64,000 bases of DNA from Selaginella moellendorffii (Eukaryota; Plantae; Lycopodiophyta). Positions 1-64,000 of this stretch are shown one piece after another (within the stretch, counting starts at the first letter, position 1; each line of letters begins with the position of its first letter). The position numbers and the translations under genes are program-made. The stretch spans positions 62,001-126,000 of the forward strand of contig NW_003314309.1 in assembly GCF_000143415.4 (NCBI RefSeq). The letters are read 5' to 3'. Below the pieces are notes generated by a model. The model saw nothing but the letters and a program-made list of their open reading frames with translations, did no database searches and had not been told where the DNA came from.

Positions 1-178
1 GTAAAGGACAACTATAATTTCCAACTTAAATTTGAGTAACTATAAAGCTATCTTAAAATTTGTAACTAAAGCCAATTTGCTACATTTAAGTTGAGTTGAA
101 AATTAAAACTTAGATTTCGAACAAACACAAAAATTTCGTTGGAAAAACATATCATTATAATGCTTTTATGTAGTAGTG
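1..178 (-). mobile_element. Probable terminus of the CACTA (En/Spm) element, with subterminal repeats
   Basis: TTTTATGTAGTAGTG at 164-178 is the reverse complement of CACTACTACATAAAA. Repeated CAACTTAAA-like motifs lie upstream. In the other units this segment is contiguous with the Tnp2 relic. Confidence 0.6.
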
Positions 179-192
179 TACGGACTGGCAGA

Positions 193-387
193 AGTCAAGT
201 CTAAGTCTTGACCTGCCGAAGTCCACATTGTATCCACCGTGGCCAAAAAATCACCACAAGAAAAAATTGTGCAAAGGTCTATGTTATGTAATATAGTTGA
301 TAGCCCAGTATACCAATGGCAAATCCCAAATCCCCCACTTTATTGACTACCAAGGCTTTCATCAAGGTTCAATCGGCTCGAAGTCAA
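193..387 (+). promoter_or_regulatory. W-box (TTGACY) cluster upstream of RLP copy 1
   Basis: W-boxes at 193 (AGTCAA), 208 (TTGACC), 343 (TTGACT) and 382 (AGTCAA), all within 300 bp of the ATG. Confidence 0.5.
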
Positions 388-483
388 GTGTGCCAAGAAT
401 TGATTAACATTTGTGCGTGTAAACTCTGCGAAAAGAAGAACCTCATCTTTCATGATAGCTCCCACTCTTTGATGTTCTGATCC

Positions 484-3456
484 ATGGCCATGTCTCTCGC
501 GGATTTGCTGCTGCCTTTGTTTCTACTCGTCTTTCTCACAAGATCCCGGTCACAGTGCCCCACAAATCCATCTGCAATCGTGAACGACACACAGGTTCTT
601 CTCTCTCTCCGTGACAGGCTTGGCATCAAAGTGTGGAACGAGACTGCCGATCCAAGAGCATGGCGGGGAGTGGAGTGGAGCTCGGACAACCAAGTGGAGG
701 GCCTCGCTCTGTCCAGGTTTAATCTCTCGGGAGTTTTTCCTGCCACCTGGGCCGAGCTTCCATCGCTGGCTCGCCTGGACCTCTCGCAAAACGGCCTCTC
801 CTCGCTGGAAGTCCCTTGCAAAAATACGCAGCTCAACCTCCTCAACTTGAGCTCCAATTCCCTGCAAGAGTTCCCCGGAAATCTCTCCAGCCTCGAGAGT
901 TTGGAAAGCCTGGACCTCAGTGGGAACTTCTTAACAGTGGCCAGACTCCCAAAGTTTAGCTTGACGCTGCGATCGCTCAACCTGTCCATCAACAACTTAA
1001 CTGGGAGCTTTTCCATTGGTGGTAACCTGGGACTGGAGGCACTGGAACTCTCGCAGAACGGACTCAGCGGCTCCATTCCAGAAACTTTCGGGGAGATGAC
1101 GAACTTGACGCGCCTGGACATATCGTATAACAGGTTTAGAGGAGATCTACCCGATATTTGGAGCAAGAACTTGGAGCTCAGGTACATGCGTATCTCCAAC
1201 AATTCGCTTCATGGTGGTTTGCCACCGAGCTTGAGAAGGCTACGCAAGCTCTCTGTTTTACGCGCTGCATACAACTCTCTCTCCGGGCCACTGGAGCTGG
1301 AAGATGGCAACTTTGCAAGCATCGAGGTTTTGAACCTCGGGCTAAACGGGTTTAGCGGAACGATCCCGGCTACGCTGGGAAGCTTGAGGAACTTGAAGAT
1401 CCTGGTTCTCACGGGGAATCATTTTAGTGGCGCCATACCACTGGAGCTTGGAAACTGGTCGAACATCAGAGAGATATGGCTTGACAGCAATAACTTGACT
1501 GGAACAATCCCAGGCGAGCTCTCGAAGCTCTCGCATCTCCAGAAGCTGGTTCTCACGGGGAATCGTTTTAGTGGCGCCATACCGTCGGAGCTTGGAAACT
1601 GGTCGAACATCAGGGAGATATGGCTCAACAGCAATAACTTGACTGGAACAATCCCAGGCGAGCTCTCGAAGCTCTCGCATCTCCAGAAGCTGGTTCTCAC
1701 GGGGAATCGTTTTAGTGGCGCCATACCGTCGGAGCTTGGAAACTGGTCGAACATCAGGGAGATATGGCTCAACAGCAATAACTTGACTGGAACAATCCCA
1801 GGCGAGCTCTCGAAGCTCTCGCATCTCCAGAAGCTGGTTCTCACGGGGAATCGTTTTAGTGGCGCCATACCGTCGGAGCTTGGAAACTGGTCGAACATCA
1901 GGGAGATATGGCTCAACAGCAATAACTTGACTGGAACAATCCCAGGCGAGCTCTCGAAGCTCTCGCATCTCCAGAAGCTGGTTCTCACGGGGAATCGTTT
2001 TAGTGGCGCCATACCTCCAGAGCTTGGAAACTGGTCGAACATCAAAGAGATATGGCTCGATAGCAATAACTTGACTGGAACAATCCCAGGCGAGCTCTCG
2101 AAGCTCTCACATCTCCAGCAGCTGGTTCTCACGGGGAATCGTTTTAGTGGCGCCATCCCAGGCGAGCTCTCGAAGCTCTCGCATCTCCAAAGGGTGGTTC
2201 TCACGGGGAATCGTTTTAGTGGCGCCATACCTCCGGAGCTTGGAAACTGGTCGAACATCAGGGAGATATGGCTCAACAGCAATAACTTGACTGGAACAAT
2301 CCCAGGCGAGCTCTCGAAGCTCTCGCATCTCCAGAAGCTGGTTCTCACGGGGAATCGTTTTAGTGGCGCCATACCTCCAGAGCTTGGAAACTGGTCGAAC
2401 ATCAAAGAGATATGGCTCAACGGCAATGATTTGACTGGAACAATCCCTGGCGAGCTCTCGAAGCTCTCACATCTCCAGCAGCTAGTTCTCAGCAGTAACG
2501 ACATCGGTGGGGAGCTCCCTTCCGGACTCTCCAACTGCACTGAGCTCGTCGTTCTCTGGCTGGGGCAGAACAAGTTCTCTGGAAATCTCCCTGACAGCTT
2601 CGGGAATTTGAGCCGCCTGCTCCTTCTGTCGCTTTCCAGCAACGATCTTGTCGGTTCAATCCCGGCCATATTGCAAAACATGTCGTCTCTGCAGTTCCTC
2701 TTCCTCGACAACAACAGCTTCAGCGGCTCCATACCGGACTGGCTTCCCAGGCTCACGAACTTACGAGCCATGAACTTCTCGGTTAACAGGTTCTCTGGGG
2801 AGATGCCGGAAAGCATTGGCCGACTGTTTGCCAACGTCCAGCTTTACAACAAGAACAAACGGTCTGTGATGATTCAAACCACGCGAGGACTCCTCTACAA
2901 CGGCTTCGCCTTCCCGACCTCCATAGACTTCTCCTTCAACCAGCTGACTGGAAGCATTCCAGCTGCCATTGGCGACCTCTACAAGCTCCAGGTGCTGCAC
3001 CTGAGCCACAACCAGCTAACAGGTCCCATTCCCGAGTCCCTGGGGAAGGCAAGGAATCTCTCCTGGGTGGGGCTCGCAAGCAATCGTCTCAATGGCTCCA
3101 TACCATCGTCCGTGGCGGACCTCTCGTTTCTCACCATCTTCGACGTCTCCAACAACAGCCTGGTGGGACGGATACCTGACAGCCCACAACTCTCGTCCAT
3201 GGACGCGGCTCTCTTCGCTGGGAATCACCTCTGTGGCTTGCCACTGACCAACACCTGTTCGAGCACTGCTATGCCGCCACATAAGCTTAGAACAGAGGGA
3301 CAAGGTGGTAGCGAACAGGACCAAAGAGAGGTGATAGCACTTGTCAGCGTTGGCATCTTCGTGGCAGCCTTCTTCAACGCGTTCTTCTGGACCTACTTTG
3401 CGGCAAACCGCAGAGCTCATTCCCAGCTCTGTGGATGCTGGCAATCAAATCTCTAG
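484..3456 (+). CDS. LRR receptor-like protein (RLP), copy 1, intact, 990 aa
   Basis: Signal peptide, about 34 plant-type LxxLxLxxNxLxGxIP repeats, an island domain before the last four LRRs, C-cap GNHLCGLPLTNTC, TM helix VIALVSVGIFVAAFFNAFFWTYFAA and a short cytoplasmic tail. No kinase; single exon. Confidence 0.95.
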   Translation: MAMSLADLLLPLFLLVFLTRSRSQCPTNPSAIVNDTQVLLSLRDRLGIKVWNETADPRAWRGVEWSSDNQVEGLALSRFNLSGVFPATWAELPSLARLDLSQNGLSSLEVPCKNTQLNLLNLSSNSLQEFPGNLSSLESLESLDLSGNFLTVARLPKFSLTLRSLNLSINNLTGSFSIGGNLGLEALELSQNGLSGSIPETFGEMTNLTRLDISYNRFRGDLPDIWSKNLELRYMRISNNSLHGGLPPSLRRLRKLSVLRAAYNSLSGPLELEDGNFASIEVLNLGLNGFSGTIPATLGSLRNLKILVLTGNHFSGAIPLELGNWSNIREIWLDSNNLTGTIPGELSKLSHLQKLVLTGNRFSGAIPSELGNWSNIREIWLNSNNLTGTIPGELSKLSHLQKLVLTGNRFSGAIPSELGNWSNIREIWLNSNNLTGTIPGELSKLSHLQKLVLTGNRFSGAIPSELGNWSNIREIWLNSNNLTGTIPGELSKLSHLQKLVLTGNRFSGAIPPELGNWSNIKEIWLDSNNLTGTIPGELSKLSHLQQLVLTGNRFSGAIPGELSKLSHLQRVVLTGNRFSGAIPPELGNWSNIREIWLNSNNLTGTIPGELSKLSHLQKLVLTGNRFSGAIPPELGNWSNIKEIWLNGNDLTGTIPGELSKLSHLQQLVLSSNDIGGELPSGLSNCTELVVLWLGQNKFSGNLPDSFGNLSRLLLLSLSSNDLVGSIPAILQNMSSLQFLFLDNNSFSGSIPDWLPRLTNLRAMNFSVNRFSGEMPESIGRLFANVQLYNKNKRSVMIQTTRGLLYNGFAFPTSIDFSFNQLTGSIPAAIGDLYKLQVLHLSHNQLTGPIPESLGKARNLSWVGLASNRLNGSIPSSVADLSFLTIFDVSNNSLVGRIPDSPQLSSMDAALFAGNHLCGLPLTNTCSSTAMPPHKLRTEGQGGSEQDQREVIALVSVGIFVAAFFNAFFWTYFAANRRAHSQLCGCWQSNL
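1384..2463 (+). repeat. Coding tandem array of 15 x 72-bp LRR modules (mainly 144-bp dimer period) in RLP copy 1
   Basis: ACCGTCGGAG recurs at 1581, 1725 and 1869. WSNIREIWL and LSHLQKLVL modules alternate. Confidence 0.95.
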
Positions 3457-5784
3457 CTCGTCCACCATGTTGCTGCCGTCCTTTCTACCTTCCAGTTTGT
3501 AATCCATCACGACTGCTTGATGAAGTGAACTCTTCTTATCCGCTTTCAAGGCCGCCTCCTGTATAGTCTTGAGCTTATCATGATCCCCCCACAGCCCCGC
3601 GCTCCGGTAGATGCTCGCCAGCAGAACGTACGCAGCCGAGTCATTCTCGTCGATCTTCGTCAGTGCCTCGAACGCACTTCCACTTACAGCAGGCCCCGAG
3701 GACGCTCCTCCAAACCACAGCATCCGCTCTCAAAGGCATGCTCTCGAGGACTTTCGGTTACGAGATCCACCAAGCTGCTGTAGTGATGAATCCCGCAAAC
3801 AATGCCAGAGTCCGGGTCCATTGCCTGGAAAAACTCCCTGCCTCGTTCAACTAGGCCGCCGTGGCTGCAAGCAGTGATGACCGAGACAAACGTGATGGCG
3901 TTTGCTCGCACGCCATCTTCTCGCATCTCACGACAGGCTTCGAACATGCGCGACGTGTCACCCTGTTGGCCGAATCCTGTGATCAGTGCATTCCAGGCGA
4001 CGATATCTCGGACTGCCAGAGATCCAAACAAGTGCTCGCACTCATAACTCCGCACTTCCTGTAGAAGTTTACTCCCCACAACTTGATCGTCTTCCAGCCC
4101 ACGCCTGTAAAGCTCAGCCTGGATTTTCCTTCCACTCCAAGAGTTCCAGCCCGAGCTCACTCTCACCGTTGTCTATATATCCCTGTATCGAGCTCGTCCA
4201 AACGACAACGTCCCGGCTAGGCATGCGTTTGAAAACTGCTCGAGCTTTCACCATATCTCCACACTTGGCATACATGTCCACCAAGCTGCTCCCGACAAAT
4301 CTGTGCTCGCAGCGTCCAAACTTCGCGGCGAGAGAATGAATCTCCATCCCCTTTTCTAGGCTCTGGATTCGCACTAGCTTTCCATCTTCTCGCGGAACAG
4401 GTGGCTCGGACGCTGAAAGGTGGATGCAGGCCATGAGCGCAGCAACAAACGTTCTCTCGTCCGGATCGTTCTCCCGAGCCATGCCAAAGACACCTCCAAG
4501 GCCAGCTTGCTGTCTCCACTTACATCGGCCAGCCATGCCATCGAAGACCTTGCGAGCTTCCTCNNNNNNNNNNNNNNNNNNNNNNNNNNNNNNNNNNNNN
4601 NNNNNNNNNNNNNNNNNNNNNNNNNNNNNNNNNNNNNNNNNNNNNNNNNNNNNNNNNNNNNNNCGGTTTCCAAGCTCTTTCTCTTCACGAGTTTGCCGTC
4701 GACATCCACCGCTTCTTCTCGCATTGCCGAGCTCGCACAGGCGGCAAGCGCAGCAACACACGTCTGAGAGTTTGGACAGCACCCAGATAGCTTCATATCT
4801 TCGAAGAACACGAGAGCCAGCTTGCTTTCCCCGTTGTCCACAAAGCCTTGTATCAAGCTCGTCCAGAGCACCACATCACGACGAGGCATGCTCTCGAAAA
4901 CCATCCGCGCGTCGACCATGCTCCCACACTTTGAGTACATGGTACTTGGCTGCTCCCCACGAAGATATCTCCACAGCAGTGGCTTTTCACAGCTCCATCG
5001 TGAACAGCGAGCCCCTTTTCCAGGCTCTTCGTCTTCACCATCTTTTGGTGGCCTCCTCTTTCACTGCTAGATTCGCACAAGCCTTGGCAGCAGCAACGAA
5101 AGTCCAAGACTTTGGCGAGCAGTCCATTTTCCCAAAGAACTCGAGAGCGACCTCACTTTCTCCATTCTCTACGTAGCCCAGTATCAACGCGTTCCAGGAG
5201 ACCACGTCTCACTGTGACATCTCATCGAAGACCGATCGAGCATCGAGCATGATGCCGCACTTAGCTCGAGAGGAAAACGTCTTCGCTGCAAGACGGTCCC
5301 ATCTGCTTGGCTTGAGAATGGATGCCTCTGCCGGTCTCGAGACTAGCCTCCTTGACGAGCTTCCCATCGACCAAAACAGCGTCTTCCTTCGCCGCGAGGC
5401 TGCTACAAGCCTTTGCCGCGTCCTGGAGTTTGGCTTGCAGCCCGACCGCCTGGCTTGCATCCTCTCGAAGAGATCCAGAGCCACATCACTCTCGCCATTG
5501 GAGACGTAGCCCAGCATCAAGGACATCACGTTTGGGTGAAGAATGCTGTGGAACAGTCCTCCATGCTGCCGCATTTCGCGTACGTTTTTCGTCCACCAGC
5601 GCATTGACAACAAGCTGCTTGTTCTCCGCCGCCTGGCCGTGGATCGCCCAGGCGCAAATTGCCCTTGCGCAAATCCCTTGTGACCTTCAACGCCGACACC
5701 TGCTGATCGGGCGCCCGCGGCGGCGCTGCCGAAGGAGCGAATGCCGGTGCGGCGCATCGAATCGCTGCCATCGCCAAGTCTCAT
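3445..5784 (-). pseudogene. PLS/E-class pentatricopeptide repeat (PPR) pseudogene, copy 1
   Basis: Motifs such as SSLVDMYAKCGDMVKARAVFKRMPSRDVVVWTS and NAITFVSVITACSHGGLVERG, and an E-domain-like DSAAYVLLASIY, are scattered over several frames. No DYW domain seen. Confidence 0.9.
4564..4663. other. Assembly gap (100 N)
   Basis: Run of n. The corresponding interval in unit 4 (54672-54769) is 98 bp. Confidence 1.
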
Positions 5785-5872
5785 CCATCGCAAGAACCCT
5801 AAAAATTTGCTAGCAACATGGAAATTCAATCAAGGCCGTCGATTCAAGAATATCTGACGGTTGGAAAGAATC

Positions 5873-6270
5873 GCAATCCCAGGCTTGTAAGCCGGTGTCC
5901 ATCTCCGCTCGCCCTCGGAGTTAAGTCGATCGGAAACACCGCTGAAAACAGGAACTATGGCGATCAAGCGTAATCGCTCTTAAGACTCTTACCTGTTGAG
6001 GCAGCGATTCCTGCTACTCCACCGGAGATCAAGCTCGTCACCATCCTACTCGGGCCTGAAAGTAACCATGCAATGCCAGGAGGCCTAAGCATGTCAAAAC
6101 TGTGTTTACCAATGCGATGGTGCTCTGTGCCTGTAAAGCTTTTCCAAAAATTTCTCACTCTGAAACTAAAAATAATCCAACTTTGAGCGTTCCAGTAGTT
6201 GTAGAGAGTGTCATACAAGCAGAAGTTTATCCCAATCGTTGGGCCTATGGCAGGAGTCAAGTCTGTGGCA
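5873..6270 (-). pseudogene. Mitochondrial carrier (SLC25/MCF) 3' gene fragment with introns, copy 1
   Basis: GPTIGINFCLYDTLYNYW and SLISGGVAGIAAST, then after a short intron VFPIDLT, the start of the Px(D/E)xx(R/K)xR carrier signature. Confidence 0.75.
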
Positions 6271-7636
6271 TTTGGCAGGGAGGAAAACCAATACCAAAAG
6301 TGTCAGTCAGAGTTCCTTATGAAGGCTAAGAAAGCTCTCCTGTTGATGGATTGTGGAAAGCGTGTGATAGATGTGGACGCACAGCAACATCTACACGCAA
6401 GAGCACAAAAGCTGTAAAGGGAACAACTAACAACAAAGATCACAAAGCTCAAGGTGAGGAAATTCAGGAGAAGATTCCAGACCTGAACATGTAACCACCT
6501 TGCAGGTTCCAAACTGACAGTTGTCAAACCAGTGTAACGTGAACATGACCCAGCAGGAGCAGTCTCCAGCATCCCTACCGCACACAGCAACACCAACACA
6601 ACCAGCTCTCAAGGCCGACACCGACAACATGCCACATCACAGCAAACACCACAGTTGAGAGCATCCCGAGCAAGAGTGATGCTGCAAGCCTGAGCTTACA
6701 CTGGATCTTAAGCTTGGCATTTCTCCAGTTTGTGGACAAAATGCAATGTCTCCAGTCAACACCATAGATGCCAATACCAGCAGATTTTGCAAGGCTTTTC
6801 AACGACAAACAGATGAGCATTTTCATGTGAGACAAAGTCCAATCAACACCTTTGTCTACCAGCCCCTAGATGTGAAGTTCACGAAGATCCAGAACCATAT
6901 TCTCCAGCTCAAGAGGAGCATTCAAGGTACAACTTTCTAGGAATTTGTATGCACAAAGACTTAGCACATGAATAAAGAACTCCCCGAGGAGAATGCAGAG
7001 CTTCACAATGAGATCTGACAACTCAAGGTGAAGCAGCTATAGGGATAGGGTGCGCTACAACAGAAGAACAAGTTCAAGAATGAGCTCTCTGGAGTCATAG
7101 TAGCAATAAAACAGCCCAATGCTATGGAGAAATGAGAGCTTCAAAATGAAACTCAACTCAGTTATGGGAGAAAGTGGAGCATAGAAAATCAACATTATAT
7201 TTAGAAACATCATCCTAAGTCTTGAAATTTAAATCTTAAGACTCAAGAACAGAAATGAGTGGCAGTTGCCAGAACTTATTAAGGAGGTGAGTTAACACTC
7301 AAACTCTATCCCTTTCTTTTGTACTCCAACTTTCCATCATCAATGCACATCTATTTGTGCAAAATCTACAGTACTCAAGTGATGTTAAGTTTATCTTTGC
7401 TCATGACTTCAACAAAAGCTTTCATAGGGATTGAAGGACTCAAGTCATTCCTTTTTTACTTTTTATATGTTTATTTGTGTTTAACTGAAGCAAAATGCAA
7501 AATCAAGTCAAACAAGTGTAGTAGTAAGCATCCACTTTACTCTTACCTTCTTTTATCTTTCACTCTTATTTTCTTTTCCTCTTTCTTTTTTTTCTAGTAC
7601 AAGCTTTTAGCATACAGACTTTTACCCAAGTTTCTA

Positions 7637-8422
7637 GGAATGGCTTGTTTTAACATTTAAAGGAATGATTGCAAAACATATAAAATTTTAGCTTTTAGAT
7701 TGGGATGGATATTTGCTGTTTCTTTGGTATATGTATATCACGGGGTATAAAGTTCCATTGGTGCTTCACTTTATAAACTTTTATGTGGTCATTATTTGAT
7801 ATTACTAATGGAGTTGAGTTTACCTTCGTGATTGCTATAAACTGCCAATACTAAGTCTTGGGATCAACATTTGATGAGCATTTTTCCATTCATTCAAGTG
7901 GAGTTTATTGAGCATTTAGGCTATGTATAAATGGGATAATAACAACACAACAACTTCCATCATCATCCACCAATGGAGTATAAAGTGGATGATTTGGTGT
8001 TAATCCATTTTCCTAATGTTACAATATATGGTTTGTGTAAGGGGCTCTTTATTCAGTGGAAGAGATTATATTAAGTGTTTTGGTAAGTTAAACTGCATGT
8101 TTATAAAGCTTGGCAAAACATTCAATAAACTAATCCTCCAGAAATTATATATATGCAATAACTTAAATGTTTTGTATAAAGGGATCAAGCATTACCTATA
8201 AATCCACCAGTGCCTCCTCCTGATGTTCCTTTAGATCCTAGTCTCTCAACCTGAAAACCTTAACTACCTTTCATCCTTCTAAAAGAATAAGATAATATGA
8301 GGTCTAAGTGTATACCTATGATATTGTATATAAATATTAGTATAATTTTCAAACCACTCACTTCTGTATATAAACTATGGTTTTTGGGCTAATTAAGATG
8401 CATATTTCTATATGCACTAAGA
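7637..8422 (+). mobile_element. Old, C-to-T eroded remnant (integrase 3' part plus 3' LTR) of the same gypsy family as 28174-33165, unit 1
   Basis: Aligns by eye with the reverse complement of ~28174-29020 (e.g. GAGTATAAAGTGGATGATTTGGTGTTA; LTR core CTGTATATAAACTATGGTTTTTGGGCTAATT). Confidence 0.85.
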
Positions 8423-8861
8423 GTGCTACTTAAACTATAAGTGAGGCTAGGAAATAAACCCTTTTATGGCATTTTTCTTAATATTAGATCAAGAGAGTAA
8501 TAAATAACTCAATGAAGTTATCAGTCTTTATATTTTTTCTTAGTGAAAATCTTATAACTTAATATACATATCTAATCAATATAATTCATTGGGAGTAGGT
8601 AAAAATACCATAATATAACTAGTAAATTTTAGAAATATAATAAATTTACTTTTAAATAGGACAGAAAAAAAATTAAATAGAGAATGGATAAAAGTGAAAA
8701 TACAAGTGATAGAGAAGAAACCATTGATATTTTATCCACTTAAAAAGTTCTTCACCACTTAAGAAATAATAAGCTTAAATAGAATATTAATTATATAGTA
8801 TTTTAATTCCTTTTGAAAAATTAAATATCCTCAATGTTTTTAAGGGGAGAAATTTAGAAGC

Positions 8862-9256
8862 TGTAAGCTCCTGAATTTAGACTTCCTAGAAGGTCATCTA
8901 GCTTAGTACTATTCAAACCCAAGAACACTTAATACAAAATATCCCAAAACTTTTAATCGATTGGAAAAAAGGGTACACTCTTATTTATAGGCCCTTTCCT
9001 TTTATATTTGAACCCTATGAATTATCTCTCTCTTTAGTTATTAAGAATCCAATACACTTCTTTGCAAATTCATGCCCTTGTGAATGGAAGTTGAGAGCAA
9101 TAGCTCTCTAGAGAGCCTTACTCTTTTGACACCCTACCCCTTGGGTTGAACCTAGCCGGAGCAAATTAAACCTGCCAAATATCAATTAACATATAGTGCA
9201 ATTCCCTTAACTAACCAACAATATAGACCGTTTCTTGAGTCATTTTTTTTTGTTGC
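8862..9256 (-). mobile_element. Cassandra-type TRIM, internally deleted copy (unit 1)
   Basis: 5S-rRNA-like segment at 8881-8932. The PBS and most of the 5' LTR are missing relative to the unit 2 copy. Confidence 0.8.
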
Positions 9257-9792
9257 ATTTTAAGTTACCAAATGGTATTACTTAAAAAACAAGCAAGTAT
9301 ATTTTTAGGGGCAATTTGTAATGCATATGGTTTTTACCTTTTATCTTATAGTGATTTACTATAAGATAAAAATGAAGTGGAACATAAACCCTCTATGTGC
9401 CACATGTCATCCAAAGGACCTTAAGTTTCAAGGCTTTGGGCTATTAAACAAAAGAATAGTGGCAAACTTTTAGGTATGGACCTAAGGAGTGAAGGTATTA
9501 TAGCACAGAGTGACTTGAAACAGTCCTAGAGTATTTAATATCCCAATGTTAAGACTAACATATAAAATAGAGCCAAATGGAGTTTAATATTATTTCAACA
9601 TACTAATGGCATAATTCAAGGATATAGATACTCCACCAACTAACATCATATGAAACTTAAGCTTAAACTCAAGCCAAATGCAGAACAAGGACAAACACGC
9701 AAGCAAGAGTTAGATTATACCTCAAGTTAACCAGTCATGCCCAATCTACCCACTATCCTTATTATATATATGAAACCCCCCATAGCACCAAG

Positions 9793-12700
9793 CTAGAGCT
9801 TGTAGAGGAACGTCACCTTTTGTGCCACTTCTTGCCCGGAGCTTTTGTCAAGGTCTCCTTCCAGGCTCTCCACAAGATATGACATATGGTATGCTTGAAC
9901 CTGGCTGGGAAAGAGCTTCACCACCTCCGTGACGTTCAAGTAGTGAGTATGAACCTCTTGGAGAAGGTGATGGAGCATCGCATACGCGATGGTGATGCCG
10001 TCGTGCGTGCTGGTTCCTCTTCCCAGCTCGTCGATGACTACCAGCGAGCGAGAAGTTGCCTTGTGGAGAATAGTTGAAGCTTCACTCAGCTCCTCGAAAA
10101 ACGTACTGGAGCCCCTCTGGATTCTGTCCATCGCCCCTAAACACGGCATCGAATACATGCAGTTTGGCTGTCGCGGCTGGAACATACGATCCTATCTGCA
10201 CGATAACAAAACATACGGAGTGAAAAGAAATAAAGATAGTTGCGAACCTGGGACATGATTGTGATTAGAGCAACTTGACCGATGTAGCAACTTTTACCAC
10301 CCATTTTTGGACCAGTGATTATTTGCGATCGTTCACCCTCACCAGAAACAACTGTGTCATTTGGTACAAATGCATCTTGCAGAGTCGAATCTAGGACCTG
10401 CTCACGGAAAGAAATTCCAGTAAAAATATTAAACCACAAGAGCAAAAGAAACAAACCGGATGTCGACCACCTTCTATCTTCAAAAGGCACGCTTCATCCA
10501 CGAACTCCGGTCGAACATACCCCTGAAGCACATTTTTCATTCAGATAAGCGTTGAAAAACACAAGGAGACAGACCTGATTGCACGAGACAACAGCAAGGG
10601 AATAAAGACAGTCGAGAGCTGCTAGTGCCTGTACTGCAGCCCGGAACTCCATGTGATAGGAGGTAAAGTCAGTGAGGAACATGTCCCATGCTTTGGCGCA
10701 AGATATATTTAATTGCTCCTTTGCAAGTGCCATTCTTTCCGATGCTTCCAAGACCTCCGGAGGATGATAGCGGTTTGCCTTTTTCGTACTGTTTATTTTA
10801 ACCCAATCTGCAGGTACACGCTGCGCACATGGAACCTGAAACTACAAGCTTTTAGCAATCAAATAACTGAATTGAGAAAAAGAGAGTACCTCGACCAAAA
10901 ACGACGTTCCCGAGACACTCAAGTATTCCAGATTTGAACACTTCAACAGTTTCCGATAACTGGGAAGAAAACTTTCGAGATCCTCCTCAATACTTTTTAT
11001 GTTCTCTTTGCATTCGTCTACCTGAAACACGACTTAAACGAAGTCTGGGAAACGATAACAAACCTCGGGATACTGGCCGGCAACAAACAAGTTAATCTTA
11101 TCCCCGGCAGCTGCTGCCTCTGCATTCAAACTCGTCACAAGCTTGTTTGCGTGATCTATCACTGAAGTTGAAGTCACTGCGGAGATTAGCCTGCTGAGGA
11201 GCGCAGACCTGGCGTCGCGAACCCGTTGAAACTGGGACGCTGCTTTCATAATCGCATTAATCACGTTAATGAACTGCAGCAAACATTACGGTCAGAAAAG
11301 AATAACAAACAGGATTACAGAAAAGCAAAGGTACCTCATACGTTGTTGCTGTTTTGTGATAAATTCTTGTGATACCACGCTCAAGATCAGGCAATTTTCC
11401 CAGCAGCAACAACGTTGAAGCTAAAGTTGCAACTGTTGTACCTCTGCCTTTTATCTCCAATGGATTCGGCAATTTCCGCAACGGCGTCTAAACGTTGAGA
11501 AATAAGCATGCGGTCTCTTAACGGATGGGTCACCTGAAAATAGACATGAATGAAAAAACGAAAAATCCAAGATTGTGACTGAGACCAAACTCCTTACCCA
11601 ATACTTAAGGAGCCTCGCGCCAAAAGCAGTTTTTGTGTGGTTCATAAGCCAGAATAAAGATCCGTTTTCAGTACCATCGGTTTGGTTATGTAGAATCTAG
11701 AAAGAAAAAACTTGTTACTGGCAAGTACACATCGCATTCAGTGATTACCTCAAGCTGGCGGATGGTATTGGGCGAGAGCGTCATCTCTTGCTGCCCGGCA
11801 AATGGTCGGAAAAGAGCTCCTAAGCGCAATACATTTTCCAGATGAAACTGCTTCAGATAAGCAAATATATGCGCAAATGCAGCAACCACGATTTCTGGCA
11901 TCGTCATCAACGCCTGCAAACTTCAATTCTCATCCGATAATGTAATCAAGACAACTAGAAAATTACCTCTAACCCTGCATCAACCTTCTCGTCCAGACAG
12001 CCTTTCTTAGAAGACGCCAAGCTCCCGTAGAAGTCCGCAAGAGCAGCAACAGTACCGCCATTTTCAAACGAGTTCTCAGGCGTCTTCTCGGCTCGAACAT
12101 CCGCTGCGCCTGCATAGTCCATCAACAACTATAGAAAAATCACCATCATTCATATACAACCCGATCAGAGAAAAAAAAATAGCTTACCTTCTTTGTAGAA
12201 GCGGACAAGGACGCAGATAAAAGAAGTTCTGCGGGAGCACACGCAAGCAAGCGTGATTCCAGTTCCGTCCTGGTGACAGTGTCCATAAAGTGACCGTACA
12301 TCACGTCTCCGGTCGAGGTTTCCACGGCCACCACCCCAAATCTAGCATCAAAACTTCCCCTCACTTCATCCTTTCCAGCGTTGCCCTTGTGCTCGGTGAT
12401 TGCCTCCTCCACAACACACATGATATAGCTGCTAAGACGAATAGGTCCATCCCTTTCCCCGCTCTCTTCTCCCCCAAGAAACTCGCCCGCCTCGAGCGTG
12501 GCCTTGGTATATAGCGCCGAGAGATCTCTCGAGAACGGGCCAGCCTTGTTCGTCCCGTGAGCTTTGATAGCCGCTGTCTCGGTCTGCTTGACAACGCCAA
12601 CTTTGTAGCCAGCTTCCACAAGCCTTCTCACATGTACGTGCAGCCGGAACGTTGGAACGCTGGCAGTGAGAAAGTTGTGGCTGTAGTAAGCAACGATTCC

Positions 12701-13183
12701 CAAAACATTGGCTGCTTTCGCCGCATCCTCTCCGAAAAATCGAAACTTGTATCCCACCTCGACCATGAGAAGGATGTCTGGGAATTTCTTCTTGAGCTCC
12801 ACAATCTGCTGCTCCAGAGGAGTAAGCTTCTCCTTCCCTGACAGCGGCTTTCCATAAAAGAAGGAATTTCCACCACCGCCATCCCTGTCCCCCTCTCCAA
12901 GAAGAACATCTACAAACTTTCTACGCCTGTCTTTAATCGCTTCCCCCGATACTCCGCAATCGGCATCCTTCCCATCGCCCGACCCGGCGTCTACATCTAA
13001 ATTCAAGCACCGTTTCTTACTCGCGCTGGCCGCATTCTCGGCTGATCGCCTGAGATGATACGGCGATGGCCACACTAGTGTGGGAGCCCGCGATGCATCG
13101 GTCTCACCTCGCTTGAAGAAGCTGGGGATGATCGCCTGGCCCTTGGCGGCGGCAGCGCCCTCGTCCTTCTTTCTCTTTCCCAT
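9793..13183 (-). pseudogene. MSH3: MutS homolog MSH3, multi-exon, C-terminally truncated and frameshifted (unit 1)
   Basis: PIP-like QAIIPSFF, domain I LTPLEQQIVELKKKFPDILLMVEVGYKFRFFGEDA and Walker B DELGRGTSTHDG. Lesions relative to unit 3: +1 base at ~11450, 8-bp deletion at ~10137, 18-bp deletion at ~9950, Walker A GPNMGGKS changed to GPKMGGKS. Ends at FLYKL*. Confidence 0.9.
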
Positions 13184-13230
13184 TCAAAAACTTATAAACC
13201 CTAAGATTTTCTTCAAGCCCAACAATTACA

Positions 13231-13940
13231 GTCACCACCCCAAATCTATGCTTGAGGCTAAGGAGCTTCTGGGAGGAGAAGAGGGCGGTGAAAGAGATGG
13301 ACCAATTTGTCTTAGCAGCTGGCTGGTGGAGTGGATCGTCAAGCCCAACAATATTATGGATAACCCGCAAATCTAACACCCAGCTGATAAGACAAAATGG
13401 TCCATCTCTTCCCTCTCCTCCCAGAAGCTCCTTAGCCTCAAGCATGGCTTTGGTATATAGAGCCCAAGAAATCTCTGGAGAATGGGCCAGCCTTGTGTCT
13501 TGGTACGCCAACTTTGTAGCCAACTTCCACAAGCCTTCCCATACACACAACTGGAATGAGAAAGCAGCCAATTTTCTTAGAATTTGCTTATCATAGCCAC
13601 AGCTTTCTCACTGCCAGAGTTCCAACATTCTGCCACATCCTCTCTAAAAAATTGAAACTTTGTATCCCACCTCAACAATGAGAAGAGTGTCTAGAAATTT
13701 CTTCCTGAGCTCCACAATCTGCTGCTACAGAGGAGTAAGCTTCTCCTTTCCTGACGGCAAATTTCCATCACAGGAGGAATTTCCATTAGAAGCATCCTGT
13801 CCCCAATAACATTTACAAAATTTCTATACCTGTGTGCTTGCTTTAGATGTAGAAGCCAGGTTGGGGTATTGATTGGCTGCATTCTCAGCTGGTCGTTTAA
13901 GATGACACGGCAATCATTCTTGAAAAAGCTGGTGGCGGCA
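13231..13940 (-). pseudogene. MSH3: Second, more diverged partial copy of MSH3 exon 1, including an inverted segment
   Basis: Reads ALYTKAMLEAKELLGGEGRDGP on - and MLEAKELLGGEEGGERDGP on +. Matches pieces of ~12325-13155 with many indels. Confidence 0.85.
13248..13445. repeat. Inverted repeat (hairpin) of MSH3-derived sequence
   Basis: Arm 13248-13322 (ATGCTTGAGGCTAAGGAGCTTCTGGGAGGAGA...CAGCTGG) pairs with arm 13380-13445. The spacer is about 57 nt. Confidence 0.9.
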
Positions 13941-13944
13941 GTGA

Positions 13945-16900
13945 TTAGTATATTTATTATAAGATTCTTATTTTATTTTATTAGAATAATATTATTTGTA
14001 GGTGAACCATATATTATAGCTTACTTGCTACACTAAATTTGAGAGGGAGATGGAAACTCTTTGGCTAACTATTTTCCTGTTGCATTTTTTAGTTATTATT
14101 GTTAGTTATTGCAAGAGTGAAATTTTTACAATATTTATTTTAGACTCATTGGTAGATTATAGAAATAATAATTACATTTTAAACATTTATGCAAAGGTTA
14201 ATTTTCCTCCCTGTGAAAGAGAATTCCTTAGTGGAGCAACAAAGAAATTTTCAAATGGAAATCTCATTCTTGATGTGAATAAAGTGTTTAACTTTGCTCA
14301 TTTGCAACTTCATATTTGAATCTTTAATTAATTCAACCATTTTTATCACCCACAAAGATTATATAGAAAGATGTAAATTATGGAGATGTCAGATGTGGAT
14401 TGTTCAATACTACTGAAAATACATTTCTAAGTTTTTTTAAAGATAATTCCTTTAATTTTTAATTTTTATCAAGAGAATTTTTCTAAGCCAAAATTATCCA
14501 TGACCTATCTATCTACAAGTGAAATTTTTTATTAAAGATAAATATATATTCATATCTCAAATTAGTCTAAATGCAACACTAAACATTATAAATAAGTTTA
14601 TCTTTTACATAACATATGGATCTAATGATATAACTAATAGATACTATGAACCTGGTTCTTTTTTGCCAAGTGAATACATAATTTTAGAGTTTTTTTTATC
14701 ATTTTAATGCAATTTTATGATACTCAAATTTGGATAAATATAATGCATAGCTTTAAATTATTTTACGACCTTTTTATTTATGTTATAAGTCTTGTATCAA
14801 GAAGGAGCATGCAAAATTGAGATTGCATAGTTATTTCCATTAGGTTGTAATACACTCTTTTTTATTAAACACCATTAACAAACCTAAAAATATAGCAATA
14901 CAATTTAACAGAAAGCTTAATTTAGTTTTATTTTATCTTAGATTAAATTTATCGGCACTCAACATTTTTTATGCAAACTTTTACACTATACTACTTAATA
15001 TTGTTTAAAGTCCTTTATCATATAATAAATTTTTATTAAAATGAAAGAATTTATTGATAAATTTTAATTACGGAAAATTGTAATAAGCTTCACAATTCTT
15101 AATGTTGGAAGTTAAAACTTTATAGGAAAAGTCAAAAAAACATTAGTGACAGAATGTTTACCTTAAACTTCATCTTATTTAAATCCAACAAAGTATATTT
15201 ATTGGAATCAATTTTATCCTAACTCAAAAATTTATAACATATTTATTGATCTATTTTGAATGAAAATGATTATATATAACCTATCAACATTTAGCAACGA
15301 ACTTTTATATAATAAAAGTTTAATACAAAGTTTTAATGTTGGTTCAAATAAATATATTAGTAACTTTTCATTATATAAATGGGAAGAAACTATGATTCGT
15401 TGTTTAACTTTTTATAACAATAGCTTGAAACATCTTATTACAAAAATTTGAAATATTTATAATAGGATTTGGATCAGTTAACTCTTTAAATAACAAAGTT
15501 CTTTTATAAATAAAATTATTTACCATATAATCTTGCATAATATCCAATGAATAATAAATAATAAATTTATTTTAAAAAAGACTTCTTACTTGTAAGAGCT
15601 TTTGTTTTTTTCCTTTCAGATTAGAGTGTATTTGCAATATTTCTTGTTTTATTTAAATCTTTTTTATTTTTGGTTGCCATATCTTTCTGAAAAATTAAAT
15701 TATAAATTTATTTTAGAGATCTTAAGCTAACTTCTAATCCAAATATTTTAATCATAGTGCTAAATCTATGCAATTTATCATTTTAAGCACTTTAAAAGCT
15801 TCTATATTATCAATAAATAATTTATTTTGATAACTTGCTAATGTCCAAATTCCATTATCAATTTTTCTATCACATCACAGCCACATATTTTCCTTTATTC
15901 TGCACACAACTAAATCTTTTTTAGTACTTAATTTATGATTTTTACTACTAATTGTTTTATATATAGTTAAGAAAAAATTCTTAAATATTTGCATCTAATC
16001 CTTTAAAAATGCTACTGGCAACTTATAAAAAATGGAAGTTGATAAAATGTGAATATAAACATTTTTTATCATTAGATAATGATATTTGATCTTCTTGTCT
16101 AACAAAATAATAATATGTTGCCTATTGTTTTGGAGTCATCTATCCTAGTATTGGTCAAATGTAATTAGCACCATTAAATAAACTAATTAAAATTAGAATT
16201 TAATTTATGTTTTAGAAATAATAACTAAAATCTTACATTCTATTAGTAGACCTAAATAGATGATCCATAGGTAAGAAACACCAGTGACCAATACATATGC
16301 ATTTTTATAAACTTCATGACTATATTCCAAGAATCCAAATCCACAGTCTAGGTAAAACTATTTTCCCATTAATTTGAAGTCTTGAACAAAATCATAATCG
16401 AGGAAAACCATGAATAAACTATCACACTGCTTCTCTAAACTTAAAAACCTGTTCACCCTCTGACTTACAATTATCTTTTCATGGCACTTTGTCGATCTGC
16501 TTAACCAAAAATAATGACCAATAAATATTAGGTACTAAGAAGTTTTGGGCCTAGAAAAATTATAAATATAAATATTTCATTTTAGTTTTTAGACTAATAC
16601 CTGGTATAATCATAAAAAAATAAAATAAATGAAGGCTTAATTGCTAGAGATGGTGGTATATTATTATTAATTGCAACAATTGCCTATCATTAATATATTT
16701 TTGCCATTAATTTTATTGGAGAAAGATCATCTGTAGCCATAGTAAGATGTATATCTCTTGGATTTACTGCAAAATTTGGGTAATCATCTTCAAATTTTTT
16801 TTAAGTTGAACCATCTGCAGACATTTTCATTATTCCATTAATGGATCGATGATAAAATGATAAGCTATATATTGTGTTATTTCTCTACATTGAAATTATT

Positions 16901-17790
16901 ATTGAAGTCAAGGTATAATAGAGATAAAATATAATTAATAATAAATTTAAATAATAAATTAATAAATATTAATTACCTTACAAAATGATCTGTTTCTTTT
17001 CTTAATATTCCAGTAATAACTTGCACATCTAGAACCCTTAAACAAGCCAACAAAATAGAAGCACTCCCCTTTATGAATAGGTAATAAATTGTCTTCATTT
17101 CCATGTAAAAAATCTTAGAAATAATTAAATACATTATCATCCTCAATATCATCATTGCCACTACTATTACCACCACTTAAATTAATATAACAATGATCTG
17201 GAACTAAAGAGCTTTTATCAATTTCAAAAAATTGTTATACTAAAGTAGTAGATCTGCATAATCTAATCCCTTAAATATCTTTCATTGAAAACCATCCATG
17301 TGGTGCTAAAGGATGTTTATCATAAAGACAAATATGATTTATGATAATTTGTATAAAGTAAATATACTTACTTCTACACCTTAAACACTAACATGCAACT
17401 CTCATTCCTAAATCCTAAACAAAAAGCTGAATACAGATCTGAGGAAGAAAACAAAGTAGGAAATTATATGTTAAAAGTGGGTACATTATACAGCTATTAG
17501 TAATTTAGTTGATGTAAATATTATTGAAATTTATGACTAAAACTTTTGGAACTACAAACCTTATGAACTTACATTTTAGTCACAGTTTAAAAGTTGTAAA
17601 TTGCAACTCTAATTAGCAACATATATGAGCTTATCTAGCTTTAAAGAATATGTTACTACAAATTATGATTTATATTTTAGTTGTAAAGGACAACTATAAT
17701 TTCCAACTTAAATTTGAGTAACTATAAAGCTATCACAAATTACAACTTAAAATTTGTAACTAAAGCCAATTTGCTACTTATAATGCTTTT
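13945..17790 (-). mobile_element. Degenerate CACTA (En/Spm) transposon, Tnp2/Transposase_21 relic (unit 1, running into the start of unit 2)
   Basis: Minus-strand translation near 16600-16860: ADGST*KKFEDDYPNFAVNPRDIHLTMATDDLSP...NIPPSLAIKPSF..MIIPG/PK, matching the Tnp2 motif pattern HPADGEAWKxFDxxxPxFAxxPRNVRLGLxTDGFNP...IIPGPK. GHWCFLPMDHLFR and SIFYKLP motifs are also present. Boundaries are approximate. Confidence 0.8.
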
Positions 17791-17947
17791 ATGGACTGGC
17801 AGAAGTCAAGTCTAAGTCTTGACCTGTCGAAGTCCACATTCTATCCACCGTGGCCAAAAAATCACCACAAAAAAAAATTGTGCAAAAATCTATGTTATGT
17901 AATATAGTTGATAGCCCAGTATACCAATGGCAAATCCCAAGTCCCCC

Positions 17948-18050
17948 ACTTTATTGACTAGCAAGGCTTTCATTAAGGCCCTTTGCTAGTCAATAAAGTC
18001 AATAAAGTATTTTTACAATGGTAAAACCCAAGTCCCCAACTTTATTGACT
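17948..18050. promoter_or_regulatory. 17-bp perfect inverted repeat plus direct repeat carrying multiple W-boxes upstream of RLP copy 2
   Basis: ACTTTATTGACTAGCAA (17948-17964) pairs with TTGCTAGTCAATAAAGT (17983-17999). The same structure occurs at ~35319-35370 in unit 3. Confidence 0.6.
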
Positions 18051-18141
18051 AGCTCAATTGATTATCAAATGTGCGTGTAAACTCTGCAAAAAGAAGAACC
18101 TCATCTTTCATGATAGCGTTCACTCTTTGATGCTCTGATCC

Positions 18142-20275
18142 ATGGCCATGTCTCTCGCGGATTTGCTGCTGCCTTTGTTTCTACTCGTCTTTCTCACAAG
18201 ATCCCGGTCACAGTGCCCCACAAATCCATCCGCAATCGTGAACGACACACAGGTTCTTCTCTCTCTCCGTGACAGGCTTGGCATCAAAGTGTGGAACGAG
18301 ACTGCCGATCCAAGAGCATGGCGGGGAGTGGAGTGGAGCTCGGACAACCAAGTGGAGGGCCTCGCTCTGTCCAGGTTTAATCTCTCGGGAGTTTTTCCTG
18401 CCACCTGGGCCGAGCTTCCATCGCTGGCTCGCCTGGACCTCTCGCAAAACGGCCTCTCCTCGCTGGAAGTCCCTTGCAAAAATACGCAGCTCAACCTCCT
18501 CAACTTGAGCTCCAATTCCCTGCAAGAGTTCCCCGGAAATCTCTCCAGCCTCAAGAGTTTGGAAAGCCTGGACCTCAGTGGGAACAACTTAACAGTGGCC
18601 AGACTCCCAAACTTTAGCTTGATGCTGCGATCGCTCAACCTGTCCATCAACAACTTAACTGGGAGCTTTTCCATTGGTGGTAACCTGGGACTGGAGGCAC
18701 TGGAACTCTCGCACAACGGACTCAGCGGCTCCATTCCAGAAACTTTCGGGGAGATGACGAACTTGACGCGCCTGGACATATCGTATAACAGGTTTAGAGG
18801 AGATCTACCCGATATTTGGAGCAAGAACTTGGAGCTCAGGTACATGCGTATCTCCGAAAATTCGCTCCAGGGTGGTTTGCCACCGAGCTTGAGAAGGCTA
18901 CGCAAGCTCTCGGAATTACACGCTGCATACAACTCTCTCTCCGGGCCACTGGAGCTGGAAGATAGCGACTTTGCAAGCATCGAGGTTTTGGACCTCGGGC
19001 TAAACGGGTTTAACGGAACGATGCCGGCTACGCTGGGAAGCTTGAGGAACATCAGAGAGATATGGCTCGACAGCAATAACTTGACTGGAACAATTCCAGG
19101 CGAGCTCTCGAAGCTCTCGCATCTCCAGAAGCTGGTTCTCATGGGGAATCGTTTTAGTGGCGCCATCCCAGGCGAGCTCTCGAAGCTCTCGCATCTCCAG
19201 CATCTCGTTCTCACCGGAAATCGTTTTAGTGGCGCCATACCTCCGGAGCTTGGGAACTGCTCGAACATCAGACAGATCTTGCTCGACAGCAATAACTTGA
19301 CTGGAACAATCCCAGGCGAGCTCTCGAAGCTCTCGCATCTCCAGAAGCTGGTTCTCAGCAGGAACGACTGAGCTCGTCGTTCTCTGGCTGGGGCAGAACA
19401 AGTTCTCTGGAAATCTCCCTGACAGCTTCGGGAATTTGAGCCGCCTGCTCCTTCTGTCGCTTTCCAGAAACGATCTTGTCGGTTCAATCCCGGCCATATT
19501 GCAAAACATGTCGTCTCTGCAGTTCCTCTTCCTCTCAAACAACAGCTTCAGCGGCTCCATACCGGACTGGCTTCCCAGGCTCACGAACTTACGAGCCATG
19601 GACTTCTCGGGTAACAGGTTCTCTGGGGAGATGCCGGAAAGCATTGGCCGACTGTTTGCCAACGTCCAGCTTTACAACAAGAACAAACGGTCTGTGATGA
19701 TTCAAACCGGGGGAGGACTCGTCTACAACGGCTTCGCCGTCCCGACCTACATAAACTTCTCCTTCAACCAGCTGACTGGAAGCATTCCAGCTGCCATTGG
19801 CGACCTCTACAAGCTCCAGGTGCTGGACCTGAGCCACAACCAGCTCATTCCCGAGTCCCTGGGGAAGGCAAGGAATCTCTCCTGGGTGGGGCTCGCAAGC
19901 AATCGTCTCAATGGCTCCATACCATCGTCCGTGGCGGACCTCTCGTTTCTCAGCTTCTTCGACGTCTCCAACAACAGCCTGGTGGGACGGATACCTGACA
20001 GCCCGCAACTCTCGTCCATGGACGCGGCTCTCTTCGCTGGGAATCAGCTCTGTGGCTTGCCACTGACCAACACCTGTTCGAGCACTGCTATGCCGCCACA
20101 TAAGCTTAGAACAGAGGGACAAGGTGGTAGCGAACAGGACCAAGGAGGCGTGACAACACTTGTCAGCATCGCCATCTTCGTGGCAGCCTTCTTCAACGCG
20201 TTCTTCTGGACCTACTTTGCGGCAAACCACAGAGCTCATTCCCAGCTCTGTGGATGCTGGCAATCAAATCTCTAG
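18142..20275 (+). pseudogene. LRR-RLP copy 2, frameshifted
   Basis: A 38-bp deletion at ~19368 (AACGAC|TGAGCTC) creates a stop at 19371. There is a 9-bp in-frame deletion at ~19845. Only 4 variable LRR modules (19042-19329). Confidence 0.92.
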
Positions 20276-22605
20276 CTCGTCCACCATGTTGCTGCCGTCC
20301 TTTCTACCTTCCAGTTTGTAATCCATCACGACCGCTTGATGAAGTGAACTCTTCTTATCCGCTTTCAAGGCCGCCTCCTGTATAGTCTTGAGCTTGTCAT
20401 GATCCTCCCACAGCCCCGCGCTCCGGTAGATGCTCGCCATCAGAACGTACGCAGCCGAGTCATTCTCGTCGATCTTCGTCAGTGCCTCGAACGCACTTCC
20501 ACTTACGGCAGGCCCCGAGGAGGCTCCTCCAAACCACAGCATCCGCTCTCAAAGGCATGCTCTCGAGGACTTTCAAGGCCTCTTCCAGTCGGTTACGAGA
20601 TCCACCAAGCTGCTGTAGTGATGAATCCCGCAAACAATGCCAGAGTCCGGGTCCATTGCCTGGAAAAACTCCCTGCCTCGTTCAACTAGGCCGCCGTGGC
20701 TGCAAGCAGTGATGACCGAGACAAACGTGATTGCGTTTGCTCGTACGCCATCTTCTCGCATCTCGCGACAGGCTTCGAACATGCGCGACGTGTCACACTG
20801 TTGGCCGAATCCTGTGATCAGTGCATTCCAGGCGACGATATCTCGGACTGCCAGAGATCCAAACAAGTGCTCGGCCGCACTCATAACTCCGCACTTCCTG
20901 TAGAAGTTTACTCCCCACAACTTGATCGTCTTCCAGCCCACGCCTGTAAAGCTCAGCCTGGATTTTCCTTCCACTCCAAGAGTTCCAGCCCGAGCTCACT
21001 CTCACCGTTGTCTATATATCCCTGTATCGAGCTCGTCCAAACGACAACGTCCCGGCTAGGCATGCGTTTGAAAACTGCTCGAGCTTTCACCATATCTCCA
21101 CACTTGGCATACATGTCCACCAAGCTGCTCCCGACAAATCTGTGCTCGCAGCGTCCAAACTTCGCGGCGAGAGAATGAATCTCCATCCCCTTTTCTAGGC
21201 TCTGGATTCGCACTAGCTTTCCATCTTCTCGCGGAACAGGTGGCTCGGACGCTGAAAGGTGGACGCAGGCCATGAGCGCAGCAACAAACGTTCTCTGGTC
21301 CGGATCGTTCTCCCGAGCCATGCCGAAGAACAGCTCCCAAGGCCAGCTTGCTGTCTCCACTTACATCGGCCAGCCATGCCATCGAAGACCTTGGGAGCTT
21401 CCTCTAGCTTCTCACACTTCGCGTACCTATCGATCAGAGTGTTCCCCACGAACACGTCCTCGCAGCACCTGTTGTTTGAAGCTTCGCTGTGGATAGCCAC
21501 CCCGGTTTCCAAGCTCTTTCTCTTCACGAGTTTGCCGTCGACATCCACCGCTTCTTCTCGCATTGCCGAGCTCGCACAGGCGGCAAGCGCAGCAACACAC
21601 GTCCGAGAGCTTGGACAGCACCCAGATAGCTTCATATCTTCGAAGAACACGAGAGCCAGCTCGCTTTCCCCGTTGTCCACAAAGCCTTGTATCAAGCTCG
21701 TCCAGAGCACGACATCACGACGAGGCATGCTCTCGAAAACCATCCGCGCGTCGACCATGCTCCCACACTTTGAGTACCTGTCACTTGGCTGCTCCCCAGG
21801 AAGATATCTCCACAGCAGTGGCTTTTCACAGCTCCATCGTGAACAGCGAGCTCCTTCTCCAGGCTCTTCGTCTTCACCATCTTTTGGTGGCCTCCTCTTT
21901 CACTGCTAGATTCGCACAGCCCTTGGCAGCAGCAACGAAAGTCCGAGAGTTTGGCGAGCAGCCCATCTTCCCAAAGAACTCGAGAGCGACCTCGCTTTCT
22001 CCATTCTCTACGTAGCCCAGTATCAACGCGTTCCAGGAGACCACGTCTCGCTGTGGCATCTCATCGAAGACCGATCGAGCATCGAGCATGATGCCGCACT
22101 TGGCTCGAGAGGAAAACGTCTTCGCTGCAAGACGGTCCCATCTGCTTGGCTTGAGAATGGATGCCTCTACTGGTCTCGAGACTAGCCTCCTTGACGAGCT
22201 TCCCATCGACCAAAACAGCGTCTTCCTTCGCCGCAAGGCTGCTACAAGCCTTGCAGCCCGACCGCCTGGCTTGCATCCTCTCGAAGAGATCCAGAGCCAC
22301 ATCGCTCTCGCCATTGGAGACGTAGCCCAGCATCAAGGACATCACGTTTGGGTGAAGAATGCTGTCGAACACACGGTGGGAATCCTCCATGCTGCCGCAT
22401 TTCGCGTACATGTCCACCAGCGCATTGACAACAAGCTGCTTGTTCTCCGCCGCCTGGCCGTGGATCGCCCAGGCGCAAATTGCCCTTGCGCAAATCCCTT
22501 GTGACCTTCAACGCCGACACCTGCTGATCGGGCGCCCGCGGCGGCGCTGCCGAAGGAGCGAATGCCGGTGCGGCGCATCGAATCGCTGCCGTCGCCAAGT
22601 CTCAT
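20264..22605 (-). pseudogene. PLS/E-class PPR pseudogene, copy 2
   Basis: Same PPR motifs as copy 1 (e.g. DVFVGNTLIDRYAKCEKLEEA), split across frames. Confidence 0.9.
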
Positions 22606-22699
22606 CCATCGCAAGAACCCTAAAAATTTGCTAGCAACATGGAAATTCAACCAAGGCCGTCGATTCAAGAATATCTGACGGTTGGAAATGAGTCGGGGA

Positions 22700-23160
22700 C
22701 CATTTGCCTTGAAAAACCTTGAGGTACTCAGGAAAAATCGCCCTGTACAAGCCAGCGTAGCCTTGGGTGCGAACAATGTGCCTCAGAGCCGGTGTCCATC
22801 TCCGGTCGCCCTCGAGTTAAGTCGATCGGAAACACCGCTGAAAACAGGATCAAGCGTAATCGCTCTTAAGACTCTTACCTGTTGAGGCAGCGATTCGTGC
22901 TACTCCACCGGAGATCAAGCTCGTCACCATCCTACTCGGGCCTGAAAGTAAACATGCAACGCCAGGAGGCCTAAGCTTGTCAAAACTGTGTTTACCAATG
23001 CGATGGTGCTCTGTGCCTGTAAAGCTTTTCCAAAAATTTCTCACACTCTGAAACTAAAAATAATCCAACTTTGAGCCTTCCAGTAGTTGTAGAGAGTGTC
23101 ATACAAGCAGAAGTTTATCGCAATCGTTGGGCCTATGGCAGGAGTCAAGTCTGTGGCATT
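22700..23160 (-). pseudogene. Mitochondrial carrier gene fragment, copy 2
   Basis: Same motifs as copy 1, plus HIVRTQGYAGLYRAIFPEYLKV (carrier helix 6 region). Confidence 0.75.
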
Positions 23161-24539
23161 TGGCAGGGAGGAAAACCAATACCAAAAGTGTCGGTCAGAG
23201 TTCCTTATAAAGGCTAAGAAAGCTCTCCTGTTGATGGATTGTGGAAAGCATGTGATAGATGCGGACACACAGCAACATCTACATGCAAGAGCAAAAAATG
23301 TTGTCTAGGGAACAACCAACAACAAAGATCACAAAGCTCAAGGTGAGGAAATTCAGGAGAAGAGTCAAAAACAAAATCCTGAACATGTAACCACCTTGCA
23401 GGTTCCAGACTGACAATTGTCAAACCAGAGTGTAACGTGAACATGACCCAGCAGGAGCAATCTCCAGCATCTCCATCGCACACAGCAACACCAACACAAC
23501 TAGCTCTCAATGCCGACACCAACAACATGCCGCATCACCGCAAACACCACAGTTGAGAGCATCCCGAGCAGGAGTGACACTGCAAGCCTGAGCTTACACT
23601 GGATCTTAAACTTGGCATTTCTCCAGTCTGTGGACAAAATGCAGTGTCTCCAGTCAACACCATAGATGCCGATACCAGCAGATTTTGCAAGGCTTTTCCA
23701 CAACAAGCAGATGAGCATTTTCATGTGAGACAGAGTCCAATCAACACCATTGTCTACCAGCCCCTAGATGTGAAGCTCACGAAGATCCAGAACCATATTC
23801 TCCAGCTCAAGAGGAGCATTTGAGGTACAACTTTCTAGGGATCTGTATGCACAAAGACTTAGTGCATGAACAAGGAACTCCCCAAGGAGAATGCAAAGCT
23901 TTGCAATGAGATCCAACAGCTCAAGGTGAAGCAGCTGTAGGGATAGGGTGCACTACAATAGAAGAACAAGTTCAAGAATGAGCTCTCTAGAGTCATAGCA
24001 ACAATAAAATAGCTCAATGCCATGGAGAAGTGAGAGCTTCAAGATGAAACTCAATTCAGTTATGGGAGAAAAATGAAGCATAGAAAATCATCTTTATATT
24101 TAGAAACATCATCTTAAGTCTTGAAATTTAAACTTTGAGACTCAAGAACAGGAATGAGTGGCAATTGCCCCATGTAGAACTAATTAAAGGGGTGAGTTAA
24201 GACTCAAACTCTATCCCTTTCTTTTGTACTCTAGCTTTCCATTACTAATGCACGTCCATTTGCTCAAAATCTAAAGTATTCAAGTGATGCAAAGCTTATC
24301 TTTGCTCATGATTTCAACAAAAGCCTTCCTAAGGATTGAAGGACTCACGTCATTCCTTTTTTACTTTTTATATGTTTATTTGTGTCTAGCTGAAGCCAAA
24401 TGCAAAATTAAGTCAAACAAGTGTAGTAATAAGCATCCACTCTACTCTCACCTTCTTTTCTCTTTCACTTTTATTTTCTTTCCTTTTTCTTTCTTTTCTA
24501 GTACAAGCTTTTAGCATACAAATTTTTACCCAAGTTTCT

Positions 24540-25305
24540 AAGAATGGCTTGTTCTGACCTTTAAAGGGATAATTGCAAAATACATGAACTTTCAACATTT
24601 AGATTGGGATGGATATTTACCGTTTCCTTAGTATATGTATATCATGAGGTATAAAGTTCCATTGGTGCTTCACTTTATAAACTTATATATGGTCATTATT
24701 CAATATTGCTAATGGATTTGAGTTTACCTTTGTGATTGCCATAAACTGCCAATACTAAATCTTGGGATCAATATTTGATGAACATTTTTTCACTCATTTG
24801 AGTGGAGTTTATTGAGCACTTAGGCTGTGTATAAGTGGGATAATAATAATACAACAACTTCCATCATTGTCCACTAGTGGAGTACAAAGTGGATGATTTG
24901 GTGTTAATCCATTTTCCCAATGTTACAATATATGGTTTGTCTAAAAGGCTCTTTATTTAGTGGAAGGGACTATATTAAGTGTTGTGGTAAGTTAAATTGC
25001 ATATTTATAAAGTTTGGCAAAACATTCAACAAACTAATCCTCCAGAAATTATACATATGCAATAACTTAAACACTTTGTATAAAGGGGTCAGGCACCATT
25101 TATAAATCTACTAGTGCCTCCTCCTGATATTCCTCTAAATCCTAGCTTGTTAACCTAAAAACCTTAACTACCTTTCATCCTTCTAAAAGAATGTATAACT
25201 ATGATGTTGTATATAAATATTAGTATAATTTTCAGACCACTCACTTCTGTATATAAATTATGATTTTTGGGTTAATTAAGATGCATATTTCTATATGCAC
25301 TAAGA
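24540..25305 (+). mobile_element. Old gypsy integrase/LTR remnant, unit 2
   Basis: Paralog of 7637-8422. Confidence 0.8.
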
Positions 25306-25762
25306 GTGCTACTTAAACTATAAGTGAGGCTAGGAAATAAACCCTTTTAATGGCATCTTTCTCAATATTAGCTCAGGAGAGTAATAAATAACTCAATGAA
25401 GTTATCAGTCTTTATACTTTTTCTTAGTGAAAATCTTATAACTTAATTATTTTATTAATACTATATACTTAATATACATATCTAATCAATATAATTCATT
25501 GAGAGTAGGTATAATATAACTAGTAAATTTTAGAAATATAATAAATTTACTTTTAAATAGGACAGAAAACAAAGTTAAATAGAGAATGGATAAAAGTGAA
25601 AATATAAGTGATAGAGAAGAAACCATTGATATTTTATCCACTTGAAAAGTTCTTCACCAGTTAAGAAATAATAAGCTTAAATAGAATATTAATTATATAG
25701 TATTTTAATTCCTTTAAAAATATAAATATCCTCAATTTTTTTAAGGGGAGAAATTAAGAAGC

Positions 25763-26357
25763 TGTAAGCTTCTGAATTTTGACTTCTGAGGAGGTCACCC
25801 AACCTATTATTATTCAAACCCAAGGATGTTTAACCCAAAATATCCTAAAACTCTTAACCGATTAAAAAAAAAGATACATTTTTATTCATGAGCCCTTTCC
25901 TTTTATATTTGAACCTTATGAACTGTCTTTCAAGTTATTCTTTTTAGTTGCTAAGAATCCACCACATTTCCCTGCAAATTCATGCCCTCATGAATGGAAG
26001 CTAGGAGCCACAGCTTTCCAGAAAGCCTTGCTCTTTTGATACTCTACCCCTCGAGTCGAGCCTAGTCGGAGCAAATTGAACCTGCCAAATATCAATTAAC
26101 ATGTAGTACAATTCACCTAACCAACTAACAGTGTCAAACCTAAGACTTTTTTGATACCAAATGTAACCTCTTGAATTTAAACTTCCCGGGAGAGGTCACC
26201 CAGCCTAGTACTATTCAAACCCAATGACATTTAGCCCTAAATATCCTAAAGCCATTAACTGATTGAAAAAAACAATGCACTTTTATTCATAAGCCTTTTC
26301 TTTCTATATTTGAACTTTATGGACTATCTTTTGAGTCGTTCTGTTTAGTTGCTAACA
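25763..26357 (-). mobile_element. Complete Cassandra-type TRIM (5S-rRNA-containing LTRs)
   Basis: LTRs at 26162-26357 and 25763-25956. On -, the LTR carries AGTACTAGGCTGGGTGACCTCTCCCGGGAAGT (5S C-box region). iMet-type PBS TGGTATCA at ~26152-26159 and PPT-like tract at ~25957. Flanks GAAGC/AAAGC; empty site AAGAAGCATTTGAGG at ~58796-58810. Confidence 0.88.
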
Positions 26358-26699
26358 AAAGCATTTAAGGTTGCCAAATGGTATCACTTAAAAAACAAGC
26401 AAGTATATTTCTAGGGGCAATTTGTAGTGCATGTGGTTTTTACCTTAGTGATTTACTATACGATAATCATGAAGCGGAACCTAAACCCTTTATGTGCCAC
26501 GTGTCATATACCTCATATCTAAAGTACAATGGTGTGGAACCTGAGTTTCAGGGTCTTGGGCCATTGAATAAAAGAACGGTGCAAAACTCTTAGGTAAGAG
26601 CATGGAGCAACTCTTGAATGTACAACTCAAGGAACGAAGGGACAGGAGCACGGAGTGATTTGAAATAGTCCTAGAATATCTAACATCCCAATACTAATT

Positions 26700-26966
26700 T
26701 ACATGATAACAAAACATATGGAGTGAAAAGAAATAAAGATAGTTACGAACCTAGGACATAATTGTGATTAGAGCAACTTGACGGATGTAGCAACTTTTAC
26801 CACCCATGTTTGGACCAGTGATTATTTGCGATCATTCACCCTCACTAGAAAGAACTGTGTCATTTGGTACAAATGCATCTTGCAGAGTCAAATCTAGGAC
26901 CTGCTCACGGAAAGAAACCTCAGTAAAAACATTAAATGACAAGAGCAAAAAAAACAAACCGGATGT
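26700..26966 (-). pseudogene. MSH3: MSH3 internal fragment (Walker A exon region), unit 2
   Basis: Matches ~10200-10462 and encodes [25 protein letters not shown]. Confidence 0.85.
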
Positions 26967-29900
26967 TTTATTAGACAACATTAACCAACCTAAAAAAATA
27001 ACAATACAATTTACTAGAAAGCTTAATTTAGTTTTATTTTATCTTCGATTAAATTTACCAGCACTCAACATTTTCTATGCAAACTTTTACACTATACTAC
27101 TTGATATTGCTAAAAATCCTCAATCATATAATAAATTTTTATTAAAATGAAAGAATTTATTGATAAATTTTAATTATGGAAAATTGTAACAAGCTTCACA
27201 ATTATTAATGTTTGATGTTAAAACTTTATAGGACCAAGTCAAAAAAACATTAGTGACAGAATGTTTACCTTTAACTTCATCTTATTTAAATCCAACAAAG
27301 TATATTTATTGGAAACAATTTCATCCTAACTCCAAAATTTATAACATATTTATTGTTCTATTTTGAATGAAAATGATTATATATATCCTATCAACATTTA
27401 GCAACTAACTGTTATATAATAAAAGTTTAATACAAATTTTTGTTAGTCTGATTTTATTTAAAACTTTTATAAAAAAATTTTAAACTGAAATTTTTTAAAG
27501 TAATTTATAAATGTCTTAAATACTATATTATAATAATATTTACGTTTAATGTTTTACTTTAGAAAAATAAATAACTAGCAATATAAACATATGAATTAAT
27601 CAAGTTTAGATGATCTGATTTAGATTTTTAGGAATTTAAACAATATCTACTAAATTAAAAGCATTAGATTATATAAAAAATAGTTTTACTTATATTTTTT
27701 GACTATTACTGACATTTTAGTTTAAAAGATAAAATAATCTTCAATTTAGACAGTGAATTAAATTAGAAATAACACTATTCTTGCATAGATATAAAGTTAT
27801 TTTTATCCCAAAAAATTAATAGTAAACATTTTTTCTATAAACCCCATACAATGTTTTATTAACAAAATTCGTTTAATTACATTTATTTTAAATTTTTTGA
27901 ATTTAGCTATATCAAGCTATGCATATATTGGATTTTACTTGATTAAGATTTGGTTTTTTCCTTGATGTTGGTTCAAATAAATATATTAGTGACTGTTCAT
28001 TATATAAATGGGAAGAAATTATGATTTGTTATTTAACTTTTTATAACAATAGCTTGAAACATCTTATTACAAAAATTTGAAATATTTATAATAGGATTTG
28101 GATCAGTTAACTCTTTAAATAACAAAGTTCTTTTATAAATAAAATTATTTACCATATAATCTTGAATAATATCTGTGAGTGCATGGAATATGAAAAAGGA
28201 ATACAGAAATGTGCATATCAATTAGCCCAAAAACCCTAGTTTATATACAGGAGCGAGTGGTCCGGATTGAAACCAATCCGACGGCTACCAAAATCCCACT
28301 ACGCTAATATTAGTATACGGCATCGTAGCCATACACGTGGCCCTCACATCATCCCCTCCTCTCGGAATAATGGAAGGCCGTCAAGGTTCTCTTGTAGATG
28401 GGCCGGGATCTGGAGGAATGTCAGGAGGAGGCATCGGTGAATCTATAGACGGTATTAATTGCTCCTGATCCCTTTGTATGAAGCGTTTTAACCGCTGCAC
28501 ATGCACAATCTCCGGAGGATTGACCTGCTGAACGTCATGCCGAACCTCATAAACTTGTGGTCCAACTTGCCGCAACACCCGATATGGTCCTTTCCATTGC
28601 GCAAGGAGCCCTTTAGATAAACCACGTACCGTAAGATGGGGAAAACGGACTAACACCAAATCATCCACTTTGTACTCTGCAGGTGGACGATAATGGGAAT
28701 TGTAGCGCCGTTGTTGTCCCACTTGTACGCGGCCTAAGTGTTCAGTAGACTCTGCTCAGACAAGTGGAAGAATGCTTGTCAAATATTGATCCCATGACCT
28801 AGCATTAGGAGCTTATGGCAATCGCGAAGGTAAACCCAACTCTGTTGGTAATATTGGATCATGACCATATAGAAGTTTATATGGTGAAGCACCAACAGAA
28901 CTCTGCACCCCTGTGACATAGGCATACCGAAGAGACGGCAAATAACCATCCCAATCCGAATGCTGAAAGTTCACATTCTTCGCAATCATCCCTTTGAATG
29001 TCCGAACGAGCCATTCCACCAGACCGTCCGATTGTGGATGATAAGCACTCGTAAAATATGTGGCGTATCCCCAACCGAGATGTTAAAACATGAAATACCT
29101 CAGCCATAAATGCAGGACCATTATCCGAAAGAATCCGCTCTGGACAAGAATGCTGGAATACCACTCGATTGAGGAGGAAGTATCCAACAGCAGTTGCAGA
29201 GGCACTAGCAAGAGCACCAACTTCCACCCAACGAGTCAAGTAGTCAGAAGCAATAATAACATATTCATTGCCAGCAGTCAATCGTGGAAAAGGTCCTATA
29301 AGATCAAACGCCACCAACTCAAATGGACGAGAAACTGCAATTGACTCCAACCGTCCTTCTGCAGCACAAGGGGGAGTATTACGAGCTTGGCACCAAACGC
29401 AGCTACGCACATACCAGATAATATCACGTCGCATCTCTAGCCAATAGAAAGATCTGTGCAGCTTCTCGGTGACATGATGGTGTCCCATATAACCACCTAG
29501 AACAGGAGAATCATGGTAGGCATGGAGAAACCACGGAATAAACACCGAAGGCACCACCAGCCGTAAATGACTATCAGGATCTGTCCCCACAAAATAAAGA
29601 AGGCCATCTTCAAGGCGATATTGAGAATGTAAATGCCGGAAAGGCAAGTCATTAGCAAGTGATGCAGGATTCTCAAACCCATCTCGAAGCCTTCGAATCC
29701 ACGGCTCAATCTTTTGAGCCTCGCGAACCTCATCAAGAGAAGGTAGATCTTGCTCTGCGCCCTGTGGACACTAAACGTTAAGGACAGCAACCGCCAACGG
29801 CACAGAATCCTCATCTAGAAAATCCATAGATGCTGGAATAACAGGTTCGTCAGAAACATGAGAAGTGAGTGGAGAAGGAAGAGGAGCTCGAGAAAGGGCA

Positions 29901-32900
29901 TCAACATCAGCCATAGAACTCCCTGGGCGATGAACAACATCGAAATCATATATCTGAAGCTTCAAAGCCCATTGAGCCATACGACTAACCAGGTTCTTCC
30001 GCTTCAATAATGAAGTAACAGTAGCATGGTCACCTTCAAGTAATGTCCAAGAACCATGTAGATATGCATGAAGTTTCTCGAAACCCCAGACTGCTGCTAA
30101 ACACTCCTTCTCTGTCGTGGAGTAGTTCATCTCCGCTGGTTGTAATGTACGGCTTATGTATGCAATAGGATGGCGCTAACCAGACAGACTCGAGCTCTCT
30201 TGCATCAACACACCTCCAAGACCAATGTCAGAAGCATCCACGCGCAAAATAAAAGGCCGAGTGTAGTCAGGATATGCCAAAACCGGAGGAGTCGTCAATA
30301 GCTCTTTGAGATTCACGAATGCCCACTCACAATCCGGAGACCAGATGAAAGATGACGTTGATGACTTCAGCAACGCTCGCAATGGTGTAGTGTGATCGGA
30401 AAGATGATCCACAAAACGACCGAGATACTACACCTTACCCAAAGAGCGCTGCACATCATTCACACACTTCAGAGTAGGGAACTTTAGAATGGCTACAAGT
30501 TTGTCAGGATCAACTTGCAAACCCTCACGAGAAATACGGTACCCAAGATAAGTTGTGTCCTTGGACCCAAACACGCACTTTGACCGCTTCAGCTTTAAAC
30601 CAACGTCGCGCAGCCGATCCAACACTTTACAAACATCACGAACGTGCTCCTCCCACGTCCCCTCCGAGTGGATCAAGACATCATCAATTAAGTCAGCCGT
30701 CTCCTCCGGCATATCGCAAAGAACCTCGTCCATCATCTGCTGAAAAGTTGCTGGAGCATTGTTCAAGCCAAACGGCATCACCAAGAACTCGTATAGACCA
30801 AATGGTGTACAAAAAGCAGTCTTAGGAATATCTTCTTCGGCCATCGATACTTGCCAATACCCAGAAGCAAGATCTAGCTTGGTGAACCAACGACTTCGCC
30901 CCAGACGATCCAAGAGATCAGCAGTGTGAGGAAGAGGGTACACGTCCGGGATCGTCACTTCATTTAACGGACGATAGTCGATGCAGAAACGAATACTACC
31001 ATCAGGCTTCGTCACAAGATGAGGTTCACATGCCCAAAGAACTCCGCGACTTCCGAATAACACCCTTCTCCAACATCTCCTTGACGTTTGCACGTAAAAT
31101 CTTGATCTCCTTGGGTGACCGACGACGAACAGGAACCTTGATTGGACAAGCATCCCCGGTTGGAATGGGATGGCGTGTGGCAATCTTGGCCCCAGATGAT
31201 AGGTCAAATTCAAAGAGATCAGAATACTCCTTCATGAGCCGGTCAACCACTGCAACACAAAGATCATTGGAGGGATCAGGAAAGGGAAGAGCAGAACAAG
31301 ATGGAAACACAAGAGGAAACAGTGGGGGAACAAAAGTAATGGAAGCAGAGGTAGAAGTAGAGGGACAAAGAGGTACAGAAGTGAGAGGAATGGATGAAAC
31401 ATAAGGAAGTATGAAACAAGGGGGAGAAGCCTCAAAGTCACACTTGGCATGATTGCGCTGCAACCAATCCATACCAAGAATGAGGTCAAAAGCTTGACTC
31501 GGCACCACCCGCAACGACTGCAACTCAAGCTTGAGATCGCCCATACGCACAACCAGGTCCGCCTCATCTCATGCATATGCATGTGTACGGCTATTGCCAT
31601 AAAGAATGAAAATTGGATCCGCCGCACGACGCAAGTGTAGATGACAACGTGTGGCAACAGGTCGAGCAATAGAAGATAAACTCGAACTTGTATCAACCAA
31701 CACGGAGAGAAGAATAGGAGACCTCTTGTTATAAAAACAAGCTTGGAAAGTAAACACTGGATGAACCGGTGCCGAGTGAACCCCTTGATGATACTCCCGA
31801 AAGAAAGATGGAGGGGTCACTAACTTATTCGCGCAAGGTCCCTCCATTACTCGCACGACTCCTCATTTCCCGAATGCACCTTGGTATCCAAACCTTCCAC
31901 CGCAGCAACACTAACGGGACGTTGCTGACGCCAAGGTCTCCACCCAGGAAATGGAGGTCGCCAATTCGGAAAGCGCCGACAACACCGATAAGTATGACCA
32001 ACTTCATCACACGCCCAGCAACGAACATCACGGCCACGACCACGTCCTCGCCCTTGTCCTTGGACTCGAGTAGCAGCAGCATCAACTTCCATGGGAACAG
32101 GACCATCACTCATAGGAAGTGGGGCTGAAGGACGTGTAGCAAGAAGTGGAAGAGGCGACATCTCATAACATTGTGCCAAGTGAAAAGCATCGTCAAGGGT
32201 GGCAGGAGCAAGTGCATGCACAAGTCCGACAAGATCTTGACGAAGTGCTGGTTACAACATTCCTAGCTTGATCCGCTCTGACATATTTGGCTCCGCACGA
32301 AGCAAAAGACTTCGGAAACGAACGCCAAATTGCATCACCGACTCAGATGGCCCTTGGCGAAGACGATGCAATTGTTGGAAGGCATCATCACAATCATCAG
32401 CGTGTCTGAAGGCGCATTTGAAGACGTCCAGAAGAACACTCCAATCGCCACGAGTGGCTGCGCTCAATCCATTGTACCACTGCAATGCCGTCCCTTGGAG
32501 ACATGTGGGGAACTCACGCAAACGTCGAGCATCATCCCAAGAATGATAAGTGACAATCACTGTGAAGTGATCGAACCAATGGTACACATCATCCCCAGGA
32601 CTCCCACGAAAGAACTCCGGCCGAACGCGAGGATTGGCACCAAGAGCAGGAGGAGTTGTACCATGTGCCGTGAACGCCGCCATCAACTGAGTTTGGTTCT
32701 TCAATTGCAAGCGCATAGCATCAAGCAATTGAACCAACTGCTGCTCTAGAGTCAAAGGAGGAGATTGTGGATCGGCCATGAAGATGAATGAAAAAGAAAG
32801 AGCAAAAGAAGATAAATGACAAAAAGCTGGAAAGAAATGGTAGATCTAGACAATGCAAAAAGCTAGATTTAAACCAAAATTCTGAAAGGAAAGAACAAAA

Positions 32901-35165
32901 GAAAGGAAATGGAAAAAGCTAGATCTAAACCGAACTCCCAAATCCAAGCACTCCCCAGGGACAATCAAAGGTGCCCCTCATCTCCACTAATGTGAGTGCA
33001 TGGAATATGGAAAGGGAATACAAAAATGTGCATATCAATTAGCCCAAAAACCCTAGCTTATATACAGGAGCGAGTGGTCCGGATTGAAACCAATCCGACA
33101 GCTACCAAAATCCCATTCCGCTAATATTAGTATACGGCATTGTAGATGTACACTTGGCCCTCACATATCTAATTAAGAATTAATTAAATGTTTATTTTAA
33201 AAAAGACTTCTTGGTTTTCTTTTTCTCCTTTTAGATTAGAGTGTATTTGCAATATTTCTTGTTTTATTTAAATCCTTCTTATTTTTGGTTACCATATCTC
33301 TCTGAAAACTTAAATCATAAAATTATTTTAGAGCTCTGACGCTAACTTCTAATCAAAATCTCCTAATCATACTGCTAAATCTATGCAATTTATTGTTTTA
33401 AGCACTTTAAAAGCCTCTATATTATGAATAAATAATTTACTTTGATGACTTGTTAATGTCTGAATTCCATGATCAATATTTCCATCACGTAACAGCCACA
33501 TATTTTCCTTTATTCGGCACACAACTAAATTTTTTTTAGTAGTTAATTCATCATTTCTACTAGTACTAGTTTTATATATAGTTTCAAAAAAATTCTTAAA
33601 TATATGCATATAATCCTTTAAAATGGCTACTGGCAACTTATAAAAAATGGATGTTGATAAAATGTAAATATAACCATTTTTTATCATTAGATAATGATAT
33701 TTGATCTTCTTGTCTAACCAAATAATAATATGTTGCCTATTTTTTTGGAGTCATCTATCCTAGTATTGGTCAAATATAATTATGGCCATTAAATAAACTA
33801 TTTAAAATTAGAATTTAACTTATATTTTAGAAATAAGAACTAAAATCTTACATTCTATTAGTAGACCTAAATAGATGATCCATAACTATATATGCATTTT
33901 TATAAACTTTGTGACTATATTCCAAGAATCCAGATCCATAGTCTAGGTAAAAGTATTTTCCCATTAGTTTGAAGTCCTGAACAAAATCATAATCCAAGAA
34001 AATCATGAATAAACTATCACACTGCTTCTTTAAACTTAAAAACCTGTTGACCCTTTGGCTTAGAATTATCTTTCCATGGCAGTTCATTCTATAATTGTTT
34101 CAATTCTTCCAAAAATAATGACCAATAAATACTAGGTACTAGGAAGTTTTGGGCCTATAAAAATTATAAATATAAATATTTCATTCTATTTTTTAAACTG
34201 ATACCTGGTATAATCATAATAAGAAATATAAATGAAGGCTTAATTGCTAGAGTTGGTGGTATATTATTATTAATTGCAACAATTGCCTATCATGAATATA
34301 TTTATGCCATTAATTTTATTGGAGAAAGATCATCTGTAGCCATAGTAAGATGTATATCTCTTGGATCTACTGCAAAATTTGGGTAATCATCTTCAAATTT
34401 TTTTTAAGTTGAACCATCTGCAAACATTCTCATTATTCCATTAATGGATCAATGATAAAATGATAAGCTATATATTTTTTTATTTCTCTACATTGAAATT
34501 ATTATTGAAGTCAAGGTATAATAGAGATAAAATAAAAATTAATAATAAATTTAAATAATAAATTAATAAATATTAATTACCTTACAAAATGATCTGTTTC
34601 TTTTCTTAATATTTCAGTAATAACTTGCACCTTAAACACGCCAACAAAATAGAAGCACTTCCCCCTTTATAAATAGGTAATAAATTGTCTTCATTTCCAT
34701 GTAAACAATCTTAAAAATAATTAAATACATTATCATCCTCAATATCATCATTGCCACTACCATTACCATCACTCAAATTAATATAACAATCATATGGAAT
34801 TATAGAGCTTTTATCAATTTAAAACAATTGCTGTACTAAAGTAGTAAATCTGCATAATCTAATCCTTTGAATACCATGTATCATGTGGTGCTAAAGAATG
34901 TTTACCATAAAGACAAATATGATTTATGATAATTTGTATAAGGCAAATGCTTTAAAGAATATGTTACTACAAATTATTTTAGTTGTAAAGGACAACTATA
35001 ATTTCCAACTTAAATTTGAGTAACTATAAAGCTATCACAAATTACAACTGAAAATTTGTAACTAAAGCCAATTTGCTACTAACATTTAAGTTGAGTTGAT
35101 TACAACTTAAATTTCCAACAAACACAAGAATTTTGTTGGAAAAACATATCATTATAATGCTTTTA
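26967..35165 (-). mobile_element. CACTA Tnp2 relic, unit 2, split by the gypsy insertion
   Basis: ORFs 33367-33687 (SIFYKLP..DYMHIFKNFFETI) and 33848-34087 resemble Tnp2 motifs. Colinear with ~14860-17790. Confidence 0.8.
28174..33165 (-). mobile_element. Full-length Ty3/gypsy LTR retrotransposon (Gag-PR-RT-RH-INT), decayed
   Basis: 175-bp TG..CA LTRs at 32991-33165 (5') and 28174-28348 (3'), with about 12 differences by manual count. TSD TATC. PBS at 32971-32990, PPT at ~28351-28363. Gag with CWACDEVGHTYRCC, PR VLVDTS, RT FTKLDLASGYWQV/MPFGLNNAPATFQ/LIDD, RH DASD/NYSTTEKE, INT HHCC, D,D35E and GPY. Several frameshifts; no chromodomain seen. Confidence 0.95.
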
Positions 35166-35544
35166 CGGACTGGCAGAAGTCAAGTCTAAGTCTTGTGTCG
35201 AAATCCACATTCTATCCACTGTGGCCAAAAAATCACCACAAAAAAAAATTGTGCAAAAATCTATGTTATGTAATATAGTTGATAGCCCAGTATACCAATG
35301 GCAAATCCCAAGTCCCCCACTTTATTGACTAGCAAGGCTTTTATCAAGACCCTTTGCTAGTCAATAAAGTCAATAAAGTATTTTTACAATGGTAAATCCC
35401 AAGTCCCCCACTTTATTGACTACCTCAATTGACTCGAAGTCAAGTGTGCCAAGAATTGATTAGCAAATGTGCGTGTAAACTCTTACAAAAAAAAAGAAGA
35501 ACCTCAGCTTTCATGATAGCGTTCACTCTTTGATGTTCTGATCC

Positions 35545-38500
35545 ATGGCCATGTCTCTCGCGGATTTGCTGCTGCCTTTGTTTCTAATCGTCTTTCTCAC
35601 AAGATCCCGGTCACAGTGCCCCACAAATCCATCCGCAATCGTGAACGACACACAGGTTCTTCTCTCTCTCCGTGACAGGCTTGGCATCAAAGTGTGGAAC
35701 GAGACTGCCAATCCAAGAGCATGGCGGGGAGTGGAGTGGAGCTCGGACAACCAAGTGGAGGGCCTCGCTCTGTCCAGGTATAATCTCTCGGGAGTTTTTC
35801 CTGCCACCTGGGCCGAGCTTCCATCGCTGGCTCGCCTGGACCTCTCGCAAAACGGCCTCTCCTCGCTGGAAGTCCCTTGCAAAAATACGCAGCTCAACCT
35901 CCTCAACTTGAGCTCCAATTCCCTGCAAGAGTTCCCCGGAAATCTCTCCAGCCTCGAGAGTTTGGAAAGCCTGGACCTCAGTGGGAACTTCTTAACAGTG
36001 GCCAGACTCCCAAAGTTTAGCTTGACGCTGCGATCGCTCAACCTGTCCATCAACAACTTAACTGGGAGCTTTTCCATTGGTGGTAACCTGGGACTGGAGG
36101 CACTGGAACTCTCGCACAACGGCCTCAGCGGCTCCATTCCAGAAACTTTCGGGGAGATGACGAACTTGACGCGCCTGGACATATCGTATAACAGGTTTAG
36201 AGGAGATCTACCCGATATTTGGAGCAAGAACTTGGAGCTCAGGTACATGCGTATCTCCGAAAATTCGCTCCAGGGTGGTTTGCCACCGAGCTTGAGAAGG
36301 CTACGCAAGCTCTCGGAATTACACGCTGCATACAACTCTCTCTCCGGGCCACTGGAGCTGGAAGATGGCGACTTTGCAAGCATCGAGGTTTTGAACCTCG
36401 GGGTAAACTGGTTTAGCAGAACGATCCCGGCTACGCTGGGAGGCTTGAGGAACATCAGAGAGATATGGCTCTACAGCAATAACTTGACTGGAACAATCCC
36501 AGGCGAGCTCTCGAAGCTCTCGCATCTCCAGAAGCTGGTTCTCATGGGGAATCGTTTTAGTGGCGCCATTCCAGGCGAGCTCTCGAAGCTCTCGCATCTC
36601 CAGCTGCTGGTTCTCACGGGGAATCGTTTTAGTGGCGCCATACCTCCAGAGCTTGGAAACTGGTCGAACATCAGAGAGATATGGCTCGACAGCAATAACT
36701 TGACTGGAACAATCCCAGGCGAGCTCTCGAAGCTCTCGCATCTCCAGAAGCTGGTTCTCAGGGGGAATCGTTTTAGTGGCGCCATTCCAGGCGAGCTCTC
36801 GAAGCTCTCGCATCTCCAGCTGCTGGTTCTCACGGGGAATCGTTTTAGTGGCGCCATACCTCCGGAGCTTGGAAACTGGTCGAACATCAGAGAGATATGG
36901 CTCGGCAGCAATAACTTGACTGGAACAATCCCAGGCGAGCTCTCGAAGCTCTCGCATCTCCAGCTGCTGGTTCTCACGGGGAATCGTTTTAGTGGCGCCA
37001 TACCTCCAGAGCTTGGAAACTGGTCGAACATCAGAGAGATATGGCTCGACAGCAATAACTTGACTGGAACAATCCCAGGCGAGCTCTCGAAGCTCTCGCA
37101 TCTCCAGCTGCTGGTTCTCACGGGGAATCGTTTTAGTGGCGCCATACCTCCAGAGCTTGGAAACTGGTCGAACATCAGAGAGATATGGCTCGACAGCAAT
37201 AACTTGACTGGAACAATCCCAGGCGAGCTCTCGAAGCTCTCGCATCTCCAGAAGCTGGTTCTCAGGGGGAATCGTTTTAGTGGCGCCATTCCAGGCGAGC
37301 TCTCGAAGCTCTCGCATCTCCAGCTGCTGGTTCTCACGGGGAATCGTTTTAGTGGCGCCATACCTCCGGAGCTTGGAAACTGGTCGAACATCAGAGAGAT
37401 ATGGCTCGGCAGCAATAACTTGACTGGAACAATCCCAGGCGAGCTCTCGAAGCTCTCGCATCTCCAGCTGCTGGTTCTCACGGGGAATCGTTTTAGTGGC
37501 GCCATACCTCCAGAGCTTGGAAACTGGTCGAACATCAGAGAGATATGGCTCGACAGCAATTACTTGACTGGAACAATCCCAGGCGAGCTCTCGAAGCTCT
37601 CGCATCTCCAGATGCTGGTTCTCAACAGGAACGACATGGGCGGGGAGCTCCCTTCCGGACTCTCCAACTGCACCGAGCTCGTTAGTCTCTGGCTGGACCA
37701 GAACAAGTTCTCTGGAAATCTCCCTGACAGCTTCGGGAATTTGAGCCGCCTGTTCCTTCTGTCGCTTTACAGCAACGATCTTGTCGGTTCAATCCCGGCC
37801 ATGTTGCAAAACATGTCGGCTCTGCAGTTCCTCTTCCTCTCAAACAACAGCTTCAGCGGCTCCATACCGGACTGGCTTCCCAGGCTCACGAACTTACGAG
37901 CCATGGACTTCTCGGTTAACAGGTTCTCTGGGGAGATGCCGGAAAGCATTGGCCGACTGTTTGCCAACGTCCAGCTTTACAACAAGAACAAACGGTCTGT
38001 GATGATTCAAACCGGGCAAGGACTCGTCTACAACAGCTTCGCCTTCCCGACCTACATAAACTTCTCCTTCAACCAGCTGACTGGAAGCATTCCAGCTGCC
38101 ATTGGCGACCTCTACAAGCTCCAGGTGCTGGACCTGAGCCACAACCAGCTAACAGGTCCCATTCCCGAGTCCCTGGGGAAGGCAAGGAATCTCTCCGACG
38201 TGGCGCTTGCGAGCAATCGTCTCAATGGCTCCATACCATCGTCCGTGGCGGACCTCTCGTTTCTCACCTTCTTTGACGTCTCCAACAACAGCCTGGTGGG
38301 ACGGATACCTGACAGCCCGCAACTCTCGTCCATGGACGCGGCTCTCTTCGCTGGGAATCAGCTCTGTGGCTTGCCACTGACCAACACCTGTTCGAGCACT
38401 GCTATGCTGCCACATAAGCTTAGAACAGAGGGACAAGGTGGTAGCGAACAGGACCAAACAGAGGTGATAACACTTGTCAGTGTTGCGATCTTCGTGGCAG

Positions 38501-38589
38501 CCTTCTTCAACGCGTTCTTCTGGACCTACTTTGCGGCAAACCACAGAGCTCATTCCCAGCTCTGTGGATGCTGGCAATCAAATCTCTAG
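35545..38589 (+). CDS. LRR receptor-like protein, copy 3, intact, 1014 aa
   Basis: Same architecture as copy 1 with one more LRR module. Continuous ORF. Confidence 0.95.
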   Translation: MAMSLADLLLPLFLIVFLTRSRSQCPTNPSAIVNDTQVLLSLRDRLGIKVWNETANPRAWRGVEWSSDNQVEGLALSRYNLSGVFPATWAELPSLARLDLSQNGLSSLEVPCKNTQLNLLNLSSNSLQEFPGNLSSLESLESLDLSGNFLTVARLPKFSLTLRSLNLSINNLTGSFSIGGNLGLEALELSHNGLSGSIPETFGEMTNLTRLDISYNRFRGDLPDIWSKNLELRYMRISENSLQGGLPPSLRRLRKLSELHAAYNSLSGPLELEDGDFASIEVLNLGVNWFSRTIPATLGGLRNIREIWLYSNNLTGTIPGELSKLSHLQKLVLMGNRFSGAIPGELSKLSHLQLLVLTGNRFSGAIPPELGNWSNIREIWLDSNNLTGTIPGELSKLSHLQKLVLRGNRFSGAIPGELSKLSHLQLLVLTGNRFSGAIPPELGNWSNIREIWLGSNNLTGTIPGELSKLSHLQLLVLTGNRFSGAIPPELGNWSNIREIWLDSNNLTGTIPGELSKLSHLQLLVLTGNRFSGAIPPELGNWSNIREIWLDSNNLTGTIPGELSKLSHLQKLVLRGNRFSGAIPGELSKLSHLQLLVLTGNRFSGAIPPELGNWSNIREIWLGSNNLTGTIPGELSKLSHLQLLVLTGNRFSGAIPPELGNWSNIREIWLDSNYLTGTIPGELSKLSHLQMLVLNRNDMGGELPSGLSNCTELVSLWLDQNKFSGNLPDSFGNLSRLFLLSLYSNDLVGSIPAMLQNMSALQFLFLSNNSFSGSIPDWLPRLTNLRAMDFSVNRFSGEMPESIGRLFANVQLYNKNKRSVMIQTGQGLVYNSFAFPTYINFSFNQLTGSIPAAIGDLYKLQVLDLSHNQLTGPIPESLGKARNLSDVALASNRLNGSIPSSVADLSFLTFFDVSNNSLVGRIPDSPQLSSMDAALFAGNQLCGLPLTNTCSSTAMLPHKLRTEGQGGSEQDQTEVITLVSVAIFVAAFFNAFFWTYFAANHRAHSQLCGCWQSNL
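36445..37596 (+). repeat. Coding tandem array of 16 x 72-bp LRR modules with a 504-bp higher-order repeat in RLP copy 3
   Basis: CTCAGGGGGAAT occurs at 36757 and 37261 (504 bp apart). Modules 4-9 recur as modules 11-16. Confidence 0.95.
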
Positions 38590-40902
38590 CTCGTCCACCA
38601 TGTTGCTGCCGTCCTTTCTACCTTCCAGTTTGTAATCCATCACGACCGCTTGATGAAGTGAACTCTTCTTATCCGCTTTCAAGGCCGCCTCCTGTATAGT
38701 CTTGAGCTTATCATGATCCTCCCACAGCCCCACCCTCCGGTAGATGCTCGCCATCAGAACGTACGCAGCCGAGTCATTCTCGTCGATTCTTCGTCAGTGC
38801 CTCGAACGCAATCCTCCCCACTTCCACTTACGGCAGGCCCCGAGGACGCTCCTCCAAACCCCAGCATCCGCTCTCAAAGGCATGCTCTCGAGGACTTTCA
38901 CGGCCTCTTCCAGTCGGTTAAGAGATCCACCAAGCTGCTGTAGTGATGAATCCCGCAAACAATGCCAGAGTCCGGGTCCATTGCCTGGAAAAACTCCCTG
39001 CCTCGTTCAACTAGGCCGCCGTGGCTGCAAGCAGTGATGACCGAGACAAATGTGATTGCGTTTGCTCGCACGCCATCTTCTCGCATCTCGCGAAAGGCTT
39101 CGAACACGCGCGACATGTCACCCTGTTGGCCGAATCCCGTGATCAGTGCATTCCAGGCGACGATATCTCGGACTGCCAGAGATCCAAACAAGTGCTCGGC
39201 CGCACTCATAACTCCGCACTTCCTGTAGAAGTTTACTCCCCACAACTTGATCGTCTTCCAGCCCACGCCTGTAAAGATCAGCCTAGGCCGTAAGTCCCGC
39301 TACAAGAGTCCGAGAGTTTGGAGCACAGTCCACTGCAAGAGTTCCAGCCGGAGCTCACTCTCACCGTTGTCTATATATCCCTGTATCAAGCTCGTCCAAA
39401 CGACAACGTCCCGGCTAGGCATGCGTTTGAAAACTGCTCGAGCTTTCACCATATCTCCACACTTGGCATACATGTCCACCAAGCTGCTCCCGACAAATCT
39501 GTGCTCGCAGCGTCCAAACTTCGCGGCGAGAGAATGAATCTCCATCCCCTTTTCTAGGCTCTGGATTCGCACTAGCTTTCCATCTTCTCACGGAACAGGT
39601 GGCTCGGACGCTGAAAGCGCAGCAACAAACGTTCTCTCGTCCGGATCGTCCTCCCGAGCCATGCCGAAGAACAGCTCCAAGGCCAGCTTGCTGTCTCCAC
39701 TTACATCGGCCAGCCATGCCATCGAAGACCTTGCGAGCTTCCTCTAGTTGTTTGAAGCTTCACCGTGGATAGCCACCCCGGTTTCCAAGCTCTTTCTCTT
39801 CACGAGTTGCCGTCGACATCCACCGCTTCTTCTCGCATTGCCGAGCTCGCACAGGCGGCAAGCGCAGCAACACACGTCCGAGAGCTTGGACAGCACCCAG
39901 ATAGCTTCATATCTTCGAAGAACACGAGAGCCAGCTCGCTTTCCCCGTTGTCCACAAAGCCTTGTATCAAGCTCGTCCAGAGCACGACATCACGACGAGG
40001 CATGCTCTCGAAAACCATCCGCGCGTCGACCATGCTCCCACACTTTGAGTACCTGTCACTTGGCTGCTCCCCAGGAAGATATCTCCACAGCAGTGGCTTT
40101 TCACAGCTCCATCGTGAACAGCGAGCTCCTTCTCCAGGCTCTTCGTCTTCACCATCTTTTGGTGGCCTCCTCTTTCACTGCTAGATTCGCACAGCCCTTG
40201 GCAGCAGCAACGAAAGTCCGAGAGTTTGGCGAGCAGCCCATCTTCCCAAAGAACTCGAGAGCGACCTCGCTTTCTCCATTCTCTACGTAGCCCAGTATCA
40301 ACGCGTTCCAGGAGACCACGTCTCACTGTGGCATCTCGTCGAAGACCGATCGAGCATCGAGCATGATGCCGCACTTAGCTCGAGAGGAAAACGTCTTCGC
40401 TGCAAGACGGTCCCATCTGCTTGGCTTGAGAATGGATGCCTCTGCCGGTCTCGAGACTAGCCTCCTTGACGAGCTTCCCATCGACCAAAACAGCGTCTTC
40501 CTTCGCCGCGAGGCTGCTACAAGCCTTTGCCGCGTCCTGGAGTTTGGCTTGCAGCCCGACCGCCTGGCTTGCATCCTCTCGAAGAGATCCAGAGCCACAT
40601 CGCCCAGACGTAGCCCAGCATCAAGGACATCACGTTTGGGTGAAGAATGCTGTCGAACACACGGCGGGAATCCTCCATGCTGCCGCATTTCGCGTACATG
40701 TCCACAAGCGCATTGACAACATGGATCCCCAGCTGCTTGCTCTCCGCCGCCTGGGCGTGGATCGCCCAGGCGCAAATTGCCCTTGCGCAAATCCGTTGTG
40801 ACCTTCAACGCCGACACCTGCTGATCGGGCGCCCGCGGCGGCGCTGCCGAAGGAGCGAATGCTGGTGCGGCGCATCGAATCGCTGCCGTCGCCAAGACTC
40901 AT
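38578..40902 (-). pseudogene. PLS/E-class PPR pseudogene, copy 3
   Basis: PPR motifs split across frames, with extra deletions. Confidence 0.9.
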
Positions 40903-40999
40903 CCATCGCAAGAACCCTAAACATTTGCTAGCAACATGGAAATTCAACCAAGGCCGTCGATTCAAGAATATCTGACGGTTGGAAATGAATCGGGGATGG

Positions 41000-41460
41000 A
41001 AAAACCTTGAGGTACTCAGGAAAAATCGCCCTGTACAACCCAGCGTAGCCTTGGGTGCGAACAATGTGCCTCAGCGCGCTCGCAATCCCAGGCTTGTAAG
41101 CCGGTGTCCATCTCCGGTCGCCCTCGAGTTAAGTCGATCGGAAACACCGCTGAAAACAGGAACTATGGCGATCACGCTCTTAAGACTCTTACCTGTTGAG
41201 GCAGCGATTCCTGCTACTCCACCGGAGATCAAGCTTGTCACCATCCTACTCGGGCCTGAAAGTAAACATGTAACGCCAGGAAGCCTAAGCTTGTCAAAAC
41301 GGTGTTTACCAATGCGATGCTGCTCTGTGCTTATAAAGCTTTTCCAAAAATTCCTCACACTCCAAAACTAAAAAAAAATCCAACTTTGAGCGTTCCAGTA
41401 GTTGTAGAGAGTGTCATACAAGCAGAAGTTTATCGCAATTGTTGGGCCTAAGTCTGTGGC
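41000..41460 (-). pseudogene. Mitochondrial carrier gene fragment, copy 3
   Basis: Paralog of 22700-23160. Confidence 0.72.
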
Positions 41461-42864
41461 ATTTGGCAGGGAGGAAAACCAATACCAAAAGCATCGGTCA
41501 GAGTTCCTTATAAAGGCTAAGAAAGCTCTCCTGTTGATGGATTGTGGAAAGCGTGTGATAGATGCGGACGCACAGCAACATCTACATGCAAGAGCACAAA
41601 AGCTGTAAAGGGAACAACTAACAACAAAGATCACAAAGCTCAAGGTGAGGAAATTCAGGAGAAGACTCCAGAACAAGATCCTAAACATGTAACCACCTTG
41701 CAGGTTCCAAACTGACAGTTGTCAAACCAGTGTAACGTGAACATGACCCAGCAGGAGCAGTCTCCAGCATCTCCACCGCACACAGCAACACCAACACAAC
41801 CAGCTCTCAATGCCGACACCGACAACATGCCACATCATTGCAAACACCACAGTTGAGAGCATCCCGAGCAAGAGTGACGCTGCAAGCCTGAGCTTACACT
41901 GGATCTTAAGCTTGGCATTTTTCCAGTTTGTGGACAAAATGCAGTGTCTCCAGTCAACACTATAGATGCCAATACCAGCAGATTTTGCAAGGCTTTTCCA
42001 CGACAAGCAGATGAGCATTTTCATGCGAGACAGAGTCCAATCAACACCTTTGTCTACCAGCCCCTAGATGTGAAGCTCACGAAGATCCAGAACCATATTC
42101 TCCAGCTCAAGAGGAGCATTTGAGGTACAACTTTCTAGGAATTTGTATGCACAAAGACTTAGCACATGAATAAGGAACTCCCCAAGGAGAATGCAGAGCT
42201 TCTCCCCAAGGAGAATGCAGAGCTTCGCAATGAGATCTGACAGCTCAAGGTGAAGCAGCTGTAGGGATAGGGTGCATTACAACAGAAGAACAAGTTCAAG
42301 AATGAGCTCTCTGGAGTCATAGCAGCAATAAAACAGCCCAATGCCATGGAGAAGTGAGAGCTTCAAAATGAAACTCAACTCAGTTGTGGGAGAAAGTGGA
42401 GCATTGAAAATCAACTTTATATTTAGAAACATCATCCTAAGTCTTGAAATTTAAATCTTAAGACTCAAGAACAGGAATGAGTGGCAGTTGCCCCATGTAG
42501 AACTAATTAAGGAGGTGAGTTAACACTCAAACTTTATCCCTTTTTTTTGTACTCTAGCTTTCCATCATTAATGCATGTCTATTTGCTCAAAATCTAGAGT
42601 ACTCAAGCGATACCAAGTTTATCTTTGCTTATGACTTCAACAAAAGCCTTCATAGGGATTGAAGGACTCAAGTCATTCCTTTTTTACTTTTTATATGTTT
42701 ATTTGTGTCTAGCTAAAGCAAAATGCAAAATCAAGTCAAACAAGTGTAGTAGTAAGCATCCACTCTACTCTTACCTTCTTTTCTCTTTCATTCTTATTTT
42801 CTTTTCCTCTTTCTTTCTTTTCTAGTACAAGTTTTTAACATATAGACTTTTACCCAAGTTTCTA

Positions 42865-43614
42865 GGAATGGCTTGTTTTGACATTTAAAAGAATGATTGC
42901 AAAACATATGAACTTTCAGCATTTAGATTGGGATGGGTATTTGCTGTTTCTTTGGTATATGTATATCACAGGGTATAAAATTCCATTAGTGCTTCACCTT
43001 ATAAACTTTTATATGGTCATTATTCGATATTACTAATGGAGTTGAGTTTACCTTCGTGATTGCTATAAGCTGCCAATACTAAGTTTTGGGATTAACAGTT
43101 GATGAGCATTTTTCCACTCATTCGAGTGGAGTTTATTAAGCACTTAGGCTGTGTATAAGTGGGATAATACCAGCACAACAACTTCCATCATCGTTCACCA
43201 ATGGAGTATAAAGTGGATGATTTGGTGTTAATCCATTTTCCTAATGTTACAATATATGGTTTGTCTAAGAGGCTCCTTATTCAGTAAGTTAAACTACACG
43301 TTTATAAAGTTTGGCAAAACATTTAACAAACTAATCCTATATATATGCAATAACTTAAATCTTTTGTATAAAGGGATCAGACACCATCTACAAATCTACC
43401 AGTGTCTCCTCCTGATGTTCCTCTAGATCCTAGCCTGTCAACTTGAAAACTTTAACTACCTTTCATCCTTCTAAAAGAATAAGATAATATGAGGTCTAAG
43501 TGTATAGCTATGATATTGTATATAAATAGTAGTATAATTTTCAAACCACTCACTTTTGTATATAAACTATGGTTTTTTGGTTAATTAAGATGCATATTTC
43601 TATATGCACTAAGA
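42865..43614 (+). mobile_element. Old gypsy integrase/LTR remnant, unit 3
   Basis: Paralog of 7637-8422. Confidence 0.8.
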
Positions 43615-44041
43615 GTGCTACTTAAACTATAAATGAGGCTAGAAAATAAACCCTTTTTATGGCATCTTTCTCAATATTAGATCAAGAGAGTAATAAATAA
43701 CTCACTGAAGTTATCAGTCTTTATACTTTTTCTTAGTGAAAATCTTATAACTTAATATACATATCTAATCAATATAATTCATTGGGAGTAGGTAAAAATA
43801 CCATAATATAACTAGTAAATTTTAGAAATATATTAAATTTACTTTTAAATAGGACAGAAAAAAAAGTTAAATAGAGAATGGATAAAAGTGAAAATACAAG
43901 TGATAGAGAAGAAACCATTGATATTTTATCCACTTGAAAAGTTTTTCACCACTTAAGAAATAATAAGCTTAAATAGAATATTTTAATTCCTTTTGAAAAA
44001 TTAAATATCCTTAATTTTTTTAAGGGGAAAAATTAAGAAGC

Positions 44042-44435
44042 TGTAAGCTCCTGAATTTAGACTTCTTAGGAAGTCACCCAACCCAGTACTATTCAAACCT
44101 AAGGACATTTATCCCAAAACTCTTAATCGATTGGAAAAAAGGGTACACTTTTATTTATAGGCCTTTTCTTTTTATATTTGAACCTTATGAACTGTCTCTC
44201 AAATTATTTTCTTTGGTTGTTAAGAATCCATTACACTTTCTTGCAAATTCACGCCCTCATGAACGGAAGTTGGGAGCCACAGCTCTCCAAAGAACCCTAC
44301 TTTTTTGACACCCTACCCCTTGGGTTGAGCATAGCCAAAGCAAACTGAACTTGCCAAATATCAATCAACATGTAATGCAATTCCTTTAACCAACTAACAA
44401 TATGGACTGTTTCTTGAGTTGTTCTTTTTTGTTGC
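44042..44435 (-). mobile_element. Cassandra-type TRIM, internally deleted copy (unit 3)
   Basis: 5S-like segment at ~44061-44110. Same deletion junction as unit 1 (AACAATAT(A/G)GAC). Confidence 0.8.
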
Positions 44436-44903
44436 ATTTGAGGTTACCAAATGGTATTACTTAAAAAACAAGCAATTGTAGTGCATATAGTTTTTACCTT
44501 TTATAAAAATGAAGTGGAACCTAAACCCTCTATATGCCATGTGTCATCCAAAGGACAGTGGTGTGGAACTCGAGTTTCAAAGCCTTGGGCCATTGAACAA
44601 AAGAATGGTGCCAAACTTTTAAGTATGAACCCAAGGAGCCAACGTATTATAGTGACTTGGAACAATCCTAGAGCATTTAATATCCCAATGCTAGGACTAA
44701 CATATAGTGTTATTTCAACATACTAATGGCATAATACAAAGATATAGGTACTTCACCAACTAATATCATATAGAACTTGGGCTTAAACCCAGAACAAGGA
44801 CAAACACGCAAACAAGAGCTAAATTATACCTCAATTTAGCCAACATGCCCAATCTACCCATTATCCCTACTATATATATGGAACCCCCCATAGCACTGAG
44901 CTG

Positions 44904-47900
44904 GAGCTTGTAGAGGAACATCACCTTTTGTGCCACTTCTTGCACTAAGCTTTTGTCAAGGTCTCCTTCCAGGCTCTCCACAAGATATGACATATGGTAT
45001 GCTTGAACCTGGCTGGGAAAGAGCTTCACCACCTCCGTGACGTTCAAGTAGTGAGTAACGACGAGCGTGAAGCATTGAACCTCTTGGAGAAGGTGATGGA
45101 GCGTCGCATACGCGATGGGGATGCCGTCGTGCGTGCTGGTTCCTCTTCCCAGCTCGTCGATGACTACCAGCGAGCGAGAAGTTGCCTTGTGGAGAATAGT
45201 TGAAGCTTCGCTCAGCTCCTCGAAAAACGTACTGGAGCCCCTCTGGATTCTGTCCATCGCCCCCATTCTCGTAAACACGGCATCAAATACATGCAGTTTG
45301 GCTGTCGCGGCTGGAACATACGATCCTATCTGCACGATAACAAAACATACGGAGTGAAAAGAAATAAAGATACTGGGACATGATTGTGATTAGAGCAACT
45401 TGACGGATGTAGCAACTTTTACCACCCATGTTTGGACCAGTGATTATTTGCGATCGTTCACCCTCACCAGAAACAACTGTGTCATTTGGTACAAATGCAT
45501 CTTGCAGAGTCGAATCTAGGACCTGCTCACGGAAAGAAATCTCAGTAAAAATATTAAACGACAAGAGCAAAAGAAACAAACCGGATGTCGACCACCTTCT
45601 ATCTTCAAAAGGCACGCTTCATCCACGAACTCCGGTCGAACATACCCCTGAAGCACATTTTCATTCAGATAAGCGTTGAAAAACACAAGGAGACAGACCT
45701 GATTGCACGAGACAACAGCAAGGGAATAAAGACAGTCGAGAGCTGCTAGTGCCTGTACTGCAGCCCGGAACTCCATGTGATAGGAGGTAAAGTCAGTCAG
45801 GAACATGTCCCATGCTTTGGCGCAAGATATATTTAATTGCTCCTTTGCAAGTGCCATTCTTTCCGATGCTTCCAAGACCTCCGGAGGATGAAAGCGGTTT
45901 GCCTTTTTCGTACTGTTTATTTTAACCCAATCTGCAGGTACACGCTGCGCACATGGAACCTGAAACTACAAGCTTTTAGCAATCAAATAACTGAATTGAG
46001 AAAAAGAAGGTACCTGGACCAAAAACGACGTTCCCGAGACGCTCAAGTATTCCAGATTTGAACACTTCAACAGTTTCCGATAACTGGGAAGAAAACTTTC
46101 GAGATCCTCCTCAATACTTTTTATGGTCTCTTTGCATTCGTCTACCTGAAACACGACTTAAACGAAGTCTGGGAAACGATAACAAAACCTCGGGAAACTG
46201 GCCGGCAACAAACAAGTTAATCTTATCCCCGGCAGCTGCTGCCTCTGCATTCAAACTCGTCACAAGCTTGTTTGCGTGATCTATCACTGAAGTTGAAGTC
46301 ACTGCGGAGATTAGCCTGCTGAGGAGCGCAGACCTGGCGTCGCGAACCCGTTGAAACTGGGACGCTGCTTTCATAATCGCATTAATCACGTTAATGAACT
46401 GCAGCAAACATTACGGTCAGAAAAGAATAACATACAGGATTACAGAAAAGCAAAGGTACCTCATACGTTGTTGCTGTTTTGTGATAAATTCTTGTGATAC
46501 CACGCTCAAGATCAGGCGATTTTCCCAGCAGCAACAACGTTGAAGCTAAAGTTGCAACTGTTGTACCTCTGCCTTTATCTCCAATGGATTCGGCAATTTC
46601 CGCAACGGCGTCTAAACGTTGAGAAATGAGCATGCGGTCTCTTAACGGATGGGTCACCTGAAAATAGACATGAATGAAAAAACGAAAAATCCAAAATTGT
46701 GACTGAGACCAAACTCCTTACCCAATACTTAAGCAGCCTCGCGCCAAAAGCAGTTTTTGTGTGGTTCATAAGCCAGAATAAAGATCCGTTTTCAGTACCA
46801 TCAGTTTGGTTATGTAGAATCTAGAAAGAAAAAACTTGTTACTGGCAAGTAAACATCGCATTCAGTGGTTACCTCAAGCTGGCGGATGGTATTGGGCGAG
46901 AGCGTCATCTCTTGCTGCCCGGCAAATGGTCGGAAAAGAGCTCCTAAGCGCAATACATTTTCCAGATGAAACTGCTTCAGATAAGCAAATATATGCGCAA
47001 ACGCAGCAACCACGATTTCTGGCATCGTCATCAACGCCTGCAAACTTCAATTCTCATCCGATAGTGTAATCAAGACAACTAGAAAATCACCTCCAGCCCT
47101 CCATCAACCTTCTCGTCCAGACAGCCTTTCTTAGAAGGCGCCAAGCTCCCGTAGAAGTCCGCAAGAGCAGCAACAGGACCGCCATTTTCAAACGAGTTCT
47201 CAGGCGTCTTCTCGACTCGAACATCCGCTGCGCCTGCATAGTCCATCAACAACTATAGAAAAATCACCATCATTCATATACAACCCGATCAGAGAAAAGA
47301 AAACAGCTTACCTTCTTTGTAGAAGCGGACAAGGACGCAGATAAAAGAAGTTCTGCGGGAGCACACGCAAGCAACCGTGATTCCAGTTCCGTCCTGGTGA
47401 CAGTGTCCATGAAGTGACCATACATCACGTCTCCGGTCGAGGTTTCCACGGCCACCACCCCAAATCTAGCATCAAAACTTCCCCTCACTTCATCCTTTCC
47501 AGCGTTGGCCTTGCGCTCGGTGATTGCCTCCTCCACAACACACATGATATAGCTGCTCAGACGAATAGGTCCATCCCTTTCCCCGCTCTCTTCTCCCCCA
47601 AGAAACTCGCCCGCCTCGAGCGTGGCCTTGGTATATAGCGCCGAGAGATCTCTCGAGAACGGGCCAGCCTTGTTCGTCCCGTGAGCTTTGATAGCCGCTG
47701 TCTCGGTCTGCTTGACAACGCCAACTTTGTAGCCAGCTTCCACAAGCCTTCTCACATGTACGTGCAGCCGGAACGTTGGAACGCTGGCAGTGAGAAAGTT
47801 GTGGCTGTAGTAAGCAACGATTCCCAAAACATTGGCTGCTTTCTCCGCATCCTCTCCGAAAAATCGAAACTTGTATCCCACCTCGACCATGAGAAGGACG

Positions 47901-48307
47901 TCTGGGAATTTCTTCTTGAGCTCCACAATCTGCTGCTCCAGAGGAGTAAGCTTCTCCTTCCTTGACGGCGGCTTTCCATAAAAGGAGGGATTTCCACCAC
48001 CGCCATCCCTGTCCCCCTCTCCAAGAAGAACATCTACAAACTTTCTACGCCTGTCTTTAATCGCTTCCCCCGATACTCCGCAATCGGCATCCTTCCCATC
48101 GCCCGACCCGGCGTCTACATCTAAATTCAAGCACCGTTTCTTACTCGCGCTGGCCGCATTCTCGGCTGATCGCCTGAGATGATACGGCGATGGCCACACA
48201 AGTGTGGGAGCCCGCGATGCATCGGTCTCACCTCGCTTGAAGAAGCTGGGGATGATCGCCTGGCCCTTGGCGGCGGCAGCGCCCTCGTCCTTCTTTCTCT
48301 TTCCCAT
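44904..48307 (-). pseudogene. MSH3: MSH3, near-complete but C-terminally truncated; one splice donor deleted (unit 3)
   Basis: Intact domain I exon (47270-48307), Walker A GPNMGGKS and Walker B DELGRGTST. A 9-bp deletion at ~45372 removes the GT donor present in unit 1. Homology stops at FLYKL, before the SFG/helix-turn-helix region. Confidence 0.85.
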
Positions 48308-48331
48308 TCAAAAACTTATAAACCCTAAGAT

Positions 48332-51300
48332 TCTTCTATATTATCAATAAATAATTTATTTTGATAAATTGTTAATGTCCAAATTCCATGATCAATTTTT
48401 CCATTACGTCACAGCCACATATTTTCCTTTATTCTGCACATAATTAAATATTTTTTAGTACTTAATTCATCATTTTTACTAGTAATAGTTTTATATATAG
48501 TTTCAAAAACATTCTTAAATATATGCATATAATCCTTTAAAAATGCTACTGGCAACTTATAAAAAATGGAAGTTGATAAAATGTGAATATAATCATTTTT
48601 TATCATTAGATAATGATATTTGATCTTCTTGTCTAACCAAATAATAATATGTTGCCTATTGTTTTGGAGTCATCTATCCTAGTATTGGTCAAATATAATT
48701 ATGGCCATTAAATAAACTAATTAAAATTAGAATTTAATTTGTGTTTTAGAAATAATAACTAAAATCTTACATTCTATTAGTAGACCTAAATAGATGATCC
48801 ATAGGTAAAAAACACCAATGACTAATATATATGCATTTTTATAAACTTTGTGACTATATTCCAAGAATCTAGATCCACAGTCTAGGTAAAAGTATTTTCC
48901 CATTAATTTGAAGTCCTGAACAAAATCATAATCCAGGAAAATCATGAATAAACTATCACATTGCTTCTCTAAACTTTAAAACCTGTTGACCTTTTGGCTT
49001 AGAATTATCTTTCCATGGCACTTCATCCTATAATTGTTTCAACTCTTCCAAAAATAATGACCAATAAATATTAGGTACTAGGAAGTTTTAGGCCTAGAAA
49101 AATTATAAATAGAAATATTTCATTTTATTTTAAACTAATACCTGGTTTAATCATAATAAGAAATATAAATGAAGGCTTAATTGCTAAAGTTGGTGGTATA
49201 TTATTATTAACTGCAACAATTGCCTAACATGAATATATTTTTGCCATTAATTTTATTGGAGAAAGATCATTTGTAGCCATAGCAAGATGTATATCTCTTG
49301 GATTTACTACAAATTTTTTTAAGATGAACCATCTGCAGACATTCTCATTATTCCATTAATGGATTGATGATAAAATGATAAGCTAAATATTGTGTTATTT
49401 CTCTACATTGAAATTATTATTGAAGTCAAGGTATAATAGAGATAAAATAAAATTATTAATAAATTTAAATAATAAATTAATAAAAATTAATTACCTTTCA
49501 AAATGATCTGTTTCTTTTCTTAATATTCCAGTAATAACTTGCACATCTAGAATCCTTAAACAAGCCAACAAAATAGAAACACTTGCCCCTTTATAAATAA
49601 GTAATAAATTGCCTTCATTTCCATGTAAGCCAATAAATGATCCATAGGTAAGAAACACCAATGACCATTATATATGCATTTTTATAAATTTCATGACTAT
49701 ACTCCAATAAATCCAAGTCCACAGTCTAGGTAAAAGTATTTTCCCATTATTTTGAAGTCTTGAACAAAATTATAAATGAATAAACTATCATATTGCTTCT
49801 CTAAGCTTTAAAAACTATTGACCCTTTAGCTTAGAATTATTTTTTAATGGCACTCCATCCCTTAATTGTTTCAACTCTTCCTAAAATAATAACTAATAAA
49901 TATTAAATTTTTGGACCTAGAAAAATTATAAATGTAAATATTTCATTTTAGTTTATAAACTAATACCTGGTATAATCATAATAAGAAATATAAATGAAGG
50001 CTTAATTGCTAGAGTTGGTGGTATATTATTATTAACTGCAACAATTTCCTATATTTTTGCTATTAATTTTGTTAGAGAAAGATCATTTGCAACCATAGTA
50101 AGATGTATATTTCTTGGATTTACTGCAAAATTTGGGTAATCATCTTCGATTTTTTTTAAGTTGAACCATTTGCAGGCATTCTCATTATTCCATTAGTGGA
50201 TTGATGATAAAATGATAAGTTATATATTGTGCTATTTCTCTACATTGAAATTATTATTGAAATCAAGGTATAATAGAGAAATAGTGCATTATTGTCTCAG
50301 GTATATAATTGCTAAAATCTTTGTGCTTGCTAGGAATAGAAATTTGACAAAATTGAAGGTCCTTATTCTCCTTATGAAATAACATGAAATCATTGATGCA
50401 TGAATCAATCTTTTTATAGGTAAGTCCATTATGTTAAGCGATATTTACCACTTCCTTATAATTATTTGAAAACTTTTATTTGTAGGCAACATTTTTTTAA
50501 AGAGCCTTTATCCAAATAATTAAAAATTCAATACTAAATAATAAATAAAAATTAATTACCTTACAAAATGATCTATTGCTTGGCTTGATATTCCGATAAT
50601 AACTTTCAGATATAGAATCCTTAAACAAGCCAACAAAATAGAAGCACTTGCCCCTTTATAAATAGGTAATAAATTGTCTTCATTTCCATGTAAGCAATTT
50701 TAAAAATAATTAAATATATTATCATTCTCAAAATCATCATTGCCACTACCATTACCACCACTCAAATTAATATAACAATCATCTGGAACTATAGGGCTTT
50801 TATCAATTTCAAAAAATTGTTATACTAAAGTAGTAGATCTGCATAATCTAATCCCTTGAATATCTTCCATTGAAAACCATGCATCATGTGGTGCTAAAGG
50901 ATGTTTACCATAAAGACGAATATGATTTATGATAATTTGTATAAGGTAAATATAATTACTTCTACACCTTAAACACTAACATGCAACTCTCATTCTTAAA
51001 TCCTAAACAAAAAACTTAATACAGATCTGAGGAAGAAAACAAAGTTCTTTTATTAGGAAATTATATGGGTACATTATACTGCTATTAGTAATTTAGTTAA
51101 TGTAAATATTGTTGAAATTTATGACTAAAACTTTTGGAACTACAAACCTTAAGAACTTACATTTTAGTCATAGTTTAAAATTTGTAAATTGCAACTCTAA
51201 TTAGCAACATATATGAGCTTATCTAGCTTTAAAGAATATGTTACTACAAATTATGATTTATATTTTAGTTGTAAGGGACAACTATAATCTCCAACTTAAA

Positions 51301-51345
51301 TTTGAGTAACTATAAAGCTATCACAAATTACAACTTAAAATTTGT
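48332..51345 (-). mobile_element. CACTA Tnp2 relic, unit 3, with internal tandem duplication
   Basis: Colinear with 15800-17755. ATGATCCATAGGTAA recurs at ~48795 and ~49637. Confidence 0.8.
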
Positions 51346-51351
51346 TTCCAG

Positions 51352-51528
51352 GCCAAGTATGTGAGCGCTGGGACTACTCAAGGGGATCCCGAGCTGGAGG
51401 ATGATCCGGAGTCACAGCTCCATCCCCACTGCGAAGAGGATTATGTGCAAACTCTAGGTGTGGCTTTGCGAGAGAAGTGCCTGAGGATCAAGAATGCCAA
51501 GATTGTTTTCAGCATCTGGGAGCTTGGC
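51352..51528 (+). pseudogene. Captured exon of an Spg1/Tem1/SGP-type small GTPase
   Basis: After the acceptor TTTGTTTCCAG the frame reads AKYVSAGTTQGDPELEDDPESQLHPHCEEDYVQTLGVALREKCLRIKNAKIVFSIWELG. This matches the Spg1-family pattern KYV...EDYIQTLGV..EK...I....I.FSIWDLG. Confidence 0.8.
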
Positions 51529-51529
51529 A

Positions 51530-53534
51530 TCTCTCCGTGACAGGCTTGGCATCAAAGTGTGGAACGAGACTGCCAATCCAAGAGCATGGCGGGGAGTGGA
51601 GTGGAGCTCGGACAACCAAGTGGAGGGCCTCGCTCTGTCCAGGTTTAATCTCTCGGGAGTTTTTCCTGCCACCTGGGCCGAGCTTCCATCGCTGGCTCGC
51701 CTGGACCTCTCGCAAAACGGCCTCTCCTCGCTGGAAGTCCTTTGCAAAAATACGCAGCTCAACCTCCTCAACTTGAGCTCCAATTCCCTGCAAGAGTTCC
51801 CCGGAAATCTCTCCAGCCTCGAGAGTTTGGAAAGCCTGGACCTCAGTGGGAACTTCTTCACAGTGGCCGGACTCCCAAACTTTAGCTTGACGCTGCGATC
51901 GCTCAACCTGTCCATCAACAACTTAACTGGGAGCTTTTCCATTGGTGGCACTGGAACTCTCGCACAACGGACTCAGCGGCTCCATTCCAGAAACTTTCGG
52001 GGAGATGACGAACTTGACGCGCCTGGACATATCGTATCACAGGTTTAGAGGAGATCTACCCGATATTTGGAGCAAGAACTTGGAGCTCAGGTACATGGGT
52101 ATCTCCAACAATTCGCTCCAGGGTGGTTTGCCACCGAGCTTGAGAAGGCTACGCAAGCTCTCGGATTTACGCGCTGCATACAACTCTCTCTCCGGGCCAC
52201 TGGAGCTGGAAGATGGCGACTTTGCAAGCATCGAGGTTTTGAACCTCGGGCTAAACTGGTTTAGCGGAACGATCCCGGCTACGCTGGGAGGCTTGAGGAA
52301 CTTGAAGATCCTGGTTCTCACGGGGAATCGTTTTAGTGGCACCATCCCAGGCGAGCTCTCGAAGCTCTCGCATCTCCAGCTGCTGGTTCTCACGGGGAAT
52401 CGTTTTAGTGGTGCCATACCTCCGGAGCTTGGAAACTGTTCGAACATCAGAGGGATACGCCTCGACAGCAATTACTTGACTGGAACAATCCCAGGCGAGC
52501 TCTCGAAGCTCTCACATCTCCAGCAGCTAGTTCTCAGCAGCAACGACATCGGCGGGGAGCTCCCTTCCGGACTCTCCAACTGCACCGTGCTCGTCGTTCT
52601 CTGGCTGGGAAAGAACAAGTTCTCTGGAAATCTCCCTGAGAGCTTCGGGGATTTGAGCCGCCTGCTCATTCTGGAGCTTTCCAGCAACGATCTTGTCGGT
52701 TCAATCCCGGCCATGTTGCAAAACATGTCGGCTCTGCAGTTCCTCATCCTCGAAAACAACAGATTCAGTGGCTCCATACCGGACTGGCTTCCCAGGCTCA
52801 CGAACTTACGAGCCATGGACTTCTCGGTTAACAGGTTCTCTGGGGAGATGCCGGAAAGCATTGGCCGACTGTTTGCCAACGTCCAGCTTTACAACAAGAG
52901 CAAACGGCATATGATGATTCAAACCGGAGGACTCGTCTACAACGGCTTCGCCTTCCCGACCTTCATAGACTTCTCCTTCAACCAGCTGACTGGAAGCATT
53001 CCAGCCGCCATTGGCGACCTCTACAAGCTCCAGGTGCTGGACCTGAGACACAACCAGCTAACAGGTCCCATTCCCGAGTCCCTGGGGAAGGCAAGGAATC
53101 TCTCCAAGGTGTGGCTCGCGGGGAATCGTCTCAATGGCTCCATACCATCGTCCGTGGCGGACCTCTCGTTTCTCACCATCTTCGACGTCTCCAACAACAG
53201 CCTGGTGGGACGGATACCTGACAGCCCGCAACTCTCGTCCATGGACGCGGCTCTCTTCGCTGGGAATCAGCTCTGTGGCTTGCCACTGACCAACACCTGT
53301 TCGAGCACTGCTATGCCGCCACATAAGCTTAGAACAGAGGGACAAGGTGGTAGCGAACAGGACCAAAGAGAGGTGATAACACTTGTCAGCGTTGCGATCT
53401 TCGTGGCAGCCTTCTTCAACGCGTTCTTCTGGACCTACTTTGCGGCAAACCACAGAGCTCATTCCCATGCTGGCAATCAAATCTCTAGCTCGTCCACCAT
53501 GTTGCTGCCGTCCTTTCTACCTTCCAGTTCGTAA
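51530..53534 (+). pseudogene. LRR-RLP copy 4, 5'-truncated and frameshifted
   Basis: Promoter, ATG and signal peptide are absent. There is a 17-bp deletion at ~51948 and a 10-bp deletion at ~53467 that alters the C-terminus. 3 variable modules (52293-52508). Confidence 0.92.
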
Positions 53535-53538
53535 TCCA

Positions 53539-55654
53539 TCACCATCGTGTGACCGCTTGATGAAGTGAACTCTTCTTATCTGCTTTCAAGGCCGCCTCCT
53601 GTATAGTTTTGAGCTTATCATGATCCTCCCACAGCCCCGCGCTCCGGTAGATGCTCGCCATCAGAACGTACGCAGCCGAGTCATTCTCGTCGATCTTCGT
53701 CAGTGCCTCGAACGCAATCCTCCCCACTTCCACTTACGGCAGGCCCTCCTCCAAACCACAGCATCCGCTCTCAAAGGCATGCTCTCGAGGACTTTCAAGG
53801 CCTCTTCCAGTCGGTTACGAGATCCACCAAGCTGCTGTAGTGATGAATCCCGCAAACAATGCCAGAGTCCGGGTCCATTGCCTGGAAAAACTCCCTGCCT
53901 CGTTCAACTATGCCGCCGTGGCTGCAAGCAGTGATGACCGAGACAAATGTGATTGCGTTTGCTCGCACGCCATCTTCTCGCATCTCGCGAAAGGCTTCGA
54001 ACACGCGCGACGTGTCACCCTGTTGGCCGAATCCCGTGATCAGTGCATTCCAGGCGACGATATCTCGGACTGCCAGAGATCCAAACAAGTGCTCGGCCGC
54101 ACTCATAACTCCGCACTTCCTGTAGAAGTTTACTCCCCACAACTTGATCGTCTTCCAGCCCACGCCTGTAAAGCTCAGCCTGGATTCCTTCCAGCTAGGC
54201 CGTAAGTGCTACAAGAGTCCGAGAGTTTGGAGCACAGTCCACTCCAAGAGTTCCAGCCCGAGCTCACTCTCACCGTTGTCTATATATCCCTGTATCGAGC
54301 TCGTCCAAACGACAACGTCCCGGCTAGGCATGCGTTTGAAAACTGCTCGAGCTTTCACCATATCTCCACACTTGGCATACATGTCCACCAAGCTGCTCCC
54401 GACAAATCTGTGCTCGCAGCGTCCAAACTTCGCGGCGAGAGAATGAATCTCCATCCCCTTTTCTAGGCTCTGGATTCGCACTAGCTTTCCATCTTCTCAC
54501 GGAACAGGTGGCTCGGACGCTGAAAGGTGGACGCAGGCCATGAGCGCAGCAACAAACGTTCTCTCGTCCGGATCGTTCTCCCGAGCCATGCCGAAGAACA
54601 GCTCCAAGGCCAGCTTACTGTCTCCACTCACATCGGCCAACCATGCCATCGAAGACCTTGCGAGCTTCCTCTAGCTTCTCACACTTCGCGTACATATCGA
54701 TCAGAGTGTTCCCCACGAACACGTCCTCACAGCACCTGTTGTTTGAAGCTTCACCGTGGATAGCCACCCCGGTTTCCAAGCTCTTTCTCTTCACGAGTTT
54801 GCCGTCGACATCCACCGCTTCTTCTCGCATTGCCGAGCTCGCACAGGCGGCAAGCGCAGCAACACACGTCCGAGAGCTTGGACAGCACCCAGATAGCTTC
54901 ATATCTTCGAAGAACACGAGAGCCAGCTCGCTTTCCCCGTTGTCCACAAAGCCTTGTATCAAGCTCGTCCAGAGCACGACATCACGACGAGGCATGCTCT
55001 CGAAAACCATCCGCGCGTCGACCATGCTCCCACACTTTGAGTACATGTCACTTGGCTGCTTCCCACGAAGATATCTCCACAGCAGTGGCTTTTCACAGCT
55101 CCATCGTGAACAGCGAGCCCCTTTTCCAGGCTCTTCGTCTTCACCATCTTTTGGTGGCCTCCTCTTTCACTGCTAGATTCGCACAGGCCTTGGCAGCAGC
55201 AACGAAAGTCCAAGACTTTGGCGAGCAGTCCATTTTCCCAAAGAACTCGAGAGCGACCTCGCTTTCTCGTCTTCCTTCGCCGTGAGGCTGCTACAAGCCT
55301 TTGCCGCGTCTTGGAGTTTGGCTTGCAGCCCGACCGCCTGGCTTGCATCCTCTCGAAGATCGCTGCCCAGCATCAAGGACATCACGTTTGGGTGAAGAAT
55401 GCTGTCGAACACACGGCGGGAATCCTCCATGCTGCCGCATTTCGCGTACATGTCCACAAGCGCATTGACAACATGGATCCCCAGCTGCTTGCTCTCCGCC
55501 GCCTGGGCGTGGATCGCCCAGGCGCAAATTGCCCTTGCGCAAATCCCTTGTGACCTTCAACGCCGACACCTGCTGATCGGGCGCCCGCGGCGGCGCTGCC
55601 GAAGGAGCGAATGCTGGTGCGGCGCATCGAATCGCTGCCGTCGCCAAGACTCAT
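53539..55654 (-). pseudogene. PLS/E-class PPR pseudogene, copy 4
   Basis: PPR motifs across frames. E-domain VEVGRIAFEALTKIDENDSAAYVLMASIY ending QAVTRW*. Confidence 0.9.
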
Positions 55655-55751
55655 CCATCGCAAGAACCCTAAACATTTGCTAGCAACATGGAAATTCAAC
55701 CAAGGCCGTCGATTCAAGAATATCTGACGGTTGGAAATGAATCGGGGATGG

Positions 55752-56210
55752 AAAAACCTTGAGGTACTCGGGAAAAATCGCCCTGTACAACCCAGCGTAG
55801 CCTTGGGTGCGAACAATGTGCCTCAGCGCGCTCGCAATCCCAGGCTTGTAAGCCGGTGTCCATCTCCGGTCGCCCTCGAGTTAAGTCGATCGGAAACACC
55901 GCTGAAAACAGGAACTATGGCGATCACGCTCTTAAGACTCTTACCTGTTGAGGCAGCGATTCCTGCTACTCCACCGGAGATCAAGCTCGTCACCATCCTA
56001 CTCGGGCCTGAAAGTAAACATGTAACGCCAGGAGGCCTAAGCTTGTCAAAACTGTGTTTACCAATGCGATGCTGCTCTGTCTTTTCCAAAAATTTCTCAG
56101 GGAAACTAAAAAGAAATCCAACTTTTAGCATTCCAGTAGTTGTAGAGAGTGTCATACAAGCAGAAGTTTATCGCAATCATTGGGCCTATGGCAGGAGTCA
56201 AGTCTGTTGC
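55752..56210 (-). pseudogene. Mitochondrial carrier gene fragment, copy 4
   Basis: VFPIDLTRGRPEM carrier signature; paralog of the other copies. Confidence 0.75.
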
Positions 56211-57555
56211 ATTTGGCAGTGAGGAAAACCAATACCAAAAGCGTCGGTCAGAGTTCCTTATAAAAGCTAAGGAAGCTCTCCTGTTGATGAATTGTGGAAA
56301 GCGTGTGATAGATGTGGACGCATGGCAACATCTACACGCAAAAGCACAAAAGTTGTCAAGGGAACAACCAACAACAAAGATCACAAAGCTCAAGGTGAGG
56401 AAATTCAGGAGAAGACTCAGGAACAAGATCCTGAACATGTAACCACCTTGAGGTTCCAAACTTACAGTCGTCAAACCAAAGTGTAATGTGAACATGATCC
56501 AATAGGAGCAGTCTCTAGCATCTCCACCGCACACAGCAACACTAACACAACCAGCTCTCAACGCTGACACCGACAACATGCTGCATCACCACAAACACCA
56601 CAGTTGAGAGCATCCCGAGCAGGAGTGATGCTGCAAGCCTGAGCTTACACCAGATCTTAAGCTTGACATTTCTCCAGTTTGTGGACAAAATGCACTGTTT
56701 CCAGCCAATGCTACAGATGTTGATACCAGCAGATTTTCCAAGGCTTTTCCACGACAAGCAGATGAACATTTTCATGTGAGACAGAGTCCAATCAACACCT
56801 TTGTCTACCAGCCTCTAGATGCAAAGCTCTCAAACATCCAAAACCATATTCTCCAGCACAAGAGGAGAATTCGAGGTACAGCTTTCTAGGGATCTGTATG
56901 CGCAAAGACTTAGCACATGAACGAGGAACTCCCCAAGGAGAATACAGAACTTTGCAATGAAATCCAGCTGTAGAGATAGGGTGCACTACAATAGAAGAAC
57001 AAGTTCAAGAATGAGCTCTTTGGAATCATAGCAGTAACAAAACAGCTTAATGCCATGGAGAAGTGAGAGCTTCAAGATGAAACTCAACTCAATCATGGAA
57101 GAAAAGTGGACCATAGAAAATCAACTTTATATTTAAAAACATCATCCTAAGTCTTGAGATTCAAACTTTGAGACTCAAGAATAGGAATGCCCTATGTAAA
57201 ACTAATTAAAGGGGTGAGTTAACACAAACTCTATCCCTTTCTTTTGTACTTTAGCCTTCTATTATTAATGCATATCCATATGCTCAAAATCTAAAGTACT
57301 CAAGTGATACTAACTTTATTTGCTCATAACTTCAACAAAAGCCTTCTTAGAGATTGAAGGACTTAAGTCATTCCTTTTTTACTTTTTATGTGTTTATTTG
57401 TGTCTAGAGCAAAATGCAAAATCAAGTCAAACAAGTGTAGTAGCAAACATCCATTTTACTCTTACCTTTTTTTCTCTTTCACTCTTATTTTCTTTTCCTC
57501 TTTCTTTCTTTTCTAGTACAAACTTTTAGCACACAGACTTTTACCCAAATTTCTA

Positions 57556-58329
57556 GGAATGGCTTATTCTGACCTTTAAAGTGATGATTGCAAAATATAT
57601 GAACTTTCAACATTTAAATTGAGCGGAATATTTGGTATCTCTTTGATATATATATATATTACGAGGGTATAAAATTCCATTGGTGCTTCACCATATTAAC
57701 TCTTATATGGTTATTATTTGATACTGCCAACAAAGTTAAGTTTACCTTTGTGATTGTTATAAACTACCGATGCTAGGTTTTGGGATCAATATTTGTTAAG
57801 CATTCTTCCATTTGTTTGAGTGGAATTTATTGAGCATTTAGGCTATATATAAGTGGGATAATAACAACACAGCAACTTCCATCATTATCCATCAGTGAAA
57901 TACAAAGTGGATGACTTGGTATTAATTCATTTTCCTAATGTTACAATATATGGTTTGTCTAAGGGGCTCCTTATTCAGTGGAACAAACCATATTAAATAT
58001 TGTGGTAAGTTAAACTACACATTTATAAGGTTTGGTAAAATATTCAACAAACCAATCCTTTAGATATGCAATAACTTAAACGCTTTGTATAAAGGGATCA
58101 AGCACCACCTACAGATCCACCAATGCCTCCTCTTGATGTTCCTCTAAATCCTAGCCTATCAACCTGAAAACCTTAACTACCTTTCATCCTTCTAAAAACA
58201 TAATGTGAGGTCTAAGTGTATAATTATGATGTTGTATATAAATATTAGTATAGTGGTATTTTGATAGTCATCAGATTGACTACAATTTAGACCACTTACT
58301 TTTGTATATAAACTATGGCTTCACTAAGA
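57556..58329 (+). mobile_element. Old gypsy integrase/LTR remnant, unit 4
   Basis: The LTR starts TGTGAGG at ~58204 and keeps the central GTGGTATTTTGATAGTCATCAGATTG segment that is missing from the other units. Confidence 0.8.
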
Positions 58330-58855
58330 GTGCTACTTAAGCTATAAATGAGGCTAGAAATAAAACCCCTTTTAATGGCATCTTTCTCAATATTAAATCA
58401 AGAGAGTAATAAATAGCTCAATGAAGTTATCAGTCTTTATATTTTTTCTTAGTGAAAATTTGATAACTAAATTATTTTATTAATAGTATATACTTAATAT
58501 ACATATCCAATCAATATAATTTATTGGGAGTAGGTAAAAATACCATAATATAACTAGTAAATTTTAGAAATATAATAAATTTACTTTTAAATAGGACAGA
58601 GAAAAATATAATTAAATAGAGAATGGATATAAGTGACAATACAAGTGATAAAGAAGAAACCATTGATATTTTATCCACTTGAAAAGTTCTTCACCACTTA
58701 AGAAATAATAAGCTTAAATAGAATATTAATTATATAGTATATTTTAATTCCTTTAAAAGAATTAAATATCCTCAATTTCTTTAAAGGGAGAAATTAAGAA
58801 GCATTTGAGGTGGTATTACTTAAAAAACAAGCAAGTATATTCCTAGAGGCAATTC

Positions 58856-59787
58856 CTCCTTTCCTCTATTTGTTTTCTTCCAATGCTTGGGCTTCTTCCC
58901 ATCAATCTTCTTGTAGATTCAATGCTGCCCATTTCACTCCACCCACAGCCCCTTGAGATCTACAAAGAGATCCACCACCTTATGCACAAATTGGTAGTTG
59001 GCTCCATTAAAGTAATTGTGCCCAAACATGATGAATCTGCCATTGGGCCACATGGGTGAGTGTTAGGATCCTATCCCTTACACCCTAAGCCAACTGGCTA
59101 AAGGGGTGATCACTTGATTGTAGGGCCTTTTCTTTATCCTATTATCCTGATCTAGTGCCTAACAATCCTCCCCCTCGTCAGGGAATGATCGTCCGCGATC
59201 ATACTTAGGCCACCCTCTGATCACTATGGTCCTTCTTTTAGGGTCTACCAAACCTTGGTTCTCCCTCTAGATCCACCATGTTGAATATTCCTTCAGAATA
59301 TTCATGCCCCACTTGTCAGCCACAAGAATCGAACTGGGCTCCGATACCAATATTATGATCCGGCGCAAAAAGACAGAGATCTAGTCACCCTAGACTATGC
59401 TACGCCACCTCTTGAGGTTCCTCACCACCCAACCACCCCCGAGCTACCTCAAAAGCTCCACTGTGCCACCGCTCCTTTGTGAGCCCTAGGGTAGGTTAAG
59501 TCCCTTACCCTAACATGCTTTAATATACCCTTGAGCCTCCCTTTGACCAACGTTGACCACATAGTCAAAGTTGGTGCCTAACAGTGAGCATGCGAGATTG
59601 ATGTCCATCCATGTCGAGTGGAAATCATGCCAACATCCATTTCAATCAAATTTGCCGAGATCCCCAACATGCACAGCTTGTAGAGCCCCATGTTGGTGGA
59701 GAATGGCACTGGCACAATGTTGTTACTAGCATTGGAGAAGGCCATATTTTGCAAAAATTGGTTAAAGAGCATCACATTGCTGTGCAC
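58856..59787 (-). pseudogene. Last-exon relic of a class I SAM-dependent methyltransferase (Methyltransf_24-like), interrupted by a TRIM
   Basis: After the acceptor TTTTCCAG at 59788: LFNQFLQN...IVPVPFST..LYKLC..GISANLIEMDVG/HDFHSTWMDIN. With the insertion removed, the frame continues MFGHNYFNGANYQFVHKVVDLF...*NGQH*. Confidence 0.7.
59061..59583 (-). mobile_element. TRIM-like non-autonomous LTR element with dissimilar terminal repeats
   Basis: TSD GTGAG on both sides and TGTTAGG/CCTAACA termini. iMet PBS TGGTATCGGAGC at 59338-59349 (-) and PPT at 59165-59177. Terminal segments are 59351-59583 and 59061-59164. Confidence 0.75.
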
Positions 59788-60128
59788 CTGGAAAAATTAT
59801 AAGTTGATATGGCTCTTTGTTTTACTGTAAATAAAGGATCATATTAGCTTTTAGTTTTTCTAAGTTCAACAAAATATGTAACAAAAGGTAATTATGGATG
59901 AAATTTGAAGGGTTTTTTAAGCATGTAAGTCATACTTCTATTGAATTCTTAAATAATATATATTTATTTTTATTATATTTAAATGGGATTTTTGATAATT
60001 CATACAAAGATAAACCTTAATTAAATTGTATAAAAAACTTCACATTGATGTTAATCATATTAGTCAAACAACAATACTTAAGTAATCTAATTTAACAAAA
60101 TTTAATTAATTTATACACTATCATTAGT

Positions 60129-63100
60129 TGTGAGTGCTTGGAATATGGAAAGGGAATACAGAAAATGTGCATCTCAATTAGCCCAAATACCCTAGCTTAT
60201 ATACAAGAGCGAGTGGTCCAGATTGAAACCAATCCGACGGCTACTAAAATCTTACTACGCTAATATTAGTATACAGCATCGTAGCCATACACTTGGCCCT
60301 CACATTATCCCCTCCTCTCGGAATAATGGAAGACCATCAGGGTTCTCTTGTAGACGGGCCGGGATTGGGAGGAACATTAGAAGGAGGCATACTTGCCGCA
60401 ACACTCGATATAGTCCTTTCCACTGCGCAAGGAGCCCCTTAGATAAACCACATATCGTAAGATGGGGAAAATAGACTAACACCAAATCATCCACTTTGTA
60501 CTCTGCAAGTGGAAGATGATGGGAGTTGTAGTGCCATTGTTGTCCCATTTGTACATGGCCTAAGTGTGTGGCAAACTTAGCTCGGACAAGTGGAAGAATG
60601 CTCGTTAAATACTGATCCCACGACCAAGCATCGGCAGCTCATGGCAAGGTAAACCCAGCTCCATTGGTAATATTGAATCATAACCATATAAAAGTTTATA
60701 TGGTGAAGCACCAATAGAATTCTGCACCCCTGTGACATATGCATACCGAAGAGATGGCAAATAACCATTCTAATCCGAATGCTGAAAGTTCATATACTTC
60801 GTAATCATCCTTTTGAATGTCTGAACGAGCTGTTCCACCAGACTATCTAATTGTGGATGATAAGCACTTGTGAAAGTGTGGCGTATCCCCAACCGAGACG
60901 TCAAAACATGAAATGCCTTAGCCACAAATGCAGGACCATTATCCGAAAGAATTTGCTTTGAACAAGAATGCTGGAACACCACTCGATTGAGGAGGAAGTA
61001 TCCAACAGCAGTTGCAAAGGTGCTAGCAAGAGCACCAACTTCCACCCAACGAGTCAAGTAGTCAGAAGCAATAATAACATACTCATTGCTAACAATCGAC
61101 TGTGGAAAGGTCCTATAAGATCAAATGCTACTAACTCAAATGGACGGGAAATTACAATTGACTCCAACCGTCCTTCTGCAACACGAGGAGGAGTATTACG
61201 AACTTGGCACCAAATGCAGCTATGCACATATCGAATAATATCATGTCGCATCTCCGGCCAATAGAAAGACCTGTGTAGCTTCTTGGTTACACGACGATGT
61301 CCCATATGCCCACCTAGAATAGGAGAATCATGGTAGGCATGGAAAAACTGCGAAATAAAGACAGAAGACACCACCAGCCGTAAATGATTATCAAGATCCG
61401 TCCCCACAAAATAAAGAAGGCCGTCTCTTCAAGGCAATATTGAGAATGTAAATGCCAGAAAGGCAAATCATTAGCAAGTGATGCAGGATTCTCAAACCCA
61501 TCTCGAATCTTTCGAATCCATGGCTCAATCTTTTGAGCATTGCAAACCTTATCAAGAGAAAGTAAATCTTGCTTTGCACCTTGTAGACATTGAACGTCAA
61601 GTATAACAACTGCCGATGACAATGAATCCTCGTCTAAAATATCCACAGATGTAGGAACAACAAGTTCGTCAAAAATATGAGAAGAGAGTGGAAAAGGAAA
61701 AGGAGCTCGAGAAAGGATATCAGCATTAGCCATAGAACTCTCTAGGTGATGAATAACATCAAAATCAGTTATTTGAAGCTTCAAAGCCCATCGAGCAATA
61801 CGACCAACCAGGTTCTTCCACTTCAATAATGAAGTAATAGCAGCATGGTCACCTTCAAGTAACGTCCGAGAACTATGTAGATATGCATGAAGTTTCTTGA
61901 AACCCCAGACTATTGCTAAATACTCCTTCTTTGTTGTGGAGTAGTTTATCTCCGCTAGTTGTAATGTACGGCTTATATATGCAATGGGATGGTGCTGACT
62001 AGGCACATTCGAGCTCTCTTGCATCAATACACCTCCAAGACCAATGTCAAAAGCATCCACACGCAAAATAAAAGGTTGAGTGTAGTCAAGATATGCCAAA
62101 ACCAGAAGAGTTGTTAATAGCTCTTTGAGATCCACGAACACCCACTCACAATCCGGAGACCAGATGAAAGATGACGCTGATGACTTCAGCAACACTCGCA
62201 ACAGTGCAGTGCAATCAGAAAGATGATCCACAAAACAACCAAGATACTGCACCTTGCCCAGGAAGCATTGCACATCATTCACACACTTCGGAGTAAGGAA
62301 CTTTAGAACAGCCACAAGTTTGTCAGGATCAACTTGCAAACCCTCACGAAAAACACAATACCCAAGATAAATTGTGTTTTTGGACCCAAACACACACTTC
62401 GACCGCTTCAGCTTTAAACCAACATCGCATAGCCGATCCAACACTTTACAAACATCATGAATGTGTTCCTCCCACGTCCCCTCCAAGTGGATCAAGACAT
62501 CATCAATGAAGTCAGTAGTCACCTTTGGCATATCGCAAAGAACCTTGTCCGTTATCCGCTGAAAAGTTACTGAAGCATTGTTCAAACCAAATAGCATCAC
62601 TAAGAACTTGTACAAACCAAATAGTATACAAAAAGTAGTCTTAGGAATATCTTCTTCGGCCATCGGTACTTGCTAGTACCCAGAAGTAAGATCTAGCTTG
62701 TTGAATCAACGACTTTGCCCCAAGCAATCCAAAGGATCAGTAGTGTGATGAAGAGGGTACACATTTAGGATCATCACTTTGTTTAACAAACGATACTCGA
62801 TGTAGAAACGAATACTCCCATCAGGCTTCGTCACAAGATGAGGTTCATATGCCCAAGGACTCCACGACTTCTGAATAACACCCTTTTCCAACATCTCTTT
62901 GACGTTTGCACGTAAAATCTTAATCTCCTTGGGTGATTGACAACAAACAAAAACCTTGATTCAATGAGCATCCTCGGTTGGAATCGAATGACATGTGGCA
63001 ATCTTAGCTTTAGATGATAGGTCAAATTCAAAGAGATTAGAATACTCTTTTATGAGCTGGTCAACTACTGCAACACAAAGATTGTCAAAAGGATTGGAAA

Positions 63101-64000
63101 AGGGAAGAGCAGAATAAGACAGAAACATAAGAGGAAATAGTGGGGGAACAAAAGTAATGGAAGTAGAGGTAAAAGTAGAGAGACAAAGAGGTATGGAAGT
63201 GAGAGGAATGGATGAAACATAAGGAAGTATGAGACAAGGGGGAGAAGCTTCAAAGTCACACTTAGCATGATTGCGCTGTAACCAATCCATACTAAGAATG
63301 AGGTCAAAAGCTTGACTCGGCACCACCTGCAATGACTGCAACTCAAGCTCAAGATCGCCCACATACACAACCAGGTCTGCCTCATCCCGTGCACATACAT
63401 ATGTACGGCTGTTGCCATAAAGAATGAAAACTGGTTCCACCGCACGATGCAAGTGTAGATGGCAACGTGTGGCAATAGGTCGAATAATAGAAGATAAACT
63501 TGAACCTGTATCAACCAACACAGAGAGAATAATAGGAGACCTCTTGTTATAAAAATGAGCTTGGAAAGCAAACACTGGATGAACCGATACCAAGTGAACC
63601 CCTTGATGATACTCTCGAAAGAAAGATGGAGGGGTCACTAACTTATTTGTGCAAGGTCCTCTATTACTTGTGCGACTCCTCATTTCCCAAATGCATCTTG
63701 GTGTCCAAACCTTCCACTTCAGTAGCACCAACGGGATGTTGCTGACGCCAAAGTCTCCACCTAGGAAATAGAGGTCGCTAATCCGGAAAATGCTGACAAC
63801 GCCGATAAGTATGACCAACTTCATCACACGCCCAGCAGCGAATATCACGGCCACAACTACGTCCTCGCCCTTGTCCTTGGACTTGAGTAGCAGTAGCATC
63901 AACCTCCATTGGAATATAACCATCACCCATAGGAAGTGGAGCTGAAGGATGTGTAACGAGAAGTGGAAGAGGCGACATCTCATAACATTGTGCCAAGTGG
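60129..64000 (-). mobile_element. Second Ty3/gypsy copy of the same family (3' LTR 60129-60304; runs off the window end)
   Basis: LTR and PPT match those at 28174-28363. INT, RH, RT, PR (VLVDTGS) and Gag CWACDEVGH are in the same order. Many stops, and a ~130-bp deletion at ~60390. Confidence 0.93.

Follow-up and report, generated by a model that had tools for sequence, protein, structure and literature searches.

A receptor-like protein cluster with expanded LRR arrays in Selaginella moellendorffii, probably derived from a PSKR/PSY1R-like receptor kinase

The receptor-like gene cluster

The window, a 64,000-nucleotide stretch of the Selaginella moellendorffii contig NW_003314309.1, contains four tandem LRR receptor-like (RLP) genes (Table 1). 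Copies 1 and 3 have open frames that make a spliced model unnecessary, and copies 2 and 4 carry disabling deletions, which bears out an earlier note on this DNA that only two copies are intact. The 38-bp deletion in copy 2 shifts the frame; copy 4 lacks a start codon and signal peptide in addition to its 17-bp and 10-bp deletions. Copies 1 and 3 are positional twins within a 35-kb higher-order duplication. No database protein corresponding to the window copies turned up in protein searches or by exact look-up; the searches returned only the parent kinase (see below) and one short RLP. Rfam gave no match in the window.

Table 1. Features of the cluster, in window coordinates
Feature	Position	Strand	Description
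RLP copy 1	484-3456	+	Intact, 990 aa; signal peptide, 30 LRRs, island, 4 LRRs, juxtamembrane, TM, short tail; no kinase
Copy-1 array	1384-2463	+	15 modules, order 0ABABABABACBABA
Terminal LRR (ancestral LRR13)	2464-2535	+	Source of the 5' third of all B and C modules
Island domain, copy 1	2824-2913	+	About 30 aa, residues 781-810; low pLDDT; followed by 4 LRRs
TM helix, copy 1	3331-3399	+	Homologous to parent kinase TM; GxxxA/AxxxA, no GxxxG
PPR pseudogene unit 1	3529-5777	-	Frameshifted; convergent with copy 1
Poly(A) loose end, non-templated	3549-3549	+	Run X19; 93 nt after stop; from copy 1 or another paralog
Assembly gap (N run)	4564-4663		Within unit-1 PPR pseudogene; flanks collinear with units 2 and 4
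RLP copy 2	18142-20275	+	Pseudogene; 38-bp deletion after array; stop at 19369-19371
Copy-2 array	19042-19329	+	4 modules, order ACBA
PPR pseudogene unit 2	20348-22598	-	Frameshifted
RLP copy 3	35545-38589	+	Intact, 1014 aa, 31 + 4 LRRs
Copy-3 array	36445-37596	+	16 modules, order ACBACBABABACBABA
PPR pseudogene unit 3	38662-40895	-	Frameshifted
RLP copy 4	51530-53534	+	Pseudogene; 5' end lost, 17-bp frameshift, 10-bp tail deletion
Copy-4 array	52293-52508	+	3 modules, order 0BA
PPR pseudogene unit 4	53569-55647	-	Frameshifted

The genes are of the island+4-LRR type of LRR-RLP: they combine a signal peptide (called from a hydrophobic N-terminal helix), 24-aa plant extracellular LRRs, a single TM and a short tail without a kinase. 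A structure model of copy 1 forms one continuous solenoid (mean pLDDT 88.5). Fold and PDB sequence searches returned generic plant LRR ectodomains in a ranking driven largely by length. In copies 1 and 3 the SERK-contact QxxT/S loop reads PQLSS and the penultimate-LRR Phe occurs as LSF (motifs per PMC10834447); in both, the penultimate LRR lacks its conserved Glu. The last seven residues of their extracellular juxtamembrane are net acidic, and that of the parent kinase ends in RRK. The TM motif GxxxG, found in >80% of the clade and linked to SOBIR1 binding, is not present, and only GxxxA and AxxxA occur. Reading the island sequences revealed neither Kx5Y/Yx8K nor Yx8KG (the latter per PMC4030839).

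The N run starts 1.1 kb beyond the copy-1 stop, lies outside all arrays and leaves every RLP frame intact, but copy 1 is joined to copies 2-4 through it alone. The counterparts of its flanks are separated by 100 bp in unit 4 and by about 99 bp in unit 2; collinearity across the gap is plausible from the sequence. Independent public runs (all searched as contigs, with run types guessed) carry copy-1 alleles, matching over 824 bp with 1 difference versus 31-42 to the other copies. A 174-bp A-B-A piece from another sample has 4 mismatches to copy 3 of the reference stretch, 21-24 to the short copies and at least 47 to the parent, and is compatible only with the long-array order.

Composition and growth of the arrays

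All four arrays consist of 72-bp (24-aa) modules. On recount in the reference assembly, the array coordinates and the numbers of modules given earlier (15, 4, 16 and 3) are exact. The two module types described then, A and B, become four, A, B, C and 0, where C is a hybrid of the start of B and the end of A, and 0 is the entry module. The 144-bp period of copy 1 is seen as a 388-bp exact repeat at that spacing from position 1484, beside an older duplication of ~360 bp. The 504-bp higher-order repeat of copy 3 likewise stands, as a 504-bp tandem duplication with 486 bp exact from 36571. PSELG (3 modules) and WLNS (4 modules) are indeed confined to copy 1. Among the variants ascribed to copy 3, LRG and WLGS are private to it, but QLL is common to copies 3 and 4 and thus is not.

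Painting the modules base by base makes the hybrid junctions visible. B and C are crossover hybrids of parental LRRs 11-13, and in the parent and the outgroup RLPs LRR11, LRR12 and LRR13 are each single. Ordinary unequal recombination therefore built the arrays, as had been proposed. Among all modules of the four copies, none is identical between two copies, so the latest expansions were independent. Exact duplicates occur within copies only, and modules are closer within a copy than between copies (p=0.009 for A, 0.002 for B). The suggestion that the long arrays expanded independently thus holds for the latest, copy-specific rounds; it does not extend to the first duplication, which is older than all four copies, nor to the array start, which is the same in copies 2 and 3. 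Given this common history and the twin positions of copies 1 and 3, two scenarios are equally likely: the copies inherited an array of several modules that later contracted in copies 2 and 4, or the arrays grew separately from a short precursor.

No single tree accounts for the shared-derived sites among copies 2-4 (17, 8 and 8). Sequence exchange between the paralogs is likely. No direction of exchange is detectable, and tract clustering within the one contig that carries copies 2-4 is not significant (p=0.07-0.36). In the PPR region, informative sites form a strong block pattern (p=5e-5) that was downgraded as a signal: one switch straddles the gap, and copies 2-4 alone are not significant.

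The parent kinase

We identify the parent as the PSKR/PSY1R-like (LRR-Xb) receptor kinase XP_024524005, which is still in the genome and has one copy of each source LRR. Its architecture is 18 LRRs, island, 4 LRRs and kinase (class expectation 17-18 LRRs), with an island of about 30 aa versus 36-38 in the PSKR/PSY1R clade (PMC4030839). The best PDB match to its kinase domain is BRI1. The RLPs stand at a synonymous distance of about 0.2 from the parent. Two other loci hold short 18-LRR RLP copies that have the same PPR as neighbour. In the C3 tree, grouping with PSKR/PSY1R receives 91/90 support, which is under the strict threshold, and some outgroup rows are not true terminal regions. The RLPs fall outside the Cf-9-like/EIX RLP group in this tree, from which Cf-2 itself is absent. 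The Atlas search did not resolve the LRR-RLK subfamily.

Surface diversification

The copies had been said to differ chiefly in the array. The array does differ, but there are further differences outside it, mostly at exposed LRR residues: 31 of 95 exposed codons vary, against 26 of 434 others (p=3e-11). Exposed residues outside the array change 3-6x faster than synonymous sites. This rate, like all selection figures here, comes from pairwise counts and not from a codon model, on a set of four recombining sequences that includes two pseudogenes. Exposed pN is 0.07-0.145 between copies versus pS of 0.02-0.04; for copies 1 and 3 the values are 0.121 and 0.038 (p=9e-5), with a backbone pN of 0.012. 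Pairs of parent and outgroup have no exposed-site excess (exposed pN about 0.04, below a pS of about 0.1). In copies 1 and 3, exposed codons are also enriched for module variants (10 vs 4, p=1e-4), and 8 of 32 island codons vary among copies. Two 3-kb RLP frames are open while all four adjacent PPRs are frameshifted. The concave face of the array is largely homogenised, and length itself therefore may not be under selection.

Comparison with known receptors

Tomato Cf-2/Cf-5 (Hcr2) genes have near-identical two-LRR arrays and 18-33 pre-island LRRs (PMC4030839, PMC7468133). The Selaginella genes resemble them as island+4-LRR RLPs in a tandem cluster with a near-identical two-LRR super-motif, whose paralogs vary in the number of 24-aa LRRs via intragenic recombination (N1 18-33 in Hcr2, 18-31 here; PMC4030839, PMC7468133). 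The scale and homogenisation that the earlier note singled out are therefore matched in Hcr2, and near-identical runs of up to 299 aa occur in other angiosperm LRR proteins among the matches. Unlike Hcr2, the Selaginella genes have a separate lycophyte origin and other module sequences, descend from a PSKR/PSY1R-like Selaginella kinase still present at a pS of about 0.2, and have an island without Yx8KG and a TM without GxxxG.

With tomato Cf-4/Cf-9 (Hcr9) the cluster shares tandem RLP paralogs, hypervariable exposed LRR residues and sequence exchange. Hcr9 genes have no repetitive array (PMC7468133), whereas the Selaginella cluster combines the Hcr2 and Hcr9 modes in one gene. Arabidopsis RLP2 and RLP3, and PSKR-like RLPs, are likewise kinase-less copies of a PSKR/PSY1R-type ectodomain (LRR-Xb derived), and RLP3 confers Fusarium resistance (PMC10834447). 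RLP2 retains 18+4 LRRs (PMC4030839); the Selaginella ectodomain is enlarged to 30-31+4 and diversified.

Alternative explanations

Diversifying selection may be real and the array length still a mutational runaway without benefit, with specificity residing in the flanking LRRs and the island. We consider this somewhat unlikely; it agrees with our preferred reading, an immune-type RLP cluster descended from the kinase, except on the value of length. The perfect 388- and 486-bp repeats duplicate surfaces that already exist and add none that are new, the signal of selection is strongest outside the array, and the changes are all multiples of 72 bp and therefore escape frameshift purging. However, the two intact copies are the long ones and the two broken copies the short ones (weak, with only four genes), exposed codons are enriched for module variants, and the variable LRR region is where specificity has been mapped in Cf-2/Cf-5 (PMC4030839). 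A non-immune role, either modulation or decoy of peptide signalling by the parent kinase or self/non-self recognition between plants or gametes, is improbable. A decoy for a conserved peptide should stay conserved, but the island is rewritten here and exposed sites diversify at 3-6x the neutral rate, which the parent does not. Such a role would fit the descent from an LRR-Xb kinase, TM included, and the TM without GxxxG, and even in angiosperms it is not clear what PSKR/PSY1R-like RLPs do (PMC10834447).

There is only a small chance that the long arrays are partly assembly artefacts, with exact repeats over-counted or two alleles stitched together, and copy 1 perhaps misplaced across the gap. 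The assembly, which we take to be Sanger-era with both haplotypes included, has perfect internal repeats here and arrays longer than a typical Sanger read; the informative-site switch at the gap and the other haplotype of the cluster, not found in protein searches, point the same way. However, neither long array contains an N, and the longest exact tracts (spanning about 530 bp in copy 1, 486 bp per unit in copy 3) are flanked on both sides by distinguishing bases. With exact duplicates removed, copy 1 still has at least 11 modules and copy 3 at least 9, and the A-B-A piece fits the long-array order only. Lamprey VLRs arise when an incomplete germline gene is completed in somatic cells from a large library of cassettes; like these genes, they have 24-residue LRR modules in variable number and order. 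A system loosely of that kind, or like pathogen antigenic variation, would copy sequence from pseudogenes or module stores into the long genes, perhaps in somatic cells, and is very improbable here. The modules are interchangeable, copies 2-4 have the conflicting sites described above, and copies 2 and 3 share an array start, but the reference sequence contains the long genes in full, module matches within the window are confined to the four genes, and free LRR cassettes were not found there. The pseudogenes, which the earlier note considered as donors, hold only 7 modules, 0 of them identical to any in copies 1 or 3, and the amplified private variants are missing from both; with exchange lacking a detectable direction or significant clustering, we rejected the donor mechanism.

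Proposed history and significance

Our preferred reading is that this is probably a young island+4-LRR RLP cluster that arose from a PSKR/PSY1R-like (LRR-Xb) kinase by duplication and kinase loss, and that now evolves like angiosperm immune RLPs. The ectodomain and TM are inherited from XP_024524005, and short 18-LRR RLPs persist at two other loci. Mispairing of LRR11 and LRR13 at shared LVL codons then produced a 144-bp duplication and the hybrid module B, and a second crossover at A/T-I-P codons module C. The near-identical modules promoted further in-frame unequal crossovers of 144, 360 and 504 bp within each gene, as the latest rounds show. Exposed beta-strand residues and the island diversified at more than the neutral rate, within the array as well as beyond it. 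Copies 1 and 3 may be surface receptors for changing non-self ligands, recruiting SERK via their conserved last LRRs and signalling via a partner kinase, either SOBIR1 or the parent kinase. The whole process would be germline birth-and-death evolution, not programmed assembly.

A stronger version is rather unlikely: that a lycophyte independently repeated the origin of immune RLPs out of a developmental LRR-Xb kinase, leaving parent, short intermediates and expanded receptors in one genome; that the resulting receptors signal without the canonical GxxxG/SOBIR1 interface, possibly via the parent kinase; and that individuals differ in the number and order of modules, which determine ligand specificity.

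The scale of the cluster is not exceptional. What is new is the lycophyte host, the traceable kinase-to-RLP origin and the combination of array expansion with surface hypervariability. An ancient common origin is assumed for immune RLPs and growth-hormone receptor kinases (PMC10834447), but its steps are hidden by age. Here the corresponding steps are recent and readable base by base, from kinase through short RLP and first hybrid module to an expanded, positively selected RLP. The evolutionary mode of Cf-2, described as recent and special to Solanaceae, arose separately in a lycophyte. The matched parent and offspring receptors would allow a test of how a developmental ectodomain becomes a non-self sensor, and of whether specificity shifts with LRR number.

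Cluster layout

Self-comparison of the window gives four tandem units of 16–18 kb, each with an LRR receptor-like protein (RLP) gene (copies 1–4) and a convergent PPR gene. MutS fragments follow units 1 and 3 and Gypsy remnants units 2 and 4; this alternation indicates an underlying 35-kb higher-order duplication. The AT-rich spacer agrees with that layout: 43 of its 82 informative sites join units 1 and 3 on one side and units 2 and 4 on the other. An N run lies in the unit-1 PPR pseudogene, 1.1 kb past the copy-1 stop, and touches no RLP frame and no array. The sequences flanking it recur in unit 4 with 100 bp between them and in unit 2 with about 99 bp, and continuity across the run is plausible; this assembly gap is the sole link from copy 1 to copies 2–4.

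The 176-bp direct repeat beside the unit-2 Gypsy remnant may represent terminal repeats, and every unit's spacer holds an inverted, decayed Gypsy-end copy. The ~197-bp direct repeats fit a small TRIM; Rfam gave no 5S match.

Recounting the 72-bp LRR modules in the assembled sequence returned exactly the numbers in the earlier note. Its periods were also recovered: copy 1 has an exact repeat of 388 bp with a period of 144 bp, and the higher-order repeat of copy 3 is 486 bp, exact at period 504. Copies 1 and 3 are the only intact ones, as it had stated. Its two module types, A and B, are present, together with an entry type (0) and a type C.

Features of the window and of the related loci L001 and L002
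Feature	Location	Description
Copy 1	484–3456 (+); array 1384–2463	15 modules, 0ABABABABACBABA; open, 990 aa
Copy 2	18142–20275 (+); array 19042–19329	4 modules, ACBA; frameshift from 38-bp deletion
Copy 3	35545–38589 (+); array 36445–37596	16 modules, ACBACBABABACBABA; open, 1014 aa
Copy 4	51530–53534 (+); array 52293–52508	3 modules, 0BA; start and signal peptide lost, further deletions
N run	4564–4663	
MutS fragments	12146–13183, 47270–48307 (-)	domains I–II; duplicated, units 1 and 3
Gypsy-type remnants	28565–32779, 60391–64000	units 2 and 4; related pair, 88% identical
Direct repeat	28174–28349, 32991–33166	176 bp
Inverted Gypsy ends	7637–8413, 24542–25142, 42865–43605, 57556–58321	68–78% identical to 28201–29017 and 60391–60830
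Direct repeats	25763–26358	two of ~197 bp, 80% identical, start TGTAA
Solo copies of ~197-bp repeat	8862–9027, 44042–44226	
Short RLP	L001 16889–18979	18 LRRs + island + 4 LRRs; tail shift near 18930–18979
Short RLP	L002 10001–12140	18 LRRs + island + 4 LRRs; tail shift near 12040–12140
SET/Rubisco-substrate-binding gene	L001 5430–7911, L002 7908–9591	opposite strands

Origin of the modules

The best two protein matches, both from Selaginella moellendorffii, are a 1056-aa LRR receptor kinase (P0001, XP_024524005; the parent kinase) and a 684-aa kinase-less relative (P0002), with 86–90% DNA identity between the window and their loci, a level that makes this species the most likely source of the window. 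The parent kinase (haplotypes L001 and L003) has the same LRR architecture as the two short RLPs, and LRR11, LRR12 and LRR13 are single-copy in both haplotypes and both short RLPs. Each module was painted by its ancestral LRR source. Module A corresponds to LRR12; B combines the 5' third of LRR13 with the remainder of LRR11, joined within LVL codons common to both; and C is B fused to the end of LRR12 at I-P codons. Such junction hybrids are what unequal crossover between adjacent LRRs would produce, bearing out the proposal that it built the arrays.

Since all four copies hold B, the first duplication is older than all of them; another trait common to the four is the loss of a downstream LRR. 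The latest expansions were independent in each copy, because exact module duplicates always lie inside one copy and modules of a type are closer within copies 1 and 3 than between them (A, 2.1 versus 2.9, p=0.009; B, 1.6 versus 3.9, p=0.002). Independent growth of the long arrays, as first claimed, thus describes the latest rounds but not the first duplication. An earlier shared array, later contracted in short copies 2 and 4, is a possible history: the first two modules are nearly the same in copies 2 and 3, and copies 1 and 3 occupy matching positions in the duplicated layout. Crossover or conversion among copies had also been suggested. Exchange between paralogs is likely, because 1 of 43 informative sites in the RLP and PPR block follows the flanking tree (versus the 43/82 of the spacer, p=2e-9) and shared-derived sites among copies 2, 3 and 4, on one contig, split 17/8/8; its tracts are weakly resolved (p=0.07–0.36), and informative sites gave no detectable direction. 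The idea of the pseudogenes as module donors finds no support: PSELG, WLNS, LRG and WLGS, amplified in the long arrays, are absent from copies 2 and 4, none of whose modules is identical to one in copies 1 or 3.

In L001, a short RLP and a PPR remnant lie about 3.7 kb downstream of the parent kinase. L003 diverges past about 16.9 kb and the short RLP is absent within the flank examined, a presence/absence variation. Relative to the window copies, 8 additional bases follow the transmembrane (TM) segment in each short RLP, shifting the tail frame; the window copies retain the parent's YFA..RR.H frame. The L002 short RLP has frameshifting internal deletions. A SET/Rubisco-substrate-binding gene lies upstream of the parent kinase and again upstream of the L002 RLP, a hint that the RLP has a segmental origin.

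Protein anatomy and selection

The AlphaFold model is a single continuous LRR solenoid (pLDDT 88.5, pTM 0.70) with a TM helix and an ill-defined island, the non-LRR stretch before the last four LRRs; its structural matches are plant receptor ectodomains. The parent is LRR-Xb and probably PSKR/PSY1R-like, because the C-terminal region clusters with PSKR/PSY1R/RLP3 (91/90 support) and BRI1 is the top PDB match of its kinase. The RLP TM was inherited from the kinase. By the motifs of PMC10834447, the RLPs retain the QxxS SERK loop, their juxtamembrane end is now acidic and RLP-like, and GxxxG is absent from the TM.

The selection figures come from plain counting on a small set of recombining sequences. 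Across the four copies, 31 of the 95 exposed LRR codons outside the array are variable, compared with 26 of the 434 others (p=3e-11); in the island, 8 of 32 codons vary. Exposed pN is 0.07–0.145 against a pS of 0.02–0.04 and a neutral yardstick, the PPR pseudogene distance, of 0.019–0.030. For the intact pair, exposed pN is 0.121, pS 0.038 and backbone pN 0.012. No exposed excess of this kind is seen in the parent kinase or the short RLPs (exposed pN about 0.04, pS about 0.1). Amino-acid variants in the arrays of copies 1 and 3 also favor exposed codons (10 versus 4, p=1e-4). All four neighboring PPR genes are frameshifted; two RLP frames remain open.

Public sequence runs

Contigs from four public runs, whose labels are guesses, were compared with window 1–4560. 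They look like RNA, because they span the RLP gene and PPR with scarcely any coverage before position 314, and X19 carries a poly(A) end at 3549, a site that is not A-rich in the genome. X1 matches copy 1 over 824 bp with 1 difference (31–42 to other copies) and also contains a 199-bp piece in which four sites are private to copy 1; X2 matches copy 1 over 396 bp with 4 (15–22 to others). A 174-bp A-B-A piece of X1 differs at 6 positions from its reference stretch, which itself has 4 mismatches to copy 3, 21–24 to the short copies and at least 47 to the parent, so arrays with several A modules exist in another sample; the exact lengths given here are those of the assembly. Two variants of this piece recur in X6, and their combination was not seen among the window's B modules. 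Contigs from all four runs cover the PPR pseudogene at 3529–4560, with insertions matching other paralogs, so antisense transcription of some PPR copy toward the 3' end of the RLP may occur.

Comparison with known systems

Tomato Cf-2/Cf-5 carry a tandem two-LRR super-motif, with 18–33 LRRs before the island (PMC4030839), a range that includes copies 1 (30) and 3 (31). In Hcr2, intragenic recombination varies the count of 24-aa LRRs in an almost identical nucleotide repeat; Hcr9 shows diversifying selection without such repeats (PMC7468133). The cluster resembles Hcr2 in mode of working, not in family membership. Near-identical runs reach 290 and 370 aa here, versus 150–299 aa in other angiosperm LRR proteins among the matches, a biased sample. 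The scale and homogenization, held in the earlier note to stand out, are not exceptional. Long runs (200–299 aa) in proteins of Rubroshorea (P0153, P0199), Macadamia (P0181) and Carex (P0232) suggest that Cf-2-like arrays originate repeatedly. LRR-RLKs commonly give rise to LRR-only genes (PMC7318236), and PSKR/PSY1R-like RLPs were already known (PMC10834447).

The feature is real and its mechanism of a known kind; we infer an immune role for the receptors. What is new is an origin in a lycophyte, independent of tomato Hcr2, a traceable path from a developmental-type kinase to an RLP, and the coexistence of both modes, Hcr2 and Hcr9, within a single gene.
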